NCBI GenBank assembly: GCA_034520565.1
Contig: JAXHNL010000002.1
Location: 672,001-736,000, forward strand
Direction of reading: 5' to 3'
Source: Halodesulfurarchaeum sp.
GTDB taxonomy: Archaea; Halobacteriota; Halobacteria; Halobacteriales; Halobacteriaceae
DNA: 64,000 bases
Position 1 is the first letter of the stretch, and every line of letters starts with the position of its first letter. This document shows positions 1 to 64,000 of this stretch, piece after piece. Both the position numbers and the translations under genes were made by a program. Below the pieces are notes generated by a model that made no database searches, was not told where the DNA came from, and saw nothing but the letters and a program-made list of their open reading frames with translations.

Positions 1-2
1 GC

Positions 3-1178
3 GCCTTCGGGGTCCCGGTCAAGCTGGATATCACGTTTCTCCTCGTGTTGCCGCTTTTCGCCTGGCTGATCGGCTCGCAGGTGACCGAACTCGTTGACCT
101 CCTCAATACGTTGTGGACGTTGAATCTCGACACCGCCGCGCTCACGGCGGGGTCGATGCCGATGATTCTGGGGATGGCTGCCGCCCTCGGGCTGTTCGCG
201 GGGGTCCTCCTGCACGAATTCGGGCACGCCCTGGTGGCCATTCACTATGGGTTTCCCATCGAATCGATCACGCTCTGGTTCCTGGGCGGGATCGCGCAAC
301 TCTCCGAACAGCCCGAGGACTGGAAAATCGAACTTCAGATCGCCATTGCCGGACCGGTCGTGAGCGTCGTCCTCGGCGTGTTCCTCTGGGTCGTTCTCAC
401 GCTCTTTCCCACCAGTCCCGATGTTGCCCTGTTCCTGCTTGCCTACCTCGCCCTGATCAACGTCGCCCTCGCCGCGTTCAACATGCTCCCCGGCTTCCCG
501 ATGGACGGCGGCCGGGTGCTACGAGCGCTGTTGGCCCGGAAGCGAACCTTCGCCAGAGCGACCCACCTCGCCGCGGAGGTGGGAAAGGGCGTGGCCATTA
601 TCCTGGGCATCGTCGGCCTGTTCAGTTTCAACATCATTCTCATCGGGATCGCCTTCTTCATCTACATCGGGGCGGCCGGCGAATCCCAGCAGACCACCCT
701 CAAGGCCGCCTTCGAGGGGGTTTCAGTTGCGGACGTGATGACGCCGGTCGAGTCGGTCGCCACGGTCGCCCCGGAGGAGTCCGTCGCCGACCTGGTCGAA
801 CGGATGTTCCGGAAGCGCTACACCGGATTCCCGGTCGAGGAAAACGAGGAAATCGTCGGGATGGTGACCCTCTCGGACGCCCGCGAGGTCGAACCCGTCG
901 AGCGGGATGCCTTCACTGTGCGGGACATTATGAGCACCGACCTCAAGACGATCGAACCCACGGCGGACGCCGCCGCGGCGCTCGAGCGAATACAGCGGGA
1001 GTCCGTTGGACGGTTGGTCGTCGTCGACGAACACGGCGAAATGGCCGGCTTGCTCTCCCGGACGGATCTCATGCGGGCCTTCGAGATCATCAAGACGAGC
1101 GGGTTGCAGCCCGCAGAAAAGCCGGTCGAGCCGGATCAGCGGTTCGTGGACGGGCCGCCGGATTCGCCGCGGTGGTGA
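3..1178 (+). CDS. Site-2 protease (M50) with C-terminal CBS domain pair; 5' end outside window
   Basis: HEFGH zinc motif, AGP motif, FNMLPGFPMDGGR motif, TM helices, two CBS repeats; frame open to the window start. Confidence 0.92.
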   Translation, partial: AFGVPVKLDITFLLVLPLFAWLIGSQVTELVDLLNTLWTLNLDTAALTAGSMPMILGMAAALGLFAGVLLHEFGHALVAIHYGFPIESITLWFLGGIAQLSEQPEDWKIELQIAIAGPVVSVVLGVFLWVVLTLFPTSPDVALFLLAYLALINVALAAFNMLPGFPMDGGRVLRALLARKRTFARATHLAAEVGKGVAIILGIVGLFSFNIILIGIAFFIYIGAAGESQQTTLKAAFEGVSVADVMTPVESVATVAPEESVADLVERMFRKRYTGFPVEENEEIVGMVTLSDAREVEPVERDAFTVRDIMSTDLKTIEPTADAAAALERIQRESVGRLVVVDEHGEMAGLLSRTDLMRAFEIIKTSGLQPAEKPVEPDQRFVDGPPDSPRW

Positions 1179-1208
1179 GCGAGGGGCTCGTTGTTTTTTG
1201 TGGAAGGC

Positions 1209-1677
1209 GGTCCGGGTGCGAGAAGTTGAACAACGCCGAGACGGTCCTGCTCACCTCGCTCCGCTCGATTGTGCGGGCTGCGCCTCGTCTCGTTCAATCT
1301 CGCACTACGGCTTCCACACCGCCCATCGAACGTCTCGCGGCGGTCCGTTCGGACCAGCCGCTCGACGGTTCGAGTGTTAGCGGAGGTCCGGGTGCGAGAA
1401 GTTGAACCGAAGGAAGACGCGCTCGCTCGCATTTGCTCGCTGTGCGCGCCTTCCAGGGTTCAAATCTCTCCCGGGACTTCTCACCGCCCACGCACTCGCC
1501 CGGCTCCTGACGGAGCACGGGCTCGTGGTTGGTTCGCGGAAGAAGGTCCGGGTGCGAGAATTGAACCACGGTGCAAGACGCTTCCTCGCTCACTCCGTTC
1601 GCGAGACTGCGCCCTTCCGTCGATTCGATTCTCGCCTTCCGGACCGTCGTCTCGCTTACGCTCGTTCGCAGACAGAA
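1209..1677 (-). repeat. Three tandem hairpin-rich units, each ending in a copy of the tRNA-His 3' end
   Basis: + strand GGTCCGGGTGCGAGAA(G)TTGAAC starts at 1209, 1385 and 1545; the tRNA copy (GGTCCGGGTGCGAGATTGAAC) starts at 1678; each unit has an internal inverted copy (e.g. GTTCAATCTCGCAC at 1292-1305). Confidence 0.9.
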
Positions 1678-1678
1678 G

Positions 1679-1751
1679 GTCCGGGTGCGAGATTGAACCC
1701 GCGTCTCAGCCTCCACAAGGCTGAAGGATAGTCCACTACCCTAACCCGGAC
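1679..1751 (-). tRNA. tRNA-His(GTG)
   Basis: Reverse complement GTCCGGGTTAGGGTAGTGGACTATCCTTCAGCCTTGTGGAGGCTGAGACGCGGGTTCAATCTCGCACCCGGAC; encoded G-1, anticodon arm CAGCC-TTGTGGA-GGCTG. Confidence 0.95.
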
Positions 1752-1862
1752 ACGCCTGAACGCAAGGGGTTCCCGCCCAAATACGTTACGACATGGGGGC
1801 TCCCGATCCCTCGATTCCGCCCGACACGCTTTTGGGTCGATCCCGGCTACGACCCGACAGGC

Positions 1863-2315
1863 GTGGCCATCACGGACAAGATCTACGTGAAAAACCACCG
1901 GCAACTCGCCTCCCAACTCGAGGTCTCCTTCCCCAAGAACGCCTTCAGCGGGGCGACTCTCGACCTCCTGTTCGCAGGGCGAGGCCTGGAGAAGCTCGAC
2001 GAAGCCAACCGCGAGAAAGTGCTCGACTTCGCCGAGGATTTCCTCGATTGTACCTGTGATTCGAATCCCTATTGTGGCCACCCCGAACGCAAGTTCATCG
2101 CCTACCTCCTCGACCTCCGGGCCCAGCATCTCGATCCCGAATCGATCGTGAACGTGATGACGGACGACTACATGCTCTATGCCTATCCCGGGGACGTCTA
2201 CTCGTTTCTCGACGATGCCGTCCGCTCACTCGAGGCTGTCGAAGAAATTGCGCGGGTCGACGGGCGGGGGAACGCGGCCGAGCGGGCCGCTCGACGGAAA
2301 CGGGAATTGCTGTAA
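1863..2315 (+). CDS. Conserved haloarchaeal hypothetical protein (DUF5814-like)
   Basis: Acidic 150-aa ORF with CTCDSNPYCGH motif. Confidence 0.75.
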   Translation: MAITDKIYVKNHRQLASQLEVSFPKNAFSGATLDLLFAGRGLEKLDEANREKVLDFAEDFLDCTCDSNPYCGHPERKFIAYLLDLRAQHLDPESIVNVMTDDYMLYAYPGDVYSFLDDAVRSLEAVEEIARVDGRGNAAERAARRKRELL

Positions 2316-2357
2316 ATCGGCGCTCAGTTGGCTCGAATAGATCTGAAAACCGAGTGA

Positions 2358-2774
2358 CTACCCGATCTGGTAGCGATCGCGCTCGGTGCCGTTCCCGGCC
2401 TCTTCGTCGATGTCCTCGAGGTGGACGATCTCCTCGATCTCCTCCTCCGTGTCCAGCGCGCCCTGCAGGCGAGTGATGTACTCCTTGTGCTCCTGGAGCT
2501 GGTCCCGAAGGTGTTGGGCCTCGAGTTCGAGGCGCTCGTGCTCGCGAACGAAGCTCTTTGGGACCTCGACCCGGGGCGGGAACTCCTCGGCGTCGACCTC
2601 CCGGACGTCGTTCTCCGGGACGACCCGCACCTTGCCCTCGTGGGCGACGAGCATGTCGACGTAATCCCGGAAGACCGCAGAGAGGGAGATGTCACGCTCT
2701 TCGGCGATCTCCCGGAGCGCCTCGAAGGCGTCCTCGCTGACCCGGAAGGAGATCGTCTTGTTCTTGTTGCCCAT
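2358..2774 (-). CDS. CopG/ribbon-helix-helix protein with coiled-coil C-terminus
   Basis: N-terminal KTISFRVSEDAFEALREIAEERDISLSAVFRDYV RHH pattern. Confidence 0.85.
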   Translation of the reverse strand: MGNKNKTISFRVSEDAFEALREIAEERDISLSAVFRDYVDMLVAHEGKVRVVPENDVREVDAEEFPPRVEVPKSFVREHERLELEAQHLRDQLQEHKEYITRLQGALDTEEEIEEIVHLEDIDEEAGNGTERDRYQIG

Positions 2775-2832
2775 AGCAACGGATAGCGCAGCGATCTCCT
2801 TAAGGGTTCGTCAGACGACTGTCACGGGCCGC

Positions 2833-3426
2833 TCAGGCTTCCGCCGGTTCTTCCTCGACCTCGTCGAGGCTCTCCAGGGCTTCGACGACGGCATTCTGAT
2901 AGCGGCCGGGGTCGACGTCGTACTCCTCGCGGGCCCGGATCCCGTACTCGTTCGTCTCCGAATCGAGGACCTCGAGCCGATCCAGCGTGCGCTCGGCGGT
3001 CTCGGTGACCCACCGGCTCCGGGTCTGCTCGTCCACGACCGTGATCGACTCGGGACGGATCGAGACGTTGACCGTCCCGTCGTCGGTCTCGTAGGTGCGG
3101 GGTTTGCCCACGACGGCGACGTAGGTCGGCGTTTCGAGCTCTCGGAGCTGTCCGGCGGCCTCGGGCTGATACTGGCCGGCGTAGACGAAGACGGTGCCGG
3201 TGGGATCGACGACCCGACCCTGCCAGTACTCCTGCTCGTTGCCGACGTCCTCGGTTTCGGTCAGCGTCCCGACGACGAAGACGCGGTTGGCCTGCTCCCC
3301 GGTCGGGAGGAGGACGTAGACTGGGGCCCGATCGTCGTCGCTTTCCTTGAACGTGAACGTGGCGTCGTTGAGTTCCGTGGCGAAGACGCGGCGGGCCGTC
3401 TCGCGCATGGGCGTGGTGTCCGCCAT
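2833..3426 (-). CDS. RPA-associated OB-fold protein (Rpap3-like)
   Basis: RETARRVFATE...LLPTG..ANRVFVVGTLTE motif; directly downstream of the RPA gene. Confidence 0.85.
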   Translation of the reverse strand: MADTTPMRETARRVFATELNDATFTFKESDDDRAPVYVLLPTGEQANRVFVVGTLTETEDVGNEQEYWQGRVVDPTGTVFVYAGQYQPEAAGQLRELETPTYVAVVGKPRTYETDDGTVNVSIRPESITVVDEQTRSRWVTETAERTLDRLEVLDSETNEYGIRAREEYDVDPGRYQNAVVEALESLDEVEEEPAEA

Positions 3427-4359
3427 TTACATCGACCTCGCTCGGATGAGGACCTCGTCGGGATCGGCCAGCTCCGACAGCGCTTCGACCTCGTTGGCGA
3501 GGAGATAGCGTCCCATCACCGGGCCCGTCACTTCGTAGTACCGGCCGAGGACGGTCTCTTCCATCTCGTCGGCAACGACGGTCGTGTCGAGGGCGTCCTG
3601 GGCCATCTCCTTTGCCGTCTCGATGTCGATACCGGTGAGTTCCTCGGTCATCTCGCGGTCGAAGATGACCTCCTGGACGGATTTGCCGTCGTCGAGGACG
3701 CCCTTGATCCGGAGGTCGAACTCGCCTTCGACGTCGCCGTGCTCCGAACAGCGCCCGTTCTGGAGGACGCGGGTACACCCCTCCATGGGGCACCGCTTGA
3801 TCAGGCCGCTGCCGGACTGGATGTCGACCAGCGCGCCCTCCATGGTGGCGTCGTCGTCGCCGACCTCGATCTCCTCGTCGAGTTCGGTGATTTCGGTCGT
3901 CTTGTTGAGCTTGACCGAATACCGGCCCTGGTACTCGTCGGTCACGACGTTCTCGAGCCGGTAGACCGAGCCCTCCTCGAGGGAAGCGAGGTCGGACTTC
4001 GCCCAGGCGGTGAACTTGATGGTGCCGCTTTCGTCGCCGAGGAGCCCGACCTGGGCGACCGCGTCGCTCCGCGGGTCCCAGAGGTCGACGACCTGGACGG
4101 TGAGATTCACCCACTGCTCGGGCTGGTCGATGTCGGCGACCGAGACCTCCGTTTGGCTGCCACCGCCGGCGATGTCCTCGCGTTCGAGGCCTGCCTCCTC
4201 GAGGTAGTGGTTCTCCACGCTCCGGCGCGCCTCGGTGAGGGGAACTTTGTACTCCGAAACCAGTCGTTCGAGCCGCGAGGTCACGTCCTCGAGGTCGATC
4301 TCGAGATGCTCGGTGAACTCCTCGTGAATGTCCTCGGCCGCAGTCTGTATGTCGCTCAT
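3427..4359 (-). CDS. Replication protein A (Rpa3-like; OB folds plus zinc finger)
   Basis: QVGLLGDESGTIKFTAW OB motif; CPMEGC...CSEH zinc motif; LRIKGVLDDG. Confidence 0.9.
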   Translation of the reverse strand: MSDIQTAAEDIHEEFTEHLEIDLEDVTSRLERLVSEYKVPLTEARRSVENHYLEEAGLEREDIAGGGSQTEVSVADIDQPEQWVNLTVQVVDLWDPRSDAVAQVGLLGDESGTIKFTAWAKSDLASLEEGSVYRLENVVTDEYQGRYSVKLNKTTEITELDEEIEVGDDDATMEGALVDIQSGSGLIKRCPMEGCTRVLQNGRCSEHGDVEGEFDLRIKGVLDDGKSVQEVIFDREMTEELTGIDIETAKEMAQDALDTTVVADEMEETVLGRYYEVTGPVMGRYLLANEVEALSELADPDEVLIRARSM

Positions 4360-4470
4360 TGTGGGTCAGTCTCCGGGATCGGTCGGGAGACGGTCATGGG
4401 TTGGCCGTGTTCGTTCATAAACTTCAGTACGCGGCGAGTGTTTGAAAGCCCTCGGACTGGTACTGAGTGC

Positions 4471-4737
4471 ATGGCGGATCTCGGGGAGTGGTTCCGGACT
4501 GCGGCCCGGAAGGCGGGGCGGACAGTCGGGGCTATCGGCACCCAGTTTTCCGGCGGTCGGATGGAGGGTGCCCTGCCCCAAAACGAGACTGGCAAGGTCC
4601 GGATCGTCTGTCGCCGCTACGCGGAGCGTCGCGCCGTCTCCGTGACGGCCGGCAAACCGGCCTGTTTCGAGGCCAACAACCCGGATTGTGAGTCGTGTCT
4701 CGAGGACATCGCGGACGGGACCGTCGAGACCTGGTAA
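4471..4737 (+). CDS. Small Cys-containing hypothetical protein
   Basis: Real start at MADLGEWF inside a long shadow ORF; IVCRRYAERR...C...DCESC...VETW pattern. Confidence 0.7.
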   Translation: MADLGEWFRTAARKAGRTVGAIGTQFSGGRMEGALPQNETGKVRIVCRRYAERRAVSVTAGKPACFEANNPDCESCLEDIADGTVETW

Positions 4738-4770
4738 ACGGAAAATCGCCGGTGAGCGGATCGCCGGCAG

Positions 4771-5244
4771 TCACTCCCCGGGCTCGACCCGCACCCGCAT
4801 CGTGCCGTCACTTGTGACGCCCACCAGTATGTGCTGTCGCACCTCCCGGCCGGCGATCGCGTCCCCGGCGGCGTCGCTGACGAGCTTCATCACTTCCGGC
4901 GCGGAGTAGGGTACCTTCACCCCGGCGTCGTCACAGCCGGCATACACCAGATCGGGGACCTCGTAGAGGTCGGCTCCCGGTTCGATGGTGATCTGGACCG
5001 GGGCCTGGAGGGTCTCGGCAAACGCCACGGTCTCCCTGGCCTTCGAAATGTTCTCCCGTGCGCTCGACTCGACCTTCGAGACGTTCGCCCGGGAGGTGCC
5101 CAGTTCCTCGGCGATGTCGGCCTGCGGGAACTCCCGCTCCCGGAGGGCGAGCACTTCGGCCTGTCGCCTCGTCAACACGCTCTCCTTGGGGTCGAATCCT
5201 GCTCGGTCGAGAATCGCGCTGACGTCCGGTACCTCCTTGCTCAT
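4771..5244 (-). CDS. Tfx family DNA-binding protein
   Basis: LTRRQAEVLALRE..QADIAEELGTSRANVSKVE HTH plus Tfx C-terminal domain. Confidence 0.88.
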   Translation of the reverse strand: MSKEVPDVSAILDRAGFDPKESVLTRRQAEVLALREREFPQADIAEELGTSRANVSKVESSARENISKARETVAFAETLQAPVQITIEPGADLYEVPDLVYAGCDDAGVKVPYSAPEVMKLVSDAAGDAIAGREVRQHILVGVTSDGTMRVRVEPGE

Positions 5245-5292
5245 TGTCCCTTCTTTGAGGCCCGCCCCAAAAAACCACCCGCCCGTACAGCC

Positions 5293-5775
5293 TCAGCTGC
5301 CCCAGAAGTTCTCTCGGCTGCCGAGCCGCGGATCCTCCTCGCGTCGGCTGCTTGACTCCGATTCGGTCTCCGCTTCGTCGTCGTTTTCCTCGCTCGCTTC
5401 CGATTCGGCCTCCCCTTCCTCGGCCGTCTCGCCCGGCGGGCCGTCGAGTTTCTCCTCGAGGTTCGCGCGTGCGTAGTTCGATTTCACCGTCTCGACGGTC
5501 GCCTCGACCCACGCCTCGGGCAGGACGCCGTCGACCATGATCACGAAGCCGCTCTCCTGGTGGTGGCCCACGCCAGCCCCGCTCTCGTGCATGTCGGTCA
5601 CCTCGACGACGACCGTTTCCCCGGGCACGACAGGGGCCGTCTTGAGATCCTCGATCGGTTGACTGTAGTGATTACACCACTGCATCCCGCCCCGGTCCCC
5701 GAAGTGTTGGCACCCCATGCCGTCGATTCGCTCCGAGAAGTGGGGACAATCGTCCGAGAGTGGGCACGTCGCCAT
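5293..5775 (-). CDS. TRAM-domain protein with Cys/His-rich N-terminus
   Basis: APVVPGETVVVEVTDMHESGAGV...GFVIMVDG TRAM motif. Confidence 0.8.
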   Translation of the reverse strand: MATCPLSDDCPHFSERIDGMGCQHFGDRGGMQWCNHYSQPIEDLKTAPVVPGETVVVEVTDMHESGAGVGHHQESGFVIMVDGVLPEAWVEATVETVKSNYARANLEEKLDGPPGETAEEGEAESEASEENDDEAETESESSSRREEDPRLGSRENFWGS

Positions 5776-5830
5776 TACGGAAGGCTACCGGTTCAGTCCA
5801 TTAAACTCCACCGTCACGAGCGCGCCCCGC

Positions 5831-7432
5831 TCAGAACTCGCCCTCCTGGCCGAGCAGGAGGACCATCGACAGCCCGGAGACGAGGATCAGGATGAGCGCC
5901 GGCAGTGCGGCGTACTCGTAATAGAGACTCTCGTGGGCCGCCCAGACGATCGTGACGAGGGTGTCCCGCCCGATCGGCTGGAGCATGAGCGTCGCCGGCA
6001 ACTCCTTCATCGTGGTCAGGAAGACGAGCGCCCCGCCGGCGATTACCCCGGGGGCGATGTCGGGCAGCACGACCCGAACGAAGGTCCGGAGCGGCCCCGC
6101 GTTGAGGGTCCGTGCGGCCTCGGCCTTCCGGTCGTCGAACTGGACGATCGCCGACCGGGTCGTCCCGACGGCTTGCGGGAGGAATCGAACGACGTAGGCG
6201 AACACGAGCAGCGGCACGGTGCGGTAGAGCCACGGCACCGTCGTCGAACCCAGGAACACGAGGGCGAGCCCGATGACGATTCCCGGGACCGCGAAGCCGA
6301 CGTAGGTTCCCCGCTCGAGGAGACGGGCGAACCGACTTTTCGCTCTGGCTCCGAGGAAGGCGACCGGCAGTGCCATCACACTGGCCGCGACCGCTGCGAG
6401 GAGCGCGAACGTGACCGAGTTCAGCGCGTGCTGTGGCTGGAATGCCAGTGACGGAACCGCGCCACCGGTGCCCCGGAGTAGCCAGAGAGTGAAGAGTGCG
6501 ACCGGCAGCACCACGGTGACGGCCCCGAGGAGGAGCAGGGTCGCCATCGCCGGGTAGCGCCAGCGGCCGAGCTCGATGAGCGGCCCCTGCCGGCGCACCG
6601 CCTCACCCGTCGACTGCCCGGTACGGGACTCGACCACGAGTATGACGCCGGCGAGAGCGAGCAACTGGAGGGAGAGCAGCGCGGCGTACCCGACGTTGAA
6701 CGCCTCGTACTCCAGATAGATGGCGCTCGTAAACACGGAGACGCCCATGAACGCCGGCGTTCCGAAGTCCGAAAGCGCGTAGAGTGCGACGAGCAGCGCG
6801 CCGGCGGAGACGGCCGGGCGGATCTGCGGGACGGTCACCCGCCTGAACGCCTCGATCGGTCCCGCATCGAGGGTCCGGGCGGCTTCCACGAGCGAGGTGT
6901 CCATCGAGCGAAGTGCGGCCCGGGCACTCAGAAAGACGTAGGGGTACGTGTAGAGGGTGATCACGAGGGCCGCCCCCGCAAAGCCGTCGATCCGGGGCAG
7001 CTCGAGCCCGAGGAAGGTGGTGAGTTCGCCGTGTTGGCCGAAGGCCGAAACGAACGCGAACGCACCGATGTAACTCGGAACGACGAGGGGCAACGCGACG
7101 AGGACCGAGAACAGCCGCGGGGTCGGGAGATCCGTCCGGGCCGTGAGCACTGCCAGGGGCACCCCGAGCAGGATCGACCCACCGGTCGTGACGGCCACGA
7201 GTGCGACGCTTCGACCGGCGATCGCGACGGTGCGCGTCGAGGTCAGCAACTCGAGGGCCCGTCCGGGATCGACGGCACTGGCCCGCAAGACGAGCCAGAA
7301 AAGCGGCGAGACCACGAGCACGGCGATGACGCTTCCGAAGACGAGTGCCGCCAGGTGTGCGGACGACCGCTCCGCCAATCGTCGGCGAACGCTCGCATTC
7401 GCGGCAGTCAGTTGTGGTCTCGGGCCGTTCAT
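5831..7432 (-). CDS. Fe(III) ABC transporter permease (FbpB-like)
   Basis: Duplicated permease domains, two EAARTL motifs, many TM helices. Confidence 0.9.
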   Translation of the reverse strand: MNGPRPQLTAANASVRRRLAERSSAHLAALVFGSVIAVLVVSPLFWLVLRASAVDPGRALELLTSTRTVAIAGRSVALVAVTTGGSILLGVPLAVLTARTDLPTPRLFSVLVALPLVVPSYIGAFAFVSAFGQHGELTTFLGLELPRIDGFAGAALVITLYTYPYVFLSARAALRSMDTSLVEAARTLDAGPIEAFRRVTVPQIRPAVSAGALLVALYALSDFGTPAFMGVSVFTSAIYLEYEAFNVGYAALLSLQLLALAGVILVVESRTGQSTGEAVRRQGPLIELGRWRYPAMATLLLLGAVTVVLPVALFTLWLLRGTGGAVPSLAFQPQHALNSVTFALLAAVAASVMALPVAFLGARAKSRFARLLERGTYVGFAVPGIVIGLALVFLGSTTVPWLYRTVPLLVFAYVVRFLPQAVGTTRSAIVQFDDRKAEAARTLNAGPLRTFVRVVLPDIAPGVIAGGALVFLTTMKELPATLMLQPIGRDTLVTIVWAAHESLYYEYAALPALILILVSGLSMVLLLGQEGEF

Positions 7433-7449
7433 AGTGGGGGTGGGACCGC

Positions 7450-8616
7450 TTAAACCGTCATTCCTTCATCGCGGAGGAGGTCGACGGCGTCTTCGAGGTC
7501 ACCGAGTGCGTTGAGGTCGAAATCCGGGGGCTGTAGCTCCGAGAGGCTGGGGAGCGGGCCGTCGTATTCGGCCCCCTTCCGGACCGGATACTCGCCGTTC
7601 GTCTCGACGAAGAACTCCTGGCCCTCGGCGGCGAGTACGTGCCGGACGAACTCCGCTGCGAGGTTTGGTTTGTCGGCGGCCTGGAGAACGGCGATTCCGG
7701 AGACGTTGAAGAGGCTCCCTGGATCGTTCTGCGTGAACGTCACGTCGAGGGGCGCATTCGGCTGGTTGCCGATGATTCGGGCCGCGTAGTACTGGTTGCC
7801 CAGCCCGACTGTCACGTCGCCGTTCGCGACGGCCTCGGCCTGCTGGGAGCCGCTCGAGTAGAGGGTGACATCCTGGTCATCGAGCATTCCCCGAACCCAC
7901 TCCCGGGTGCGCTCCTCGCCCTCGAGTTCGATCATGGCGACGATGAACGACCGGAAGGTGCCGGAGTTCGGCCGCGTCGAGATCTCGCCGGCAAACCGCT
8001 CGTCTTCGGCGTAGGCGAAGATGTCCGTGGGCAATTCGTCCCGGCTCCACGCGTCGGTGTTGAACTGGACGGCCCGAACGCGGCCGGAGGCACCAGTCCA
8101 CTGGCCTTCTGGGTCCCGCTTGTTTTCGGGGACGGCGGCGAGGACGTCATCGGGCAGTTCCCGGGCCAGTCCTTCGCCTTTCAGCGCAGCCAGGGCGCCG
8201 GAGGATTGGGTGTAAAACACGTCGGCCGGGGTCGCGTCGCCCTCCTCGGTGAGGCTGTTGAGCTGGGCCTCGTTGCTGTCGTAATCGCGGGCGATCGAGA
8301 AGTCCGGGTAGGTCTCCTCGAGTTTCGCGAAGAGCGGGTCGATCTGGTCGCGGGTCCGGCCGGAGTAGACGGTGAGTTCGCCCTCGAGGTCGCCGAGGTC
8401 CCCCCACGTGACTCCCTCGGTATCGACCGCGGCGCCCTGCGGGGCGTCGCTTTCGTACGGGTCGCCGTCTCCCGACCCGAGACAGCCGGTGACGCCGACG
8501 CTCGTCGCGAGTGCGATCCCGGCAGTCCCGAGCAGCCGTCGCCGGCTGATGCTCCTGGCTGTGCCGTTTTCGTTCGAAGCCTCCGTGCGTGCCAAACGGG
8601 ATGAATCGTGGTCCAT
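7450..8616 (-). CDS. Fe(III) ABC transporter substrate-binding lipoprotein (Tat-exported)
   Basis: SRRRLL Tat motif, VTGC lipobox, YSGR and NQYY FbpA/FutA-like motifs. Confidence 0.9.
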   Translation of the reverse strand: MDHDSSRLARTEASNENGTARSISRRRLLGTAGIALATSVGVTGCLGSGDGDPYESDAPQGAAVDTEGVTWGDLGDLEGELTVYSGRTRDQIDPLFAKLEETYPDFSIARDYDSNEAQLNSLTEEGDATPADVFYTQSSGALAALKGEGLARELPDDVLAAVPENKRDPEGQWTGASGRVRAVQFNTDAWSRDELPTDIFAYAEDERFAGEISTRPNSGTFRSFIVAMIELEGEERTREWVRGMLDDQDVTLYSSGSQQAEAVANGDVTVGLGNQYYAARIIGNQPNAPLDVTFTQNDPGSLFNVSGIAVLQAADKPNLAAEFVRHVLAAEGQEFFVETNGEYPVRKGAEYDGPLPSLSELQPPDFDLNALGDLEDAVDLLRDEGMTV

Positions 8617-8621
8617 CGCAG

Positions 8622-8721
8622 TTTTAGGTTACCCTAAAAGATACTTAGACGTGACGATTTTCGGCCAGCCTAAAACGGTGGTGCCGTGCCCGTATCGGGA
8701 CGTTTTTAGGAATGCCTAATC
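8622..8721. promoter_or_regulatory. Three DtxR/IdeR-type iron-box palindromes in the divergent promoter
   Basis: TTTTAGGTTACCCTAAAA (8622-8639), TTTTCGGCCAGCCTAAAA (8658-8675), TTTTAGGAATGCCTAATC (8704-8721); match the TTAGG-N4-CCTAA core. Confidence 0.8.
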
Positions 8722-8779
8722 AAGTGACAACCGAGACGGACCTGGGGCTGTCGACCGGAGCTCCGGTCCGAGACCTGTC

Positions 8780-9961
8780 ATGGGAACGAAACACCCGACG
8801 GACGCCGACGGCACTGGGGATCGATCCCGGTCACTCGTAGGGCCGTCGAACGATACCCACCCGCCGGTCCTGTCGCTCGAATCGGTCCGGACCGCCTTCG
8901 ACGGCGAAGCCGCGATCGAGAACTTCACGCTCTCCGTGCGTGACGGCGAACTGTTGACGATTCTGGGCCCGTCTGGCTGTGGCAAGACGACGGTCCTCCG
9001 GACGATCGCCGGGCTCGAGCGCCCGGATTCGGGGACGGTCCGGATCGACGGCACCACGGTCGCAGACGACCGAACCTTCGTCCAGCCGGAAAAGCGGAAC
9101 GTGGGCATCGTCTTCCAGGACTTCGCGCTGTTCTCCCACATGACCGTGGCCGAGAACGTGGCCTTCGGCATCGAGGACTGGCCCGCCGACCGGCGGGAAC
9201 GCCGTGTCGACGAGCTGTTGACCCTCGTGGGGCTGGAGGGGGCCGGCGATCGCTCGCCACAGGCACTCTCCGGCGGCCAGAAACAGCGGGTCGCCCTGGC
9301 CCGTGCGCTTGCCCCCGAACCGGACGTACTGCTGCTGGACGAACCGTTTTCGAGCCTCGACCGCGACCTCCGCGAGCGGATGCGCGAGGAGGTCAGGCGC
9401 ATTCTCCAGGCGGCCGGGGTCACCACCGTGTTCGTCACCCACGACCAGACCGAGGCCCTCTCGATCTCCGATCGGGTCGCGGTGATGTGTGACGGCCGGC
9501 TCGAACAGATCGGGCACCCCGAGTCGGTCTTCAAGGGACCGAACACCCGATTCGTCGCGAACTTCCTCGGCAACCCGACGTTTCTCGCGGGGGACGTGGG
9601 CGAGTCGGCCGTATCGACCGCCATCGGCCCTATCGGTTTCGACCAACTCCCCGGACTGGACAGCTCGGACCAGGGCCGCCGGGTCGAGGTGGTGGTCAGA
9701 CCCGACGACGTCGAGGCGTTTCCCGCGCCCGAATCCGAGGCGACCGGCGTCGTCCGCCGCCGGAGCTACGAAGGCTCGACCATCCGGTACCGGATCGAAC
9801 TCGCGAACGGCTCTCACATCGAGGCGATGCACAACCACACGTCGGGCGTCGACCTCGACGATCCGGTCGCCGTGGATCTGGTCGCCGACCACGAGTTCGC
9901 GTGGTTCGGCGCCGAGACGGCGGACGACCGCTGTAATCTTCCCCCTCGAAACGGGCAATAA
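8780..9961 (+). CDS. Fe(III) ABC transporter ATP-binding protein
   Basis: GPSGCGKT Walker A, LSGGQKQR signature, LLLDEP Walker B, TOBE-like C-terminus. Confidence 0.93.
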   Translation: MGTKHPTDADGTGDRSRSLVGPSNDTHPPVLSLESVRTAFDGEAAIENFTLSVRDGELLTILGPSGCGKTTVLRTIAGLERPDSGTVRIDGTTVADDRTFVQPEKRNVGIVFQDFALFSHMTVAENVAFGIEDWPADRRERRVDELLTLVGLEGAGDRSPQALSGGQKQRVALARALAPEPDVLLLDEPFSSLDRDLRERMREEVRRILQAAGVTTVFVTHDQTEALSISDRVAVMCDGRLEQIGHPESVFKGPNTRFVANFLGNPTFLAGDVGESAVSTAIGPIGFDQLPGLDSSDQGRRVEVVVRPDDVEAFPAPESEATGVVRRRSYEGSTIRYRIELANGSHIEAMHNHTSGVDLDDPVAVDLVADHEFAWFGAETADDRCNLPPRNGQ

Positions 9962-10019
9962 TCCGCGATTAGCCCGGTGCGTAATGGTTTTGGGTGTTTG
10001 TCGGTAACGGAGCAATACA

Positions 10020-10373
10020 ATGAGTCAGAACCCGGAGGACGACCGTCTCGAGGAACTGCGCGAGCAGAAGTTACAGGAGCTACAGGAGTCCCAGGGAGGA
10101 GAAGGCGCCGGCGAGGAGGCGATGGAGGCCCAGCGCGAGCAGGCAGAGGCCCAGAAGAAAGCCCTGCTCCGCCAGCACCTCACCGACGGCGCGCGCAAGC
10201 GACTCAACACGGTGAAGATGAGCCGGGAGCAGTTCGGCGAGCAGGTCGAACAGCAGATCGTCGCTCTCGCGCGGTCGGGGCGACTTCGCGAGAAGATCGA
10301 CGAGGAGAAGATGAAGGAGCTGCTCCGGGAGATGAAACCCGACTCGAAGAGCTTCGATATCTCCCGGCGATAG
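10020..10373 (+). CDS. PDCD5/TFAR19-like DNA-binding protein
   Basis: [18 protein letters not shown]...[10 protein letters not shown] family motif. Confidence 0.9.
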
Positions 10374-10458
10374 AGTAAACTCTGGCTCGACTCGTTTTGT
10401 CGCTCCGCCGAACCGCTGGATGGACAGGTACAAGCGCCGGGTGGTCCAAATCCCTGCC

Positions 10459-11757
10459 ATGTACGACCGGCTGAAGGGATTTCGCGACTTCTACCCCGGT
10501 GAGATGGCCGCCCGTCGGGCGATGATCGACACCCTCGAGGCCACCGCTCGCCAGTACGGGTTCAGGGAGGTCGGCACGCCCGCACTCGAGCAGACGGCGA
10601 TGTACGTCGAGAAGAGCGGCGAGGAGATCGTCGATGAACTGTACGCGTTCACCGACGACGGGGGCCGCGATGTCGCCATGACGCCAGAGCTGACCCCCAC
10701 GGTCGCCCGGATGGTCGTGGCCAAACAGCAGGAACTGTCCAAACCGATCAAGTGGTTCTCGACCAGGCCGTTCTGGCGCTACGAGGAACCCCAGCAGGGC
10801 CGCTTCCGCGAGTTTTACCAGCTCAACGCCGACATCTTCGGCTCGGCCGACCCGACCGCCGACGCCGAGATCCTCGCCTACGCTGCGGATGCCCTGACAG
10901 CCCTCGGTCTCACCGCCACGGACTTCGAGTTCCGTCTCTCCCACCGGGACATTCTGGGCGGGCTCCTCGAATCGATCTCGGGCGAGGTCGACACCCGGGC
11001 CGCGATCCGCGCCGTCGACAAGAGCGAGAAGATCGAGCGGGCCGAGTACCACGACCTGCTCGTGGATGCGGGCCTCACCCGCGAGCAGGCCGTCGAGTTC
11101 GACGATCTGCTCGGCGCCGAGGACCTCGAAGCGGTCCGGGACTTCGCCGGAACCGAGCGGGTGGATGCGGCCGTCGAGAACCTCCAGGCCGTGCTCGCGG
11201 CCGCCGAGGACTACGGCGTCCGGGAGTACCTCACGCTCTCGCTGGAAACGGCCCGGGGGCTCGATTACTACACCGGGGTCGTCTTCGAGTGCTTCGATTC
11301 GACCGGGGACGTCTCGCGGGCGGTCTTCGGCGGCGGCCGCTACGACGACCTCATCGAGAGCTTCGGCGGCCAGCCCACGCCAGCAGTAGGCGTCGCCCCA
11401 GGCCTCGCCCCGCTCTCGCTTCTGCTCCAGCGGGCGGGCGTCTGGCCCGAAGAGTCCCTCGCGACGGATTACTACGTCCTCCAGATCGGGGACACCCGTT
11501 CCGAGGCCGCCCGGATCGTCCGGGCGTTGCGCGACCGCGGCCACGTCGTCGAGACCGACGTTTCGGGGCGCTCCTTCGGCGCGCAACTGGATTACGCGGA
11601 CTCGATCAATGCCGAGACGGTGGTCATCGTCGGCGAACAGGACCTCGGCGAGGGCATGGTCACGGTGAAGGACATGCGATCCGGCGACCAGCGACAGGTG
11701 CCAGTCGAATCGTTCCCCGGCGACCACGAGGACCCCCGCCTCGCCGATTTCGAGTAG
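10459..11757 (+). CDS. hisS: Histidine--tRNA ligase
   Basis: KGFRDF, PELT, WRYEEPQQGRFREFYQ, RGLDYYTG, GGGRYD motifs. Confidence 0.97.
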   Translation: MYDRLKGFRDFYPGEMAARRAMIDTLEATARQYGFREVGTPALEQTAMYVEKSGEEIVDELYAFTDDGGRDVAMTPELTPTVARMVVAKQQELSKPIKWFSTRPFWRYEEPQQGRFREFYQLNADIFGSADPTADAEILAYAADALTALGLTATDFEFRLSHRDILGGLLESISGEVDTRAAIRAVDKSEKIERAEYHDLLVDAGLTREQAVEFDDLLGAEDLEAVRDFAGTERVDAAVENLQAVLAAAEDYGVREYLTLSLETARGLDYYTGVVFECFDSTGDVSRAVFGGGRYDDLIESFGGQPTPAVGVAPGLAPLSLLLQRAGVWPEESLATDYYVLQIGDTRSEAARIVRALRDRGHVVETDVSGRSFGAQLDYADSINAETVVIVGEQDLGEGMVTVKDMRSGDQRQVPVESFPGDHEDPRLADFE

Positions 11758-11760
11758 GCA

Positions 11761-12636
11761 ATGCGCGCCTACCGCGTCGCCTACGACGGCCGGGCCTATC
11801 ACGGCTTCCAGCGGCAACCTGCAGTCCCGACCGTCGAGAACACCTTGTTTTCGGGACTGCGGGATCTCGGCCTCGAATTCGACGACGATCCCCCCGGCTA
11901 CGCCGCGGCCGGCCGCACTGACCGGGGTGTCTCTGCCCTGGCCCAGACCATCGCCTTGGACGCCCCGAAGTGGCTCTCGCCACGGGCGTTCACGACCCAG
12001 CTCCCCACGGACGTGCACGTGTGGGCGAGCGCGGACGCGCCCGATGATTTTCACGCCACCCACGACGCGATCGCTCGGGAATACACGTATTACCTGCACG
12101 TGGGCGGTTCCCCTTCAGGCTCCGAAACCTCCGAGAGCGGGGGGCGCGGGCCGGGCGACGACCCGGTTCGGATCGAGGCGATCGAATCGCGGCTCTCGGG
12201 CGAACACGACTTTCACAACCTCGCCGCCGAGGACACCGGAACGGTCCGGGACCTGTCTGTGAGGAGCCGGCGGGAGGGCTTCTACCGCGTCATTCGCGTC
12301 CGGACGGACGGGTTTCCCCGGCAGCTCGTCCGACGACTCGTGACCCTCTATGACCGCGTGCGATCCGGTCGGGCCGATCTCGACTTCCTCGATCGGGTAC
12401 TGGGACCGGAACCGCTCCCGGGCCCCGACGGGATCGAACCGGCGCCGGCTCACCCGCTCGTCCTGACCGATGTCGAGTACGGCCTCGACTTCGAGCCGGA
12501 TCCGACGGCCGTGGAACTGGCTCGCGAAGCCGTTTCCGCGCAGGTACGACGTGACCGGTCACGAGCCACCGCGCTGGAATCGATCGAGGGCGACATTCCG
12601 GATCGCGGCACCGTGGACCGCCCCGACAACCCTTAA
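11761..12636 (+). CDS. truA: tRNA pseudouridine(38-40) synthase
   Basis: YDGRAYHGFQRQ and AGRTDRGVSA motifs. Confidence 0.93.
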   Translation: MRAYRVAYDGRAYHGFQRQPAVPTVENTLFSGLRDLGLEFDDDPPGYAAAGRTDRGVSALAQTIALDAPKWLSPRAFTTQLPTDVHVWASADAPDDFHATHDAIAREYTYYLHVGGSPSGSETSESGGRGPGDDPVRIEAIESRLSGEHDFHNLAAEDTGTVRDLSVRSRREGFYRVIRVRTDGFPRQLVRRLVTLYDRVRSGRADLDFLDRVLGPEPLPGPDGIEPAPAHPLVLTDVEYGLDFEPDPTAVELAREAVSAQVRRDRSRATALESIEGDIPDRGTVDRPDNP

Positions 12637-12660
12637 TCCCTCCCGCGTGCCACGGTGGGT

Positions 12661-14457
12661 ATGGGAACGGTGCCAGAACGCGAGGAACTGCCGGTCGAGT
12701 ACACCTGGGACCTCGAGGCGATCTTCGAGTCGACCGGGGAGTGGGAGGACACCTTCGAGGCCGTCTCCAGTCGCCTCGATTCGATCCGCGAGTACGAGGG
12801 CCGGCTCGGCGAGGACGGCGAAACCCTGGCCGAGGCGCTCGCGAGACGGGACGAGTTGGCCCGCGAGGTCGAACAGGTCGTCGCCTACGCCCGGATGCGC
12901 TCGGACGAGGACACCCGCGACCAGGAAGCACAGGGTCGGGCGACGCGGGCCCGGACGCTGGCCGCTGAAGCCGCGAGTGCGAGTTCCTTTATCGAGCCGG
13001 AGACCCAGCAACTTCCCGCCGAACAGGTCACGGAGTTCCTCGAGACGACCCCCGAACTCGAGGACTACGAGCACTACCTCGAGGACGTCCTCCGGGTCGC
13101 CCCCCACACCCGCTCGGCCGAGGTCGAGCAGGTGCTCTCGGAACTGGGCGAGGTGCTCGGTGCGCCCGCGGACGTTTTCGGCAAACTCACGGACGCCGAC
13201 CTCACCTTCCCGACCGTCGAGGACGCGGAGGGCGAGGGGGTGGAGATCACCCAGTCGAACTTCACGTCGCTGCTCCAGCGTCCCGACCGGGACTTCCGGG
13301 AGCGGGTCTACGACGCCTTCTACGGCGAACTCGGCGGGGTCCGCAACACGCTCGGCACCGCCCTGAACCACCAGGTTCGAAAGCACGTCAAGAGCGCCGA
13401 CATCCGGGACTACGAGTCGCCTCGCGCGGCCGCTCTGGACGGCGCGAACGTCCCCGAAACGGTCTACACGTCCCTCGTGGAGGCCGTCGAGTCGAACCTC
13501 GACACGCTCCATCGGCACCTCGAACTGAAAGCCGACGTCCTCGCTCTCGAGGAACTGGCGATGTGGGACGTCTACGCCCCGACCGCCCCCGGGGAGAGTC
13601 CGGAAATCGAGTACGAGGACGCGACCGAGATGGTCGTCGAGGCACTGGCTCCGCTGGGCGAGGACTACCAGGACCGGGTCGCGGCGGGGATCGAGTCCCG
13701 CTGGATCGACGTCCACGAGAACCGGGGCAAGCGCTCCGGGGCCTACTCCGGGGGTACCTACGACACCCAGCCCTACATCCTGCTGAACTGGCAATCCGAC
13801 GTCTCCTCGCTTTACACCCTCGCCCACGAACTCGGGCATTCGATGCACTCCCAACTTGCGGACGAGGCCCAGCCCTACGTGGACGCCGACTACGAAATCT
13901 TCGTCGCGGAGGTAGCCTCGACGGTCAACGAGACCCTGCTCACCCACCACCTGCTCGAGACCGTCGAGGACGAGCAGTTCCGCGCTCACGTCCTCGACCA
14001 GTTCCTCGAGCGCTTCCGCTCGACGCTCTACCGCCAGACGCTCTTTGCCGCCTTCGAAGCGGAGATCCACGAGCGCTCGGCGGCCGGCGAACCGCTGACG
14101 CCCGACCGGCTGGACGAACTGTACGGGGCGCGGAAGGAACGGTACTACGAACCAGCGGCCGTCGACGAGACGATCCGCGCGGAGTGGATGCGGATCCCGC
14201 ATTTCTACTACAACTTTTATGTCTACCAGTACGCGACCGGCCTGAGCGCCGCCGTGGCGATCGTCGATCGCATTGAACGCGAAGGCGAGTCCGCGGCCGA
14301 CGCGTATCTCGACGCCCTGGCACTCGGCGAGAGCGAGTACCCCCTCGACGTGCTTCGGACCGCCGGCGTCGACATGGCCGAACCCGACCCTATCGAGACG
14401 GCGATCGGGGAGTACGGAACCCGGATCGGGCAGATGGCCGATCTGCTGGAGCACTAG
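12661..14457 (+). CDS. pepF: Oligoendopeptidase F (M3B)
   Basis: YTWDL, GKRSGAYS, HELGH, AEVAS, HFYYNFYVYQYATG motifs. Confidence 0.95.
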   Translation: MGTVPEREELPVEYTWDLEAIFESTGEWEDTFEAVSSRLDSIREYEGRLGEDGETLAEALARRDELAREVEQVVAYARMRSDEDTRDQEAQGRATRARTLAAEAASASSFIEPETQQLPAEQVTEFLETTPELEDYEHYLEDVLRVAPHTRSAEVEQVLSELGEVLGAPADVFGKLTDADLTFPTVEDAEGEGVEITQSNFTSLLQRPDRDFRERVYDAFYGELGGVRNTLGTALNHQVRKHVKSADIRDYESPRAAALDGANVPETVYTSLVEAVESNLDTLHRHLELKADVLALEELAMWDVYAPTAPGESPEIEYEDATEMVVEALAPLGEDYQDRVAAGIESRWIDVHENRGKRSGAYSGGTYDTQPYILLNWQSDVSSLYTLAHELGHSMHSQLADEAQPYVDADYEIFVAEVASTVNETLLTHHLLETVEDEQFRAHVLDQFLERFRSTLYRQTLFAAFEAEIHERSAAGEPLTPDRLDELYGARKERYYEPAAVDETIRAEWMRIPHFYYNFYVYQYATGLSAAVAIVDRIEREGESAADAYLDALALGESEYPLDVLRTAGVDMAEPDPIETAIGEYGTRIGQMADLLEH

Positions 14458-14957
14458 TCGGCAAGCCGTTTTCGCATTTCGAGGACCGTGCCCTCGACGC
14501 TCCCGTCGAACTCGTAGTCGACCTCCCGGACCGTCAAAAAGCCGTTGGCTTGGTAGAACGGGACCGCGTTCAGCGAGGCCCAGAGCCCGAGCGAAACCAG
14601 CCCGAGTTCGCGTGCGCGGGTCTCCAGGGCCTCGTAAATCGTCGTCCCGATCCCCTGCCGGGCGAACGCCGGGTGGACGTAGATCGCCACGATCTTGGCG
14701 TCGACGTCGGCCTCGAACTCCCCGTCCGGATCGGTCGACAGCCAGCCAAAGCCCACGATCGAGCCGCCTCGCTCGGCGACGAAGACGGTCGTTTCCGGCT
14801 CGTCGATCGGGTAGGACGCCGGATCGCGGTCGTGCGCCCAGGCCTCGACCTGCTCCGTCGAGTATCGCTCCCCACCCAACCCGCCGATGGAGGCGAGGTG
14901 CAGGTCCCGGATGGCCTCGGCGTCCGCCGGGCGCGCCCGGCGGATCGAGAGGGACAT
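14454..14957 (-). CDS. GNAT family N-acetyltransferase
   Basis: IYVHPAFARQGIG acetyl-CoA motif, NAVPFYQANGF. Confidence 0.9.
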   Translation of the reverse strand: MSLSIRRARPADAEAIRDLHLASIGGLGGERYSTEQVEAWAHDRDPASYPIDEPETTVFVAERGGSIVGFGWLSTDPDGEFEADVDAKIVAIYVHPAFARQGIGTTIYEALETRARELGLVSLGLWASLNAVPFYQANGFLTVREVDYEFDGSVEGTVLEMRKRLAD

Positions 14958-15029
14958 GGCTCCAGTTCGGTCCCCGACGACCAAGAAACTCGTCGTTCCC
15001 GCGCAATTGGCCCGCACTGTCCAGCTCGG

Positions 15030-16346
15030 CTACCTGTCGGCCAGTCGCTCGGCGGCCCCCTTCGCGTCGGCGAGCCGCCCAATGATCCCCGCCCGGTCGG
15101 TGTAGTTGGTGACGAACTCGATATCCGTCGGCGGATCCAGGCGGTCGAGGGCCGCCCAGGAACGGTCGTAGGCCGGCATGCCCGGCTCCCACCGGTGGAC
15201 GTTGAGTACCCCGGCCTCGCTTCCGAGCAGGTCCTCGAACTCCGCCGCGGCGATGGTGCCGATCTCCGCGTCGTCCTTTTCGAGCAGGCCGTCCTCCCGA
15301 CCGCCCCCGAGATAGGCGGTGTAGACGCCGTTGCGGTCCAGCATGCTGGCGTTCCAGGTCATCCCGAGCGTGTCGTAGCCCGCCTCCGGCAGGATCTGGC
15401 AGCCGTGGCCGACGACGCCGGCGTCCGCGTGCAGATTGACCACGACGATCGGGTTGTAGTTGAACTCCCGGAGGGTGGACGCGAGGGTCGAATCAACCGG
15501 CTCGAGGAGGCTCGCCGCCGTCGGTGCCGGCGGGGTCATCCCGACCGCGTCGACCGGGGTCCGGCCAGCGTCGGTGACGATCTCGTAGCCGTTGTCGGCC
15601 GGTTCGATCGCCTCGACCGAGGTGGCAAACTCGATGCTGTCGGCGTGGCGCTCGGCGAGTGCCTCGGGGAGCCGAGCGAGCCCGTCCTCGAAGGACACGA
15701 TCGGTGGTGGGTCCCGCCCCGTGAGGGCGTACGGGGCGACAGCTTTGAGGATCGATCCGTCGATCCCGTGCCGTTCGAGCGCCCGCCCCAGGGAGTACTC
15801 GACGAGCATCTCGTCGGCCGCGGTCCCGTAGAGTCCGGTATAGAGCGGCGCGAACAGGCGGTGGGCGGCCTCGTGACCGAACTTCCGGGTGAGGAACCCC
15901 TCGACGGTTTCGTCCGGTTTGGGTCCGCCAGTTAGCGGCTCGGCGAGCACGCGGAGTTTCCCCCGCCAGGAGAACAGGTCGGTCGTGATCGCCTCCCTGA
16001 GCGACAGGGGGGCGACCCGGAATTTCCCGTCGTGGTAGATGTACAGGGGTTGGTCGGTGTCGCCCTCGCGGAGTTCGGACTCGAGGGAGAGTTCCTCGAC
16101 GAGGGCCCTCACCGGTCCGGCGAGGCGGAGTCGCTGCGGACCGAGTTCGACCACGTGACCGTCGACGTTTCGGGACTGGATCGTCCCGCCGGGTCGGTCG
16201 GCGGCCTCGAAGGTCACGGTCTCCACGCCCCGTTGTCGAAGGTAATGGGTCAGCGCCAGCCCCGAGATGCCGGCCCCGACGACCCCCACCCGCGGTTCGT
16301 CGGTTTCGGTTCTTGCCGAATCGTCTCCCCCGTGAGCAGCCGGCAT
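15030..16346 (-). CDS. hemY: Protoporphyrinogen/coproporphyrinogen oxidase (HemY-type flavoprotein)
   Basis: VVGAGISGL FAD motif, ELGPQ, GLYG, SFEDGL..LPEAL; located in a heme cluster. Confidence 0.85.
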   Translation of the reverse strand: MPAAHGGDDSARTETDEPRVGVVGAGISGLALTHYLRQRGVETVTFEAADRPGGTIQSRNVDGHVVELGPQRLRLAGPVRALVEELSLESELREGDTDQPLYIYHDGKFRVAPLSLREAITTDLFSWRGKLRVLAEPLTGGPKPDETVEGFLTRKFGHEAAHRLFAPLYTGLYGTAADEMLVEYSLGRALERHGIDGSILKAVAPYALTGRDPPPIVSFEDGLARLPEALAERHADSIEFATSVEAIEPADNGYEIVTDAGRTPVDAVGMTPPAPTAASLLEPVDSTLASTLREFNYNPIVVVNLHADAGVVGHGCQILPEAGYDTLGMTWNASMLDRNGVYTAYLGGGREDGLLEKDDAEIGTIAAAEFEDLLGSEAGVLNVHRWEPGMPAYDRSWAALDRLDPPTDIEFVTNYTDRAGIIGRLADAKGAAERLADR

Positions 16347-16348
16347 AC

Positions 16349-17482
16349 TCAGTCCCCGACTGCGTCCCCGGAAATCAGCGTCTCGACGTACGGACACAGC
16401 GGGTCACTGGCCATCGGGTTCCCGGTCGCGGCGTAGGCCCGCGAGCGACTCCCGCCGCAGATCTCCCGGTGCTCGCAGGTGCCACAGGAGCCGGTGAGTT
16501 GGCTGTCGTCCCGGAGCATACCGAATAGATCCGAGTCGCGATAGATGTCCACAAGCGAGGTCTCGGTCACGTTGCCGCCCGTGAGCGGCATGAATCCCGA
16601 GGGGAACACGTCTCCCTGGTGGCTCACGAAGACGAAGCCCTTGCCGGCCCGTGTCGAGCCCACCCGGACGGAATTCCCACTTGTCGCCTGCTCGACCTGA
16701 TTGGCGACGACCCGGTAGTGGGGAGCCTCGACGGTGATCGTCCGGTATGGAGCCGACTTCTGCCGCTCGTAGAGGAACTCCATCACGTCGACGGTTTCTG
16801 CGGGGTCGAGTTGTTCGAGTTCGGTGCCTCGTCCGATCGGAACGAGGAAGAACACTTCCCACATCGCCGCGCCGAGTTCCTCGACGAGGTCGGCGATCGC
16901 CGGGAGGTCCTCGACGGTGTTGGCGGTCACCGTGGTGTTGATCTGGATGCCCAGGCCGGCGTCTTTGGCCATCCGTGCCCGCTCCATGATGAGATCGAAC
17001 GACCCGTCCTCACCCCGGAAGGTGTCGTGATTTGCCGCCGACGCGCCGTCCAGAGAGAGCGCGATGCGCTTGACGCCGAGGTCGGCGAACGTTTCGAGCA
17101 CGTCCCGGGTCAAAAGCGGTGTCGGGGCGGGGGTGACCGCCGTCGGGAGCCCCTGGTCGGTCGCATAGTCGATGAGTTCATAGAGGTCGGAGCGCTTGAG
17201 CGGGTCTCCGCCCGAGATCACGAAGATCGGCGAGTGGTGGCCGAAGTCGGCGATCTGGTCGATCAACGCCTTCCCTTCGGCCGTCGAGAGTTCGTTCGGG
17301 TCCCGGTCCGGCTGGGCGTCGGCCCGACAGTGATCGCATTCGAGGTCACAGGCCTGTGTCACCTCCCACGTCGCGATGAGCGGGGTTCGGTCGTAGTTCC
17401 GGCCGCCCGGCCCGCCGCTGTGGGGGCCATCCCCCGAGTCGCCGCTCCCACCGGGCGTTCCGCCCGGATGTCCGTGAGCCAT
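16349..17482 (-). CDS. Radical SAM/SPASM protein (AhbD/NirJ-like, heme biosynthesis)
   Basis: WEVTQACDLECDHC CxxxCxxC motif; C-terminal CGTC...ICGGSRSRA...DPLC SPASM. Confidence 0.85.
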   Translation of the reverse strand: MAHGHPGGTPGGSGDSGDGPHSGGPGGRNYDRTPLIATWEVTQACDLECDHCRADAQPDRDPNELSTAEGKALIDQIADFGHHSPIFVISGGDPLKRSDLYELIDYATDQGLPTAVTPAPTPLLTRDVLETFADLGVKRIALSLDGASAANHDTFRGEDGSFDLIMERARMAKDAGLGIQINTTVTANTVEDLPAIADLVEELGAAMWEVFFLVPIGRGTELEQLDPAETVDVMEFLYERQKSAPYRTITVEAPHYRVVANQVEQATSGNSVRVGSTRAGKGFVFVSHQGDVFPSGFMPLTGGNVTETSLVDIYRDSDLFGMLRDDSQLTGSCGTCEHREICGGSRSRAYAATGNPMASDPLCPYVETLISGDAVGD

Positions 17483-17604
17483 TGGTTGCAGGTACGGGGC
17501 CGATGGATAAAAGCCCCGTTCTCGGCGGGCGACCCAGCGGGGCCACCGAAGAGCCGCGAATTTATACCGGTCGGCCGATTAACCCCTAGGTAGACGAATC
17601 ATCG

Positions 17605-18918
17605 ATGAACGAACTGTCTGCGATCTCGGTCTCGCACAAGCGGGCTTCCGTCGAGCAGATCAGTCAGTTGACCGAGCGCTCGACTGACGAGCTGCTCTCG
17701 AAACTGCTCGCGGCGGGGGCGACGGAGGCCTACGTGTTGCACACGTGCAATCGGGCCGAGTACTACGTCACCGGCCCGACCGAGGCCCGCGAGGCCGCCC
17801 TCGAGGGCGTGGACGTTTCCGTGGACGTCGTCAAGCGGATCGAGGGCCCCGACGTCGCCCGGCATCTCTTCCGGGTCGCCGCCGGACTGGAAAGCATGGT
17901 CGTCGGGGAGGACGAGATCCTCGGCCAGGTGGCGGACGCACAGGAGACGGCCATTCCGTATCTCGATGGAACACTCGGACCGGTCGTGGAGCGGGCGATC
18001 CGGGTCGGCAAGCGGGTCAGGTCGGAAACCCGGATCAACGAGGGCAACTCCTCGATGGGCACGGCGGCGGCCGAACTCGCCAGCAAACAGGTCGAGGACA
18101 TCGGGGAGACACGCGCCATCGTCATCGGGGCCGGCGAGATGGGTCGACTCGTCGCCTCGCCGCTGGCAGACCGGGGGGTCGACTTGCTGGTGACCAACCG
18201 GACCTACGACTCGGCCAAGGACCTGGCCGAGCGGGTCGATGGCACGCCGATCTGCTTCGAGGCCGTCCAATCCCGACTCCAGTACGTGGATCTCGTCGTC
18301 ACGGCGACCGACGCCCCACATCCGATTCTCGACGCCACGACCTTCAAGGGGGCCGACGTCGTCGCGCTGGACCTGGCGAACCCGCCCGACATCGACCGGA
18401 CGGTCGAGGACCTGGACACCGTGACGGTGTTCGACATCGACGACATCGGGAGCATCGTCGACAGCGTGATGGCCCGACGCAGCGAGGCGGCCGCGGAGGC
18501 CGAAACCATCGTCGACGGGGAGATGGCGGCCCTCGAACGCGACCTGAAAAAGCGGGAGGCCGAATCGATGCTCTCGACGATCTACGAGCGGGCCGAGGAA
18601 CTCCGGTCGGCCGAAGTCCGGCGCGCGGCAAACCGCCTCGAGGAGAACGGCGGCCTGAGCGAGGGGGAACGGGAGATCCTCGAGGAGATGGGCTCGGCGC
18701 TCGTCAACAAACTCCTCTCGACGCCGACCCGGACGATCAAGGAGGCCGCCGTCTCGGAGGATTACGAGACCCTGCGGGCGGTCGCCGAGGTCTTTCAGGT
18801 GCCGGAGGAACCACCCGCAGGTGCGGAACAGGCCGCTCCGGCCGACGAGCGTCGATCGGACTCGACCGATCCGGCAACGACCGGACCCGGGCCGGTCGAG
18901 GACGAGCCGAGTCCCTAA
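17605..18918 (+). CDS. hemA: Glutamyl-tRNA reductase
   Basis: TCNRAE, HLFRVAAGLESMVVGEDEILGQV, IGAGEMG. Confidence 0.96.
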   Translation: MNELSAISVSHKRASVEQISQLTERSTDELLSKLLAAGATEAYVLHTCNRAEYYVTGPTEAREAALEGVDVSVDVVKRIEGPDVARHLFRVAAGLESMVVGEDEILGQVADAQETAIPYLDGTLGPVVERAIRVGKRVRSETRINEGNSSMGTAAAELASKQVEDIGETRAIVIGAGEMGRLVASPLADRGVDLLVTNRTYDSAKDLAERVDGTPICFEAVQSRLQYVDLVVTATDAPHPILDATTFKGADVVALDLANPPDIDRTVEDLDTVTVFDIDDIGSIVDSVMARRSEAAAEAETIVDGEMAALERDLKKREAESMLSTIYERAEELRSAEVRRAANRLEENGGLSEGEREILEEMGSALVNKLLSTPTRTIKEAAVSEDYETLRAVAEVFQVPEEPPAGAEQAAPADERRSDSTDPATTGPGPVEDEPSP

Positions 18919-19028
18919 GGTTCCAATGAGCCGTGTCGACGTGGCGACCGGATGGAGCCGGTGACCCCCACAAACGGGTCCGCCGACCCAAAGGAACTTG
19001 ATTATCCGGACCGTACGACCGCCAAACG

Positions 19029-20258
<1,230 letters not shown>

Positions 20259-20329
20259 GGGCCCGATTGCTGACTGAGGCGGTTTCCGAACCGACATGGC
20301 TTAGTTCCACAATCCCATTTCCGGAACAA

Positions 20330-20803
20330 ATGGGGACGATCCGGATCGTCTGGGGGACGGGACGCGGGCCGACCGAGACGGCGGCATACGACGCCGCCCT
20401 GGCCGCGGCCAACGTCCACAATTACAACCTCGTCCGCGTCTCCTCGATCGTCCCGGCCGACGGGGACGTCGTCCGTGTCGATACCGCCCCGGACCTCGGC
20501 CCAGCCGGGGGACGGCTCACGGTCGTCGAGGCCGAATCGACGGTGACGGGACCGGGGGTCACGTCGGCCGGGCTCGCCTGGACCACGGGCGAGGGCCCCG
20601 GATTGTTCTACGAGTCGGCCGGCCCCTCGGAGCCCGAGTCAGTCGAGCGGCGAATTCGGGCGGGGATCGAGGCCGGCCAGGCGCTCAGGGACTGGCCGGA
20701 GGCCGACGTCGAAACCCGGACGGCGACGATCGAAGCCGAAAGCGGTGAGTACGCCAGTGCGGTCGTCCTGGCCGTTTACGGCGAGAGCGAGCCGATCTTG
20801 TGA
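20330..20803 (+). CDS. pdaD: Pyruvoyl-dependent arginine decarboxylase
   Basis: YDAALAAANVHNYNLVRVSSIVP with SS self-cleavage site. Confidence 0.9.
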   Translation: MGTIRIVWGTGRGPTETAAYDAALAAANVHNYNLVRVSSIVPADGDVVRVDTAPDLGPAGGRLTVVEAESTVTGPGVTSAGLAWTTGEGPGLFYESAGPSEPESVERRIRAGIEAGQALRDWPEADVETRTATIEAESGEYASAVVLAVYGESEPIL

Positions 20804-20945
20804 CCGTGTCCTCGGGCCTGCGGATCGTGGCCGTTCGGGTGACTCCTCCGCGAAAGCCCCGAAAGCAGCTCCCGGGCTGTGAAACGGGGCGATGCACCGG
20901 TTCGACCGAAAGGGTTTACGCGGCTGGGACCGCTAACGACGGGTA

Positions 20946-21314
20946 ATGTATGGAAACACGCCGTACGCGGGCCGGCTGGGCGAGGGGGAGCGCCCGGAGG
21001 TTTCGCCCGCGACGCGGCGGGCCCTCAAGGAGCGGATTTCACACGTCGAGAAGCGGACTCGCCGGCACCTGCCGGACGAGTATCAGGTCGGGTCCCGTGT
21101 CGCGCGATCGAGCGACGGAGCCCAGGTAACCGTCTCGGTGCGCCCACCGATCGGGAACCCGGTCAGCGCGGGGTTCACGCCGGACCTTTCGGGCTCGGCG
21201 GCGGACCCGATCCCGGTCGAAGATATCGAGGAGGTCGCTCGCGGCCTCGCGGCGAGTGCGGCCCTCCAGGTCAAACAGGCACTGGACGACGACGTGCCGC
21301 CGATGGCACGATAG
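20946..21314 (+). CDS. Conserved haloarchaeal hypothetical protein (DUF5811-like)
   Basis: MYGNTPY...VRPPIGNPVSAGF...GLAASAALQVKQ. Confidence 0.75.
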   Translation: MYGNTPYAGRLGEGERPEVSPATRRALKERISHVEKRTRRHLPDEYQVGSRVARSSDGAQVTVSVRPPIGNPVSAGFTPDLSGSAADPIPVEDIEEVARGLAASAALQVKQALDDDVPPMAR

Positions 21315-21408
21315 AACGTTCCGGAACGTAACTGGCAGTTCGGGTCGCCGATTCCGGTTAGAAGTAGACAGTCCGGTTTTCCCCTCGACACCACGACCCC
21401 GGAACCGG

Positions 21409-21546
21409 CTAGCTGGGCCGACAGGTCGGACAGGTGTGGTCTTCCCCGTAATCGACCAGCCCGACGGCCTTCCGCCCGGTGTGTCGCCAGAAGTCTTTGC
21501 AGCTGGGGCACTCTCTGATCTGGTGGAACTGGGTGGCGTGTTGCAT
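21409..21546 (-). CDS. 45-aa CPxC zinc-finger microprotein (not in ORF track)
   Basis: Manual translation MQHATQFHQIRECPSCKDFWRHTGRKAVGLVDYGEDHTCPTCRPS*; AT-rich upstream region. Confidence 0.6.
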   Translation of the reverse strand: MQHATQFHQIRECPSCKDFWRHTGRKAVGLVDYGEDHTCPTCRPS

Positions 21547-21719
21547 CACACCGTATCCATCATGGTTGTGCACTTAAGGATTGTCCTGAATGAAGGGCTA
21601 ACAATAGTAGGTCATTAATGGCATATTAACATCGATCGCATCGCCGGCCGTCTCCGTCCAACTCGGACCAGGGCACCGGTTTGACACCGATGGCGGTTCG
21701 GCGCGCGGGTGTGAGGATT

Positions 21720-21890
21720 TCAGGCGGACTCTCGGAATTCGTTCACCAGCATCGGCGCGATGACGCCGAGGAAAATCAGGACTGCCAGTCCGGCTTCCGT
21801 CGGGAGGTCGGTCCACTCCACGGTGGCGAAACTCGCAGCGATCGCCACGAATACGAAGCCGCCGATGACCCTGTTCTCCCGAGAGACCAT
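21720..21890 (-). CDS. 56-aa two-TM membrane microprotein (not in ORF track)
   Basis: MVSRENRVIGGFVFVAIAASFATVEWTDLPTEAGLAVLIFLGVIAPMLVNEFRESA*; starts 3 nt after the infB stop. Confidence 0.65.
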   Translation of the reverse strand: MVSRENRVIGGFVFVAIAASFATVEWTDLPTEAGLAVLIFLGVIAPMLVNEFRESA

Positions 21891-21893
21891 GGG

Positions 21894-23693
21894 CTATTTG
21901 CCCCAGAACGGATCCTGCTTCCGGCGCTTTTCGAGGAACATGGACAGGGCCTCCCGTTCGTCGGCCGGCAGGTCCTCGCGGAGTTCCTGTTCGAGCACCT
22001 TGGCGTGGTTCTCCGGCAGGTCGACCCAGAGGACGTCCTCCTCGTCGATCCCGCGACCGACCGTCGGTCCCTCGATGGAGACGGCGGCTCGCTCGCCGGC
22101 CCGCAACGTCTCGAGGTCCTCGCCCTCGTCCTGAATCGTCTTCAGCACGCCGACCCGCTCGAAGTCGCCGTTCTCCAGGAATCCGACGGGGACGTTCCGG
22201 CCGAGGGTTCCCGTCGCAACCTCCACGCCGACGACCGCTGGCCCGGACTGCCGGAAGACGTGATCGCGGAGGATTCGGAACCGGGCGGGCCTGATGACGT
22301 TCTCGAAGACGGCCTCGCGCTGCCGCTCGCGGATCTCCTCGACGAATGCTTCGTAGTCCTCGATGAGCTGGTAGATGACGTCGTCCTCGAAGATTCGCAC
22401 CCCCGCCTCGGCGGCGGCTTCGGCGGCGTCGGCGTGCACGTCAACGTTGAACCCGAGGATCGCCTGGTGGGTCCCCTCCTCGGCCGTGGAGGCGACGCTC
22501 ACGTCCCGCGGGGCGACGTCCCCGACCTCCGCCCGGAGGATCGGGATCTCGGCCTCGCGCAGCGAGTTGGCGATGGCTTCGAGGCTCCCCAGGGTGTCGG
22601 CCTTGACGACGATCCCGTCCTCGTCGGTTTCGACGGCCACCTCGGCCAGTTCCTCCTCGACTGCCGCGACGACGGCGTCGGTCTCTCGATCGCCGACCAC
22701 CCGGACTGGTGCCCCTGACATGGCGTCCTCGAGGTCCGGGGCGGCGATCTTCAGTCCCATCGCCGCGGAAACCGACTCGACCTGCTCGAAGCGTTTCTCC
22801 GTGCGGATCTCCGCGAGGTCCCGCGGCTGCAGCAGGGCACGCACGGTGGTGACGATCGGGCCCTGGGTGCCGCCGACGACGATGGTATCGCCCTCCTCGA
22901 TCGTGCCGTCATAGAGGATCACGTCGAGTGTCGAGCCGAAGCCCCGCTCCTCGGTGACCTCGAGGACGGTCCCGGCGCCCGGGCCCGCGATGTCGATCTC
23001 CATCTCCGTGCTCATGTAGCGCTGGGCCAGCCCCATCAGGACCGCGAGCAGATCCGGAATCCCCTCGCCGGTCTCCGCGCTCACGGGGATCACGCCGACG
23101 TTCCTCTGGAAGTCCGAGACCCGCCAGTAGAAGTCCGCGGAGAAGCCCGCATCCGAGAGGTCGCCGATGATCTTGTAGAGGTGCTCGTCGAGGGTCGACC
23201 TGACCCGGTCGCTCTGGGCGTCGTAACTGGCCTTGCTGGGGGAATCGGGGTTCGGATTCCATCCCGGAATCGTGTCGATCTTGTTCGCGGCGACGACGAA
23301 GGGCGTCTCGCTGTCCTGAAGGATCGAGACGGCCTCGTGGGTCTGGGGCTGGAACCCGTCGGTCACGTCGACGACGAGGATCGCGATGTCCGCGAGCGCG
23401 CCGCCGCGGGCCCGGAGGGTCGTGAACGCGTGATGGCCCGGCGTGTCGATGAAAAGGAGACCCGGCAGGTCGAACTCGGTCGGGTCGACCAGGTCACCCG
23501 CGATGGCCGAGACGATATCGAGTGGGACTGCGGTCGCGCCGATGTGCTGGGTGATGGCCCCCGATTCGCCCTCGCTCACGGCGGAGCCTCGAACCGTATC
23601 GAGGAGACTCGTCTTGCCGTGATCGACGTGGCCCAGGACGGCCACGATTGGGGTGCGAAACGCGTCGGCGTGGTCTGGCTCGGAATCGGACAT
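21894..23693 (-). CDS. infB: Translation initiation factor aIF5B/IF-2
   Basis: GHVDHGKT, ITQHIGA, DTPGH, NKID; start MSDSEP. Confidence 0.97.
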   Translation of the reverse strand: MSDSEPDHADAFRTPIVAVLGHVDHGKTSLLDTVRGSAVSEGESGAITQHIGATAVPLDIVSAIAGDLVDPTEFDLPGLLFIDTPGHHAFTTLRARGGALADIAILVVDVTDGFQPQTHEAVSILQDSETPFVVAANKIDTIPGWNPNPDSPSKASYDAQSDRVRSTLDEHLYKIIGDLSDAGFSADFYWRVSDFQRNVGVIPVSAETGEGIPDLLAVLMGLAQRYMSTEMEIDIAGPGAGTVLEVTEERGFGSTLDVILYDGTIEEGDTIVVGGTQGPIVTTVRALLQPRDLAEIRTEKRFEQVESVSAAMGLKIAAPDLEDAMSGAPVRVVGDRETDAVVAAVEEELAEVAVETDEDGIVVKADTLGSLEAIANSLREAEIPILRAEVGDVAPRDVSVASTAEEGTHQAILGFNVDVHADAAEAAAEAGVRIFEDDVIYQLIEDYEAFVEEIRERQREAVFENVIRPARFRILRDHVFRQSGPAVVGVEVATGTLGRNVPVGFLENGDFERVGVLKTIQDEGEDLETLRAGERAAVSIEGPTVGRGIDEEDVLWVDLPENHAKVLEQELREDLPADEREALSMFLEKRRKQDPFWGK

Positions 23694-23894
23694 AGAACTC
23701 TCCGAGAAACTCGGTACCAGAACAATCCCGTCGCCGGCAGTTAACTCCATCGTCGTGGGGCCGTGGCTGGCGGGTATCCACCCGGCAGGTCGCCCTGGGA
23801 CCCACGCCGGCTGCCACCCGGCAGGTCCGACCCGACCGGCAGACCTCCGGCCCGGCCCACGGCATTTAAGGTCGCGGGTCGAGTTTCCCCGTGT

Positions 23895-24137
23895 ATGGCC
23901 GATATGCTCGCTGAAACGCTCTCCGGAAAGTCGGTGATGGGGGCCGACGGCACCGAACTCGGGGAGCTGTACAACGTGACGATGGACCTGGAAACCGGAC
24001 GGCTCGAACACCTGCTGGTCGCGCCACTCGAGGAGGGGTCGGCCGAGGTCGACTTCCCGACCGACGACGAGGGCCGCTTCGAGATCCCGGTCTCCCGGGT
24101 GCAGGCGGTCAAGGACTACATCGTCGTCGAGCGGTAG
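23895..24137 (+). CDS. PRC-barrel domain protein
   Basis: LSGKSVMGADGTELG...IPVSRVQAVKDYIVV. Confidence 0.88.
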   Translation: MADMLAETLSGKSVMGADGTELGELYNVTMDLETGRLEHLLVAPLEEGSAEVDFPTDDEGRFEIPVSRVQAVKDYIVVER

Positions 24138-24596
24138 ATGTACGTGCTCGACGCGTCGGCGTTCATCGAGGAGTTCGAGACGGAGGACCCGGTCGCGACC
24201 ATTCCCGCCGTCCGCGAGGAACTCAAAAACGGCGCGGGCTACCGATACGACGCCATGGAGGGGGCCGGTATGCACGTCCACATTCCGGACGCCGACGTGC
24301 TCGACCGCGTCCGTCGCGCCGCGGATTCGACCGGTGACCTCGAGGTGCTTTCCGAGACCGACCTCCGGTTGCTCGCGGCGGCCTACGAACTCGACGGGAC
24401 GCTGGTGACCGACGATTACGCCATGCAGAACGTCGCCGAATCCCTCGAACTCGCCACGGAGGTCGTCGCCCAGGACGGCATCACGGAGCGCCGGGACTGG
24501 CACTTCCAGTGTCAGGGCTGTGGCCGGGAGTTCGAGGAGCACCACGACCGCTGTCCGGTCTGTGGGTCAGGTCTGGCACGGAAGAACCCGAGCTAA
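24138..24596 (+). CDS. nob1: NOB1 family PIN endonuclease
   Basis: VLDASAFI, LSETD, TDDYAMQNVA, CQGC...CPVCG. Confidence 0.92.
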   Translation: MYVLDASAFIEEFETEDPVATIPAVREELKNGAGYRYDAMEGAGMHVHIPDADVLDRVRRAADSTGDLEVLSETDLRLLAAAYELDGTLVTDDYAMQNVAESLELATEVVAQDGITERRDWHFQCQGCGREFEEHHDRCPVCGSGLARKNPS

Positions 24597-24665
24597 CCGG
24601 GGACTAACCTGTGGACCGCGTCCACACTGGCAGGGACGGCCCGTCGGCGGCCCCCAACCGGCCCA

Positions 24666-25748
24666 TCACAGCACGCCGGCCGTGATTGCGAGGTAGGCGA
24701 GTCCGAACTGCACCGCGTTGTAGGTCCCGTGGACCAGCGCCGGGACCACTACGTTTTCCGTCCGCTCGTAAACGATCCCCAGCACCAGCGAGATGACGAA
24801 CAGTTGGATGAGCGTCGCGAAGATCGCCGGCGGCGGGCCGGTCGCGTAGGCTGGCAGGTGGATCGCCGTGAACACGAGTGTCCCCACCAGCACCGCTGCC
24901 GGTCGGGAGAACCCGTCGTAAAGGTGCTTTTGCACGATGTTCCGCGAGAGCAGTTCCTCCCCCGGCCCGATCACGAACCAGGAAAGCGGGACGAACGCGA
25001 GGAGAAGCAACGGGGCCTCGCGGGCCTGTTCGACCAGCCCGTGCTCGGCGGAGGGAATGCCGAGTACCTCCGTCAGGGCACCCAACCCGCCGAGCAACAC
25101 GAACATCGTGATCGTCCCGCCGATCACGTAAAGCCATCCCCGCTTCGTGGGTAGCGCGATGTCGATGAACGACCACCCGCGGTCGGTCAGCACGAGATAG
25201 CCGACGGCGACGACGCCGAGCCCGAGGCTGAACGCGACGGTTCCAAGCCCGCTGCTCGCGATCGTCCCGCTGTCGGCGAACGCGAAGAAACTCGCCATCG
25301 AAAACAGGAACCCGACGAGCAGCCCTGTGAGGCCGATGAACAGGGCGTCGGCGGCATATCGGCCCCGCAAGAGTACCGCCCGCCGATCCTGGTCCAGATA
25401 GTCGGCGACCGCGACGCCGACGCCGAGGAGACCGACGACGAAAGCGATCGGCAATCCGAGTCCCACTCCCGTCCCCGTCATCGCCGAGGGATGGAGAACC
25501 GCGACGCTCGCCGCCGCCACCAGTCCGCCCGACCCGGCCCCGGCGAGCACGCTCAAACGTCGGTCCGTGGCGCCGTAGCGGCGCGCAGCGAACCCCGCGA
25601 ACGCGAGCAGGCCGAAGACCAGACCGGGAACGCTCTCGACCGGGCCGACGGCGACGGGGTCGGTCCACCGCAGAAAACCGGTGGCCACGCCGAGTCCGGC
25701 CAGGACGAACCCGAGCGAGGGAGCGAATCGCTCCGCGGTCCCGTTCAT
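24666..25748 (-). CDS. CPBP (CAAX/Abi) intramembrane protease
   Basis: EELLSR, FTAIH, HGTYN motifs. Confidence 0.88.
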   Translation of the reverse strand: MNGTAERFAPSLGFVLAGLGVATGFLRWTDPVAVGPVESVPGLVFGLLAFAGFAARRYGATDRRLSVLAGAGSGGLVAAASVAVLHPSAMTGTGVGLGLPIAFVVGLLGVGVAVADYLDQDRRAVLLRGRYAADALFIGLTGLLVGFLFSMASFFAFADSGTIASSGLGTVAFSLGLGVVAVGYLVLTDRGWSFIDIALPTKRGWLYVIGGTITMFVLLGGLGALTEVLGIPSAEHGLVEQAREAPLLLLAFVPLSWFVIGPGEELLSRNIVQKHLYDGFSRPAAVLVGTLVFTAIHLPAYATGPPPAIFATLIQLFVISLVLGIVYERTENVVVPALVHGTYNAVQFGLAYLAITAGVL

Positions 25749-25782
25749 CCGGTGTCACCACCTCCTCCCGGCTCGGGATGGC

Positions 25783-27093
25783 TCATTCGAATGGATCCCC
25801 CGTTTCGGTACTGTCGGACTCGATCACGAGGTCGTCGTTCGCGTCGAGCGTTCGCTCGCCCCGGAGGAGTTCCCGGGCGGTCTCCTTGCCCCACTCGACG
25901 GCCGGCTGCGTGAACGTCTCGACCCCGGCGAGTTCGCCGGCCATGATGCAGGCCGCTTCCATGGTGTAGAGCAGTTCGCCGATCCCCGCGGCGTCGAGGG
26001 CCGGGATCTCGATCCGGATCGTCGGGACGCCGGACTTCCGGAGACTCGCCTCGGTCGCCTCGAACTCCGCGTCGATCAGGTCCCGGAGATCGCTCCCGCC
26101 GAGAGACGAGAGCGCCTCGTGTTCGGCGTTCGGGATCGGAACACTGGGTCGCTCCCGCGGGCGCACGAGGGTCACCACTTTGTCCGTCGGGCCGGCCCGG
26201 TAGAGCTGGAGCTGGGAGTGTTGATCGGTCACCCCGAGTGCCCGCACCGGGGTCTGGCCTCGATCGTCCTTGCCGAGGCTCTCGGCCCAGAGCTGGGCGA
26301 ACCACTCCGCGAAGGGCTCCAGCGCCTCGGCGTAGGGCATCATCGCGGCGACGGTCGCGCCCCGCTCCTCGAGGGCGTACATGGTGGCCCCGTAGGCGTA
26401 GGCCGGGGACTCGAAGAGCGAGGCAGAAAGCGAGTCGGCCGCCCGTTTTCCACCACGGAGGATCGTCTCGAGGTCCAGTCCCTCGAAGGCGGCCGCCGCG
26501 AGGCCAACTGCCGAGAGCGCGGAAAACCGGCCGGGGACCCCCTCGGGAACCGGGAGTGTGGGAAGGTCGTGACGTTCGGCGAGCGAGCGAAGCGGGCCCG
26601 ACTCCCCTGTCGTGACGACCGTCCGCTCGGTCCAGTCCACCCCTGCCTCGGTCATCGCCTCGCGAATCACGAGGAAGTTCCCGAGCGTTTCGGCGGTCGT
26701 CCCCGACCGGGAGACCACGTTCATCGCGACCGTCGAGAGGTCCAGGTCCTCGAGGAGCGCGGCGGTCTCGGCCGGGTCGACGTTGTCGAGAAACCGGGTG
26801 TCGCCGCTTCCGTCGAGGGCGCCCGTGATCGTCGCCGCGCCGAGAGCGCTCCCGCCGATGCCGACGGTCAGGAAGGTTTCTGCCGGGCGGATTTCCTCGA
26901 CTGCGGCCTCGATCGGGCCCGGATCGGTCCGCTCAGGGAGGTTCAGGGCCGCGTAGCCGTGCTCCTCGTCGCGCCGTCCGGTCTCGATCCGGTCGGCGGC
27001 AGTTGCCACCCGCTCGTCGAGGGCCTCGAGATCGGCGCGGGAGACCCCGATCGGGCCGTGCTCGGCGAGGGCGTATCCGAGATGAACTCGCAT
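25783..27093 (-). CDS. pgi: Glucose-6-phosphate isomerase
   Basis: GIGGSALG, SRSGTTAET, GRFS, QLWAESLGK, DQHS, QPAVEWGK. Confidence 0.95.
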   Translation of the reverse strand: MRVHLGYALAEHGPIGVSRADLEALDERVATAADRIETGRRDEEHGYAALNLPERTDPGPIEAAVEEIRPAETFLTVGIGGSALGAATITGALDGSGDTRFLDNVDPAETAALLEDLDLSTVAMNVVSRSGTTAETLGNFLVIREAMTEAGVDWTERTVVTTGESGPLRSLAERHDLPTLPVPEGVPGRFSALSAVGLAAAAFEGLDLETILRGGKRAADSLSASLFESPAYAYGATMYALEERGATVAAMMPYAEALEPFAEWFAQLWAESLGKDDRGQTPVRALGVTDQHSQLQLYRAGPTDKVVTLVRPRERPSVPIPNAEHEALSSLGGSDLRDLIDAEFEATEASLRKSGVPTIRIEIPALDAAGIGELLYTMEAACIMAGELAGVETFTQPAVEWGKETARELLRGERTLDANDDLVIESDSTETGDPFE

Positions 27094-27168
27094 ACCTGCA
27101 GTGTGGGCCGGGGCCCTAAGTCGTTTTCCGGTTCGACGGAACGCGCTTCTCGAACGCCGAATCGTGGA

Positions 27169-27774
27169 TCAGCGCGGTTCGAACCGGGCGGCGAACGTCT
27201 CTTTGGACACGCCGGCCCAGCGCTGGCCGAGCAGGCCCACGATGAGCGCCCCGACGCCGTCGAAGAGGAGGTCGAGGATGGTGTCCTGCAGGCCGTACTG
27301 GATCAATAGCGGCTGCTTGCCGATCGACAAGGCGAGGAGCCGGCCGACGAACTCCGCCACTTCCCACGCGACGCCGGCGGCCATCGTGAACAGGATCACG
27401 TACAGGAAAAGGAAGTCAGGGGGCAGTGAGATGGACTCGGAGTGCTCGTCGAGGGCCCGGGCGAGCGCGTACCCGACGCTGGCCAAAAGCGCCGCCGAGA
27501 GGGTATGGGTCAGGTGATCCCACCACCAGATCGTCTCGTAGGGGCCGGCCATGCCGAGGGTGTGGAGGAGCACGGCGACTGCGATCCAGAGCGCGAGCAC
27601 CCGACCGACGGAAATCGCTGCAAACCGGGACAGCGCCCAGGGGAGGAGCATCGTCAGGAACCCGAGCAGGCCGTTGATCACGAGGACGAAGTCTCCCGCC
27701 AGGAGTCCGTACCCGACGATCGCGAGGACCAGTGCCTGAATGCCGCGGAACACGCTCGTACTGGGAGGCGCCAC
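27169..27774 (-). CDS. Membrane protein with WWDHLTH motif
   Basis: Several TM helices; WWDHLTH...WEVAEF...DTILDL. Confidence 0.75.
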   Translation of the reverse strand: MAPPSTSVFRGIQALVLAIVGYGLLAGDFVLVINGLLGFLTMLLPWALSRFAAISVGRVLALWIAVAVLLHTLGMAGPYETIWWWDHLTHTLSAALLASVGYALARALDEHSESISLPPDFLFLYVILFTMAAGVAWEVAEFVGRLLALSIGKQPLLIQYGLQDTILDLLFDGVGALIVGLLGQRWAGVSKETFAARFEPR

Positions 27775-27867
27775 GGCGGCAGTTCTCTCGGAAGTGTCAT
27801 AAGCCCAAACTTCTGACCTTCTTTAGGCGACAATTATTTAGCCGCCGGTCCTGTATTCCCGCCTACG

Positions 27868-28479
27868 ATGATGGCCACCACCCACGCGCTCGTGGGTATT
27901 GCAATCGCGGCCGGCGCTTCCCTGGCCGTCCCGGAAGTCACTGTCGTCGGCGCGTTCGCGGCTGCTGCCGGCGGCATATTTCCGGATCTCGATCTGTACG
28001 CGGGTCACCGCGAGACCCTCCATTTCCCGGTCTATTTCACGTGGCTGGCCGTGCCTGCCGTCGTGGTCGCGGCGATTCTCGCTGCGCCGCTCGTCTGGGC
28101 CATCGCGCTCTTTTTCGTCGCCGCCGCTGCCCACTCGGTCATGGATGCGGCGGGTGGCGGTCTCGAACTGCGCCCCTGGAAGGCCACCTCCGACCGGGCC
28201 GTCTACAGCCATTACCACGGGCGATGGCTCCGTCCCCGGCGATACGTGCCCTACGACGGGGCCCCCGAAGACCTCGCGCTGGGCGGCCTGGTTGCCATCC
28301 CGGGGCTCCTCGTCTTCGATGGCCCCCTTGCGACGGCGATTCTGGTGTTACTGGGCCTTTCGGCTGTCTACACGCTCGTTCGCAAGCCAATGGTCGCCGT
28401 CGCGGAGTGGCTCTTCGAGCGGGTTCCCGGACCGATCCGGGCCAGACTTCCCGAGCGCTTCCTCGAGGAGACCGTTTGA
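27868..28479 (+). CDS. Membrane-bound metal-dependent hydrolase (YdjM-like)
   Basis: TH...PDLD...HRETLH...HSVMD. Confidence 0.85.
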   Translation: MMATTHALVGIAIAAGASLAVPEVTVVGAFAAAAGGIFPDLDLYAGHRETLHFPVYFTWLAVPAVVVAAILAAPLVWAIALFFVAAAAHSVMDAAGGGLELRPWKATSDRAVYSHYHGRWLRPRRYVPYDGAPEDLALGGLVAIPGLLVFDGPLATAILVLLGLSAVYTLVRKPMVAVAEWLFERVPGPIRARLPERFLEETV

Positions 28480-28524
28480 GCGAAGATACGAAGTCTTAAC
28501 CACCGGGCCGCCTCACAGCCCGAT

Positions 28525-29385
28525 ATGCCGCAGTTCGAGGTCCCGGAGGTCGATTACAGCCGGTACTCGAACCGCCAGCTTATGGCGATCCCGCTGGCGG
28601 TACTTCTCGCCGCGCTCCTGATCGTCGGCGGGATGTGGGTCCTGACCGGTTCGCCGGCCAACCTGGGAGTCGACTTTTCGGGTGGATCGGAACTGACCGT
28701 GGAAACCAGCCTGTCCTCGGCAGACCTCGCCTCGCAGTTCGACGAACCGGTCGTCTCCGTGCAGGGGATCGAGGGCGGAGACAACTACGTCGTGACCTTC
28801 GAGACCGCCAACGTCGGCTCGGTGCGGGAAACGGCCGATGCCCACGACTCGATTACCGTTCTCGGGAGCGGGGAGACCTCGCCGATCTTCGGCGACGAAA
28901 ACAAGAAGTGGGCGCTCATCGGCCTCGCGATCGCCTTCACGGGCATGAGTGTCCTCGCGTTCCTGCTCTTTCGGACCTTCATCCCGAGTCTGGCGATCGT
29001 CGTCTCGGCGTTCTCCGATATGCTCGTTCCGATCGCGGTGTTCAACCTGCTGGGGTTGAAGCTCTCTCTGGGGACCGTTGCCGCCCTGCTGATGCTCATC
29101 GGGTACTCCGTGGACTCGGACATCCTGTTGACGAATCACGTGCTCAGGCGCTCCGGTGACTTCTACGAATCGACCTACCGGGCCATGGAGACCGGTGTCA
29201 CCATGACGGTCACCTCCATTGCGGCCATGGCCGTGATGGGGATCGCGGCGACCTTCTTCGGGATCGAACTCATGGCCTCGATCGGACTCATTCTGGTCAT
29301 CGGCCTGAGTACCGACCTCGTCAACACCTACATGTTCAACGTCTCCCTGCTTCGCTGGTACAAGTACGAGGGGGTGGCCCGATGA
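28525..29385 (+). CDS. secF: Protein translocase subunit SecF
   Basis: LGVDFSGG, IGYSVDSDI. Confidence 0.95.
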   Translation: MPQFEVPEVDYSRYSNRQLMAIPLAVLLAALLIVGGMWVLTGSPANLGVDFSGGSELTVETSLSSADLASQFDEPVVSVQGIEGGDNYVVTFETANVGSVRETADAHDSITVLGSGETSPIFGDENKKWALIGLAIAFTGMSVLAFLLFRTFIPSLAIVVSAFSDMLVPIAVFNLLGLKLSLGTVAALLMLIGYSVDSDILLTNHVLRRSGDFYESTYRAMETGVTMTVTSIAAMAVMGIAATFFGIELMASIGLILVIGLSTDLVNTYMFNVSLLRWYKYEGVAR

Positions 29386-30932
29386 ACGTCCGTGACAACT
29401 GGCGGCTCGTCCTGCTCGTGGTCCTGATCGTGTTGAGCGGGGTCGCGCTGTTCGTCCCGGGTGCCCCGGCCGGGAGCGCCGACGACGGGACGGTGAGTCA
29501 GGCCGACGCGACGACGAACCTCCAGTACGGCATTCAGCTGAGCGGTGGCACTCGTATCCGCGCCCCGCCGGTGGGGATCACCGCCGAGGAGGTGGCGGTG
29601 CCGATCACCGAGGAAACCGCACTCGCCCAGTCGATCGCCGACCGCCTCGACGTCGATTCGATCGACGTGCGAGCCGCCAACGAAACCAACACGGTCGAGG
29701 TCTTCACGAAGGACGTGAGCGAATCGGACCTCCGGGCGGCCCTCGAGGCCGAGGGCTATGACCCCGGAGAAATCCGGACCGGCGTGACCGAACAAACCCT
29801 GAACGAACTGGTCGAACGCGTCGACGAGAAACTGACCGAGTCCGCCCTGAGCGGGGGCTCGGTTCAGAAGATCACCCTCGGGGGCCGCCAGGTCGTCAGT
29901 ATCACGGCTCCCGACCGCGACCGCGAGGAGCTCCTCTCGATTCTGGAAGACCGTGGTGTGGTCAGGATCTACGCCGTGACCTCGGCCGCGAACGGCACGT
30001 ACGCTCACACGCAGGTCTTGAGCCAGGACGAGTTCGCTCGGGTCGGCACCGCCCGGACGAACCAGGACGGCGAGCCGGGCGTCCAGGTGACGATCGACGA
30101 GGCCGTGGCCGAGTCCTTCTCGAATGAGATGGTGGAGTTGGGCTTCGGTGACGGCTCGACCTGTACGGCCGCCGCCGCGGACCACGATTCGGTCGAAACC
30201 ATCGAAGGAGACTGCATGGTGACGACGCTCAACGGCAACCCGGTCTTCGTCGGCGGCGTCGAGCTCAGTCTCGGCGAGGACTTCGTGAGCGGGGACTTCG
30301 CCAAGAGCCCCACCTTCACGATGACGACCACCTCGATGGAGGAGGCCCGGAACCTCGAGTTGAGCCTGAAGGCCGGTCGCCTGCCGGCCCCGCTGGACTT
30401 CGAGCAGGCCGACAGCCTCTCGCTCTCGCCGGCGCTCGCAGACCGGTTCAAGACCAACTCGCTGATCGTCGGGATCATGGCGGTGCTCGCGGTGAGCCTC
30501 GTGGTCTACTGGCGCTACCGGCGGCCCGAGGTCGCCGCCCCGATGGTCGTCACGGCGCTCTCGGAGGTGTTCATCCTGCTGGGATTCGTGGCTTTCGTCC
30601 AGTATCCGCTCAATCTCTCCCACATCGCCGGATTCATCGCGGTCATCGGGACGGGGGTGGACGACCTGATCATCATCGCCGACGAGATCCTCCAGCAGGG
30701 GGACGTGGCCACGGGCCGGGTGTTCCAGAGCCGCTTCCGGAAGGCCTTCTGGGTAATCGGCGCGGCCGCGGCGACGACCATCGTCGCGATGAGCCCGCTG
30801 ACGGTGCTCTCGCTGGGCGATCTCTCCGGCTTCGCGATCATCACCATCGTCGGGGTCCTTATCGGGGTCTTCATCACCCGACCCGCGTACGGTGACATCC
30901 TCCGGAACCTCGTGCTCGCCCGGCGGGACTGA
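29382..30932 (+). CDS. secD: Protein translocase subunit SecD
   Basis: LQYGIQLSGG, LKAGRLP, IGTGVDDLIII; coupled to secF. Confidence 0.95.
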   Translation: MNVRDNWRLVLLVVLIVLSGVALFVPGAPAGSADDGTVSQADATTNLQYGIQLSGGTRIRAPPVGITAEEVAVPITEETALAQSIADRLDVDSIDVRAANETNTVEVFTKDVSESDLRAALEAEGYDPGEIRTGVTEQTLNELVERVDEKLTESALSGGSVQKITLGGRQVVSITAPDRDREELLSILEDRGVVRIYAVTSAANGTYAHTQVLSQDEFARVGTARTNQDGEPGVQVTIDEAVAESFSNEMVELGFGDGSTCTAAAADHDSVETIEGDCMVTTLNGNPVFVGGVELSLGEDFVSGDFAKSPTFTMTTTSMEEARNLELSLKAGRLPAPLDFEQADSLSLSPALADRFKTNSLIVGIMAVLAVSLVVYWRYRRPEVAAPMVVTALSEVFILLGFVAFVQYPLNLSHIAGFIAVIGTGVDDLIIIADEILQQGDVATGRVFQSRFRKAFWVIGAAAATTIVAMSPLTVLSLGDLSGFAIITIVGVLIGVFITRPAYGDILRNLVLARRD

Positions 30933-30935
30933 CCG

Positions 30936-31577
30936 TCAGAACTCGTCCAGGTCCGACTGGGCGGCCGCAGCGAGGACGTCAGCGCTCGTTTTCCAGGTTC
31001 GACGCGCACAGGCGGGGAGTTCGCCGTTCGTCTCGACGTACTCGCCGAGAAAGGTTCGTGTCCGTTCGTCGCCCGGATAGCCGCTCCCGATCGGCGCGTC
31101 GTACTCCTCTTCGAGTGCCACAACGTGGGCGTCGCGGGCGACCTTGGCCACGACGCTTGCGGCACTCACCAGCGGATAGCGCTCGTCGGCCCGGTGTTCG
31201 GCCCTGATTTCGAGGTCCGCGTCGGCCCGGGCGGCCACCCGGCGGCCGAATCGGTCGGCGTCGACGTCGCCCGCGTCGACGTACCCTTTCGCTCCGGCCA
31301 CGTCGACGGCTTCGAGCGCGCGGGCGTGGGCAGCGACGGTGAGTTCGTTCATGTCCGTCGCGGGATCGTCGATCTCGGACACCGGGATCTCCGCGAGGCC
31401 GATCGAGACATCCGGGTCGGCCCGGAGTTGGGCTGCCAGTTCCTCGCGGCGCTCGGGCGTGAGCGACTTCGAATCGGCGATTGCTGGTGGCAAAACGTCT
31501 TCCTCGGCGACGACGCATGCGGCAAACATCGAGCCGAGGACGGGCCCTTTCCCCGCCTCGTCGACGCCGAAGGGCAT
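30936..31577 (-). CDS. rnhB: Ribonuclease HII
   Basis: GVDEAGKGP, DSK, SAASVVAKV, GSGYP. Confidence 0.96.
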   Translation of the reverse strand: MPFGVDEAGKGPVLGSMFAACVVAEEDVLPPAIADSKSLTPERREELAAQLRADPDVSIGLAEIPVSEIDDPATDMNELTVAAHARALEAVDVAGAKGYVDAGDVDADRFGRRVAARADADLEIRAEHRADERYPLVSAASVVAKVARDAHVVALEEEYDAPIGSGYPGDERTRTFLGEYVETNGELPACARRTWKTSADVLAAAAQSDLDEF

Positions 31578-31661
31578 AGCTGCGTCATCGACGACTCGCG
31601 GGTTAGTCGTTTCGGGCCGCGATAGCGGATCGCCGGATCAAAACGTGGCCGACCGTCCAAC

Positions 31662-32948
31662 TCAGGCCGGTGGTTCGCGGAAGTACGCCTCGTCCTCGAA
31701 CGGTTCGTCCTCACCTTCGACGGCCAGCACGTCGAGAGCGGTCACGTGACAGTCGACGCCGAGTTCCCCGGCCAGACTGGGGGTGGTCCGGCCGGCGTCG
31801 GAACTCACGAGTTCCTTGACGTAGAGTCCTCCTTCCCCGTGGATCTCGACGGTGGCTTCGGTCGGCGTTTCGAGGCTTCCGGAGATGGCATAGACCGTCC
31901 GGGTCCGGACCTTCGACGCCCGGCGGTGGTCGACCCGCTGGGGGGTCTCCTGTTCGATCGTGGCGCTGTCAAGCGTTTCCAGCGCGTCCTGGAGGGCCGC
32001 CTCGCCGATCGGTTCGCCGAAGGCTACCTGGGCCCGGTAGGTCTTCGAGGCGGGGAGTTCCTTCACCCGTTCGACGCTCTCGTAGGTGGCAAGACGGAGC
32101 CCCTCGACCTCGACTTTGCCGTTCGCGAAGTCGTTGACGCGCTCTTCGAGGGCTTCCACGTCTGGGAATCGCTCGCGAGGTGCCTCGACCTCGACGACGA
32201 AGGGGCGGCCCGTGCCCAGCATTTTCGCGTCGATGTCCTCGCGGCCGGCCCCGTGAAATTTCGAGTCGACTCCGTCCATGGCCGCCTCGATCGGTGGGGC
32301 GGTCAACTGCTCGACCGACTCGGGGTACTGGTACCCCGTTCCGTCACAGTAGACACAGGGCTCGCCCGACCGGGTGCCCGACCCGTTACATTCCCGGCAG
32401 GGCCACTCGGTCTGGGGGATTCCCCGTTCGAGTTTCCGGTAGCGACCGTAGAGGAAGGCGGAGTTCACCGTCGCCTCGACGGTATCCTCGGCGACGTCGA
32501 TCAGCAACTGGACGTCCGGGCGTTCGAAGTCGACGGTGGCGCCGGTCGCCTCCCCGACTCGCTTGCCCACCTCGCGGTTCATCTCCGAGTTGAACCGCTC
32601 GCCCGCGTCTTCCGGCAATTCGGCCAGCTCCCGGAGCATGGTCTCGTTCTCCTCGATCAGCGGGGACGCCCGGGTGCCGACCTGGTAGGTCTCGAAGGTC
32701 ACGTCGCCGATCGCCTCGACCGCCCGCTCGGCCCAGTGGTCGAACGCGGCGGTCTCACCGTTACACACCCAGCACTCCTCGGGTTGTTCGAAGGGATCGT
32801 CGTCGTCCAACGCGACGGCGAGTCGGAGCCCGCGGCCCCGTTCCGCGTTCGTGAGGCCGTGGCTCAGGTCGGCAAAGGGGCGGCCAAGACAGGCATCGCA
32901 CAGCGGACCGGTGTCGAGGACCGATCGTGTGTCGGCGAGCAGCGTCAT
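31662..32948 (-). CDS. pus10: tRNA pseudouridine(54/55) synthase Pus10
   Basis: GRYRKLERGIPQT, FHGAGREDIDA, GGLYVKEL. Confidence 0.94.
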   Translation of the reverse strand: MTLLADTRSVLDTGPLCDACLGRPFADLSHGLTNAERGRGLRLAVALDDDDPFEQPEECWVCNGETAAFDHWAERAVEAIGDVTFETYQVGTRASPLIEENETMLRELAELPEDAGERFNSEMNREVGKRVGEATGATVDFERPDVQLLIDVAEDTVEATVNSAFLYGRYRKLERGIPQTEWPCRECNGSGTRSGEPCVYCDGTGYQYPESVEQLTAPPIEAAMDGVDSKFHGAGREDIDAKMLGTGRPFVVEVEAPRERFPDVEALEERVNDFANGKVEVEGLRLATYESVERVKELPASKTYRAQVAFGEPIGEAALQDALETLDSATIEQETPQRVDHRRASKVRTRTVYAISGSLETPTEATVEIHGEGGLYVKELVSSDAGRTTPSLAGELGVDCHVTALDVLAVEGEDEPFEDEAYFREPPA

Positions 32949-33107
32949 GACGGTGTCTACCGAGCGGAGGGGTTCGTATGCTTCGGTCCGGGTCTCGTCC
33001 CGCGGCCCGCAGTCATCTGCCGCCCCGGACTGCAGACGTCCCCGTTCGCCGGCCGTTCCTGTCGAAATGGATACTATTTTGTGCTCGGAGAACCGCGTTT
33101 CACTCGT

Positions 33108-34106
33108 ATGGCCCTCCACGCAGTCGACGACTTATCGGACGCGTACCGGGCGACCCGGTCGTTCCTGCTCCCGCTCGAGTGGGGACGCTGGCTCCGGTTG
33201 GCGCTGCTCTCCCTGTTCGTCGCGGGAAGCAGCGGCGGCGGTGCCCCGACGGGGAGCTTTCAAGGACCGCTGAGTTCGAGCCCCGATCCGACTCCCGGAG
33301 GGGGCACCGAACTCGCCGGTGCCATCGACCAGGTTGGTGCGATGCTGGCGAGCAATCTCTGGTTCATCGTGACCGTCATCGGATTCTTTTTCCTCCTCGG
33401 GCTGGTGCTCCAGTGGATCGCCGCGACCTTCGAGTTCACCTTCCTCGAGTCGCTTCGCACCGACGAAGTACACGTCAGGCAGTATTCGAGTGCGAACTCC
33501 GGACTCGGGACGCGCCTCTTCGCGTTCCGGATCCTGTTCGGCCTGGCAACGCTTCTGGTGTTCGGCGGACTGGCACTGTTGGCGATCGGACCGATCTTGT
33601 ACGGTGTCGCCCCGGCCGGCCCGCTCCTGCTGCTCGTGTTTCTGGTCCCGCTGTTCTTCGTTCTGGGGATCGTGGCCTCGGTCGGCTACGTCTTCACCAC
33701 GGCCTTCGTCGCCCCCATCATGCTTCTCGAGGACCGCGGGGTACTTTCGGCCTGGAAGCGTTTCTGGGGCGTGTTCAAATCGGCCTGGCAGGACTTCCTC
33801 GTGTTCGTCCTGGTCGGGCTCTTCTTGATGATCGCGATCGGGATCGTCGTGGGCATCGTCATGGCGGTGATCGGCATCGGGATCGCCCTCCCGGTCATCG
33901 TGGCGCTGCTGGCCGGCGGCCCACTCCTGGCCGCGCTCCTCGGTGTCCCGGCCGCCTTCGTCGCGCTCCTCGCCTGGGCGATGGTGCAGGTGCCAGTCCA
34001 GACGTATCTCAGACACTGGGCGCTGCTCGTGCTGGGTGACGTCGAGCCCGAACTCGACCTGATTCCGGACCGGCGGGCCGAGATCAGAGGCGAAACGACT
34101 TCCTGA
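33108..34106 (+). CDS. Multi-pass membrane protein of unknown function
   Basis: Start MALHAVDDL; several TM helices. Confidence 0.8.
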   Translation: MALHAVDDLSDAYRATRSFLLPLEWGRWLRLALLSLFVAGSSGGGAPTGSFQGPLSSSPDPTPGGGTELAGAIDQVGAMLASNLWFIVTVIGFFFLLGLVLQWIAATFEFTFLESLRTDEVHVRQYSSANSGLGTRLFAFRILFGLATLLVFGGLALLAIGPILYGVAPAGPLLLLVFLVPLFFVLGIVASVGYVFTTAFVAPIMLLEDRGVLSAWKRFWGVFKSAWQDFLVFVLVGLFLMIAIGIVVGIVMAVIGIGIALPVIVALLAGGPLLAALLGVPAAFVALLAWAMVQVPVQTYLRHWALLVLGDVEPELDLIPDRRAEIRGETTS

Positions 34107-34126
34107 GTGGGAGGCGTGGGTCGGCT

Positions 34127-34720
34127 ATGCGCCGATTCATCGTCCTCGGACACACCGCGCCGACCGACCCGGATTTCAGCCTGGACGATCTCGCGGGCGG
34201 GGCCGGGCGGTTGGACGTCCTCGCCCGGTGTGTCAACTCGGCGTTTTTCCTCTCGCATGGCATCCGCGAGCCCGTGCGGGTGTACATAGTCCTTTCGGAT
34301 GCGGTCACGATCCGCCTGGAAGGGGTCGAATTGCGCTACATGAACCCCGACGAGCGGAACATCGCCTCGCTCCTCCGGCAGGCCCTCGAGGCCCGCGCGG
34401 ACGCCATCGGGCACAGCGAGGTCGAGTCGACGCCGGGGATCTACGTCTCGAACCGGGGCTTCGAGGACGTACTCAAGGCGGCTGCCCGGGAGGGGGCGAT
34501 CATCCAGCTCCACGAGGACGGCGAGCCGATTTGGGAGGTCGAGCCGCCCGAGAACCCGGCGTTCGTGCTCTCGGACCACCAGGATTTCACCGCGGAGGAG
34601 CAGGCGCTGCTCGAGGAGTTCGCCACCCGGCGCGTGAGCGTCGGGCCCGAGGCCCTCCACGCGGATCACGTGATCTCGATCGTCCACAACTACCTCGATA
34701 CGGACGGGTATTCGATCTGA
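34127..34720 (+). CDS. trmY: tRNA (pseudouridine54-N1)-methyltransferase
   Basis: GRLDVLARC, PDERNIA, LSDH, LHADH SPOUT motifs. Confidence 0.94.
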   Translation: MRRFIVLGHTAPTDPDFSLDDLAGGAGRLDVLARCVNSAFFLSHGIREPVRVYIVLSDAVTIRLEGVELRYMNPDERNIASLLRQALEARADAIGHSEVESTPGIYVSNRGFEDVLKAAAREGAIIQLHEDGEPIWEVEPPENPAFVLSDHQDFTAEEQALLEEFATRRVSVGPEALHADHVISIVHNYLDTDGYSI

Positions 34721-34769
34721 GCCCTCGTTTCGAAACGTTAAACCCGCGCCATCACGTTCTCTCGCCTGC

Positions 34770-34842
34770 GGGCCGGTGGGGTAGCTTGGTATCCTTCGGC
34801 CTTCGGGTGGCCGTAACCGCGATTCAAATTCGCGCCGGCCCA
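34770..34842 (+). tRNA. tRNA-Pro(CGG), provirus integration site
   Basis: GGGCCGGTGGGGTAGCTTGGTATCCTTCGGCCTTCGGGTGGCCGTAACCGCGATTCAAATTCGCGCCGGCCCA cloverleaf. Confidence 0.96.
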
Positions 34843-34844
34843 CT
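34830..34844 (+). repeat. attL core (TCGCGCCGGCCCACT)
   Basis: Identical 15-mer at 54860-54874 just after the integrase. Confidence 0.8.
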
Positions 34845-34906
34845 ACCTATATACCCCTTTTCCAGCCTTCACTGACAGGTTTAGCGGGTTTTCGGGGGTG
34901 GTCGGT

Positions 34907-35016
34907 TTGAGCGTTTCCGAGGACTCTGAGCCCCTGATCTGCAACTACTGTGGGGAGTACATCGAGGAGCCGATGCAGCGGTGTCCGGCTCTCGATGAGG
35001 GGTGTGTCGGCCATGA
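34907..35016 (+). CDS. Small Cys-rich (zinc-finger-like) protein next to att; possible frameshift near 3' end
   Basis: LSVSEDSEPLICNYCGEYIEEPMQRCPALD.. Confidence 0.45.
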
Positions 35017-35232
35017 GGCTGTAGACGGACCTCCGAAATTGTAAACAGCTGAAATCAGCCTCATCCAGCCCCTCGAACTCGAAAACAGGGCCTCAAATCC
35101 GCCCTGTATACACCCTCCCGGGGTCCCGATTTTCGTCTCGATTCCGCCCCCGGGTGGCCGAAGGCACGCGCAACAGGCGGCCGAGGGCCAGCGGGCGGGT
35201 ACGCGGGCGCGAAGCGGCGGGGTGATCGCGGC

Positions 35233-35580
35233 ATGAGTCTCGCCGATGAAGCGGACGAAGCGCGTTCCGTGGCGGACCTGAAGCCGGGCGACACCGCGCC
35301 GGTTGAGAACCAGGACGGAGGGCATAACCGAGCGATCGTCGCCGTGATCCGGGACGAACCGGCTGGCGAGTGTCAGGTCACGCCGCAGAGACGGGACGCC
35401 CCGATCTCGATCAAACAGCTCTGGCGGCCCGTGTCGATCGGAGCCGATGAGCCGGTCGTCGGCGTCAGGTTTGTGAAGGGCGTCGACTGGGACGGCACGC
35501 CGCTCACGTGGACCCAGCGGATCGCGGATTACCCGGCTTCCCGGGTCATGCAGGTGAATTTCGGGGGTGCCGATCGATGA
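35233..35580 (+). CDS. Provirus hypothetical protein
   Basis: 115-aa ORF preceded by GGGGTGA RBS; first gene of an overlapping operon. Confidence 0.65.
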   Translation: MSLADEADEARSVADLKPGDTAPVENQDGGHNRAIVAVIRDEPAGECQVTPQRRDAPISIKQLWRPVSIGADEPVVGVRFVKGVDWDGTPLTWTQRIADYPASRVMQVNFGGADR

Positions 35581-35942
35581 GCACGACAGTCTCCGCCCGG
35601 ATCTCCGACCCGGATCTCGCCAATCGACTCGACGAGGAGCAGGACCGAAGCCAGGCGATCCGTGATGCGCTCCGGACCTACTACGCCGACGATATCGTCG
35701 ACGTCCCGGTCTCCGGCCGTCCCCGAGACGCCTACGACGAGCTGCTCTCGATCACGAACGGCGGGGGGCTGATCCGCAAGAAGGTCGCGGAAACGGTGCT
35801 CGCCCAGACGGTCGGCCTCGAGAAGTCGATCATCAAGCCGACGATCTTCTTCCCGCTCGAAGAAGCGGGCCTGATCCAGCCCCGCCGGACGTGGCGGGAG
35901 GTGTACCTGCTCGTTCGATCTCCCGAGGAGGTTGATCGGTGA
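35577..35942 (+). CDS. RHH/winged-helix DNA-binding protein
   Basis: MSTTVSARISDPDLANRLDEEQDRSQAIRDALRTY RHH pattern; ATGA overlap. Confidence 0.7.
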   Translation: MSTTVSARISDPDLANRLDEEQDRSQAIRDALRTYYADDIVDVPVSGRPRDAYDELLSITNGGGLIRKKVAETVLAQTVGLEKSIIKPTIFFPLEEAGLIQPRRTWREVYLLVRSPEEVDR

Positions 35943-36070
35943 TGCCCTGGACGATCTACCCCTGTTGCGGGCATCACGAATCGACGCGGAAAATCGGGGC
36001 GGCCCGGCGGCCGGTCTGTCCGGCCTGTGGCTCCCAGCAGCGGCTCGTCGAAGGTGCTACGCCGGCATGA
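35942..36070 (+). CDS. 42-aa zinc-finger microprotein
   Basis: MPWTIYPCCGHHESTRKIGAARRPVCPACGSQQRLVEGATPA*; overlaps both neighbours. Confidence 0.6.
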   Translation: MPWTIYPCCGHHESTRKIGAARRPVCPACGSQQRLVEGATPA

Positions 36071-36412
36071 TCCGGTTTACCCGGCAAGAGGCCCGATACG
36101 CTCACGGCGACCGGTACGATCGGGGGAGTCGATACAACGAGCGGCACCTTCTGGACGTCGAGATCGAGACCCGCTCGACGAACCGGTTCGTCGTTCGGTT
36201 TTCGACTCCGACGAGGGCCATGTCGTCGATCTCGAAGCGACACCGGACGGCTACGTCGGCGAGTGCACCTGTCCCGATCACGACTATCGCGAGACGGTCT
36301 GCAAACACATGTGGGCGGTCTTCGCGGCTCCCGACGTCCCCGTCATCGATGAGGGCGACGACCGGATCGGGAAACGTCCGACGCGGGCACTCACGGACGG
36401 AGGGACCGCGAC
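36067..36412 (+). CDS. SWIM zinc-finger protein (frameshifted; end approximate)
   Basis: ECTCPDHDYRETVCKH CxC...CxH SWIM motif; typical haloarchaeal TDGG C-terminus. Confidence 0.7.
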
Positions 36413-36900
36413 CGCCTCGACGTCGACGCCGGCGCCACGACCGAACGGCCAGGCACCGACTCAGGGCGAGCTCGTTGAGGAGTGGATGGCCGACCGGTAC
36501 CCGATTCGGTTGGTCGACTGCGAAATACGACGACGCCCGGCTCACGACCGACACGGGCCTCGCGAGGGAGGGCGCACCGGTCCAAATCAAAGGCTCCCAA
36601 GAGCGGGTCCGAAACGGGTACGACCGAAACGGCAATCAGGAATACACCACCGGGAGGCTCACGGCTTGGCGAAACGAGCTGCTCGAACTCCTGGCCGATG
36701 GCGGGGTCTATCTGATCGGCCTCTACCATCCCGACCGCGATCCTCGAAGCGAGGATTTCGTGACTCGCACTCGATGGATCACGCCGGAGGATTTCGGCGG
36801 CGTCCTCGAGGGCCACTGGACCGAAGGCCACCGGCCGAGCAAGGGCGAAAAGGGGCGGGTTCGCTGGACGGCGGTTCTCGGGGGCGATCCCGATGTCTAA
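36409..36900 (+). CDS. Putative PD-(D/E)XK-like nuclease (frameshifted; start approximate)
   Basis: GELVEEW...YD(D)AR...PVQIKG arrangement when two frames are joined. Confidence 0.5.
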   Translation, partial: RPPRRRRRRHDRTARHRLRASSLRSGWPTGTRFGWSTAKYDDARLTTDTGLAREGAPVQIKGSQERVRNGYDRNGNQEYTTGRLTAWRNELLELLADGGVYLIGLYHPDRDPRSEDFVTRTRWITPEDFGGVLEGHWTEGHRPSKGEKGRVRWTAVLGGDPDV

Positions 36901-37153
36901 GGCGGGACGCCGCCCGTCGACAGCCGACGATCGGCCCCGAGTACCCGCGATCGCGGCCCGGATCGGCGAGGATCCGGCCAAGTACCTGCACGAGCCGGAC
37001 GAAACGACCTTCGCGCTGATTCGGGGCATCGACGACGAGACCCGTCTCGATTGCTGGTTTGCGATCGAGGAGGACCTCGGCCCTCGACCGGAGGTTCTTG
37101 CGGTGCTGAACAAGCGACGGGAGGCCCTGAAGGACGGTGATCGCGATGAGTGA
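36893..37153 (+). CDS. Provirus hypothetical protein
   Basis: 86-aa ORF overlapping the previous gene. Confidence 0.65.
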   Translation: MSKAGRRPSTADDRPRVPAIAARIGEDPAKYLHEPDETTFALIRGIDDETRLDCWFAIEEDLGPRPEVLAVLNKRREALKDGDRDE

Positions 37154-37395
37154 CGGAGCTTATGAAGATGTTTGTTCCTCAGGCAGAAAATTTTCTGGAC
37201 GAAGCCGCGTTAAGGGAGAGCTCCCGCAGGCGGCACATTCGTTTGGTTTCGTCCGAGAAACATGGGCGTTTTTACAGGCTCTGCACTGGAAAAACTGGTA
37301 TTCCGGTGGCATCGGCACGAGACAATTCGAACAGCTATTACAAATTCATTGCGCCGTCGACGGAAAGATCGTTCCCTCGAGAAACCATATACTCT

Positions 37396-37614
37396 ATGTC
37401 CAGAAAAACAACCCGCGATCGAGTCTGGCTTCATGTGCTCGAAAAGTCCGTCAAGCAAAACGAGGTCGTCACAGCATCAACCGCAGCGCAGGCCGCCGAC
37501 TGTTCGAGGAAAACCGCTCGGGAAGTGCTCAAGGTTATGGACCGTTCCCGCTGGATTCGAGAGCGATCGACCGATACGGGTGTAGAATACCATCCCGAAT
37601 ATCGGCTGGAGTAG
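37396..37614 (+). CDS. Small winged-helix DNA-binding protein
   Basis: VTASTAAQAADCSRKTAREVLKVM HTH. Confidence 0.6.
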   Translation: MSRKTTRDRVWLHVLEKSVKQNEVVTASTAAQAADCSRKTAREVLKVMDRSRWIRERSTDTGVEYHPEYRLE

Positions 37615-37701
37615 CACCTTCCGATTCTATATTGGAATCGGAAACTCAACTACCCGAACCGGAGTGGAGTATATAAACAATGGCGGGGGTGAACAGGCCT
37701 A

Positions 37702-38298
37702 ATGACGGATTCGGAAGTTGCGTGGCTCAAGCCTGAGCAGGTTGAGGCGATGCGCGACGTCGCTCACACGGGGCGGAACGGTCACCGTGACGAAGCGCTT
37801 GTCACATTGCTTTATGACACCGGTCTTCGTCGAGCAGAGGCCGCGGCCCTCGATCGGGAAATGCTCGACCTGGATGACGGAACGCTGTTCGTCCCCGGCC
37901 CGATCCAAAAGGACTACCCCAACGACAACTCACCACCACCAGTGACGATGGAGCTCGACCAGTCGGGAGATCTACGTACAGTTCGAACGCTCCGATCCTA
38001 CCTTTCGTGGAGAAACGACGCTCGGTCACCACTATGGACGGGAAGAGCATCACCGCGTTTGTCGGGTAAGAGCATCAACAACGTGGTAAACGTCTCGCCA
38101 AGCGGGCCGACGTCCAGCCTCACCTCCAAGTAGGCCGCGGTGATCCGGAGGACATACTCAGCGCATACGCTCCGCCACTCAATTGCTTACCGCATGCTTC
38201 GCGTCGAAGAAAAGGACATCTACGCGGTGAAGAACCGGCTTAGGCACGCTTCAATCTCGACAACGGACCGAAAGTACGCTCATTTGGATATGGTATAA
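37702..38298 (+). CDS. Short tyrosine recombinase, catalytic domain only (one frameshift near 38090)
   Basis: RDEALVTLLYDTGLRRAE, then HTLRHS...RLRHASISTTDRKY in the second frame: R-K-HxxR-H-Y all present. Confidence 0.85.
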
Positions 38299-38320
38299 TG
38301 TCGTAAAAGAATACTTCATC

Positions 38321-38924
38321 TTAGAATGTTGGAATATCCATATTACGATCTTGATTTCCTAAGTGAAACTCAGTAGATTCCGTCATGTCTCTAATATTGT
38401 CTAATATTGAAAACCGCTGTATATCTTCATACGAATTCCCGGCAGCATCCTTATAACTAAATTCGACCACTAGCCTATCGCTACTGTTGTATTCCTCTAT
38501 CTTGTTTTCAATTTTCTTCTCAGTTCCCGAAACGCCAAAATCTGACCCGGAAGGAATTGGAAAATCAAGATTGTATACTTCTTCAGGAAGTACAACCTTT
38601 TTCCCCAGGTCTGATTATCGTCTTCGCTTTCTTCAAGATAAATCAACTAGCAGAGACATCTTGCGCTAATCCACCACCTATATTCACAAACGATAGACAA
38701 AAATTTGGCCCGTGGAAGTTTCTAACAGCTGCCTTTAATTTCGGTTCATAATTCAATTTTCTAGTTTTAGTCATCTCATCGGTTTGTGCGGAGATCTCGG
38801 CTGTTTGGTTTTTCGTCTGTAAATAATATTTCCAAGTTGCTATCGCCAAAACAACAGTAAAGAAGGCAAGAACGACACTTGAAGCAATTTGAATACCGGT
38901 TGCGATCTCGTTAGCAATCACCAT
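38321..38924 (-). CDS. AT-rich cargo gene with N-terminal TM helix (interrupted reading frame)
   Basis: Low GC; hydrophobic SSVVLAFFTVVLAIATWKYY; frame resumes to TAA at 38321. Confidence 0.55.
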
Positions 38925-39109
38925 ACCCAGATCACATTCCCCAATCAGGTATTATTTTTGCTGTTGCAGCATTTAATTAATTGAGAGAAATTGGTCTAAA
39001 AGTAAGTCGTAGCGAAGATACTAAACACGTTACAATCCATCAAGGACCTTGCTCTAAATCATTAATCGGACGATTATCTTACACTCAAAACCTTTTGTAA
39101 GCCGCTAAT

Positions 39110-39533
39110 CATTCACTGGAAAGTTCAACCATATATTATATAGGGGCTGCTATTCGCAAAGAAAATCCAGCCACTACAAAAGCAAAACCGAATATCGAGT
39201 CGGCAACATTCATTACATCAAAATATGATTGGCGACGTGAGGGACTTGCAAATCTCTCCAGTCCTTCGCTCAACAAAATCAAGTGAATGAACTCGCATCC
39301 TCAACGCGACGAAAGCCAATAAAGAAGCACCCAATGCCATGAATCCGAGTCCCGTAGTACCGGTGATCTGGTGATACGTATACAATCCCAAAAAGCAAAA
39401 CCATATTCCTAATGCTGCTACTGATTAGAGACTTACACATCAATTGGACTCGGCCAATATTCCGATAAAATGATATTCCTTGGTACAAATGTCCCAATAC
39501 CGTATCTGCAAGAATCAGTCTAATTCGGTTCAT
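39110..39533 (-). CDS. AT-rich cargo membrane protein (frameshifted; end approximate)
   Basis: Low GC; hydrophobic segments across frames. Confidence 0.4.
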
Positions 39534-39621
39534 GATTTATTTCAAGATTCGAGATTAAATAAAAGCGTACATTGAAAGGATCGGGGAAATCTTTTCCATA
39601 TTCCAAATCTCTCGAATATTA

Positions 39622-40022
39622 ATGTTTGAAGACACTCCCAATAGCGAGGAACCAGACACTGGGTAGAGGACCGAATTCATGAAATATATAACTATGAGGA
39701 CTTGAAGGATTGCGATATTGATTATCTGCACAATCGCGAATTTGGTTTAAAGGCTAATATGAAAATATTTGAAACGGGTTTTCCTGATGAAGACGTTGAG
39801 GATCATCTTATAGCAATCACAGATGTGGAGGATGATTTTCTGAGTCTAGAAGCGCTTACCCCTGCCGAAAAAATGAGGCTACAATTTCTCAAAATGGAGG
39901 CTGAAAAAGAGATTCACAGGGCAAAAGGTCACCGGATGAATTTGCGAAGGGAACACAGGAACAAAATGGCCAATGCGTTTGCTGACCTGGTGAAGTCAAT
40001 TGGGGATCTAATTCCTTGGTGA
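39622..40022 (+). CDS. AT-rich cargo hypothetical protein (5' part interrupted)
   Basis: 106-aa ORF 39702-40022 with an upstream ATG at 39622 in another frame. Confidence 0.5.
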
Positions 40023-40219
40023 TTTCGAGCCACCCTCACATTAAATAAAGAACTTTGCTTTCGTACAGTCTGTACGAAAACGGTCGTTTTCGGACGCCCT
40101 CAAATCACTCTCTGAGCGGTTCGAGGGGCCGCATGTCCAATCGGTTACGTTGGTCGGCTGGGCTATTCACTCGGCCCACGACGACTTACGAGAACGGCGA
40201 ATGAGAGATCGCCCTGAAC

Positions 40220-40705
40220 TCAGCAGCGCTCGCAGCTCGACCAGGAAGGGGAAGATTGCCCCGCCCCAGACCCACCCGTCGAGCGGGGTCCACACTCCCA
40301 GGCATGGCTCACGAGATCGTCGAGCGAGACGAGCAGGCCAATCAGCAGCAAACCCCGAAATCCGGGGACTGGAACCGGGAGGAACCCGATTCGCCGGATG
40401 CGAACCCAGGGGTAACGGGCCGCGAAGTCCCCTGCAAACAGAGCCAGAGCGATCGCTGCCAGCCCGACGTGAGAGAACACCGCTCCCACCACGGGGTGAT
40501 GCTCCCAGAGCAGGAAGCCCATCACGGCCACGAGAATCCCGCCCATCACGATCGAGGGCTCACGGTGCCGGTGGTCGTCCTGGACGTGCCAGACACCGTA
40601 CAGCGCGATTCCCAGGCCGATCCAGAAGTGATGGGCCGCGAGGATCGTTGCGTCCGGAGTGCGCTCAGCCGGCCAGGAAAGCGCGGCCAGGGCCAGCTTC
40701 CTCAC
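40220..40705 (-). CDS. Multi-TM provirus membrane protein
   Basis: HHFWIGLGIALYG..., 4 hydrophobic segments; GTG overlap with upstream gene. Confidence 0.6.
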   Translation of the reverse strand: MRKLALAALSWPAERTPDATILAAHHFWIGLGIALYGVWHVQDDHRHREPSIVMGGILVAVMGFLLWEHHPVVGAVFSHVGLAAIALALFAGDFAARYPWVRIRRIGFLPVPVPGFRGLLLIGLLVSLDDLVSHAWECGPRSTGGSGAGQSSPSWSSCERC

Positions 40706-40974
40706 GGACCGGTGTTGCCCCGGAGTTTGTTCACAATCGCGACCGTATCCTCGCCGATCGCGTAGGTCAGGGCCGCGAGGAAGGCCGCCAGGTAGACCAT
40801 TCCGACCGCCCCGCTCGGCCAGGTCGCCGGGACGGGCTCGAGTGTGAGGGCAGCCATGACCGCCAGCATGAACAGGATGATCGCCCCGGCGGAGAGCGTC
40901 GAAAGCCACTCCCACCGGGTCTTTGCTGTCTCCGTGAGCTGTTCGTCGTCGTTGGTGTTGGAGTTCTCACTCAT
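40702..40974 (-). CDS. Small two-TM membrane protein (holin-like topology)
   Basis: 90 aa, two TM helices, basic C-terminus. Confidence 0.6.
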   Translation of the reverse strand: MSENSNTNDDEQLTETAKTRWEWLSTLSAGAIILFMLAVMAALTLEPVPATWPSGAVGMVYLAAFLAALTYAIGEDTVAIVNKLRGNTGP

Positions 40975-41230
40975 ATTTCCGAGGGGAAGGAACCGCGTCG
41001 GACTGTTTGATCGCCGCCCGATTCGCCCGGCTGATTCGGCGGTTGTCCTGGACGATCTCGATCACGCCGTCGCCGTCGATCTCGTCGGAGCCCTTGAGCA
41101 GTCGCAGGCTCTCCTGGGCCGATTTGCGGGTCTCGAAACCCCATTTCCCGAGTGAAATCGCGACCGTTGCAGCTCCACCGAGGGCACCGCCGAGGGCCGG
41201 GATCGCGATCGAGGCCACGTCTCCCGTCAT
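40967..41230 (-). CDS. Small single-TM provirus protein
   Basis: 87 aa, N-terminal TM helix, overlaps downstream gene. Confidence 0.6.
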   Translation of the reverse strand: MTGDVASIAIPALGGALGGAATVAISLGKWGFETRKSAQESLRLLKGSDEIDGDGVIEIVQDNRRISRANRAAIKQSDAVPSPRKYE

Positions 41231-41622
41231 GCGGCTCTGGCGGCGAGCTCGGCGTAGTCACTCAGCAGAACCAGCACGAGCAGAAGGACGAGAACCCACG
41301 CCCACCACGGGACGGCCCCCGGCTACCGACCCACCGCCGCCGGAGTCCTCGCCAGCGCCGAACGTGTCGCCGAACCAGTCGAGCGGGCCGGTCGACAGTA
41401 GTCCTCCGGGTCCGTTGACTGGCCGCCGTCGTTCTCTGACGACCCACCGGGGAGGTTCTGGCCGCCGTCCACCGTCGGAGCTCCGACACCGCCCGCGTCA
41501 TCGCCCCAGGTGAACGTATCGGCCCACCAGTCCCACGTCGTGTGGCTCGGCTCTTGAGACCCGCCGCCGGGTATCGGGTTGTCGGGTGTGACCGGAAACC
41601 CGATCGAGGTCTGCCGGGTCAC
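41227..41622 (-). CDS. Provirus structural protein with C-terminal TM anchor (frameshifted)
   Basis: MTRQTSIGFP...; C-terminal VVGVGSRPSARAGSAE/hydrophobic stretch across frames. Confidence 0.45.
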
Positions 41623-42451
41623 CGGTCAGGCCGCCCTCGAGAACCATCACAGCCACCCTGATTAACCGCCAGCGCCCCGCCGCCGATTACCCCGGCGGCG
41701 ATGAGCCAGACCGTCGGACGAGACAAGTTTCCGGCCCCATCGCCCGGGTTTTCGAGGAAGGTAACGATCTCCTCCCGGGCCTGTTCCACGTCCTCCGTCG
41801 AGGTCGGCAGTTCCTCGGGAACGTTGGGCTCACCATCACCGTCGGTGTCGAACAGGTCGGAGTCGTCGTTTCCGGTAAACCACTCGTCGCCGATGATCGC
41901 CTGATCGCCGTCCTCCGTCTCGACGGTTTCCGAGTCGTCCATGTTGTCGAGCCGAGGGTCGTCGTCCGGCAGGGTCGGCACGCTCTCGGGGTCGCTCCGG
42001 CTCCCTGTCGTCGTCCTCGTCGGTCGGGTCGCTGCGAGTTCGGCGTACTCTGGCGCTCCCAGTCGTCGCCGTCGTCCGAGCCGGTGCTACTCGAGGAGCC
42101 GCCGGAGTCGTCCGGGTCGGTCGTCGTGAGCCCGCCGTCGTCGGAGCTGGTCGAGTCCGTCGAATCGGCGGCGTCCTCGATCGAGTCCTGTATGTTTCCG
42201 AGACCGAAACCCGAGTCCGTGGTGTCGTCGTTCACGTCGTCGGGGTCGTCGTACACGTCGTTGGGCTCCGTCTCCTCCGTCGTCTCGTTATCCGACTCCC
42301 ACGAATCGCTCCCCGGCTCCTGCTCGTCCGGGACGTAATCGCGGGGGTCGTCGTCGTACAGGTCGGCGGTGTCGTCGCTCGTGTCCGTCGTCGTGAGCCC
42401 GAAGTCGTCCGTGTCTGTGCTTCCGCCGCCTCCTGTGGGTGCTATGTACAT
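41619..42451 (-). CDS. Acidic D/T/S-rich protein with C-terminal TM anchor (frameshifted)
   Basis: Low-complexity acidic N-terminus joined to ...TVWLIAAGVIGGGALAV. Confidence 0.6.
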
Positions 42452-42586
42452 CTATTTGCCTCCGTAGTGGTAGATAAGGGCCGCCAGCCCGGCCAGCGCG
42501 ATCGCGGCCAGCATGTTGTCGTTGAGGGTGATGCTCGGGCCCGGTTCGGGGCTTGAATCGGGGATAGATTCAGCGGGGACGGTCAT
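42452..42586 (-). CDS. 44-aa single-TM microprotein
   Basis: MTVPAESIPDSSPEPGPSITLNDNMLAAIALAGLAALIYHYGGK*. Confidence 0.55.
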   Translation of the reverse strand: MTVPAESIPDSSPEPGPSITLNDNMLAAIALAGLAALIYHYGGK

Positions 42587-43489
42587 GGTGTAACGATCAC
42601 TCCACTCGTTCCGTTACCTCCATCTCCGCCGTTTCCGCCGTTATCCGAAGTCCCTCCAACACCCCCGGAACCGCCCGAAACCGAGAGGTTCCCGTTATTC
42701 GTATACATCGAGGCAGAAATTTGAATATATCCGCCGTCGCCGCCGCCACCGCCGCCGCCTGCCCCTGCGGCTGACGAGTTTCCGCCATTCGCTCCGTCTC
42801 CGCCCTCTGCGAGAACGCTCCCATTTATTTCAACAGACGGAGCCGACAGGATAATCAGGCCGCCACCGTGGCCTCCGTTCCCACCGTTAGCCCCGCCGTC
42901 ATATTCGTCCCCTCCCCCTCCACCGCCTGCCGCCGCCACTTCCGGCGTAACGGCCGAGGTTTGCGATAGTCAGAGGGAGGATATTGTCGTCTGTCGAGAT
43001 CTTGCAAAACGTCCAATAGCCACGGGTCCGGCGACACAGACTGCCCATCTGCACCATTACCGCCGCTTCCGCTTGCGTCCGAGTCGCCGCCGCCACCCCC
43101 ACCGGCCGATGTGCCTCCATTGCTACCGTTTCCACCGTCTGTACCTCCGCCTCCGCCACCATTTCCACCGCCACCGATGTACCAGCCAGCCGCACCCTGA
43201 TCTCCGGAGTATCCGTTATCGCAACCAGAACTTGAACAACCACTTCCGCCAGAACCACCGCCAGCGACAGCGGTTGCTTGAGTGTCCCATCGATTTTCGA
43301 TTTTCTCGGAGGCCATGATGATCGTCACATCCGGAGATGAAACGGTAACGCCATCCTCTACCGTGTCGGTCTTGCACCCAACTACCCGTTTTTCCGTGGT
43401 TGAGGATGACCGAAACGGTGTCGGCCTCAGACGGCATCCCGTATTTGACCACATGCGCCGCCACCGCCGCCGCCGATAAGTCCCGCCAT
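42583..43489 (-). CDS. Glycine-rich putative spike/receptor-binding protein (frameshifted)
   Basis: Many GGxGG repeats with beta-strand linkers (GGLIILSAPSVEINGSVLAEGG). Confidence 0.65.
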
Positions 43490-43927
43490 TTAGGCCACCT
43501 ACGTGAGAAACGTGTAATCGTGTCCACGCTGTCCTCCAACTGGACCCGGATTTGTGAGCGGTCGGCCACCTGAGCCGTGTAAGACGACCCGGGGCTCAGT
43601 CGGACGGTTGGAGAGTCCGACAGACCGACCTTTACAGGGGCGTTGTTGTCCGGGTCAGCCTGAACGACGACCGCCACACCGTCCGGCACGGCACCCGCTG
43701 AAAGCGCCTGTACGTTCGTATCGCCGGGGGAAACGGAGTTGTCGTACCCGTTCGAGTAATTGCCTTGGTTGGTCTCGATCGTGCCGGCAGTCGTATCTAT
43801 CGAGTCGAGAATGGACCGGACGAGTTCGAGCCGTTCGTCGCTGGCGGGGTGGGCGAGGTCTTCTCGGAGTCCTCGACCTCATCGACGTCCCGATACTCCC
43901 CACCTCGCCGCGTTGCTCAAGCGGCAT
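43490..43927 (-). CDS. Putative beta-rich structural protein (frameshifted)
   Basis: VPDGVAVVVQADPDNNAPVKVG...LSPGSSYTAQV..RSQIRVQ beta-strand pattern. Confidence 0.55.
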
Positions 43928-43928
43928 T

Positions 43929-44297
43929 TTACTCCTCCCACCCCACGGGCTGGATGTGGTAGATTTCGGAGCCGGTCGCCGACGACAGCCGTTTTACCGT
44001 GACTTCCAGCTTTGTCGTCCACTCCTGCGGCGGCCACCACGTCGTGCTCAGGTCGTCAATATCCGTCGGCGGAATGGCGTGATCGGGGCCGTAGATGATG
44101 CCGCCGTCGGCCTTCACCGTATAAGTCGAATCTCGGTGTTTCGACGCCCCGAGCGTCGGCATGAAGAACGTCGTTCCCGACTGTGAGGGGGTCCACGTCG
44201 CCGTGACCTTCTGGCCCGGCTCCAAGACCGCCGTGTACGGGTCGTTGTAGGGAACGGCCCCCTCGTTTGGGAAGTTCTCATCGGGGTAGACCGTCAC
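43929..44297 (-). CDS. Putative penton/vertex jelly-roll structural protein
   Basis: Intact 122-aa beta-rich ORF downstream of the MCP genes. Confidence 0.55.
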   Translation of the reverse strand: MTVYPDENFPNEGAVPYNDPYTAVLEPGQKVTATWTPSQSGTTFFMPTLGASKHRDSTYTVKADGGIIYGPDHAIPPTDIDDLSTTWWPPQEWTTKLEVTVKRLSSATGSEIYHIQPVGWEE

Positions 44298-44394
44298 GGG
44301 TCGGCCCTCCCGTCGGCGTCGAACCGGCGGCCCTTGGCCTGTTCCTCCTCGGTCTCGTCCATGTCCTCGATCTCGATCTTTGCTTTCTCGGCCA

Positions 44395-44646
44395 TCACTC
44401 GCTTACCTCCACGTACAGCAGTAGCGCGAACATTGCCACGTTGAGACCCGCCGAAATGACCAGTACATCCTCCCGAGTCCAGCCGGTATTAGCGAAAAAT
44501 GAATCGAGGTGGCTCAAATCGGCCAACTCACCGGAGACTTGGGTAGGGGTGTTATCGGGCCCGGATACCGTCGAATCCGTGGCCCCTTCGGTCATTGCGG
44601 CGGAAGTCAGCCCGTACCCCACGGCGGGGCTGGCTCCGCCTTCCAT
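44395..44646 (-). CDS. Small structural membrane protein
   Basis: 83 aa, C-terminal TM (VLVISAGLNVAMFALLLYV). Confidence 0.6.
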   Translation of the reverse strand: MEGGASPAVGYGLTSAAMTEGATDSTVSGPDNTPTQVSGELADLSHLDSFFANTGWTREDVLVISAGLNVAMFALLLYVEVSE

Positions 44647-44649
44647 GCG

Positions 44650-45374
44650 TTACTGCCGTCCTGCGATCGACCCGATGAAACCACCGAGTCCCTGAATTTC
44701 GTCCCTCGCCCGATAGATGGGGAGGGAGGCGGGCGTTCGCCGGGGTGGCCGAACCACCTTCCTCGGACCAGCGAGACCGCATAGGGTGCGTTCATGCGGA
44801 TTTCGAGGTCCCAGTCGGTCGGTACGACGCCCTGATACGGGTGCCGGAAATCGAACTCCAGCGGGTTCTTGTGCTGGTCGCGGAGGTTCTTGAGCCCCAT
44901 GTCGTCCTCGTCCAGCGGCTCGGGACGTTCCGGGGCGAGACCTTCCGAATGACGAGGGTGGCCTGATCCTGCACCATATACCAAGCGTGGAGCGTGGTAT
45001 CGGTGCCGGTACTGGTGAAATCGAACTCGTTGGCGTCGTAGTCCACCGAGTCCGGCGAGACCCGAGTCCCGCCCTCGAACAGCACGAGGTCGTCGGCCAC
45101 CGTGTCGGAGTTCACGAGATCGTGGAGAGGCTGAACGTCTCCGTGTTGTCAGCGGTGCCGTCGGTCGTGAAACTTTCGTAGGCCGGAATATCGGCGTCGT
45201 AGGGGACGCCTTCACGACGATCGGGCGCTCGGCCTTGATCGAGGCGACGACCGACTCCTCGTCCACCGTGTTGGCTGCCGGTCCATGTCCCGACCGGAGA
45301 CGCGATCGGGCGACCGGCACGTTGGCGAGTGCCTGCCGGATGCGTTCGGCTTCCGATTTGCCCTTTCCCGGCAT
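44650..45374 (-). CDS. Large major capsid protein (SH1/HHIV-2 VP4-like; frameshifted)
   Basis: Joined frames give ESFTTDGTADNTETFSL...VDYDANEFDF...TLHAWY...LEIRMNAPYAVRW, resembling sphaerolipovirus VP4 as recalled; adjacent to the small MCP. Confidence 0.7.
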
Positions 45375-45377
45375 GAT

Positions 45378-45881
45378 TCACACCACCCGGACGGCGTTGC
45401 GGTTGATGAGAAAGCCGACTGCGACCATCGATCTGGTCCACCGACAGGATGGAAACGTGCAGGTCGTCGATGTCCCGGACGGTGAGCTGGGGCATCTTCC
45501 CTCTGCGAGTGCCTGATCGGTGTTCTTGAGCTGCACCTTTGTCCGGTCGATGTACTCCTCGTCCTGCTGCTCGTTCAGGCTGAGAGCGTTGAACGGCCGG
45601 ATATGGTCCAGTTTGAAGGTGACGACCTGCGGCTGATCCATCCCGGGAGCTTCGTACTGGAAGGCCAGCACGGTGTCATCCGGGAGGGTCTGGCCGTCGG
45701 CCCGCCGGAGATCGGCGGCGATCGGGAAGCCACGGGCCGACCCCGAAGAGACCATTCCGAGATGACGAGCGCGAGCCCGTCCATCGGGGAGAACGTCAGG
45801 ATCGGCGACAGGACGCCCGTGGTGTTCGTTCTCGGTCGCTTCGACTTCGGTGCTCGTCTTGTTGCTGAGCTGCTTCGTCAT
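45378..45881 (-). CDS. Small major capsid protein (P23-77 VP16/SH1 VP7-like; frameshifted)
   Basis: PIAADLRRADGQTLPDDTVLAFQYEAPGMDQP...FNALSLNEQQDEEY resembles the L.D..G..LP..T motif of single-jelly-roll small MCPs as recalled. Confidence 0.75.
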   Translation of the reverse strand: MTKQLSNKTSTEVEATENEHHGRPVADPDVLPDGRARARHLGMVSSGSARGFPIAADLRRADGQTLPDDTVLAFQYEAPGMDQPQVVTFKLDHIRPFNALSLNEQQDEEYIDRTKVQLKNTDQALAEGRCPSSPSGTSTTCTFPSCRWTRSMVAVGFLINRNAVRVV

Positions 45882-45884
45882 CAG

Positions 45885-46171
45885 TTACCCGCCCCAGGTC
45901 CGTGATCGTGCTTGACACCGACGCGCTCGGCGAGCTTGTCAGCGGTGTAGAGCCCGCCGCGCATCTGGATTTCCCGCGTGTAGGCCGGCGAGTCAGGTGG
46001 CCCCGATCATGACGAGAAGGCCGTGATCTCTTCGGGGAGGTCGAAAGGCGAGTTCGGTTCGATGATGTTCTTTGCGACGGTCCCGGCCAGGAAGGCCGCG
46101 AAGACCGCGACGATCTGCATCCACTCCTCGGTGTCGAGGAGGGCTTCGAATTGCGACTGTAGTTCTGGCAT
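45885..46171 (-). CDS. Small virion membrane protein (frameshifted)
   Basis: MPELQSQFEALLDTEEWMQIVAVFAAFLAGTVAKN...; immediately upstream of the MCPs. Confidence 0.55.
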
Positions 46172-46327
46172 GCTACACTCGACACCTTCGAGAGTGGCTG
46201 TAAAGGGCGAGCAGGCGAGGAAGGGAGCTATTCGGCGCGAATGGTGAAGTTTACTCCCGAGGTCTAATAATTGATTTTGGGCCGTTTCCAGCCCTAGCTT
46301 TTTCCTTGTAGGATTTGATCGGTGACT

Positions 46328-46806
46328 ATGACGTCCGCTTCAGACATTGAGCAAACCCTTCTCAGTTCAAATCCATCAGATTGGATATGAATGAGGTCGA
46401 GTGGGGCTTAGCAAATGAAATCGACGAGATGGGTCCCACCCGAGTTGTAGCAGTTTATGAACAAGATGTTCAACTTCGTGTTGAACAAGGAAAGGTGGCT
46501 GTCCAGAACTTCCAAGAAGAATGGAGTGATCGGTACCCAGATAATGAGAATAACACGAGCTTTAGCTTCTGGGTCATTTATGATAGATCTCCAATTGATC
46601 ATCAAGTCATTGCTATCAGTCGATGGCGGTAGAGCATGGATTCCAGTCCCTGACCGCCCTGAATCTCTGACGAACCGTGGACGATTTCCCCGTACAAAAA
46701 CGCAATCGGAGGTGCGGTAAATAGGGACTATTCCTCTTATCAAGATCACCTTAGGAGGGCCGGTATTGAGGTGAGGTAACGAAGAATTTCCTTCAATTCA
46801 TCATAA
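46328..46806 (+). CDS. AT-rich inserted gene on the opposite strand (frameshifted; ends approximate)
   Basis: Low-GC ORF fragments 46381-46632 and 46457-46720. Confidence 0.45.
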
Positions 46807-46808
46807 CC

Positions 46809-46943
46809 TCAGTCGTGTTCTCGGAGGAGCTCATCGATTACCTTCGGATTTGAAGGTTCGTACCCAAGCTCTTTCGCCAAATCTGCCTTTATCTCTTGAA
46901 ATCGGCTCGCCTGATCGCCGTATAACTTGATATGTTCGACCAT
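46809..46943 (-). CDS. 44-aa RHH-like protein
   Basis: MVEHIKLYGDQASRFQEIKADLAKELGYEPSNPKVIDELLREHD; coupled to the ATPase stop. Confidence 0.55.
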   Translation of the reverse strand: MVEHIKLYGDQASRFQEIKADLAKELGYEPSNPKVIDELLREHD

Positions 46944-47717
46944 TAGAATGGCTGCGCAAGTTCGTGATCTGATCCACCGAAATGGGGGCTCTGCATGTCG
47001 ATATTGGCCGAATTCTTCCGTACCATCGTCCCCGAATCGTCCGAATAGATCCACTCGGACATGACGACCTGGCCGTTTTCCTCCCGCTTCCGGAGCGGTA
47101 CCGGCCCATCCTCGGAGTGATGCACCGACTCGGGAAGGTCGTAGATCGGGCCGTCGGCCAGGGGTTGTGCACCTCTTCATTGTACTCGGTCCCAAGCCGA
47201 TTTCGATCGCTTCGGTCCTTGAACCCACCGTAGAGGGAGGCGTTCGTCTGCGAGATGACCGTGTTGTGCAGCTCCTGGAAGCCGCTGGGTGATCCAGATC
47301 GAGGAGACGCCACCCCGGCCGGTCGTCGCGAGCAGCTTGATCGCCTCGAGGAGCTTGGACTGTTGATCGGCCACGGAGTGCGCCTCGTCGACGACCACGA
47401 GCCCCTGGCCGTCAAGCAGCCGCATTGCCGCTGCGACGTCCTGCGGCGACCTGCCGCCAGGCGCTGGTCGAGCAGCTCGGGCAGGTGCGGACTGTCCCGT
47501 TCTGTCGAAAGACCTCAGCCCAGGCCTCGGGTGAGGAGCTGTGCCTCCCGGTCGCCTACGGCCACATCGGACGCCAGCCCGCTCTTTACCAGCCCCGAAA
47601 CTCGTCGTTGTAGTCGAGGATCGCGGCGTACTCGACGTCATCGAGGTTGTCTTCGACGGTGGCCTGCCCGACGTCGGATTTGCCCCATCCGCTTTGGGCG
47701 GCGATGAGCTGGCGCAT
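46943..47717 (-). CDS. Genome-packaging ATPase, FtsK/HerA superfamily (frameshifted)
   Basis: Walker A AQSGWGKS, ILDYNDEF, Walker B LVVVDEAH, Arg finger TTGR, IWITQR. Confidence 0.85.
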
Positions 47718-47718
47718 G

Positions 47719-48287
47719 CTACTCGGCGAGTTCTTCGAGGGCGTCCTCGGCCGCCTGAAAGTTCGCCTCGAACACCTTGCACTGGATGGCCGTGGCACCG
47801 ACCCAAGCGACGACCTCGGCGACGAAGGTCCGAAGGTCGACGTCGAACTGCTGCCGGAACGCTGGACGGCGATCTCCGCGTCGGTCATCCCCTCGACCTG
47901 CTCGGGGACCCTGTTCGCGGTACATCTGCCGGCAGTCCCTGATCCGCTGCTCGATCTTCGCCGTCCATTTGCAGGTACTCGACCAGCCGGTCGGGCCCGT
48001 CGACGTGCCCGCCGATTACCGTTGCGGCCCACCGCTCGGCCAGCTGCATTTCTGCGGCGGCTTCGATGAACCCGAGGAGCATGTCCTGGCGGGCGTCGAC
48101 TGGCACCGGGTCGAGATCGACGTCCTGGTCGTGAGCGTCGGCGACCTGATTCACCCGCTCGATCAGCGCGGCCTCGTGCTCGGCGAAAATCCGGGATGGC
48201 CCGTGTCGCGCCCATCTCCGCGATATCGATGGACTGGATGGCCTGCTTGATTGCCTGCTCTTTTGCCGTATTGAAGGGGTTACGCAT
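47719..48287 (-). CDS. Provirus hypothetical protein (frameshifted)
   Basis: Coding fragments in three frames, MRNPFNTAKE...EELAE. Confidence 0.5.
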
Positions 48288-49167
48288 CGGATCGCACCCC
48301 CGGCAACGTCGGCGGCCACTCGATCGAGGAAGTCGGTCTCGTCACCGATACAGTCCCGGCGATGATAAGGGGAGCCAAATAGGACCTGCTGGCCGGGGTC
48401 CATCTCGCCCATGTCTCGCTCGGCAGCCCACTCGTCGACTGCCTCGTCGAGCCCAAGATCGTGAGCCATCGCCTGGGGATTGGTCCCCTCCATATCCCCG
48501 CCTTGGCGCTTGACGACCGTTGAGAGGAGGTATCCAGCGTCCGGACGTACATCTCACCCCACCCCACGCCGCCCGCTCGGCTGGTCGACTGTGACAGCTC
48601 CTCGGTGGTCTGCTCTTCTTCTCCGTCGGATTCTTCGTCCTCTTCTTCGGCACCGGCCCCGGCCGCCTCCTCGATCTCGTCGGCGACGGCTGAAAGGTCG
48701 GCCATCTCGTCGCCCTCGATCTCGGGAACGTCTTCGTCGACGGTCTCGGGCTCCGGCTGCTCGACGTCGACGTCTTCCTCGGCGGTGCTCATGCCCCAGG
48801 CCGGCTCCATCCTCGGGGAGTTGGCCTCTTGGTCGATGTCTTCGTCGGTCACCATCTCGGTATGGTCGGGATCCTGAGAGGATCGCTCTCCCCGTCGCCC
48901 ATGTAGCGATCGAGAAGGACCAAGATCACGACCAGACCGGCCAAGAGCGAGGGTCGTCTTGTCGACCGAGGGAACGAGCGCCCCGACCGCCCCGGAAAGG
49001 GCCCCTTCAGGGCCCTCGGTGAGCCCCTTCGAAGCGCCTTTCGAAGGGCTGCCGTCCCTGGCTTTGCCTCCCTCGTCGTCGGTCTCCTCGTCGGAGGGGC
49101 CGCTACCGCCCTGACTACCGCCCTGATACTGTGCTCGTTGGCGCTCGATCTCGTCCTCGGTTGGCAT
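48280..49167 (-). CDS. Acidic membrane-anchored provirus protein(s); probably two frameshifted genes
   Basis: E/D-rich segments; hydrophobic stretches near 48930 and 48350. Confidence 0.45.
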   Translation of the reverse strand: MPTEDEIERQRAQYQGGSQGGSGPSDEETDDEGGKARDGSPSKGASKGLTEGPEGALSGAVGALVPSVDKTTLALGRSGRDLGPSRSLHGRRGERSSQDPDHTEMVTDEDIDQEANSPRMEPAWGMSTAEEDVDVEQPEPETVDEDVPEIEGDEMADLSAVADEIEEAAGAGAEEEDEESDGEEEQTTEELSQSTSRAGGVGWGEMYVRTLDTSSQRSSSAKAGIWRGPIPRRWLTILGSTRQSTSGLPSETWARWTPASRSYLAPLIIAGTVSVTRPTSSIEWPPTLPGVRSDA

Positions 49168-49177
49168 GTCGTCGTTT

Positions 49178-49537
49178 TCAGGGGCCCCTTGCAGGTCCCT
49201 CGTCGGGGCCCTCGTCTTCCCCTTCGAGGTCCCTGCCGTCCCCGGCTTCGGCCCCTTCGTTTTCGGTCTCCTGGTCGGTCGATTCTTCCGAGGGGGCGCT
49301 ACCGCCCTTCTCGGGGGCCCTTGCAGGGCCCTCTTCGGGGCCCTCGGGGGCGCTCTTCGAGGACGCGCCGTCCCCGGCTTTGGGGCCTCGTCCCCTCGGT
49401 CTGTTGCCTCTTCATCGAGACGGGCCCGGATAGCGGCCCAAGGGGTGGTCGTTGCTGGCGTTGACGTGCCCCTGAAGATTGCTTATCGCGGGGAAGTCGC
49501 GGCCGCATTCGGGGCACTTGATGGGTGTCTCAGTCAT
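49178..49537 (-). CDS. C2H2 zinc-finger protein with acidic EGP-repeat tail (frameshifted; end approximate)
   Basis: KCPECGRDFPAISNLQGHVNASNDH. Confidence 0.65.
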
Positions 49538-49559
49538 TCGATAACTGCGTGCATTGGAT

Positions 49560-49748
49560 TCAATTGAGAAGCCGTCCGAGATAGGCAGCGGCAAGCACCC
49601 GGATTATTTCGCCGTCTGGGGGTTCATCGCCCCAGAGTCGAACGTCCTCCTCGATGCGATCGAGGTCATCGTGGATCTGCTCTTTCGCCGCTTCGAAGGT
49701 TTCCGCCTGATCTTGGTTTGAGAATGCGATCTGCTTCGTTGGACTCAT
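49560..49748 (-). CDS. 62-aa hypothetical (possibly RHH-like) protein
   Basis: Intact small ORF, MSPTKQIAFSNQDQAETF. Confidence 0.55.
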   Translation of the reverse strand: MSPTKQIAFSNQDQAETFEAAKEQIHDDLDRIEEDVRLWGDEPPDGEIIRVLAAAYLGRLLN

Positions 49749-50509
49749 CCGGGAGGTCCTCTTTCGTGATTGATTCGCCCCGAGTTCGTCGAACGTGAGG
49801 GTACCTGGCCGTACTGATCGCTGATATCGTTAATCGCCGCAGCGGCTCGTTTGGCCTCGCCCAGGCCGGCTTTGAACTGCGTCCATTGGCTGCTCAGGCC
49901 CTGGTACGGCCCGGAAGCCCACCCGTAGAGGGGTCGGCCTCTTCGTCGTCGAGAATGTTCTCGACCTGTTCCTCGGAAAACCCGCAGGACTCGCTCAGGA
50001 ACTCGCAGGCGTCGGGATCGCCGTGACGGCAGTAGCCTTCGGCGTGGTTGCACTCCTCGGCTTCCGCCGTTCGTGCAGCTCGACCGGCTCGTTCGACCCC
50101 GCTCTCTTCGCTATCGAGTTGCTTTCCGCCGATCGGGTAGCTCGTTCGTCGAAGATCGAGCGGTGTTCGTCGACTTCGAGAGTGGGGTCGAAGTACGACA
50201 GCCAGTCGTAACCCCCTTATCCAGAGCAATCCCCTTCACCGCCTGAGCTTTCGGCACGTTGACGCCGTCTTTCGAAAAGTCCAGCCGGTCGCGCTCCCCG
50301 TCGTCGAGGGGCACCTGACCGGACTTTTCCCCCTCTTCGGCGACCTCATCGAAGGCCGCACGTTCGGCCTCTTCGATCACCCGATTGGGGCCATCGCCCC
50401 GGAATTGGACAGTCTTGAGCCGGGCGTCGTCGTCCGGACAGATCGCGTCGGGATGCTCCTCGCGGAAGTGGTCGGCGGTGGCCTTGTGCTCGAATTCGAC
50501 AGCAGTCAC
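49745..50509 (-). CDS. Provirus hypothetical protein (frameshifted)
   Basis: MTAVEFEHKA... joined to ECNHAEGYCRHGDPDACEFLSESCG fragment. Confidence 0.55.
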
Positions 50510-50528
50510 AGCCCTTCCCCCGCTCCAA

Positions 50529-50822
50529 TTATGTGCAATTCCTTGGAGATGTGGTGATAGTGGCCCGGACAGTCGGGAACCGGGCAGGCAACAGGCGGAT
50601 TACTCGTCGCTCCCATCGGTCTCCTCGACCCACTTGAATTGGCTTTCGTCGGGGTTCTCCTCGGTCGCCGTTCGATGGCTGCGGATCTCTTCGTAAGCGG
50701 CCCACGCGCCGGTTTTGGCGTCGCAGGCCCGTCGCCAGGACCCAATAGGCGACCGCGAAAGCGGCCACGGCGAACACCAAAATCAGCTCACTTTCTCGAA
50801 AATCGAGGCTGTATGTCACCAT
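50529..50822 (-). CDS. First gene of the leftward operon; N-terminal TM protein
   Basis: LILVFAVAAFAVAYWVLA; AT-rich upstream region. Confidence 0.5.
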   Translation of the reverse strand: MVTYSLDFRESELILVFAVAAFAVAYWVLATGLRRQNRRVGRLRRDPQPSNGDRGEPRRKPIQVGRGDRWERRVIRLLPARFPTVRATITTSPRNCT

Positions 50823-51018
50823 ACAGTCGGGTGTTTCGACTAGATTTGTATAACTTTGTTGTAATTAATAGATAAGTTATTAACCACGTTTTGACATGGG
50901 AAACGGACCTAGGTCGCAAAAGTTTAGACGCCCTTCTATCCAATACTGGGCAGTAGAAGGGCCGAAAAGGGGAGATTAGAAAAACCATCCCAATGCTTTT
51001 GCGTTAGGGTAGTGAAGG

Positions 51019-52466
51019 ATGAGTCAGGTAGTAAAGCAAAGTGCAAACTTTCGATGGGAGCTGGGCTTAGAACCCAAATTCCATCTACTCCTAGCAGGAT
51101 GGAAGCAGGAAAAGCATGACCCCAGAAATCCGGACGTTTGAAGAGCGTAAAGAATCGCCAAATCAGGGGAAGAAGCATCTCTAATTGTTCGGGCAAGTAG
51201 CTCACAAACTGATCTTGAGGGTGCTTTAGAGGCAATAGGGGCTGCGGTTAGGCCCATTTCAGATGATCAGTACAAGGTGGTCATGCCGGAAAGCGATCTC
51301 CACCGTTTAGAAGGGATCTCTGGGATTGAGCAGATCGAAATTGAAATCGAAGGGGAGCCTTTAAGAGGGAAACCTGAGCTCCCAGTTCGCTATGATTCAG
51401 TAAGGGATCTGCGAACTGGGTTATTGAGGCATACAGACAGATCTCCAATATTAGCCTCTTATGAGGTCCCTGAGGGAAATGTGGATATTGCCATAGTGGA
51501 TTCTGTGTATGAACTCGAATCTTTGGAAGGTTGGGACCCAGGATTTGACACAATCGCCGAAGAAGATTATACGGAAAGTGACGATGAGGTTTCTACTTCA
51601 ATTCACGGTTGGCATATTTCAAATTTGATCAGTTTCTTTATAGATCCAGAAAGAGTCACTTTTCATACGTACCGTGTGGTCAATGAGGATGAAGAAGAAT
51701 CAATGAATCAAGTCTAATCGAGGCTATAAAGTCGGCCCGAGATGATGGGGTCGATTTGATTAATCTATCAGTAAGTTTTGATCATATTGGTTCAAGGGTT
51801 AAACAATGCACACCTACTTCAACAATTGTGGTATATGCTCACGAGATAAGAAAAGCAATAGAAGATGGGATTACAGTCGTAGCTGGTGCAGGGAATGATT
51901 CAACATCTGAGAAGACATCCTGTCCAGGCGCGGTAGATGAAGTCATCGCTACAGCAGGTTACATCCCAAAGTGTCCCAATGGGCCCACTGGACCAGGATC
52001 AATCTGGATGTATTATGACGATGACGAAATAGAGGCAGACCCATTGGGAATGACACCAATTTGTAGTATGCAAGGGTGTGGCTATACCGAAATGTGTTCT
52101 GAAAATAGGGAGGATATTTATTGGGAGAATAATTCCGAACATGAAGGGAATAAGCCCGATGTGGCTGCCCCAGCAGCAATAATCATGGGGGGTGAACACG
52201 TTTCAGTTAATCCCGGGTTTATTGGTGGGACGAGTTATGCTGCTCCTATTGTAACTGCACAAATAGCAAATTGGTTACCTGTGTTCAAGTTTGAAGATAT
52301 CACATTAATACCCCAAGAAATCAGAAACGGTATTCGAGCGGCAAATAAAGATTTGGATACTGGGGAAAACCTAAAATTCGACGGAATTAGTGCATTCGAA
52401 GAGATAGGAGCGACATATAACATTCAACACGAAGAGTCCTCGGTTGATCTTCATCAGCCCCGTTGA
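51019..52466 (+). CDS. Subtilisin-like (S8) serine protease, AT-rich cargo (frameshifted)
   Basis: DIAIVDS (Asp), HGWHISNLI (His), AGAGND oxyanion motif, KPDVAAP, GGTSYAAP (Ser). Confidence 0.8.
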
Positions 52467-52479
52467 GAATTCCGGATTC

Positions 52480-52764
52480 CTAGCCGAACCCCTCAATACC
52501 CGATCCACAGTCGGCAGGCCGGTACCTCGCGTCGATCTCCTCCTGGAGGTAGAGCTGCCGTTCATCGTGAGCTCGTACATCTCGTTATGAATCGGCGCGA
52601 TCATGCCGGCGTACTGGAGTCTTCCACCGCTCCCCGATCCGTCCCGTCGAAGCGGTGAACTCTATCGCTTCGGCCATCATCGTCGGCGTTCCCCAGCCTT
52701 CACTGTCGAGGTGCTCGAGGATGCGTTCGTCGACTTGCTCCATCCAGTGAGCCGACCGTCTCAT
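52480..52764 (-). CDS. phiH1-repressor-like winged-helix protein 2 (frameshifted; end approximate)
   Basis: MRRSAHWMEQVDERILEHLDSEGWGTP...YELTMNG. Confidence 0.7.
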
Positions 52765-53072
52765 ACGTGATTTTCGTCCTCGGAGGCAGTTGGTCCGGGG
52801 ATTCGTCGACCTCTGGGATCTCGTGGGGCGTCTTCGGCGGTGTTGATCTCGCCGTCGAGATATCCTCTCCCGTTCGGTAATGGTGTAGACTCCGTTTCCA
52901 GAGATCGTTTGGAAGACCGTGTTTAGCGGTTTTCAGAGCCCGTTGGGAGGTGTCCCCGAGTGTACTGGATACCCGCGTCCACCATTTCTTTAGGCCGGCC
53001 TGAGCCATTTTCGCGGATATATTCGAGAATCCGGTCGTCTGCCAAAACCATCCAATCTCCCGATCTTCTCAT
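52761..53072 (-). CDS. phiH1-repressor-like winged-helix protein 1 (frameshifted)
   Basis: MRRSGDWMVLADDRILEYIRENGSGRP...GNGVYTITERG. Confidence 0.75.
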
Positions 53073-53147
53073 TAGTAAATAATTAACTACTCGGGGGATA
53101 TTGTTGTTTGGGTGGGTGAACCCTCTATCCTTAGATCGGTAAACCAT

Positions 53148-53173
53148 CCGCCGATAGTTATATTAATCGGCGG
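53148..53173. promoter_or_regulatory. Inverted repeat enclosing a TATA-like box (putative operator of the immunity switch)
   Basis: CCGCCGAT-AGTTATATTA-ATCGGCGG, ending 19 nt before the RHH ATG. Confidence 0.55.
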
Positions 53174-53192
53174 TTAATTGTTTGCTAACGCA

Positions 53193-53393
53193 ATGGCTCG
53201 AAGAAGCCTATCGGTGTCCATCTCCATGCCGGTCGAGATGGACGGAAAACTGGCAGAAGAGGCCCGAAGACACGGGATGAGCTACTCGGAATATGTCAGG
53301 CACATCCTGAGAGAGCACGCGATCACTCCGTTCAATTCGCCGAGCATTTCGCTCGAAGAATTGGAGTCAGAACGTCAGGAGGGGGCTGCCTGA
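53193..53393 (+). CDS. CopG/RHH transcription factor
   Basis: SVSISMPVEMDGKLAEEARRHGMSYSEYVRHILRE. Confidence 0.85.
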   Translation: MARRSLSVSISMPVEMDGKLAEEARRHGMSYSEYVRHILREHAITPFNSPSISLEELESERQEGAA

Positions 53394-53758
53394 ACCATGT
53401 GCACTGGTGGAGCCCCCAGTCCAAGAACGGCGAGCACGGCCGTAAAACCTCCGGCGAGGAGATAATCGTCGCCGGTGACGAGGGCGAGATTTTGGAGGCC
53501 TGAAATGAGGGGCGCACCCCTCACGTACGACGAGCCCGACGCCCGAGCGCGACGGGCACGGTCCCGCTTTGCCGGGTCGTCGGGTCGACCATGTACGTCC
53601 CGAAAAACGCCTGCCCCTACTGCGGCGAGGAAGGCGGTCGGGATGCGTAACTGCACCCATCCGGTGATCCAGTACGACGAACGCGAGGAGCCCTACTGCG
53701 GCGCTTGTGGGGCGATGCTGGGGCATCGCTCCGCGTCCGATATCGGGATCGCCGAGAC

Positions 53759-54808
53759 ATGACCGATGGAGAGACGTCGCGACGATCCGACCGACCTCTC
53801 CCTCGAAAGCGGTATCCCGGTATCTCCACGTCGAGCCCCGGACTCGACCGAGAAGAGCATTCACGGGTGGGAGTACCGCCTGAAACCTTCGTCGAGTGGT
53901 GCGAGCCGTCGGGATCGAGCGGTCGGCGAGCTGCGCCGGTACGATCTCGACGAATACTACGAGCTCCGGAGCGCGGAGATCGCGCCGGCCACCCTCGAGG
54001 GCGAGATGTGGACGCTCAAGATGTTCGTCGACTTCCTGGGTGATATCGGGGCCGTGGAGTCCGACCTGGACGAAGCGGTTCGTATCCCCGATATCGACCC
54101 CGAGGATCGATCGAACGATACGAAGCTCGAAACCGACGCCGCACTTGCCCTGATCCAGTATTATCGGGATTCCCCGAAAACTACGCGACTCGGGCCCACG
54201 CATTCCTCGAACTCCGGCGTCGACGGGGCCCGGCAGGGCGGCCTCCGGGCGCTCGATATTCGCGACGCCGAGCTGGATGACAACCCGTACGTTTACTTCC
54301 GGCACCGGCCGGAGCAGGGCGCCCGCTCAAGAACAAACGGAGCGGCGAGCGGCCCGTGGGACTCACGTCCGAGACGGCCGACGTGATACGGGCCTCGTCG
54401 ATGGGCGCCGGTACGGTCCACGACGACCAGGGGAGGCAGCCCCTACTCGCGAGTGCCAAAGGACGCCCGACGTCGAACACGTTTCGAAATTGGACTACAT
54501 GGCAACTCAGCCGTGTCTTCACTCGGCCTGTCCGCACGGGAGGAACCGGGAGACGTGCAAATTCGTCGCCACAACCACGCTTCGATACCGAGTTCCCGAA
54601 GTCCGCACCAAATTCGAACCGGGACGATCACCTGGCTGTTGAACCTCGGCTGGCCGCCGCAAGACGTCGCCGAGCGTGTCAATGCCAGCGTGAAAACGAT
54701 CGGAAGCATCACGACAAGGCCGATCCCGACGAGCGCCGCCGTCGGCTTCTCGATCGAATGGAGGATCGACGTCGACCACTCGTTAACAGTCTCAAAATAG
54801 CACAATGA
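53759..54808 (+). CDS. SNJ2-family tyrosine integrase (several frameshifts)
   Basis: Joined frames: GARQGGLRALD, LKNK..GERPV, TQPC..CPH..C insert, SRSPHQIRTGTITWLL, AERVNAS; ends next to attR. Confidence 0.88.
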
Positions 54809-54859
54809 CATTACCAAAATCGCAACATCTGCACGCACCGCCACGAAACCGATTCCACG

Positions 54860-54874
54860 TCGCGCCGGCCCACT
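54860..54874 (+). repeat. attR core (TCGCGCCGGCCCACT)
   Basis: Identical to 34830-34844; 51 nt after the integrase stop; followed by a T-run. Confidence 0.75.
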
Positions 54875-55012
54875 TTTCCCACCGTTTTTACCGAGGAGCG
54901 GTGCGACTCCTCGAGTCGCGCCGCGAGTCCTCCGGTGGGAAATTGCCACGGGAATTTGAATTAGGGAACAAATCTTCGATTTGTGAGTGAAATTCAAATT
55001 CGCGCCGGCCCA
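54875..55012 (+). repeat. tRNA-Pro-linked hairpin unit ending in a 21-bp copy of the tRNA 3' end
   Basis: TTTCCCACCG...CGGTGGGAAA stem, then GAATTTGAAT...ATTCAAATTC stem, ending ATTCAAATTCGCGCCGGCCCA (54992-55012 = 34822-34842). Confidence 0.8.
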
Positions 55013-55179
55013 TTCATTCCCCACCTTTCGCTGCGCTCGGTCGCACAGCGACCTCGGCTCACGGCGTTTCGCGCCGTTCGTCCAGTCAGCAAGGCCGCCG
55101 GCCTCGCTCGGCTCGCAAAAGCTGGACCAAAACGGAATGGATGGCCGAGTTGTGAACCGCCTTCGCCGGAGCAATTCCT

Positions 55180-55608
55180 CTACAACTCCGTCTCGGGCTC
55201 CGGAATCTGCCGCGTCGTCCCGATGATCCGAACCGGCTCCCCGGGTTCGGTCACGACGTCCCCCTGCCCTTCGAGCCAGATTTCGCCCGAGGCCAGTTTG
55301 AGCGGGTACTGGACGTGATAGGAGGTGCCCTCGTCGATGGCCCGCTCGAACGCCGCGACGACGTCGTCGCGGTACCCGGCGGGCACCCGGTCGACGAAGT
55401 TCTCGAAGATCGGCTCGAGTTCGCTCGCGTCCACGTCGAACAGCGCCTCGAAGGAGGGATACCGATCGACGGTGTCCGTCTCGAGGTTCCACTCCCAGGC
55501 GTAGGTGTTGGTGGCCTTGAGGGCGCTGATGAGCTTGTCCCGAACGGCCTCCAGTTCGTCGATCTGTGCTTCGAGTTCGTCGATACGATCGGCTGTTTCC
55601 GGTGCCAT
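55180..55608 (-). CDS. PAS domain protein
   Basis: YAWEWNLETD...YHVQYPL...WLEGQG...IIGTTRQI PAS/PAC pattern. Confidence 0.85.
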   Translation of the reverse strand: MAPETADRIDELEAQIDELEAVRDKLISALKATNTYAWEWNLETDTVDRYPSFEALFDVDASELEPIFENFVDRVPAGYRDDVVAAFERAIDEGTSYHVQYPLKLASGEIWLEGQGDVVTEPGEPVRIIGTTRQIPEPETEL

Positions 55609-55734
55609 ATGTAAACAGTATGCACGCCAGCACTATCGAACTTCCGTCGGCCCGGGTCATCCATCGATTCGCCGGGGTGCGGGGCAAGCCGGGGAATGGA
55701 GGTGAGGGGTGAGTGGAAAAAAGGAAACGCCTCC

Positions 55735-56307
55735 TCACTCGCCGTTTCCCAACTCCGCTCCGTAGGGGTAATCCATCTGGCGGGCAATCGCCTCGCGCGT
55801 CTCCCGATCGGCTAGCATCTCCACGATGTACAGCCCGAGGTCGATGGCCGAGGAAACCCCGCGGCCAGTAATCACGTCGCCATCCTGCACCACCCGGTCC
55901 TCGACGACCGACGCGTACTGCTCCAGCGTCTCGTACTCGCTCGGGTGGGTGGTTGCCCGCCGGCCATTCAGAAAGCCCGCGGCCCCGAGCAATAGCGATC
56001 CCGTGCAGACCGAGGTCTTGTACCGACAGGCGGCGGCGGTCTCGAGCCACGCGATGAACTCCGGTTCGTGCTGCAGTTCCCGGGTCGCGGTGCCACCCGG
56101 GACAAAGACGAAATCGTAGTCGCCGAGATCTGGCTCGATGCGGTCCACCTTGAGGGTCAACCCGTTTGCCGTCACCGTCGTCGACTGGGCACAGATGTCC
56201 CACTCGAGCGGCCGAAAACCCATCCGGTCGAGCCGGGTAATCGGGTCGTACGCGCCGACGAAATCGAGGGCTGTCATTCCGTCATATGCGACGAACGCGA
56301 TTTTCAT
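55735..56307 (-). CDS. DJ-1/PfpI family protein
   Basis: VFVPGG, SVCTGS, ATTH, GVSSAID. Confidence 0.92.
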   Translation of the reverse strand: MKIAFVAYDGMTALDFVGAYDPITRLDRMGFRPLEWDICAQSTTVTANGLTLKVDRIEPDLGDYDFVFVPGGTATRELQHEPEFIAWLETAAACRYKTSVCTGSLLLGAAGFLNGRRATTHPSEYETLEQYASVVEDRVVQDGDVITGRGVSSAIDLGLYIVEMLADRETREAIARQMDYPYGAELGNGE

Positions 56308-56451
56308 GCAGGAGGGTTCCCGGGAAGTGGCATAACGACTGCGGCCGCGTCGATCACCTCACGAGGGCTCGAAACCACCATCGCCCGTCTCGAAGGGGCA
56401 AGTCCCGCGGGGACACGATACGTTTCAGTCGGCGCTTTCGTATGGCTGTCC

Positions 56452-58638
56452 ATGGCACGCCCCACGGACCGGAACCGCCTGGACGAGGCGGCGAGTCCCT
56501 ACCTCCAGCAACACGCCGACAACCCGGTCCACTGGCAACCGTGGGACGAGACGGCCCTCGCGGCGGCCCGGGAGTTGGATCGACCGATCTTCCTCAGCGT
56601 GGGCTATTCCTCCTGTCACTGGTGTCATGTCATGGCCGAGGAGTCCTTCGAGGACCCGGCCATCGCAGAGCGCCTGAACCGCGATTTCGTCCCGATCAAG
56701 GTCGACCGTGAGGAACGCCCCGACGTCGACAGCATCTACATGACCGTCTGCCGGCTAGTGACCCGTGGGGGCTGTGGCTGGCCGCTTTCGGTGTGGCTCA
56801 CCCCCGACTGGCACCCGTTCTACGTCGGCACGTACTTCCCACCGGCGGAAAAGCACGGTCGCCCGGCCTTCGGGGACCTGCTCGAAAGCATCGCCGAATC
56901 CTGGGAGACGGAGCGTGAGGCACTTGAAGAACGGGGCGAGGCGTGGCTCGCCGCGGCCAGCGACGAGTTGGAATCCGTCCCGGTTCCGTCGGATTCCGGC
57001 ACTGCAACCGGAACCACGGATACGGACGTACTGGAAGCCGCCGGCGACCAGTTCCTCGAGACCGCGGACCGAACCCACGGGGGCTTTGGCACCGGCCAGA
57101 AGTTCCCGCACGTCGACCGGTTGCTCGTTTTGGCCAGGCTCGCGGACCGAACGGACCGCGAGGAGTACGAAACCGTCCTCTCGGAATCCCTCGATGCGAT
57201 GGCGACCGGCGGCCTCCGGGATCAACTCGGTGGTGGCTTCCACCGCTACTGCGTCGATCGGGACTGGACGGTTCCCCACTTCGAGAAGATGCTCTATGAC
57301 AACGCCGAGATTCCGCGGGCGTTCCTGGCCGGATACGCCCTCACCGGGGCTCCCTCCTCTGCGACGGTCGTCGAGGAGACCTTCGACTTCGTCGACCGGG
57401 AGTTGACCCACCCCGACGGCGGATTCTACAGCACGCTCGATGCGAGAAGCCCGCCGAAAGACGGCGATCCGACGGCACAGTCGGCCGTCGAGGGCGCCTT
57501 TTACACCTGGACTCCGGCGGAAGTTCGCTCGGCGATGGAGCAGGCCGCGACTGGGAACGACACCTTCGATCCCGACTGGCTCGTGACGCTCTTCCGGGAG
57601 CGGTTCGGCGTGACCCAGGCGGGGAACTTCGAGGGGGAGACGGTTCTCACGCAGTCCCGTTCCATCGACGAACTGGCCGAGGAGTTCGATCGAAGCGTCG
57701 CGGAAATCGAGATTTCCCTGACGGAGGCAATCGAACGAGCCCGACGCGCCCGGGAGAAACGGCCCCGCCCGCCCCGGGACGAGAAGATCCTGGCCGACTG
57801 GAACGGCCTGCTGATCGGCTCGCTGGCCACCGCTTCGATCGTCCTCGACGTGCCGGAATTCGCCGACATGGCCGGCGATGCCCTCGAGTTCGTCCGCGAG
57901 AACCACTGGGACGGCACGCGACTCGCCCATCGCTACCGGGACGGGGACCGGCTAGACGTGGACTACCTCGCGGATTACGCGTTCCTCGCCCGCGCCGCAC
58001 TGAAGCTACACGGGGCGACTGGCGAGCTTGCCCCCCTGTCATTCGCGCTCGATTTGGGCCGGGCGATGCGAGCCCGGTTCTGGGACCCGGCACAGGAGAC
58101 CCTCTTTTTCACGACGGAGGGGGCGGACGGGCTTCCGATTCGCCCGACTGGCGCCCAGGACGAGTCCACGCCGTCGAGTACGGCCGTCGCGGTCGAGGTG
58201 CTCGCCGCGCTGCACCACTTCGACCCGGGGGCCGGGTTCGAATCGGTGGCCGGCAGCATCCTGCAGTCCCACCGCGAGCAACTCGAGTCGAGCCCGGAAC
58301 GCTTCGCGACCCTCGCGATGGCCGCCGACCGCCTCGAGCACGGGTATCTCGAAGTCACGATCGCCGCGGACTCGATCCCGGCCGAGTGGCGATCCGTGCT
58401 GGGGGACGAATTTCGTCCCGGTCTGTTGCTCACCCGGCGACCGCCAGACGAGCAGGCGCTCGGAGCGTGGCTCGACGTGCTCGGTCTCGATTCGGCGCCG
58501 CCGATCTGGGCGGGTCGGGCCGCGCGCGGCGAACCGACCGCTTTCGTCTGCCGCCTGAGCTGTTCCCCACCCGTGACGGACGCCGCCGACCTCGAGGATC
58601 GGCTCGCGGAGTTCGCACTGAGCGGGAGCGGAGGGTGA
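56452..58638 (+). CDS. Thioredoxin-domain protein (YyaL/SSP411 family)
   Basis: SPYLQQHADNPVHW, CHWCHVMAEESF, PHFEKMLYDNA. Confidence 0.93.
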   Translation: MARPTDRNRLDEAASPYLQQHADNPVHWQPWDETALAAARELDRPIFLSVGYSSCHWCHVMAEESFEDPAIAERLNRDFVPIKVDREERPDVDSIYMTVCRLVTRGGCGWPLSVWLTPDWHPFYVGTYFPPAEKHGRPAFGDLLESIAESWETEREALEERGEAWLAAASDELESVPVPSDSGTATGTTDTDVLEAAGDQFLETADRTHGGFGTGQKFPHVDRLLVLARLADRTDREEYETVLSESLDAMATGGLRDQLGGGFHRYCVDRDWTVPHFEKMLYDNAEIPRAFLAGYALTGAPSSATVVEETFDFVDRELTHPDGGFYSTLDARSPPKDGDPTAQSAVEGAFYTWTPAEVRSAMEQAATGNDTFDPDWLVTLFRERFGVTQAGNFEGETVLTQSRSIDELAEEFDRSVAEIEISLTEAIERARRAREKRPRPPRDEKILADWNGLLIGSLATASIVLDVPEFADMAGDALEFVRENHWDGTRLAHRYRDGDRLDVDYLADYAFLARAALKLHGATGELAPLSFALDLGRAMRARFWDPAQETLFFTTEGADGLPIRPTGAQDESTPSSTAVAVEVLAALHHFDPGAGFESVAGSILQSHREQLESSPERFATLAMAADRLEHGYLEVTIAADSIPAEWRSVLGDEFRPGLLLTRRPPDEQALGAWLDVLGLDSAPPIWAGRAARGEPTAFVCRLSCSPPVTDAADLEDRLAEFALSGSGG

Positions 58639-58707
58639 CGTCTCCACGCGGGTGGGACGGCCTCGCACACGACGGGATTAAACTGCCCGCCCACGAACCA
58701 ACGCCCA

Positions 58708-59823
58708 ATGTCGCCGGGGACCCCACGAGAGTTGCCCTCACCCGAGGCCTTTCAGTCGGTCTTCCGGGTGTACGAGGTCCAAAAAGACGAGGAGGGCGTT
58801 CACTACTACGGCGACCCCCTCGTGAACCAGCAGCAACTCCTCGAGACGGTCTGGCCGCAGTTCCGCGACGCGGGTTACGAGGTGTCCCTCCAGCGCCAGC
58901 TGGGCGAGTTCGTGCTCGTTGCCCAGCCCACGGACACCGGGGAAGACGGCGTCCCCTGGACGAACGTCGTCCTGGCCGTCGCCACCATCCTCTCGACGCT
59001 GTTCGTGGGAACCCAGTGGTACTACGTGCAGGACCCCCTCTCGCTGGAATTGCTCGATGCCGTCCCGTTCACCCTGGCAGTCATGGGCGTCCTCGGCACA
59101 CACGAACTCGGCCATTACGTTCTGAGTCGCTATCACGACGTCCCCGCGTCGCTCCCGTATTTCATCCCGTTCCCGACGATCATCGGAACGATGGGGGCGG
59201 TGATCCGCATCCGTGGGCGGATTCCGGACCGCCGTGCGCTCTTTGACATCGGCGTCGCCGGGCCGCTCGCTGGGCTCGTGGCGACGGTCGTCGTGACCGT
59301 TATTGGCCTCACGCTCCCGCCGGTCGCGGTCCCGGACTGGGTGTTCGCCGCTGGGTCGACCGTCGAGGTCCAGTTCAACTATCCGCTTCTGCTGACGGGC
59401 ATCGCCGCGCTGCTCGGGGAACCACTCTCGTACGCGGATCCGCAGCTCGTCGTCAATCCGGTCGTGATCGGGGGCTGGGTGGGGATGTTCATCACGTTCC
59501 TGAACCTCATCCCGGTGGGGCAACTCGACGGCGGGCACATCCTCCGGGCGATGGCCGGACCCGCCCAGGAGCGAATCGCGCCGCTGGTGCCGATCTCCCT
59601 GTTCGGGCTTGCTGCGGGTCTCTACCTGTTCACGGACGCCGGCCAGATGGTCGGGGTCTGGATCCTCTGGGGGTTCATGGCCATGCTTGCGACCTACATC
59701 GGAAGCGCCGCGCCGATCGCGGAGGGGCCCCTCGATTCCCGACGGAAGGCACTTGGCGTCATTACCTTCGTGCTCGGACTGCTCTGTTTTACCCCGATCC
59801 CGATCGAAGTCATCGGCCTCTAG
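58708..59823 (+). CDS. Site-2 protease (M50)
   Basis: HELGH, AGP, NLIPVGQLDGGH. Confidence 0.92.
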   Translation: MSPGTPRELPSPEAFQSVFRVYEVQKDEEGVHYYGDPLVNQQQLLETVWPQFRDAGYEVSLQRQLGEFVLVAQPTDTGEDGVPWTNVVLAVATILSTLFVGTQWYYVQDPLSLELLDAVPFTLAVMGVLGTHELGHYVLSRYHDVPASLPYFIPFPTIIGTMGAVIRIRGRIPDRRALFDIGVAGPLAGLVATVVVTVIGLTLPPVAVPDWVFAAGSTVEVQFNYPLLLTGIAALLGEPLSYADPQLVVNPVVIGGWVGMFITFLNLIPVGQLDGGHILRAMAGPAQERIAPLVPISLFGLAAGLYLFTDAGQMVGVWILWGFMAMLATYIGSAAPIAEGPLDSRRKALGVITFVLGLLCFTPIPIEVIGL

Positions 59824-59829
59824 CCCGGG

Positions 59830-60714
59830 TCAGCTCGACCCGTGGGTGTACCCCTCGTCCTCGAGTGGCTCTCCGTCCAGTTCGATCCCTGCGTCGGCAG
59901 GTTCGACCGTTCCGAGAACGGAGAGCGGAACGGAAAGGGTCTCTCTGACGGTTTCGACCCGCTCCTCGGGCAGAGTGCAGACGAGTTCGAAATCGCCACC
60001 GTAGGTGATGGCCTCCTCGAGCGGGTCCGTGCCGATTCCGAGGTAGGTATCGAGGTCGTCGGTGATCGGAACTGCGGACCCGTCGATAGCAAACCCGACG
60101 CCGCTCGCGGCAGCGAGCTGGTGGAGCGAGCGAGCCAGTCCGTCACTCGAATCCATCATCGCGGTGGCCGCTGTGGCGAGTTCTCGGCCGGCCGCGACTC
60201 GGGGCGTGAACTGGAACAGTTCGTTCCCCAGGTCGATCGCCCCCGCCTCGAAGGCCCGGATCCCCGCGGCGGTCCGCCCGAGAGTCCCGGTGACACAGAC
60301 GACGTCTCCCGGACTGGCCCCGTCGCGGGTGACTGGATCCGTCGTGTGCCCGATCGCCGCCGTTGCGACGGTGAACTCCGAATGGCTGTCGAGATCACCG
60401 CCGACGTAGCCTGCACCCACCGCCTCCGAGACTGCTCTGGCGCCCTTGAGGAACGGCTCGAGTTTCTCGGCTTCGAAATCCGGCACGCCCATGGCCGCCA
60501 CGGTCGCCGTGGCCTCGGCCCCCATCGCAGCGACGTCGGAGAGCGAGACGCCGACTGACCGCCAGCCTGCGGTGTAGTGGCTCGTTCCCGGCGGAAAATC
60601 CGCCGATTCGTGGAGCATGTCGATGGTGAGAACCGTGCCGTCGACGATCGCCGCGTCGTCGCTGGGCCCGTCGAGGAAGTCGGCTACCAGCGAGAGTGCC
60701 CCTTGCTCGTCCAT
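59830..60714 (-). CDS. thiL: Thiamine-phosphate kinase
   Basis: DDAA, LSDVAAMGA, GGD, DSSDGL, GGDFEL. Confidence 0.93.
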   Translation of the reverse strand: MDEQGALSLVADFLDGPSDDAAIVDGTVLTIDMLHESADFPPGTSHYTAGWRSVGVSLSDVAAMGAEATATVAAMGVPDFEAEKLEPFLKGARAVSEAVGAGYVGGDLDSHSEFTVATAAIGHTTDPVTRDGASPGDVVCVTGTLGRTAAGIRAFEAGAIDLGNELFQFTPRVAAGRELATAATAMMDSSDGLARSLHQLAAASGVGFAIDGSAVPITDDLDTYLGIGTDPLEEAITYGGDFELVCTLPEERVETVRETLSVPLSVLGTVEPADAGIELDGEPLEDEGYTHGSS

Positions 60715-60820
60715 GTCACTCACTTGCCCGGCGGGGAAAAAAGCCGTCCGGTCGGGGCGACAGAACCGCCGGCGAACGCCTAACGAATGGTTTAAACGGC
60801 GGCATCGAGAATCCGCGGGC

Positions 60821-61276
60821 ATGGCAACTCTTTACGACGCCCCTGCGGACGAGCTCATCGAGGCGCTCGCCGAGGAGCTCTCGGAGCGACTCGATGCGCC
60901 CGACTGGGCCACGTACACGAAGACCGGCGCGAGCCGCGAATTGCCCCCCGAGCAGGCGGACTTCTGGGCCACCCGGACCGCGAGTGTCCTCCGGAAGGTG
61001 GCGATGAACGCCCCGATCGGCGTCGAACGCCTCTCGACGGCCTACGGCGGGACCAAAGACGGTTCGAACCGCTACCAGGTCGCCCCGAGCAAGCGCAGCG
61101 ACGGCTCTCAGAAGATCCTTCGCGAGATCCTGCAGGACCTCGAGGACGAGGGCCTGATCATGACCCGCGACGGTGAGGGTCGGGACATCACGCCCGAGGG
61201 CCAACAGCTCCTCGACGAGACCGCCGGCGAGGTCATCGAGGCCCTCGACGATCCCGAACTCGAGCGCTACGCGTAA
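60821..61276 (+). CDS. rps19e: 30S ribosomal protein S19e
   Basis: PDWATYTKTGASRELPP...RTASVLRK...YGG. Confidence 0.96.
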   Translation: MATLYDAPADELIEALAEELSERLDAPDWATYTKTGASRELPPEQADFWATRTASVLRKVAMNAPIGVERLSTAYGGTKDGSNRYQVAPSKRSDGSQKILREILQDLEDEGLIMTRDGEGRDITPEGQQLLDETAGEVIEALDDPELERYA

Positions 61277-61500
61277 GTCCCGGTTTGATTTTCTTCCCGC
61301 CGGGGCCGTTCTCACTGGTCCAGCCGGCGTTTTATCGAGAATTACTGGACACCAGCCGAAGCTTTATCAGCAAAAACCGGGCCAGCCCGACCCATGCTGT
61401 AACCACCGGCCCGGATCGGTTCGCGGGTGTGCGACGACCCGATTCGGGACCGAAAAGTCGCCTGTTCGCCCTGTATCCGCCTGGTCGCAGCCCGGGCCGA

Positions 61501-62781
61501 TCAGGTCCCCTGCTGCCAGCTGTCCATGTACTCCTGCTGGGTCGGTGTCAGCTCGTCGATCGCGATGTCCTCGGCTTCGAGTTTGATCGCTGCGACTTCT
61601 CGGTCGAGTTCGTCCGGGACTTCGTGGACGCCGGCCTCGTAGTCCTCGCCGTTCGTCACGAGTTCCCGAACACAGACGGCCTGGATGCCGAAGCTCTGGT
61701 CCATGACTTCGACGGGGTGGCCCAGCGAGACCGGGCTCGCCAGGTTCACGAGCCGCCCCTCCGCGAGGACGTTGATCCGGCGGCCGTCGCTCAGCTCGTA
61801 CTCCCGGATCCCGTCTCGCACGGTCGACTCCGAGACCGCGAGTTCGGAGAGCCCGTCGAGATCGATCTCGACGTCGAAGTGGCCGGCGTTGGCCAGGACG
61901 ACCCCGTCCTGCATCCGCTCGACGTGTTCGGGCGTGATGATGTCCCGGTTGCCGGTCGTCGTGATGAAGACGTCACCCTTCTCGGCGGCTTTCGCCATCG
62001 GGAGCACTTCGTACCCCTCCATGTGGGCCTCGAGGGCCCGACGCGGGTCGATCTCGGTGACCACCACCGAGGCGTTCTGGCCCGAGGCCTTCCGCGCGAC
62101 ACCCCGGCCACACTGGCCGAATCCCGCGACGACGACGGTCTTTCCGGCCCAGGAGAGGTTGGTCGTCATCGCGATGCTGGAGAGGGAGGCCTCCCCGGTG
62201 CCGTGGACGTTGTCGAAGAGCCGCTTCATCGGCGTGTCGTTCACCGCGAAGACCGGGTACTTGAGCGCCCCGTCGGCGTCCATCGAGCGGAGGCGGTGGA
62301 CGCCGGTGGTCGTCTCCTCGGAGCCGCCGACGATCGAGTCGATCAGTTCGGGGTGTTCCTCGTGGATCCGGAAGACGAGGTCGCCCCCGTCGTCGACGGT
62401 GATGTCCGGCTCGTGGGCGATGACGGCCTCGATGGCGTCGTAGTACCCCGTTTCGTCGACCCCTCGCTCGGCATACGAGGTGATGGACTCGTTCGCGTCG
62501 AGGGCCGCGCTCACGTCGTCGTGGGTCGAGAGCGGGTTACAGCCGGTGATGGCGATCTCGGCCCCGCCGGCGGCGAGTGCCTCGACGAGTGCCGCCGTCT
62601 TGGCCTCGACGTGGAGGGCCATGCCGATGGTATAGCCTGCAAAGGGTTGTTCGGCCTCGAAGTCCGCCCGGAGGGACTGGACGATCGGCATATGCTCGAA
62701 CGCCCAGTCGATCTTCTTTCGACCGTCGGCGACGGCATCCTCGACGTCCGAGAGCCGCTCACTGATCGGAGAAACTGTCAT
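61501..62781 (-). CDS. ahcY: Adenosylhomocysteinase
   Basis: [36 protein letters not shown]. Confidence 0.97.
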
Positions 62782-62823
62782 GCTCGAAGGGAGGGCCAGC
62801 GCGCTTTAATGGGTATCGGAAAG

Positions 62824-64000
62824 TCAGGCGCGATCGACGAGCTCTGCGGCCCGCGATTTGGCATCCTCCCTGACGGCCTGTTCGTCGAGAGTCACCACCT
62901 CGCGGTCTTCCATGAGGACCCGTCCGTCCACTATCGTGTGGCGGACGTCGTCCCCGTGGGCGGCGTAGACGAGGTTCGAGACGTACTCGTGGACCGGCGT
63001 CATGCGGGGCCTGCCGAAATCGACCACGATGAGATCGGCAGCCCCACCGGGCTCGATCAGTCCGCCGGGGAGCCCCAGCGCGCGGGACCCTCCCTCGGTC
63101 GCCATGCGGATGACTGCCTCGGCCGGCACGGCACTGGCGTCCGCAGCCGCTAGTTTGCCAAGCAACGCGGCATCCCGCATCTCGCCGAACATGTCCAGAT
63201 CGTTGTTCGAGGCGGCCCCGTCGGTGCCCAGCGCCAGCGGGACCCCCTCCTCGAGCAGTTCCTCGACCGGCGCCATGCCGGAGGCCAACTTCATGTTCGA
63301 GGCCGGGCAGTGCACGACGCTCGGTGCCCGCTCGGCCAGCAGATTTATCTCCGCCTCGTCGACGTGGACGCCGTGAGCGAGGAAGTCCCGGGACTCGAGC
63401 AGCCCCAGATCGGCGGCGTATTCCAGCGGTCGAACGCCCTCCTCCTCGACGATCGGGGTCACCTCTGCTGTGGTTTCGTTCGCGTGGATGTGGAGTGGGA
63501 CATCGAAATCTCGGGCGGCCGCGACCGTCTCGCGAAGCGCCTCCTCGTTGACGGTGGTGAGCGAATGGGGCGACAGCGCCGCCTCGATCCGGCCATCGTC
63601 CCGATCGGCCGTCCGGCGAGCGAAGTCGATCCCCTCCTGGACGTCGGCCTCGGCGCCTTCCTGGTCCTTCCCGACGGTGACGACACCGTGAGAGAGCCGC
63701 GCCCGGAGGCCGGCCCGGTCGACGGCCGCCACCACCTCGTCCATGTGGAAGTACATGCCTGCAAAGGCGGTCGTCCCCGAGCGGATCATCTCGAGCAGCG
63801 CGAGTTCGGTTCCCGCCCGGATGTCGGCCGGTTCGAGCGCGGCCTCCGCCGGCCAGATGTCCTCCTGGAGCCACGCGTCGAGGGGTTTGTCGTCGGCGTA
63901 GCCCCGGAGAAGCGTCATCGCCGCGTGGGTGTGGGCGTTGACCAGTCCGGGCATGACGAGTCCGCCGGCCGCCGAGAGGGTCCGGTCGCCGGCGAGGTCC
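62824..64000 (-). CDS. mtaD: MTA/SAH (5'-deoxyadenosine) deaminase; 5' end outside window
   Basis: NAHTH, HIHANET, HCPASNMKL, GTDGAASNN; adjacent to ahcY. Confidence 0.88.
   Translation of the reverse strand, partial: DLAGDRTLSAAGGLVMPGLVNAHTHAAMTLLRGYADDKPLDAWLQEDIWPAEAALEPADIRAGTELALLEMIRSGTTAFAGMYFHMDEVVAAVDRAGLRARLSHGVVTVGKDQEGAEADVQEGIDFARRTADRDDGRIEAALSPHSLTTVNEEALRETVAAARDFDVPLHIHANETTAEVTPIVEEEGVRPLEYAADLGLLESRDFLAHGVHVDEAEINLLAERAPSVVHCPASNMKLASGMAPVEELLEEGVPLALGTDGAASNNDLDMFGEMRDAALLGKLAAADASAVPAEAVIRMATEGGSRALGLPGGLIEPGGAADLIVVDFGRPRMTPVHEYVSNLVYAAHGDDVRHTIVDGRVLMEDREVVTLDEQAVREDAKSRAAELVDRA

Follow-up and report, generated by a model that had tools for sequence, protein, structure and literature searches.

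The DNA analysed here (the window, a stretch of 64,000 nucleotides from Halodesulfurarchaeum sp.) raises the question of whether 20 kb of frameshifted genes behind a tRNA gene are a provirus, which virus it would belong to, and whether its frameshifts are genuine. Its limits are set by the following features.

34770..34843, plus strand: tRNA-Pro(CGG), the integration target, called by ARAGORN; the tRNA 3' end forms attL.
34830..34844, no strand: attL core, first copy of an exact direct repeat of 15 nt, with an extended 25-nt copy at 34820-34844.
54860..54874, no strand: attR core; its extended copy (54850-54874) is identical to attL at 22/25 positions.
54990..55014, no strand: older att-like relic outside the provirus, carried by the same-genus genome G001 too.

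The sequence-only reading had proposed direct repeats of the tRNA-Pro 3' end, and the 15-mer TCGCGCCGGCCCACT does occur in exact copies at 34830-34844 and 54860-54874, just where that reading had placed the ends. The repeat recurs a third time, with 1 mismatch, at 55000-55014, and no further copy with fewer than 3 mismatches was found elsewhere in the window. In G001, tRNA-Pro joins directly onto a homologue of window positions 54850-55056 (87% identity), and from this uninterrupted site it follows that 34845-54849 is an insertion. A provirus of 20,005 bp is thus inserted at the 3' end of tRNA-Pro(CGG), with the 15-nt direct repeat at its ends. In line with a tRNA-targeting provirus of the tyrosine-integrase type, an integrase gene lies by an att site, the repeat is that of the tRNA 3' end, and the tRNA is restored intact.

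The genes of the insertion were identified by tblastn, with proteins of the yingchengviruses SNJ1, NVIV1 and HJIV1 and of two intact relatives of the provirus, here called L009 and L022. The structural module is given from high to low coordinates.

48904..50521, minus strand: VP2-like structural protein (SNJ1 gp18, NVIV1 ORF26, phrog_22825), at least 3 frameshifts.
47732..48783, minus strand: two structural-module genes, frameshifted, homologues of L022 6414-7058 and 5875-6417.
46949..47717, minus strand: packaging ATPase (phrog_2666), 5 frameshifts, 0 stops.
46200..46900, no strand: low-GC spacer of about 0.6 kb, not at this position in L022, L009 or SNJ1.
45884..46171, minus strand: VP6-like small membrane protein (tblastn to L009 14125-14412, 42%, and SNJ1 gp25, 31%).
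45381..45881, minus strand: small major capsid protein (VP7/VP16/PB7 type), full length, 64% to L022.
44659..45356, minus strand: large major capsid protein (VP4/VP17/PB2 type), full length, 5 frameshifts, 0 stops.
44398..44646, minus strand: membrane protein of 83 aa, intact, with a homologue at L022 9632-9883.
43932..44297, minus strand: beta-rich protein of 122 aa, intact, sharing 73% identity with L022 9974-10339 and 40% with L009 16080-16439.
43507..43939, minus strand: homologue of L022 10327-10740 (137 aa), 2 frameshifts.
42586..43500, minus strand: Gly-rich protein in several frames, a putative spike.
41323..42485, minus strand: acidic and transmembrane proteins, frameshifted, weakly similar to L022 11507-12908.
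40702..40974, minus strand: small membrane protein (phrog_26168, as L009 19565-19960), the last conserved gene of the module.

This minus-strand module is colinear with that of SNJ1, NVIV1 and HJIV1 (VP2-like protein, ATPase, VP6-like protein, small then large capsid protein), and the window's own fragments match their ATPase, VP2, VP6 and two capsid proteins with the gene order kept. The packaging ATPase, small membrane protein and small and large major capsid proteins noticed earlier were all located by tblastn, and the range proposed for the capsid genes, 44650-45881, was correct (small, 45881-45381; large, 45356-44659). The relatives' structural-module genes are all present at full length, in agreement with the description of the provirus as apparently complete. 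The small capsid protein gene holds 4 frameshifts, which form two compensating pairs, and 0 stops; the large capsid protein is 62% identical to that of L022 and 33-37% to those of SNJ1, NVIV1 and HJIV1. The ATPase carries Walker A (AAQSGWGKS) and Walker B (VVVDEAH) motifs and is 32-40% identical to its Yingchengvirus homologues (40% to SNJ1 gp23), while the L009 homologue matches phrog_2666 at E 1.8e-28. The Gly-rich ORF at the equivalent position of L009 matches tail-fibre PHROGs. For the beta-rich vertex candidates and the Gly-rich spike candidate of the sequence-only reading, what was observed is the ORFs and how far they are conserved.

The capsid folds were evaluated on AlphaFold2 models of the L022 capsid proteins, 61-64% identical to those of the window, and not on the window's broken genes. 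The large capsid protein model (pLDDT 90.7) matched HHIV-2, SH1, HCIV-1 and P23-77 VP17 (6h82_A, 6qt9_A, 6h9c_A, 3zn6_A; E ~1e-10, TM 0.61-0.70), and the small one (pLDDT 84.9) matched P23-77 VP16 and the small capsid proteins of HCIV-1, SH1 and HHIV-2 (3zmo, 3zn5, 6h9c_K, 6qt9_h; E ~1e-8). [quoted passage not shown] Judged from homology and from these models of relatives, the provirus has the virion module of a tailless icosahedral virus of the SNJ1 type in full, with all core genes present.

The ATPase could also suggest a non-viral integrative plasmid or conjugative element with an ATPase of the VirB4/HerA type, as the Pfam matches of the relatives' ATPases are weak (Zot, E 3.6e-4; TraG-D_C, E 1.2e-3) and so is its best match among solved structures, HerA (E 0.027). 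We rejected this reading as practically untenable, since both capsid proteins are present with homology to those of SNJ1, NVIV1 and HJIV1, the gene order is that of these viruses, and the relatives' models fold like Halopanivirales capsid proteins of known structure. Searches with Pfam and PHROGs brought up no conjugation genes. The absence of jelly rolls and a conjugative ATPase had been named as what would overturn the viral interpretation; both points were examined and left it standing, and a simulovirus-like temperate virus, as first proposed, is supported by homology to SNJ1, NVIV1 and HJIV1 and by the relatives' models.

The remaining genes of the provirus flank this module.

34898..35002, plus strand: small CxxC (zinc-ribbon-like) ORF (tblastx to L009 6248-6352; blastn to L022 1207-1285, 77%).
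35233..35942, plus strand: two small early ORFs from the ORF list, 115 aa and 144 aa.
35932..37100, plus strand: SWIM zinc-finger protein (phrog_2095, C-terminal part), frameshifted, in two overlapping frames.
37702..38298, plus strand: a second tyrosine recombinase, short and with the catalytic domain alone; a single base is missing near 38086 and breaks it.
38300..40100, no strand: low-GC island (40-43% GC) with short ORFs, cargo or foreign DNA.
51277..52466, plus strand: subtilisin-like (S8) protease, cargo, lying within a low-GC island and frameshifted once near 51700.
52588..53162, minus strand: a pair of winged-helix regulators (phrog_2440) that lies ahead of the structural operon.
53178..53393, plus strand: ribbon-helix-helix (CopG-type) regulator (Pfam RHH_1, E 1.3e-5).
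53759..54745, plus strand: tyrosine integrase, full length, beside attR.

The integrase of the sequence-only reading was thus recovered by tblastn as a full-length gene, with about 12 frameshifts against the L009 integrase, some of which may be aligner artefacts at 45% identity. The short recombinase matches Pfam Phage_integrase (E 2.8e-8), phrog_1 and phrog_216, and its C-terminal HxLRH...Y part was read by eye in another frame. The SWIM protein is supported by Pfam SWIM (E 4.5e-4), phrog_2095 (E 3.7e-12) and tblastn with NVIV1 ORF18 and HJIV1 ORF8, and the protease by Pfam Peptidase_S8 (E 1.6e-13, profile positions 97-267), its N-terminal part being found by eye in ORF 51277-51717. The CxxC ORF is conserved: in L022 it adjoins the tRNA, in L009 it follows the integrase. 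The two small early ORFs had no match in Pfam or PHROG searches. From what is known of SNJ1 and of tyrosine integrases, a circular viral genome would recombine via the att core, leaving the tRNA restored, and induction would lead to excision of the provirus; the ATPase would then pack viral DNA, and the two capsid proteins would form a tailless icosahedral shell around an internal membrane.

With Yingchengvirus, the provirus shares the order of the virion module, homologous proteins, the SWIM protein of the early region, a temperate lifestyle and a haloarchaeal host. According to the family profile, however, proviruses of Simuloviridae are kept as extrachromosomal episomes (PMC12642351), whereas this one sits in a tRNA gene and has a tyrosine integrase. 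RepA, the HUH protein for rolling-circle replication in Simuloviridae, had no tblastn match in the window at E 1e-3 with the SNJ1 or HJIV1 protein, but this alone is not enough against membership, since NVIV1, a member of the family, also lacks RepA (PMC12642351). In place of the ORF4-type (MazE/AbrB) regulator of Simuloviridae, the provirus has ribbon-helix-helix and winged-helix regulators; tblastn with SNJ1 gp4/gp5, NVIV1 ORF14/ORF15 and HJIV1 ORF2/ORF3 gave no match, a search that such short, fast-evolving proteins could escape. About 6 genes (VP2, ATPase, VP6, both capsid proteins, SWIM) have Yingchengvirus homologues by tblastn, a count lowered in sensitivity by the frameshifts, against 17-21 colinear genes among the members themselves. 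The insertion of 20,005 bp, including about 4-5 kb of low-GC cargo, compares with circular dsDNA genomes of 16-19 kb in Simuloviridae, and in the tree of large capsid proteins the provirus falls in a separate (starred) clade (99/95), apart from SNJ1, NVIV1 and HJIV1. Integrated rather than episomal, with neither RepA nor an ORF4-type regulator found and with capsid proteins only 33-37% identical, the provirus is not a Yingchengvirus.

The closest relatives found were L022, a provirus of Halorientalis persicus IBRC-M 10043, and the capsid proteins of Halanaeroarchaeum sp. HSR-CO. Besides the capsid proteins (61-64% identical) and the 122-aa protein (73%), the structural operon is alike. L022 again adjoins a tRNA-Pro, here tRNA-Pro(GGG), with the small CxxC ORF beside the tRNA in both; by contrast, its genes are all open, unlike those of the window, and the orientation of its structural module relative to the tRNA-proximal end is opposite. 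No integrase was found among 35 scanned L022 ORFs. The large capsid protein of L009 matches HJIV1 (E 2e-45), NVIV1 (E 2e-44) and SNJ1 PB2 (E 7e-33), and its tblastn search of the phage collection returned 7 records, all of them SNJ1, NVIV1 or HJIV1, with no match to viruses of the SH1/HHIV-2/HCIV-1 type. Integrated proviruses similar to sphaerolipoviruses, with flanking integrase and tRNA gene, are described in an earlier publication (PMC5332951); unlike the present one, the integrated alphasphaerolipovirus-like proviruses HalaCibP1, HalaPauP1 and HaloLacP1 group with SH1, HHIV-2 and HCIV-1. The 20-kb element, with its direct att repeats and integrase, also departs from the family feature of Sphaerolipoviridae (SH1 type) given in PMC12643093. 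The same capsid protein family was found in 28/301 genomes of the order, and the capsid gene in none of 9 other searched genomes of the genus. The proposal of a probably unnamed virus was borne out as regards the SNJ1 type, but the virus is less new than suggested, given these 28 genomes, the published integrated proviruses and the capsid proteins of HSR-CO, already named 'VP4/VP17-like' and 'VP7/VP16-like'.

The frameshifts are truly in the sequence, as had been claimed, since single ORFs of the relatives align to the window across two or three frames. Over 8 alignable genes (1493 codons), 30 one-base frameshifts and 0 in-frame stops were counted. This pattern, about one one-base frameshift per 150 nt with nearly every gene broken, would for the most part be consensus error in a poorly covered stretch of the assembly; low coverage is our guess, and carriage of the provirus by only part of the population would be its likely cause. 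We consider it probable that the frameshifts are mostly consensus errors rather than real decay, and in that case the virus is probably intact in nature. Alternatively, the same provirus may be truly defective, with real indels acquired in almost every gene after integration and no particles made, a possibility that we regard as unlikely although deserving serious attention. Substitutions are 5-10 times as frequent as indels in mutation-accumulation work on prokaryotes other than the source of this DNA, and in simulation the probability of 0 stops was at most 0.02 when substitutions were at least 5 times as frequent. The genes indeed all keep their full length, no larger deletions were seen, and excess change at conserved residues was absent, contrary to what decay would leave. 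Unique amino-acid changes numbered 73 in the window versus 81 in L022 with L009 as outgroup, and 64 versus 66 with SNJ1; the large capsid protein showed no acceleration in comparison with any of 13 relatives, and it was the sole deviant at 6/25 otherwise invariant columns, where relatives reach 5, relative-rate tests having little power at 37-57% divergence. Frameshift sites were not enriched at homopolymers (33% near runs of at least 3, 32% in the background), which also speaks against decay. Moreover, the 27 other matches to the capsid gene comprised 23 that were whole and stop-free, 3 with a single TAG and 1 split across two contigs; only the match in this genome was in three pieces and frames.

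A metagenomic contig that otherwise matches has an extra T after 50208, which restores the frame and is the exact deletion predicted by 4/4 guides; this contradicts decay at one site. At a contig end of the same assembly (C1:1-9200), gene fragments only are found, while long coding-like ORFs cover 85% of the genome. Taken together, the T at 50208 and the broken contig end point to sequence quality. The sharp limits of the damage, which ends at the att sites with the 16 flanking host genes each whole and in one frame, are undecisive and fit decay as well, as a decaying provirus would also be broken only between its att sites. About 32 metagenomic contigs of at least 99% identity (26 in X1, 6 in X2), with only 4 one-base differences reported over 20 kb, are also in favor of decay: more differences would be expected if every frameshift were an error and the predicted sites lay under these contigs. 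The contigs are not independent evidence, since these runs may be the window's own source. Decay would further accommodate the 3/25 differences between att copies, which could mean age, the mosaic appearance given by low-GC inserts and a second, truncated-looking integrase, and the two genes annotated as frameshifted in HJIV1 itself.

An indel-only spectrum limited to the provirus could, finally, reflect real frameshifts from a process making indels and few substitutions on the provirus alone, for example if self-targeting were followed again and again by error-prone repair, or if the host had some way of inactivating integrated viruses. No such process is known to us in archaea, and the contig with the extra T at 50208 and the other broken stretch, at a contig end, favor sequence quality instead, making this very improbable. 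That the frameshifts mark an indel-specific inactivation of the integrated virus, or a mutational process that belongs to this DNA alone, is likewise a distant prospect; if true, the former would be a haloarchaeal means to disarm a provirus fast without deleting it, and the trace would be at least 30 one-base indels, with neither nonsense mutations nor drift where residues are conserved.

Under the preferred explanation by consensus error, a provirus that looks strongly decayed may be a stretch of assembly with poor polishing, and such stretches mislead gene callers, provirus finders and completeness scores. From the point of view of the viruses, this provirus extends the small SNJ1-type group, whose family is defined as episomal, by one host genus and by a lineage that integrates at tRNA-Pro, and the spread of its relatives in the order makes the named family the tip of a larger group whose members are mostly integrated.

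The provirus lies at a tRNA-Pro(CGG) gene, placed by ARAGORN at 34770-34843, whose last 25 nt recur at 54850-54874 (22/25 identical) and at 54990-55014. An exact 15-mer, the att core, is found at 34830-34844 and again at 54860-54874, and it recurs with one mismatch at 55000-55014; the remaining matches to this 15-mer in the window all have 3 mismatches (9 found, 7.5 expected by chance), and no extra att copy with fewer than 3 mismatches, a sign of two tandem elements, was found within the element. In the complete genome G001, of the same genus, the tRNA region aligns with window 33108-34842 and the next 207 nt (143305-143511) align with window 54850-55056 at 87%. The tRNA region is thus directly joined there to the homologue of 54850-55056, and the 20,005 nt between them are an insertion. 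About 110 nt farther downstream in G001 the tRNA 3' end occurs once more, so that the third repeat (54990-55014) is an older relic, shared within the genus, outside the element. The sequence-only reading of a provirus in tRNA-Pro, with repeats and frameshifts, is therefore confirmed by the tRNA, the att repeats, this empty site and the multi-frame alignments described below.

The degenerate copy of the tRNA-Pro 3' end just outside the element (window 54990-55014 and G001:C1:143439-143468) suggests that an earlier integration took place here, and the site may thus be a recurrent landing place. To the right of the element, window 55056-58665 showed no synteny with the genomes G001, G010 and G008, where relatives of its PAS gene (55180-55608) and 856-aa ORF (56068-58638) sit elsewhere. 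This stretch is a second variable island by the tRNA, and its genes are open.

A blastn search of window 43900-49200 against the phage collection gave no match. Of 41 related genomes searched at the DNA level, one, G021, showed weak colinear matches. The 20-kb stretch concerned (L009) carries an intact operon with PCNA, HNH, integrase, SWIM, two methylases, an ATPase and unnamed small genes. Its ATPase matched phrog_2666 (E 1.8e-28), and its 240-aa protein matched the large capsid proteins of NVIV1 (38.6% identity, E 2e-44), HJIV1 (38.1%, E 2e-45) and SNJ1 (PB2; 33.9%, E 7e-33), the seven phage-collection records matched by this protein all belonging to these three viruses. The window's intact 122-aa ORF, used as query, led to a Halorientalis persicus contig (L022; 72% over the best search segment, 73% in our own alignment), where the structural operon is intact and adjoins tRNA-Pro(ggg). 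Alignment guided by L022 covered both capsid genes, the ATPase and their neighbours end to end. When proteins of SNJ1, NVIV1, HJIV1 and L009 were placed on the window by tblastn, the structural genes followed the viral order on the minus strand.

Genes of the element (window coordinates, strand where assigned, and source of the assignment)
36201-36350, SWIM protein (tblastn)
37702-38298, second, short recombinase (Pfam/PHROGs)
40702-40974, conserved last membrane protein (Pfam/PHROGs)
45273-44867, minus strand, large capsid protein (tblastn)
45832-45427, minus strand, small capsid protein (tblastn)
46171-45911, minus strand, VP6-like protein (tblastn)
47717-46946, minus strand, ATPase (tblastn)
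50500-49799, minus strand, VP2-like protein (tblastn)
51277-52466, S8 protease in a low-GC island (Pfam/PHROGs)
53081-52794, winged-helix regulator (tblastn)
53982-54701, plus strand, integrase (tblastn)
RHH and winged-helix regulators (Pfam/PHROGs)

Among 111 window ORFs, Pfam matched only SWIM, an integrase fragment, S8, RHH and a host PAS domain, and the ESM Atlas returned only unnamed clusters for the 122-aa protein. Two stretches of low-GC cargo, a subtilisin-like protease (51277-52466) and about 2 kb with small membrane-protein ORFs (38300-40100), were both absent from L009, L022, SNJ1, NVIV1 and HJIV1, and no copies of the arms or of the three low-GC stretches were found elsewhere in the genome. 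A near-identical intact copy of the element was found neither in viral contigs nor in genome contigs, which gave only L022 (72%), nor in metagenome contigs, which gave a single contig (68%); the closest protein in the large collection, P0008, is 73% identical to the window's large capsid protein.

When the L009 capsid proteins were compared by sequence with solved structures, the large one had no match and the small one a chance match (E 0.94); solved capsid structures were matched by fold comparison only. As the window's own genes are broken, the L022 proteins were modelled instead, on alignments of 18 and 24 relatives. The large capsid protein model (pLDDT 90.7) matched HHIV-2 6h82_A, SH1 6qt9_A, HCIV-1 6h9c_A and P23-77 VP17 (3zn6_A, 3zmn) with E-values of 1e-10 to 9e-10 and TM-scores of 0.61-0.70, and the seven chains at E <=0.001 all came from these four viruses. 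The small capsid protein model (pLDDT 84.9) matched P23-77 VP16 and the small capsid proteins of HCIV-1, SH1 and HHIV-2 (E 9e-9 to 2e-6). A simulovirus-like element with two single-jelly-roll capsid proteins had been proposed from the sequence, to be checked against SH1/HCIV-1 and P23-77; this is borne out by the L022 models, which match both capsid proteins of these viruses, as well as by homology to SNJ1, NVIV1 and HJIV1, and the refutation then proposed, a lack of jelly rolls together with an ATPase of the conjugative VirB4/HerA group, consequently fails.

According to their ICTV profile (PMC12642351), Simuloviridae have two capsid proteins of single-jelly-roll type and a genome that is circular and 16-19 kb long; the proviruses are kept as episomes, replication is of the rolling-circle type and driven by RepA (which NVIV1 lacks), and the members have an ORF4 regulator and share 17-21 ORFs. 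The element has the two single-jelly-roll capsid proteins but departs from the family in not being episomal and, by tblastn, in RepA, the ORF4 regulator and the extent of gene sharing. A tree of 22 large capsid proteins, with no rows left out and a midpoint root only, grouped the window with L022 and metagenomic proteins in a starred clade (99/95), while SNJ1, NVIV1, HJIV1, L009 and the collection protein P0016 formed a separate clade. In line with these differences in family features and capsid clade, the element, a possible member of the family, works like a simulovirus, yet is not a Yingchengvirus. SH1-group sphaerolipovirus-like proviruses integrated between an integrase and a tRNA gene have been described (PMC5332951; list in PMC4958249), and proteins of relatives in Halanaeroarchaeum sp. 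HSR-CO are already named 'VP4/VP17-like' and 'VP7/VP16-like Major capsid protein'. No description of this lineage was found in the literature covered on integrated SNJ1-type proviruses, to which the original NVIV1/HJIV1 description and supplements do not belong.

In L009 (G021:C2:170001-190000), PCNA, an HNH nuclease, an integrase and two DNA methylases lie upstream of the same structural module, a replication and modification set that differs from that of SNJ1. In L022 (1103-14700), no integrase was present among 35 ORFs scanned and no att repeat at seed 12; this locus may be a provirus that lost its integrase end.

Frameshifts are indeed present in the sequence, since single ORFs of L009 and L022 align across two or three window frames. 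With our own frameshift-aware aligner, we counted 4 events in the small capsid protein, 5 in the large one, 5 in the ATPase, 2 in a 137-aa gene, 2 in the N-terminal part of the VP2-like protein, 12 in the integrase (where the guide is only 45% identical and the count may be too high) and none in the 83-aa and 122-aa genes. The total is 30 events, 20 with a missing and 10 with an extra base, with no in-frame stop in 1493 codons. Predicted sites include 45839, 45759, 45505, 45414, 45217, 45125, 44925, 44771, 44728, 47590, 47535, 47438, 47278, 47165, 50208 and 50128. On the host side, 19 ORFs of same-genus genomes aligned to 16 distinct window genes, and 18 of these ORFs did so without a change of frame; the remaining one, open from stop to stop, overlaps the antisense of another gene with its first 101 residues and was taken to be no gene. 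Over the whole genome, long ORFs of coding-like composition make up 85% of both contigs, GC-rich DNA short of such ORFs being limited to the provirus and C2:780001-787500; other low-GC islands carry long open ORFs.

These frameshifts could reflect real decay of the provirus, which too would stop at the att limits; we nevertheless consider this unlikely, and a poor consensus, that is sequence errors, the probable source of most of them. The substitution:indel ratio is 5-10 in other prokaryotes. In simulations with 30 indels, fivefold random substitutions gave a mean of 4.5-5.4 stops (probability of none 0.006-0.019) and tenfold substitutions gave zero stops in no run of 1000, while equal indels and substitutions left none with a probability of 0.33-0.38; at a ratio like that of other prokaryotes, the lack of in-frame stops thus favours poor consensus over decay. 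Gene lengths were all kept, with no large deletions, and acceleration was not seen, in comparisons of low power: with L009 as outgroup, the window had 73 unique changes and L022 had 81; the counts were 64 and 66 when SNJ1 was the outgroup and 69 and 50 when NVIV1 was (p 0.10), and the window's large capsid protein never stood out against 13 relatives with three outgroups. Of 25 columns of this protein that are otherwise invariant, 6 differ in the window alone (intact relatives, up to 5). Slippage mutations are expected to favour runs, but 33% of sites lay near runs of 3 or more, against 32% for random positions, which also speaks against decay. No 4-mer stood out as a motif at the sites, such as a base-caller-misleading methylation (GATC near 3/18 sites in the tested region and 3/19 of all listed).

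Reads came from two coded runs of one salt-pan metagenome sample, which contained 0.08 and 0.06 of the sampled words; run word content carries no habitat information beyond the matched contigs. Contigs matching at >=99% numbered 26/68 and 6/11 in the two runs. Nine indel rows separated metagenome contigs from the window, four of which (an extra base after 38597, 46388, 46665 and 50208) had no substitution rows nearby. That at 50208 is the exact place of the missing base predicted by all four guides, and one added base restores the frame, which argues against decay. In a fifth row a contig is one base shorter at 47280, where an extra base had been predicted (47278-47281); this contig carries 8 substitutions and is thus a related variant. 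Uncovered bins, contig ends (one stops 19 nt past 34850, near the att core) and three joints with 21-32 nt sides were not counted as evidence. Against poor consensus, the matching contigs, which may cover only some of the sites, show four discrepancies in about 6 kb, fewer than expected from frameshift density, and the runs may themselves be the source of the assembly.

Window 35472-35729, 36570-36639, 44010-44064 and 47245-47312 were also matched by contigs with about 87-90% identity to the element, so that a related variant of the same virus lives in that sample.

A second broken stretch of the same genome (C1:1-9200) was counted in favour of poor consensus. It lies at a contig end, has 26-34% GC in a 65% GC genome and holds short ORFs only, with fragments of an ABC transporter, BrkB and a sulphite-reductase-like gene, before a normal 598-aa PAS/histidine-kinase ORF begins at 9257; it has the appearance of chimeric or unpolished sequence. 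The proposal that frameshifts hide the provirus thus holds in that they are real in the sequence, while the apparent decay is probably an artefact.

The large capsid protein profile matched 28/301 genomes of the order, the window's own included, 25/210 high-quality genomes and 16/91 genera, but 0/9 other genomes of the window's genus. The other matches were whole, apart from one split over two contigs and three with one TAG. The latter, in three genomes of one genus (G176, G153 and G094), is a single in-frame TAG in an otherwise full-length match, and may be a shared nonsense mutation or be read through. The element adds to an already known group of viruses, its apparent decay probably being an artefact.
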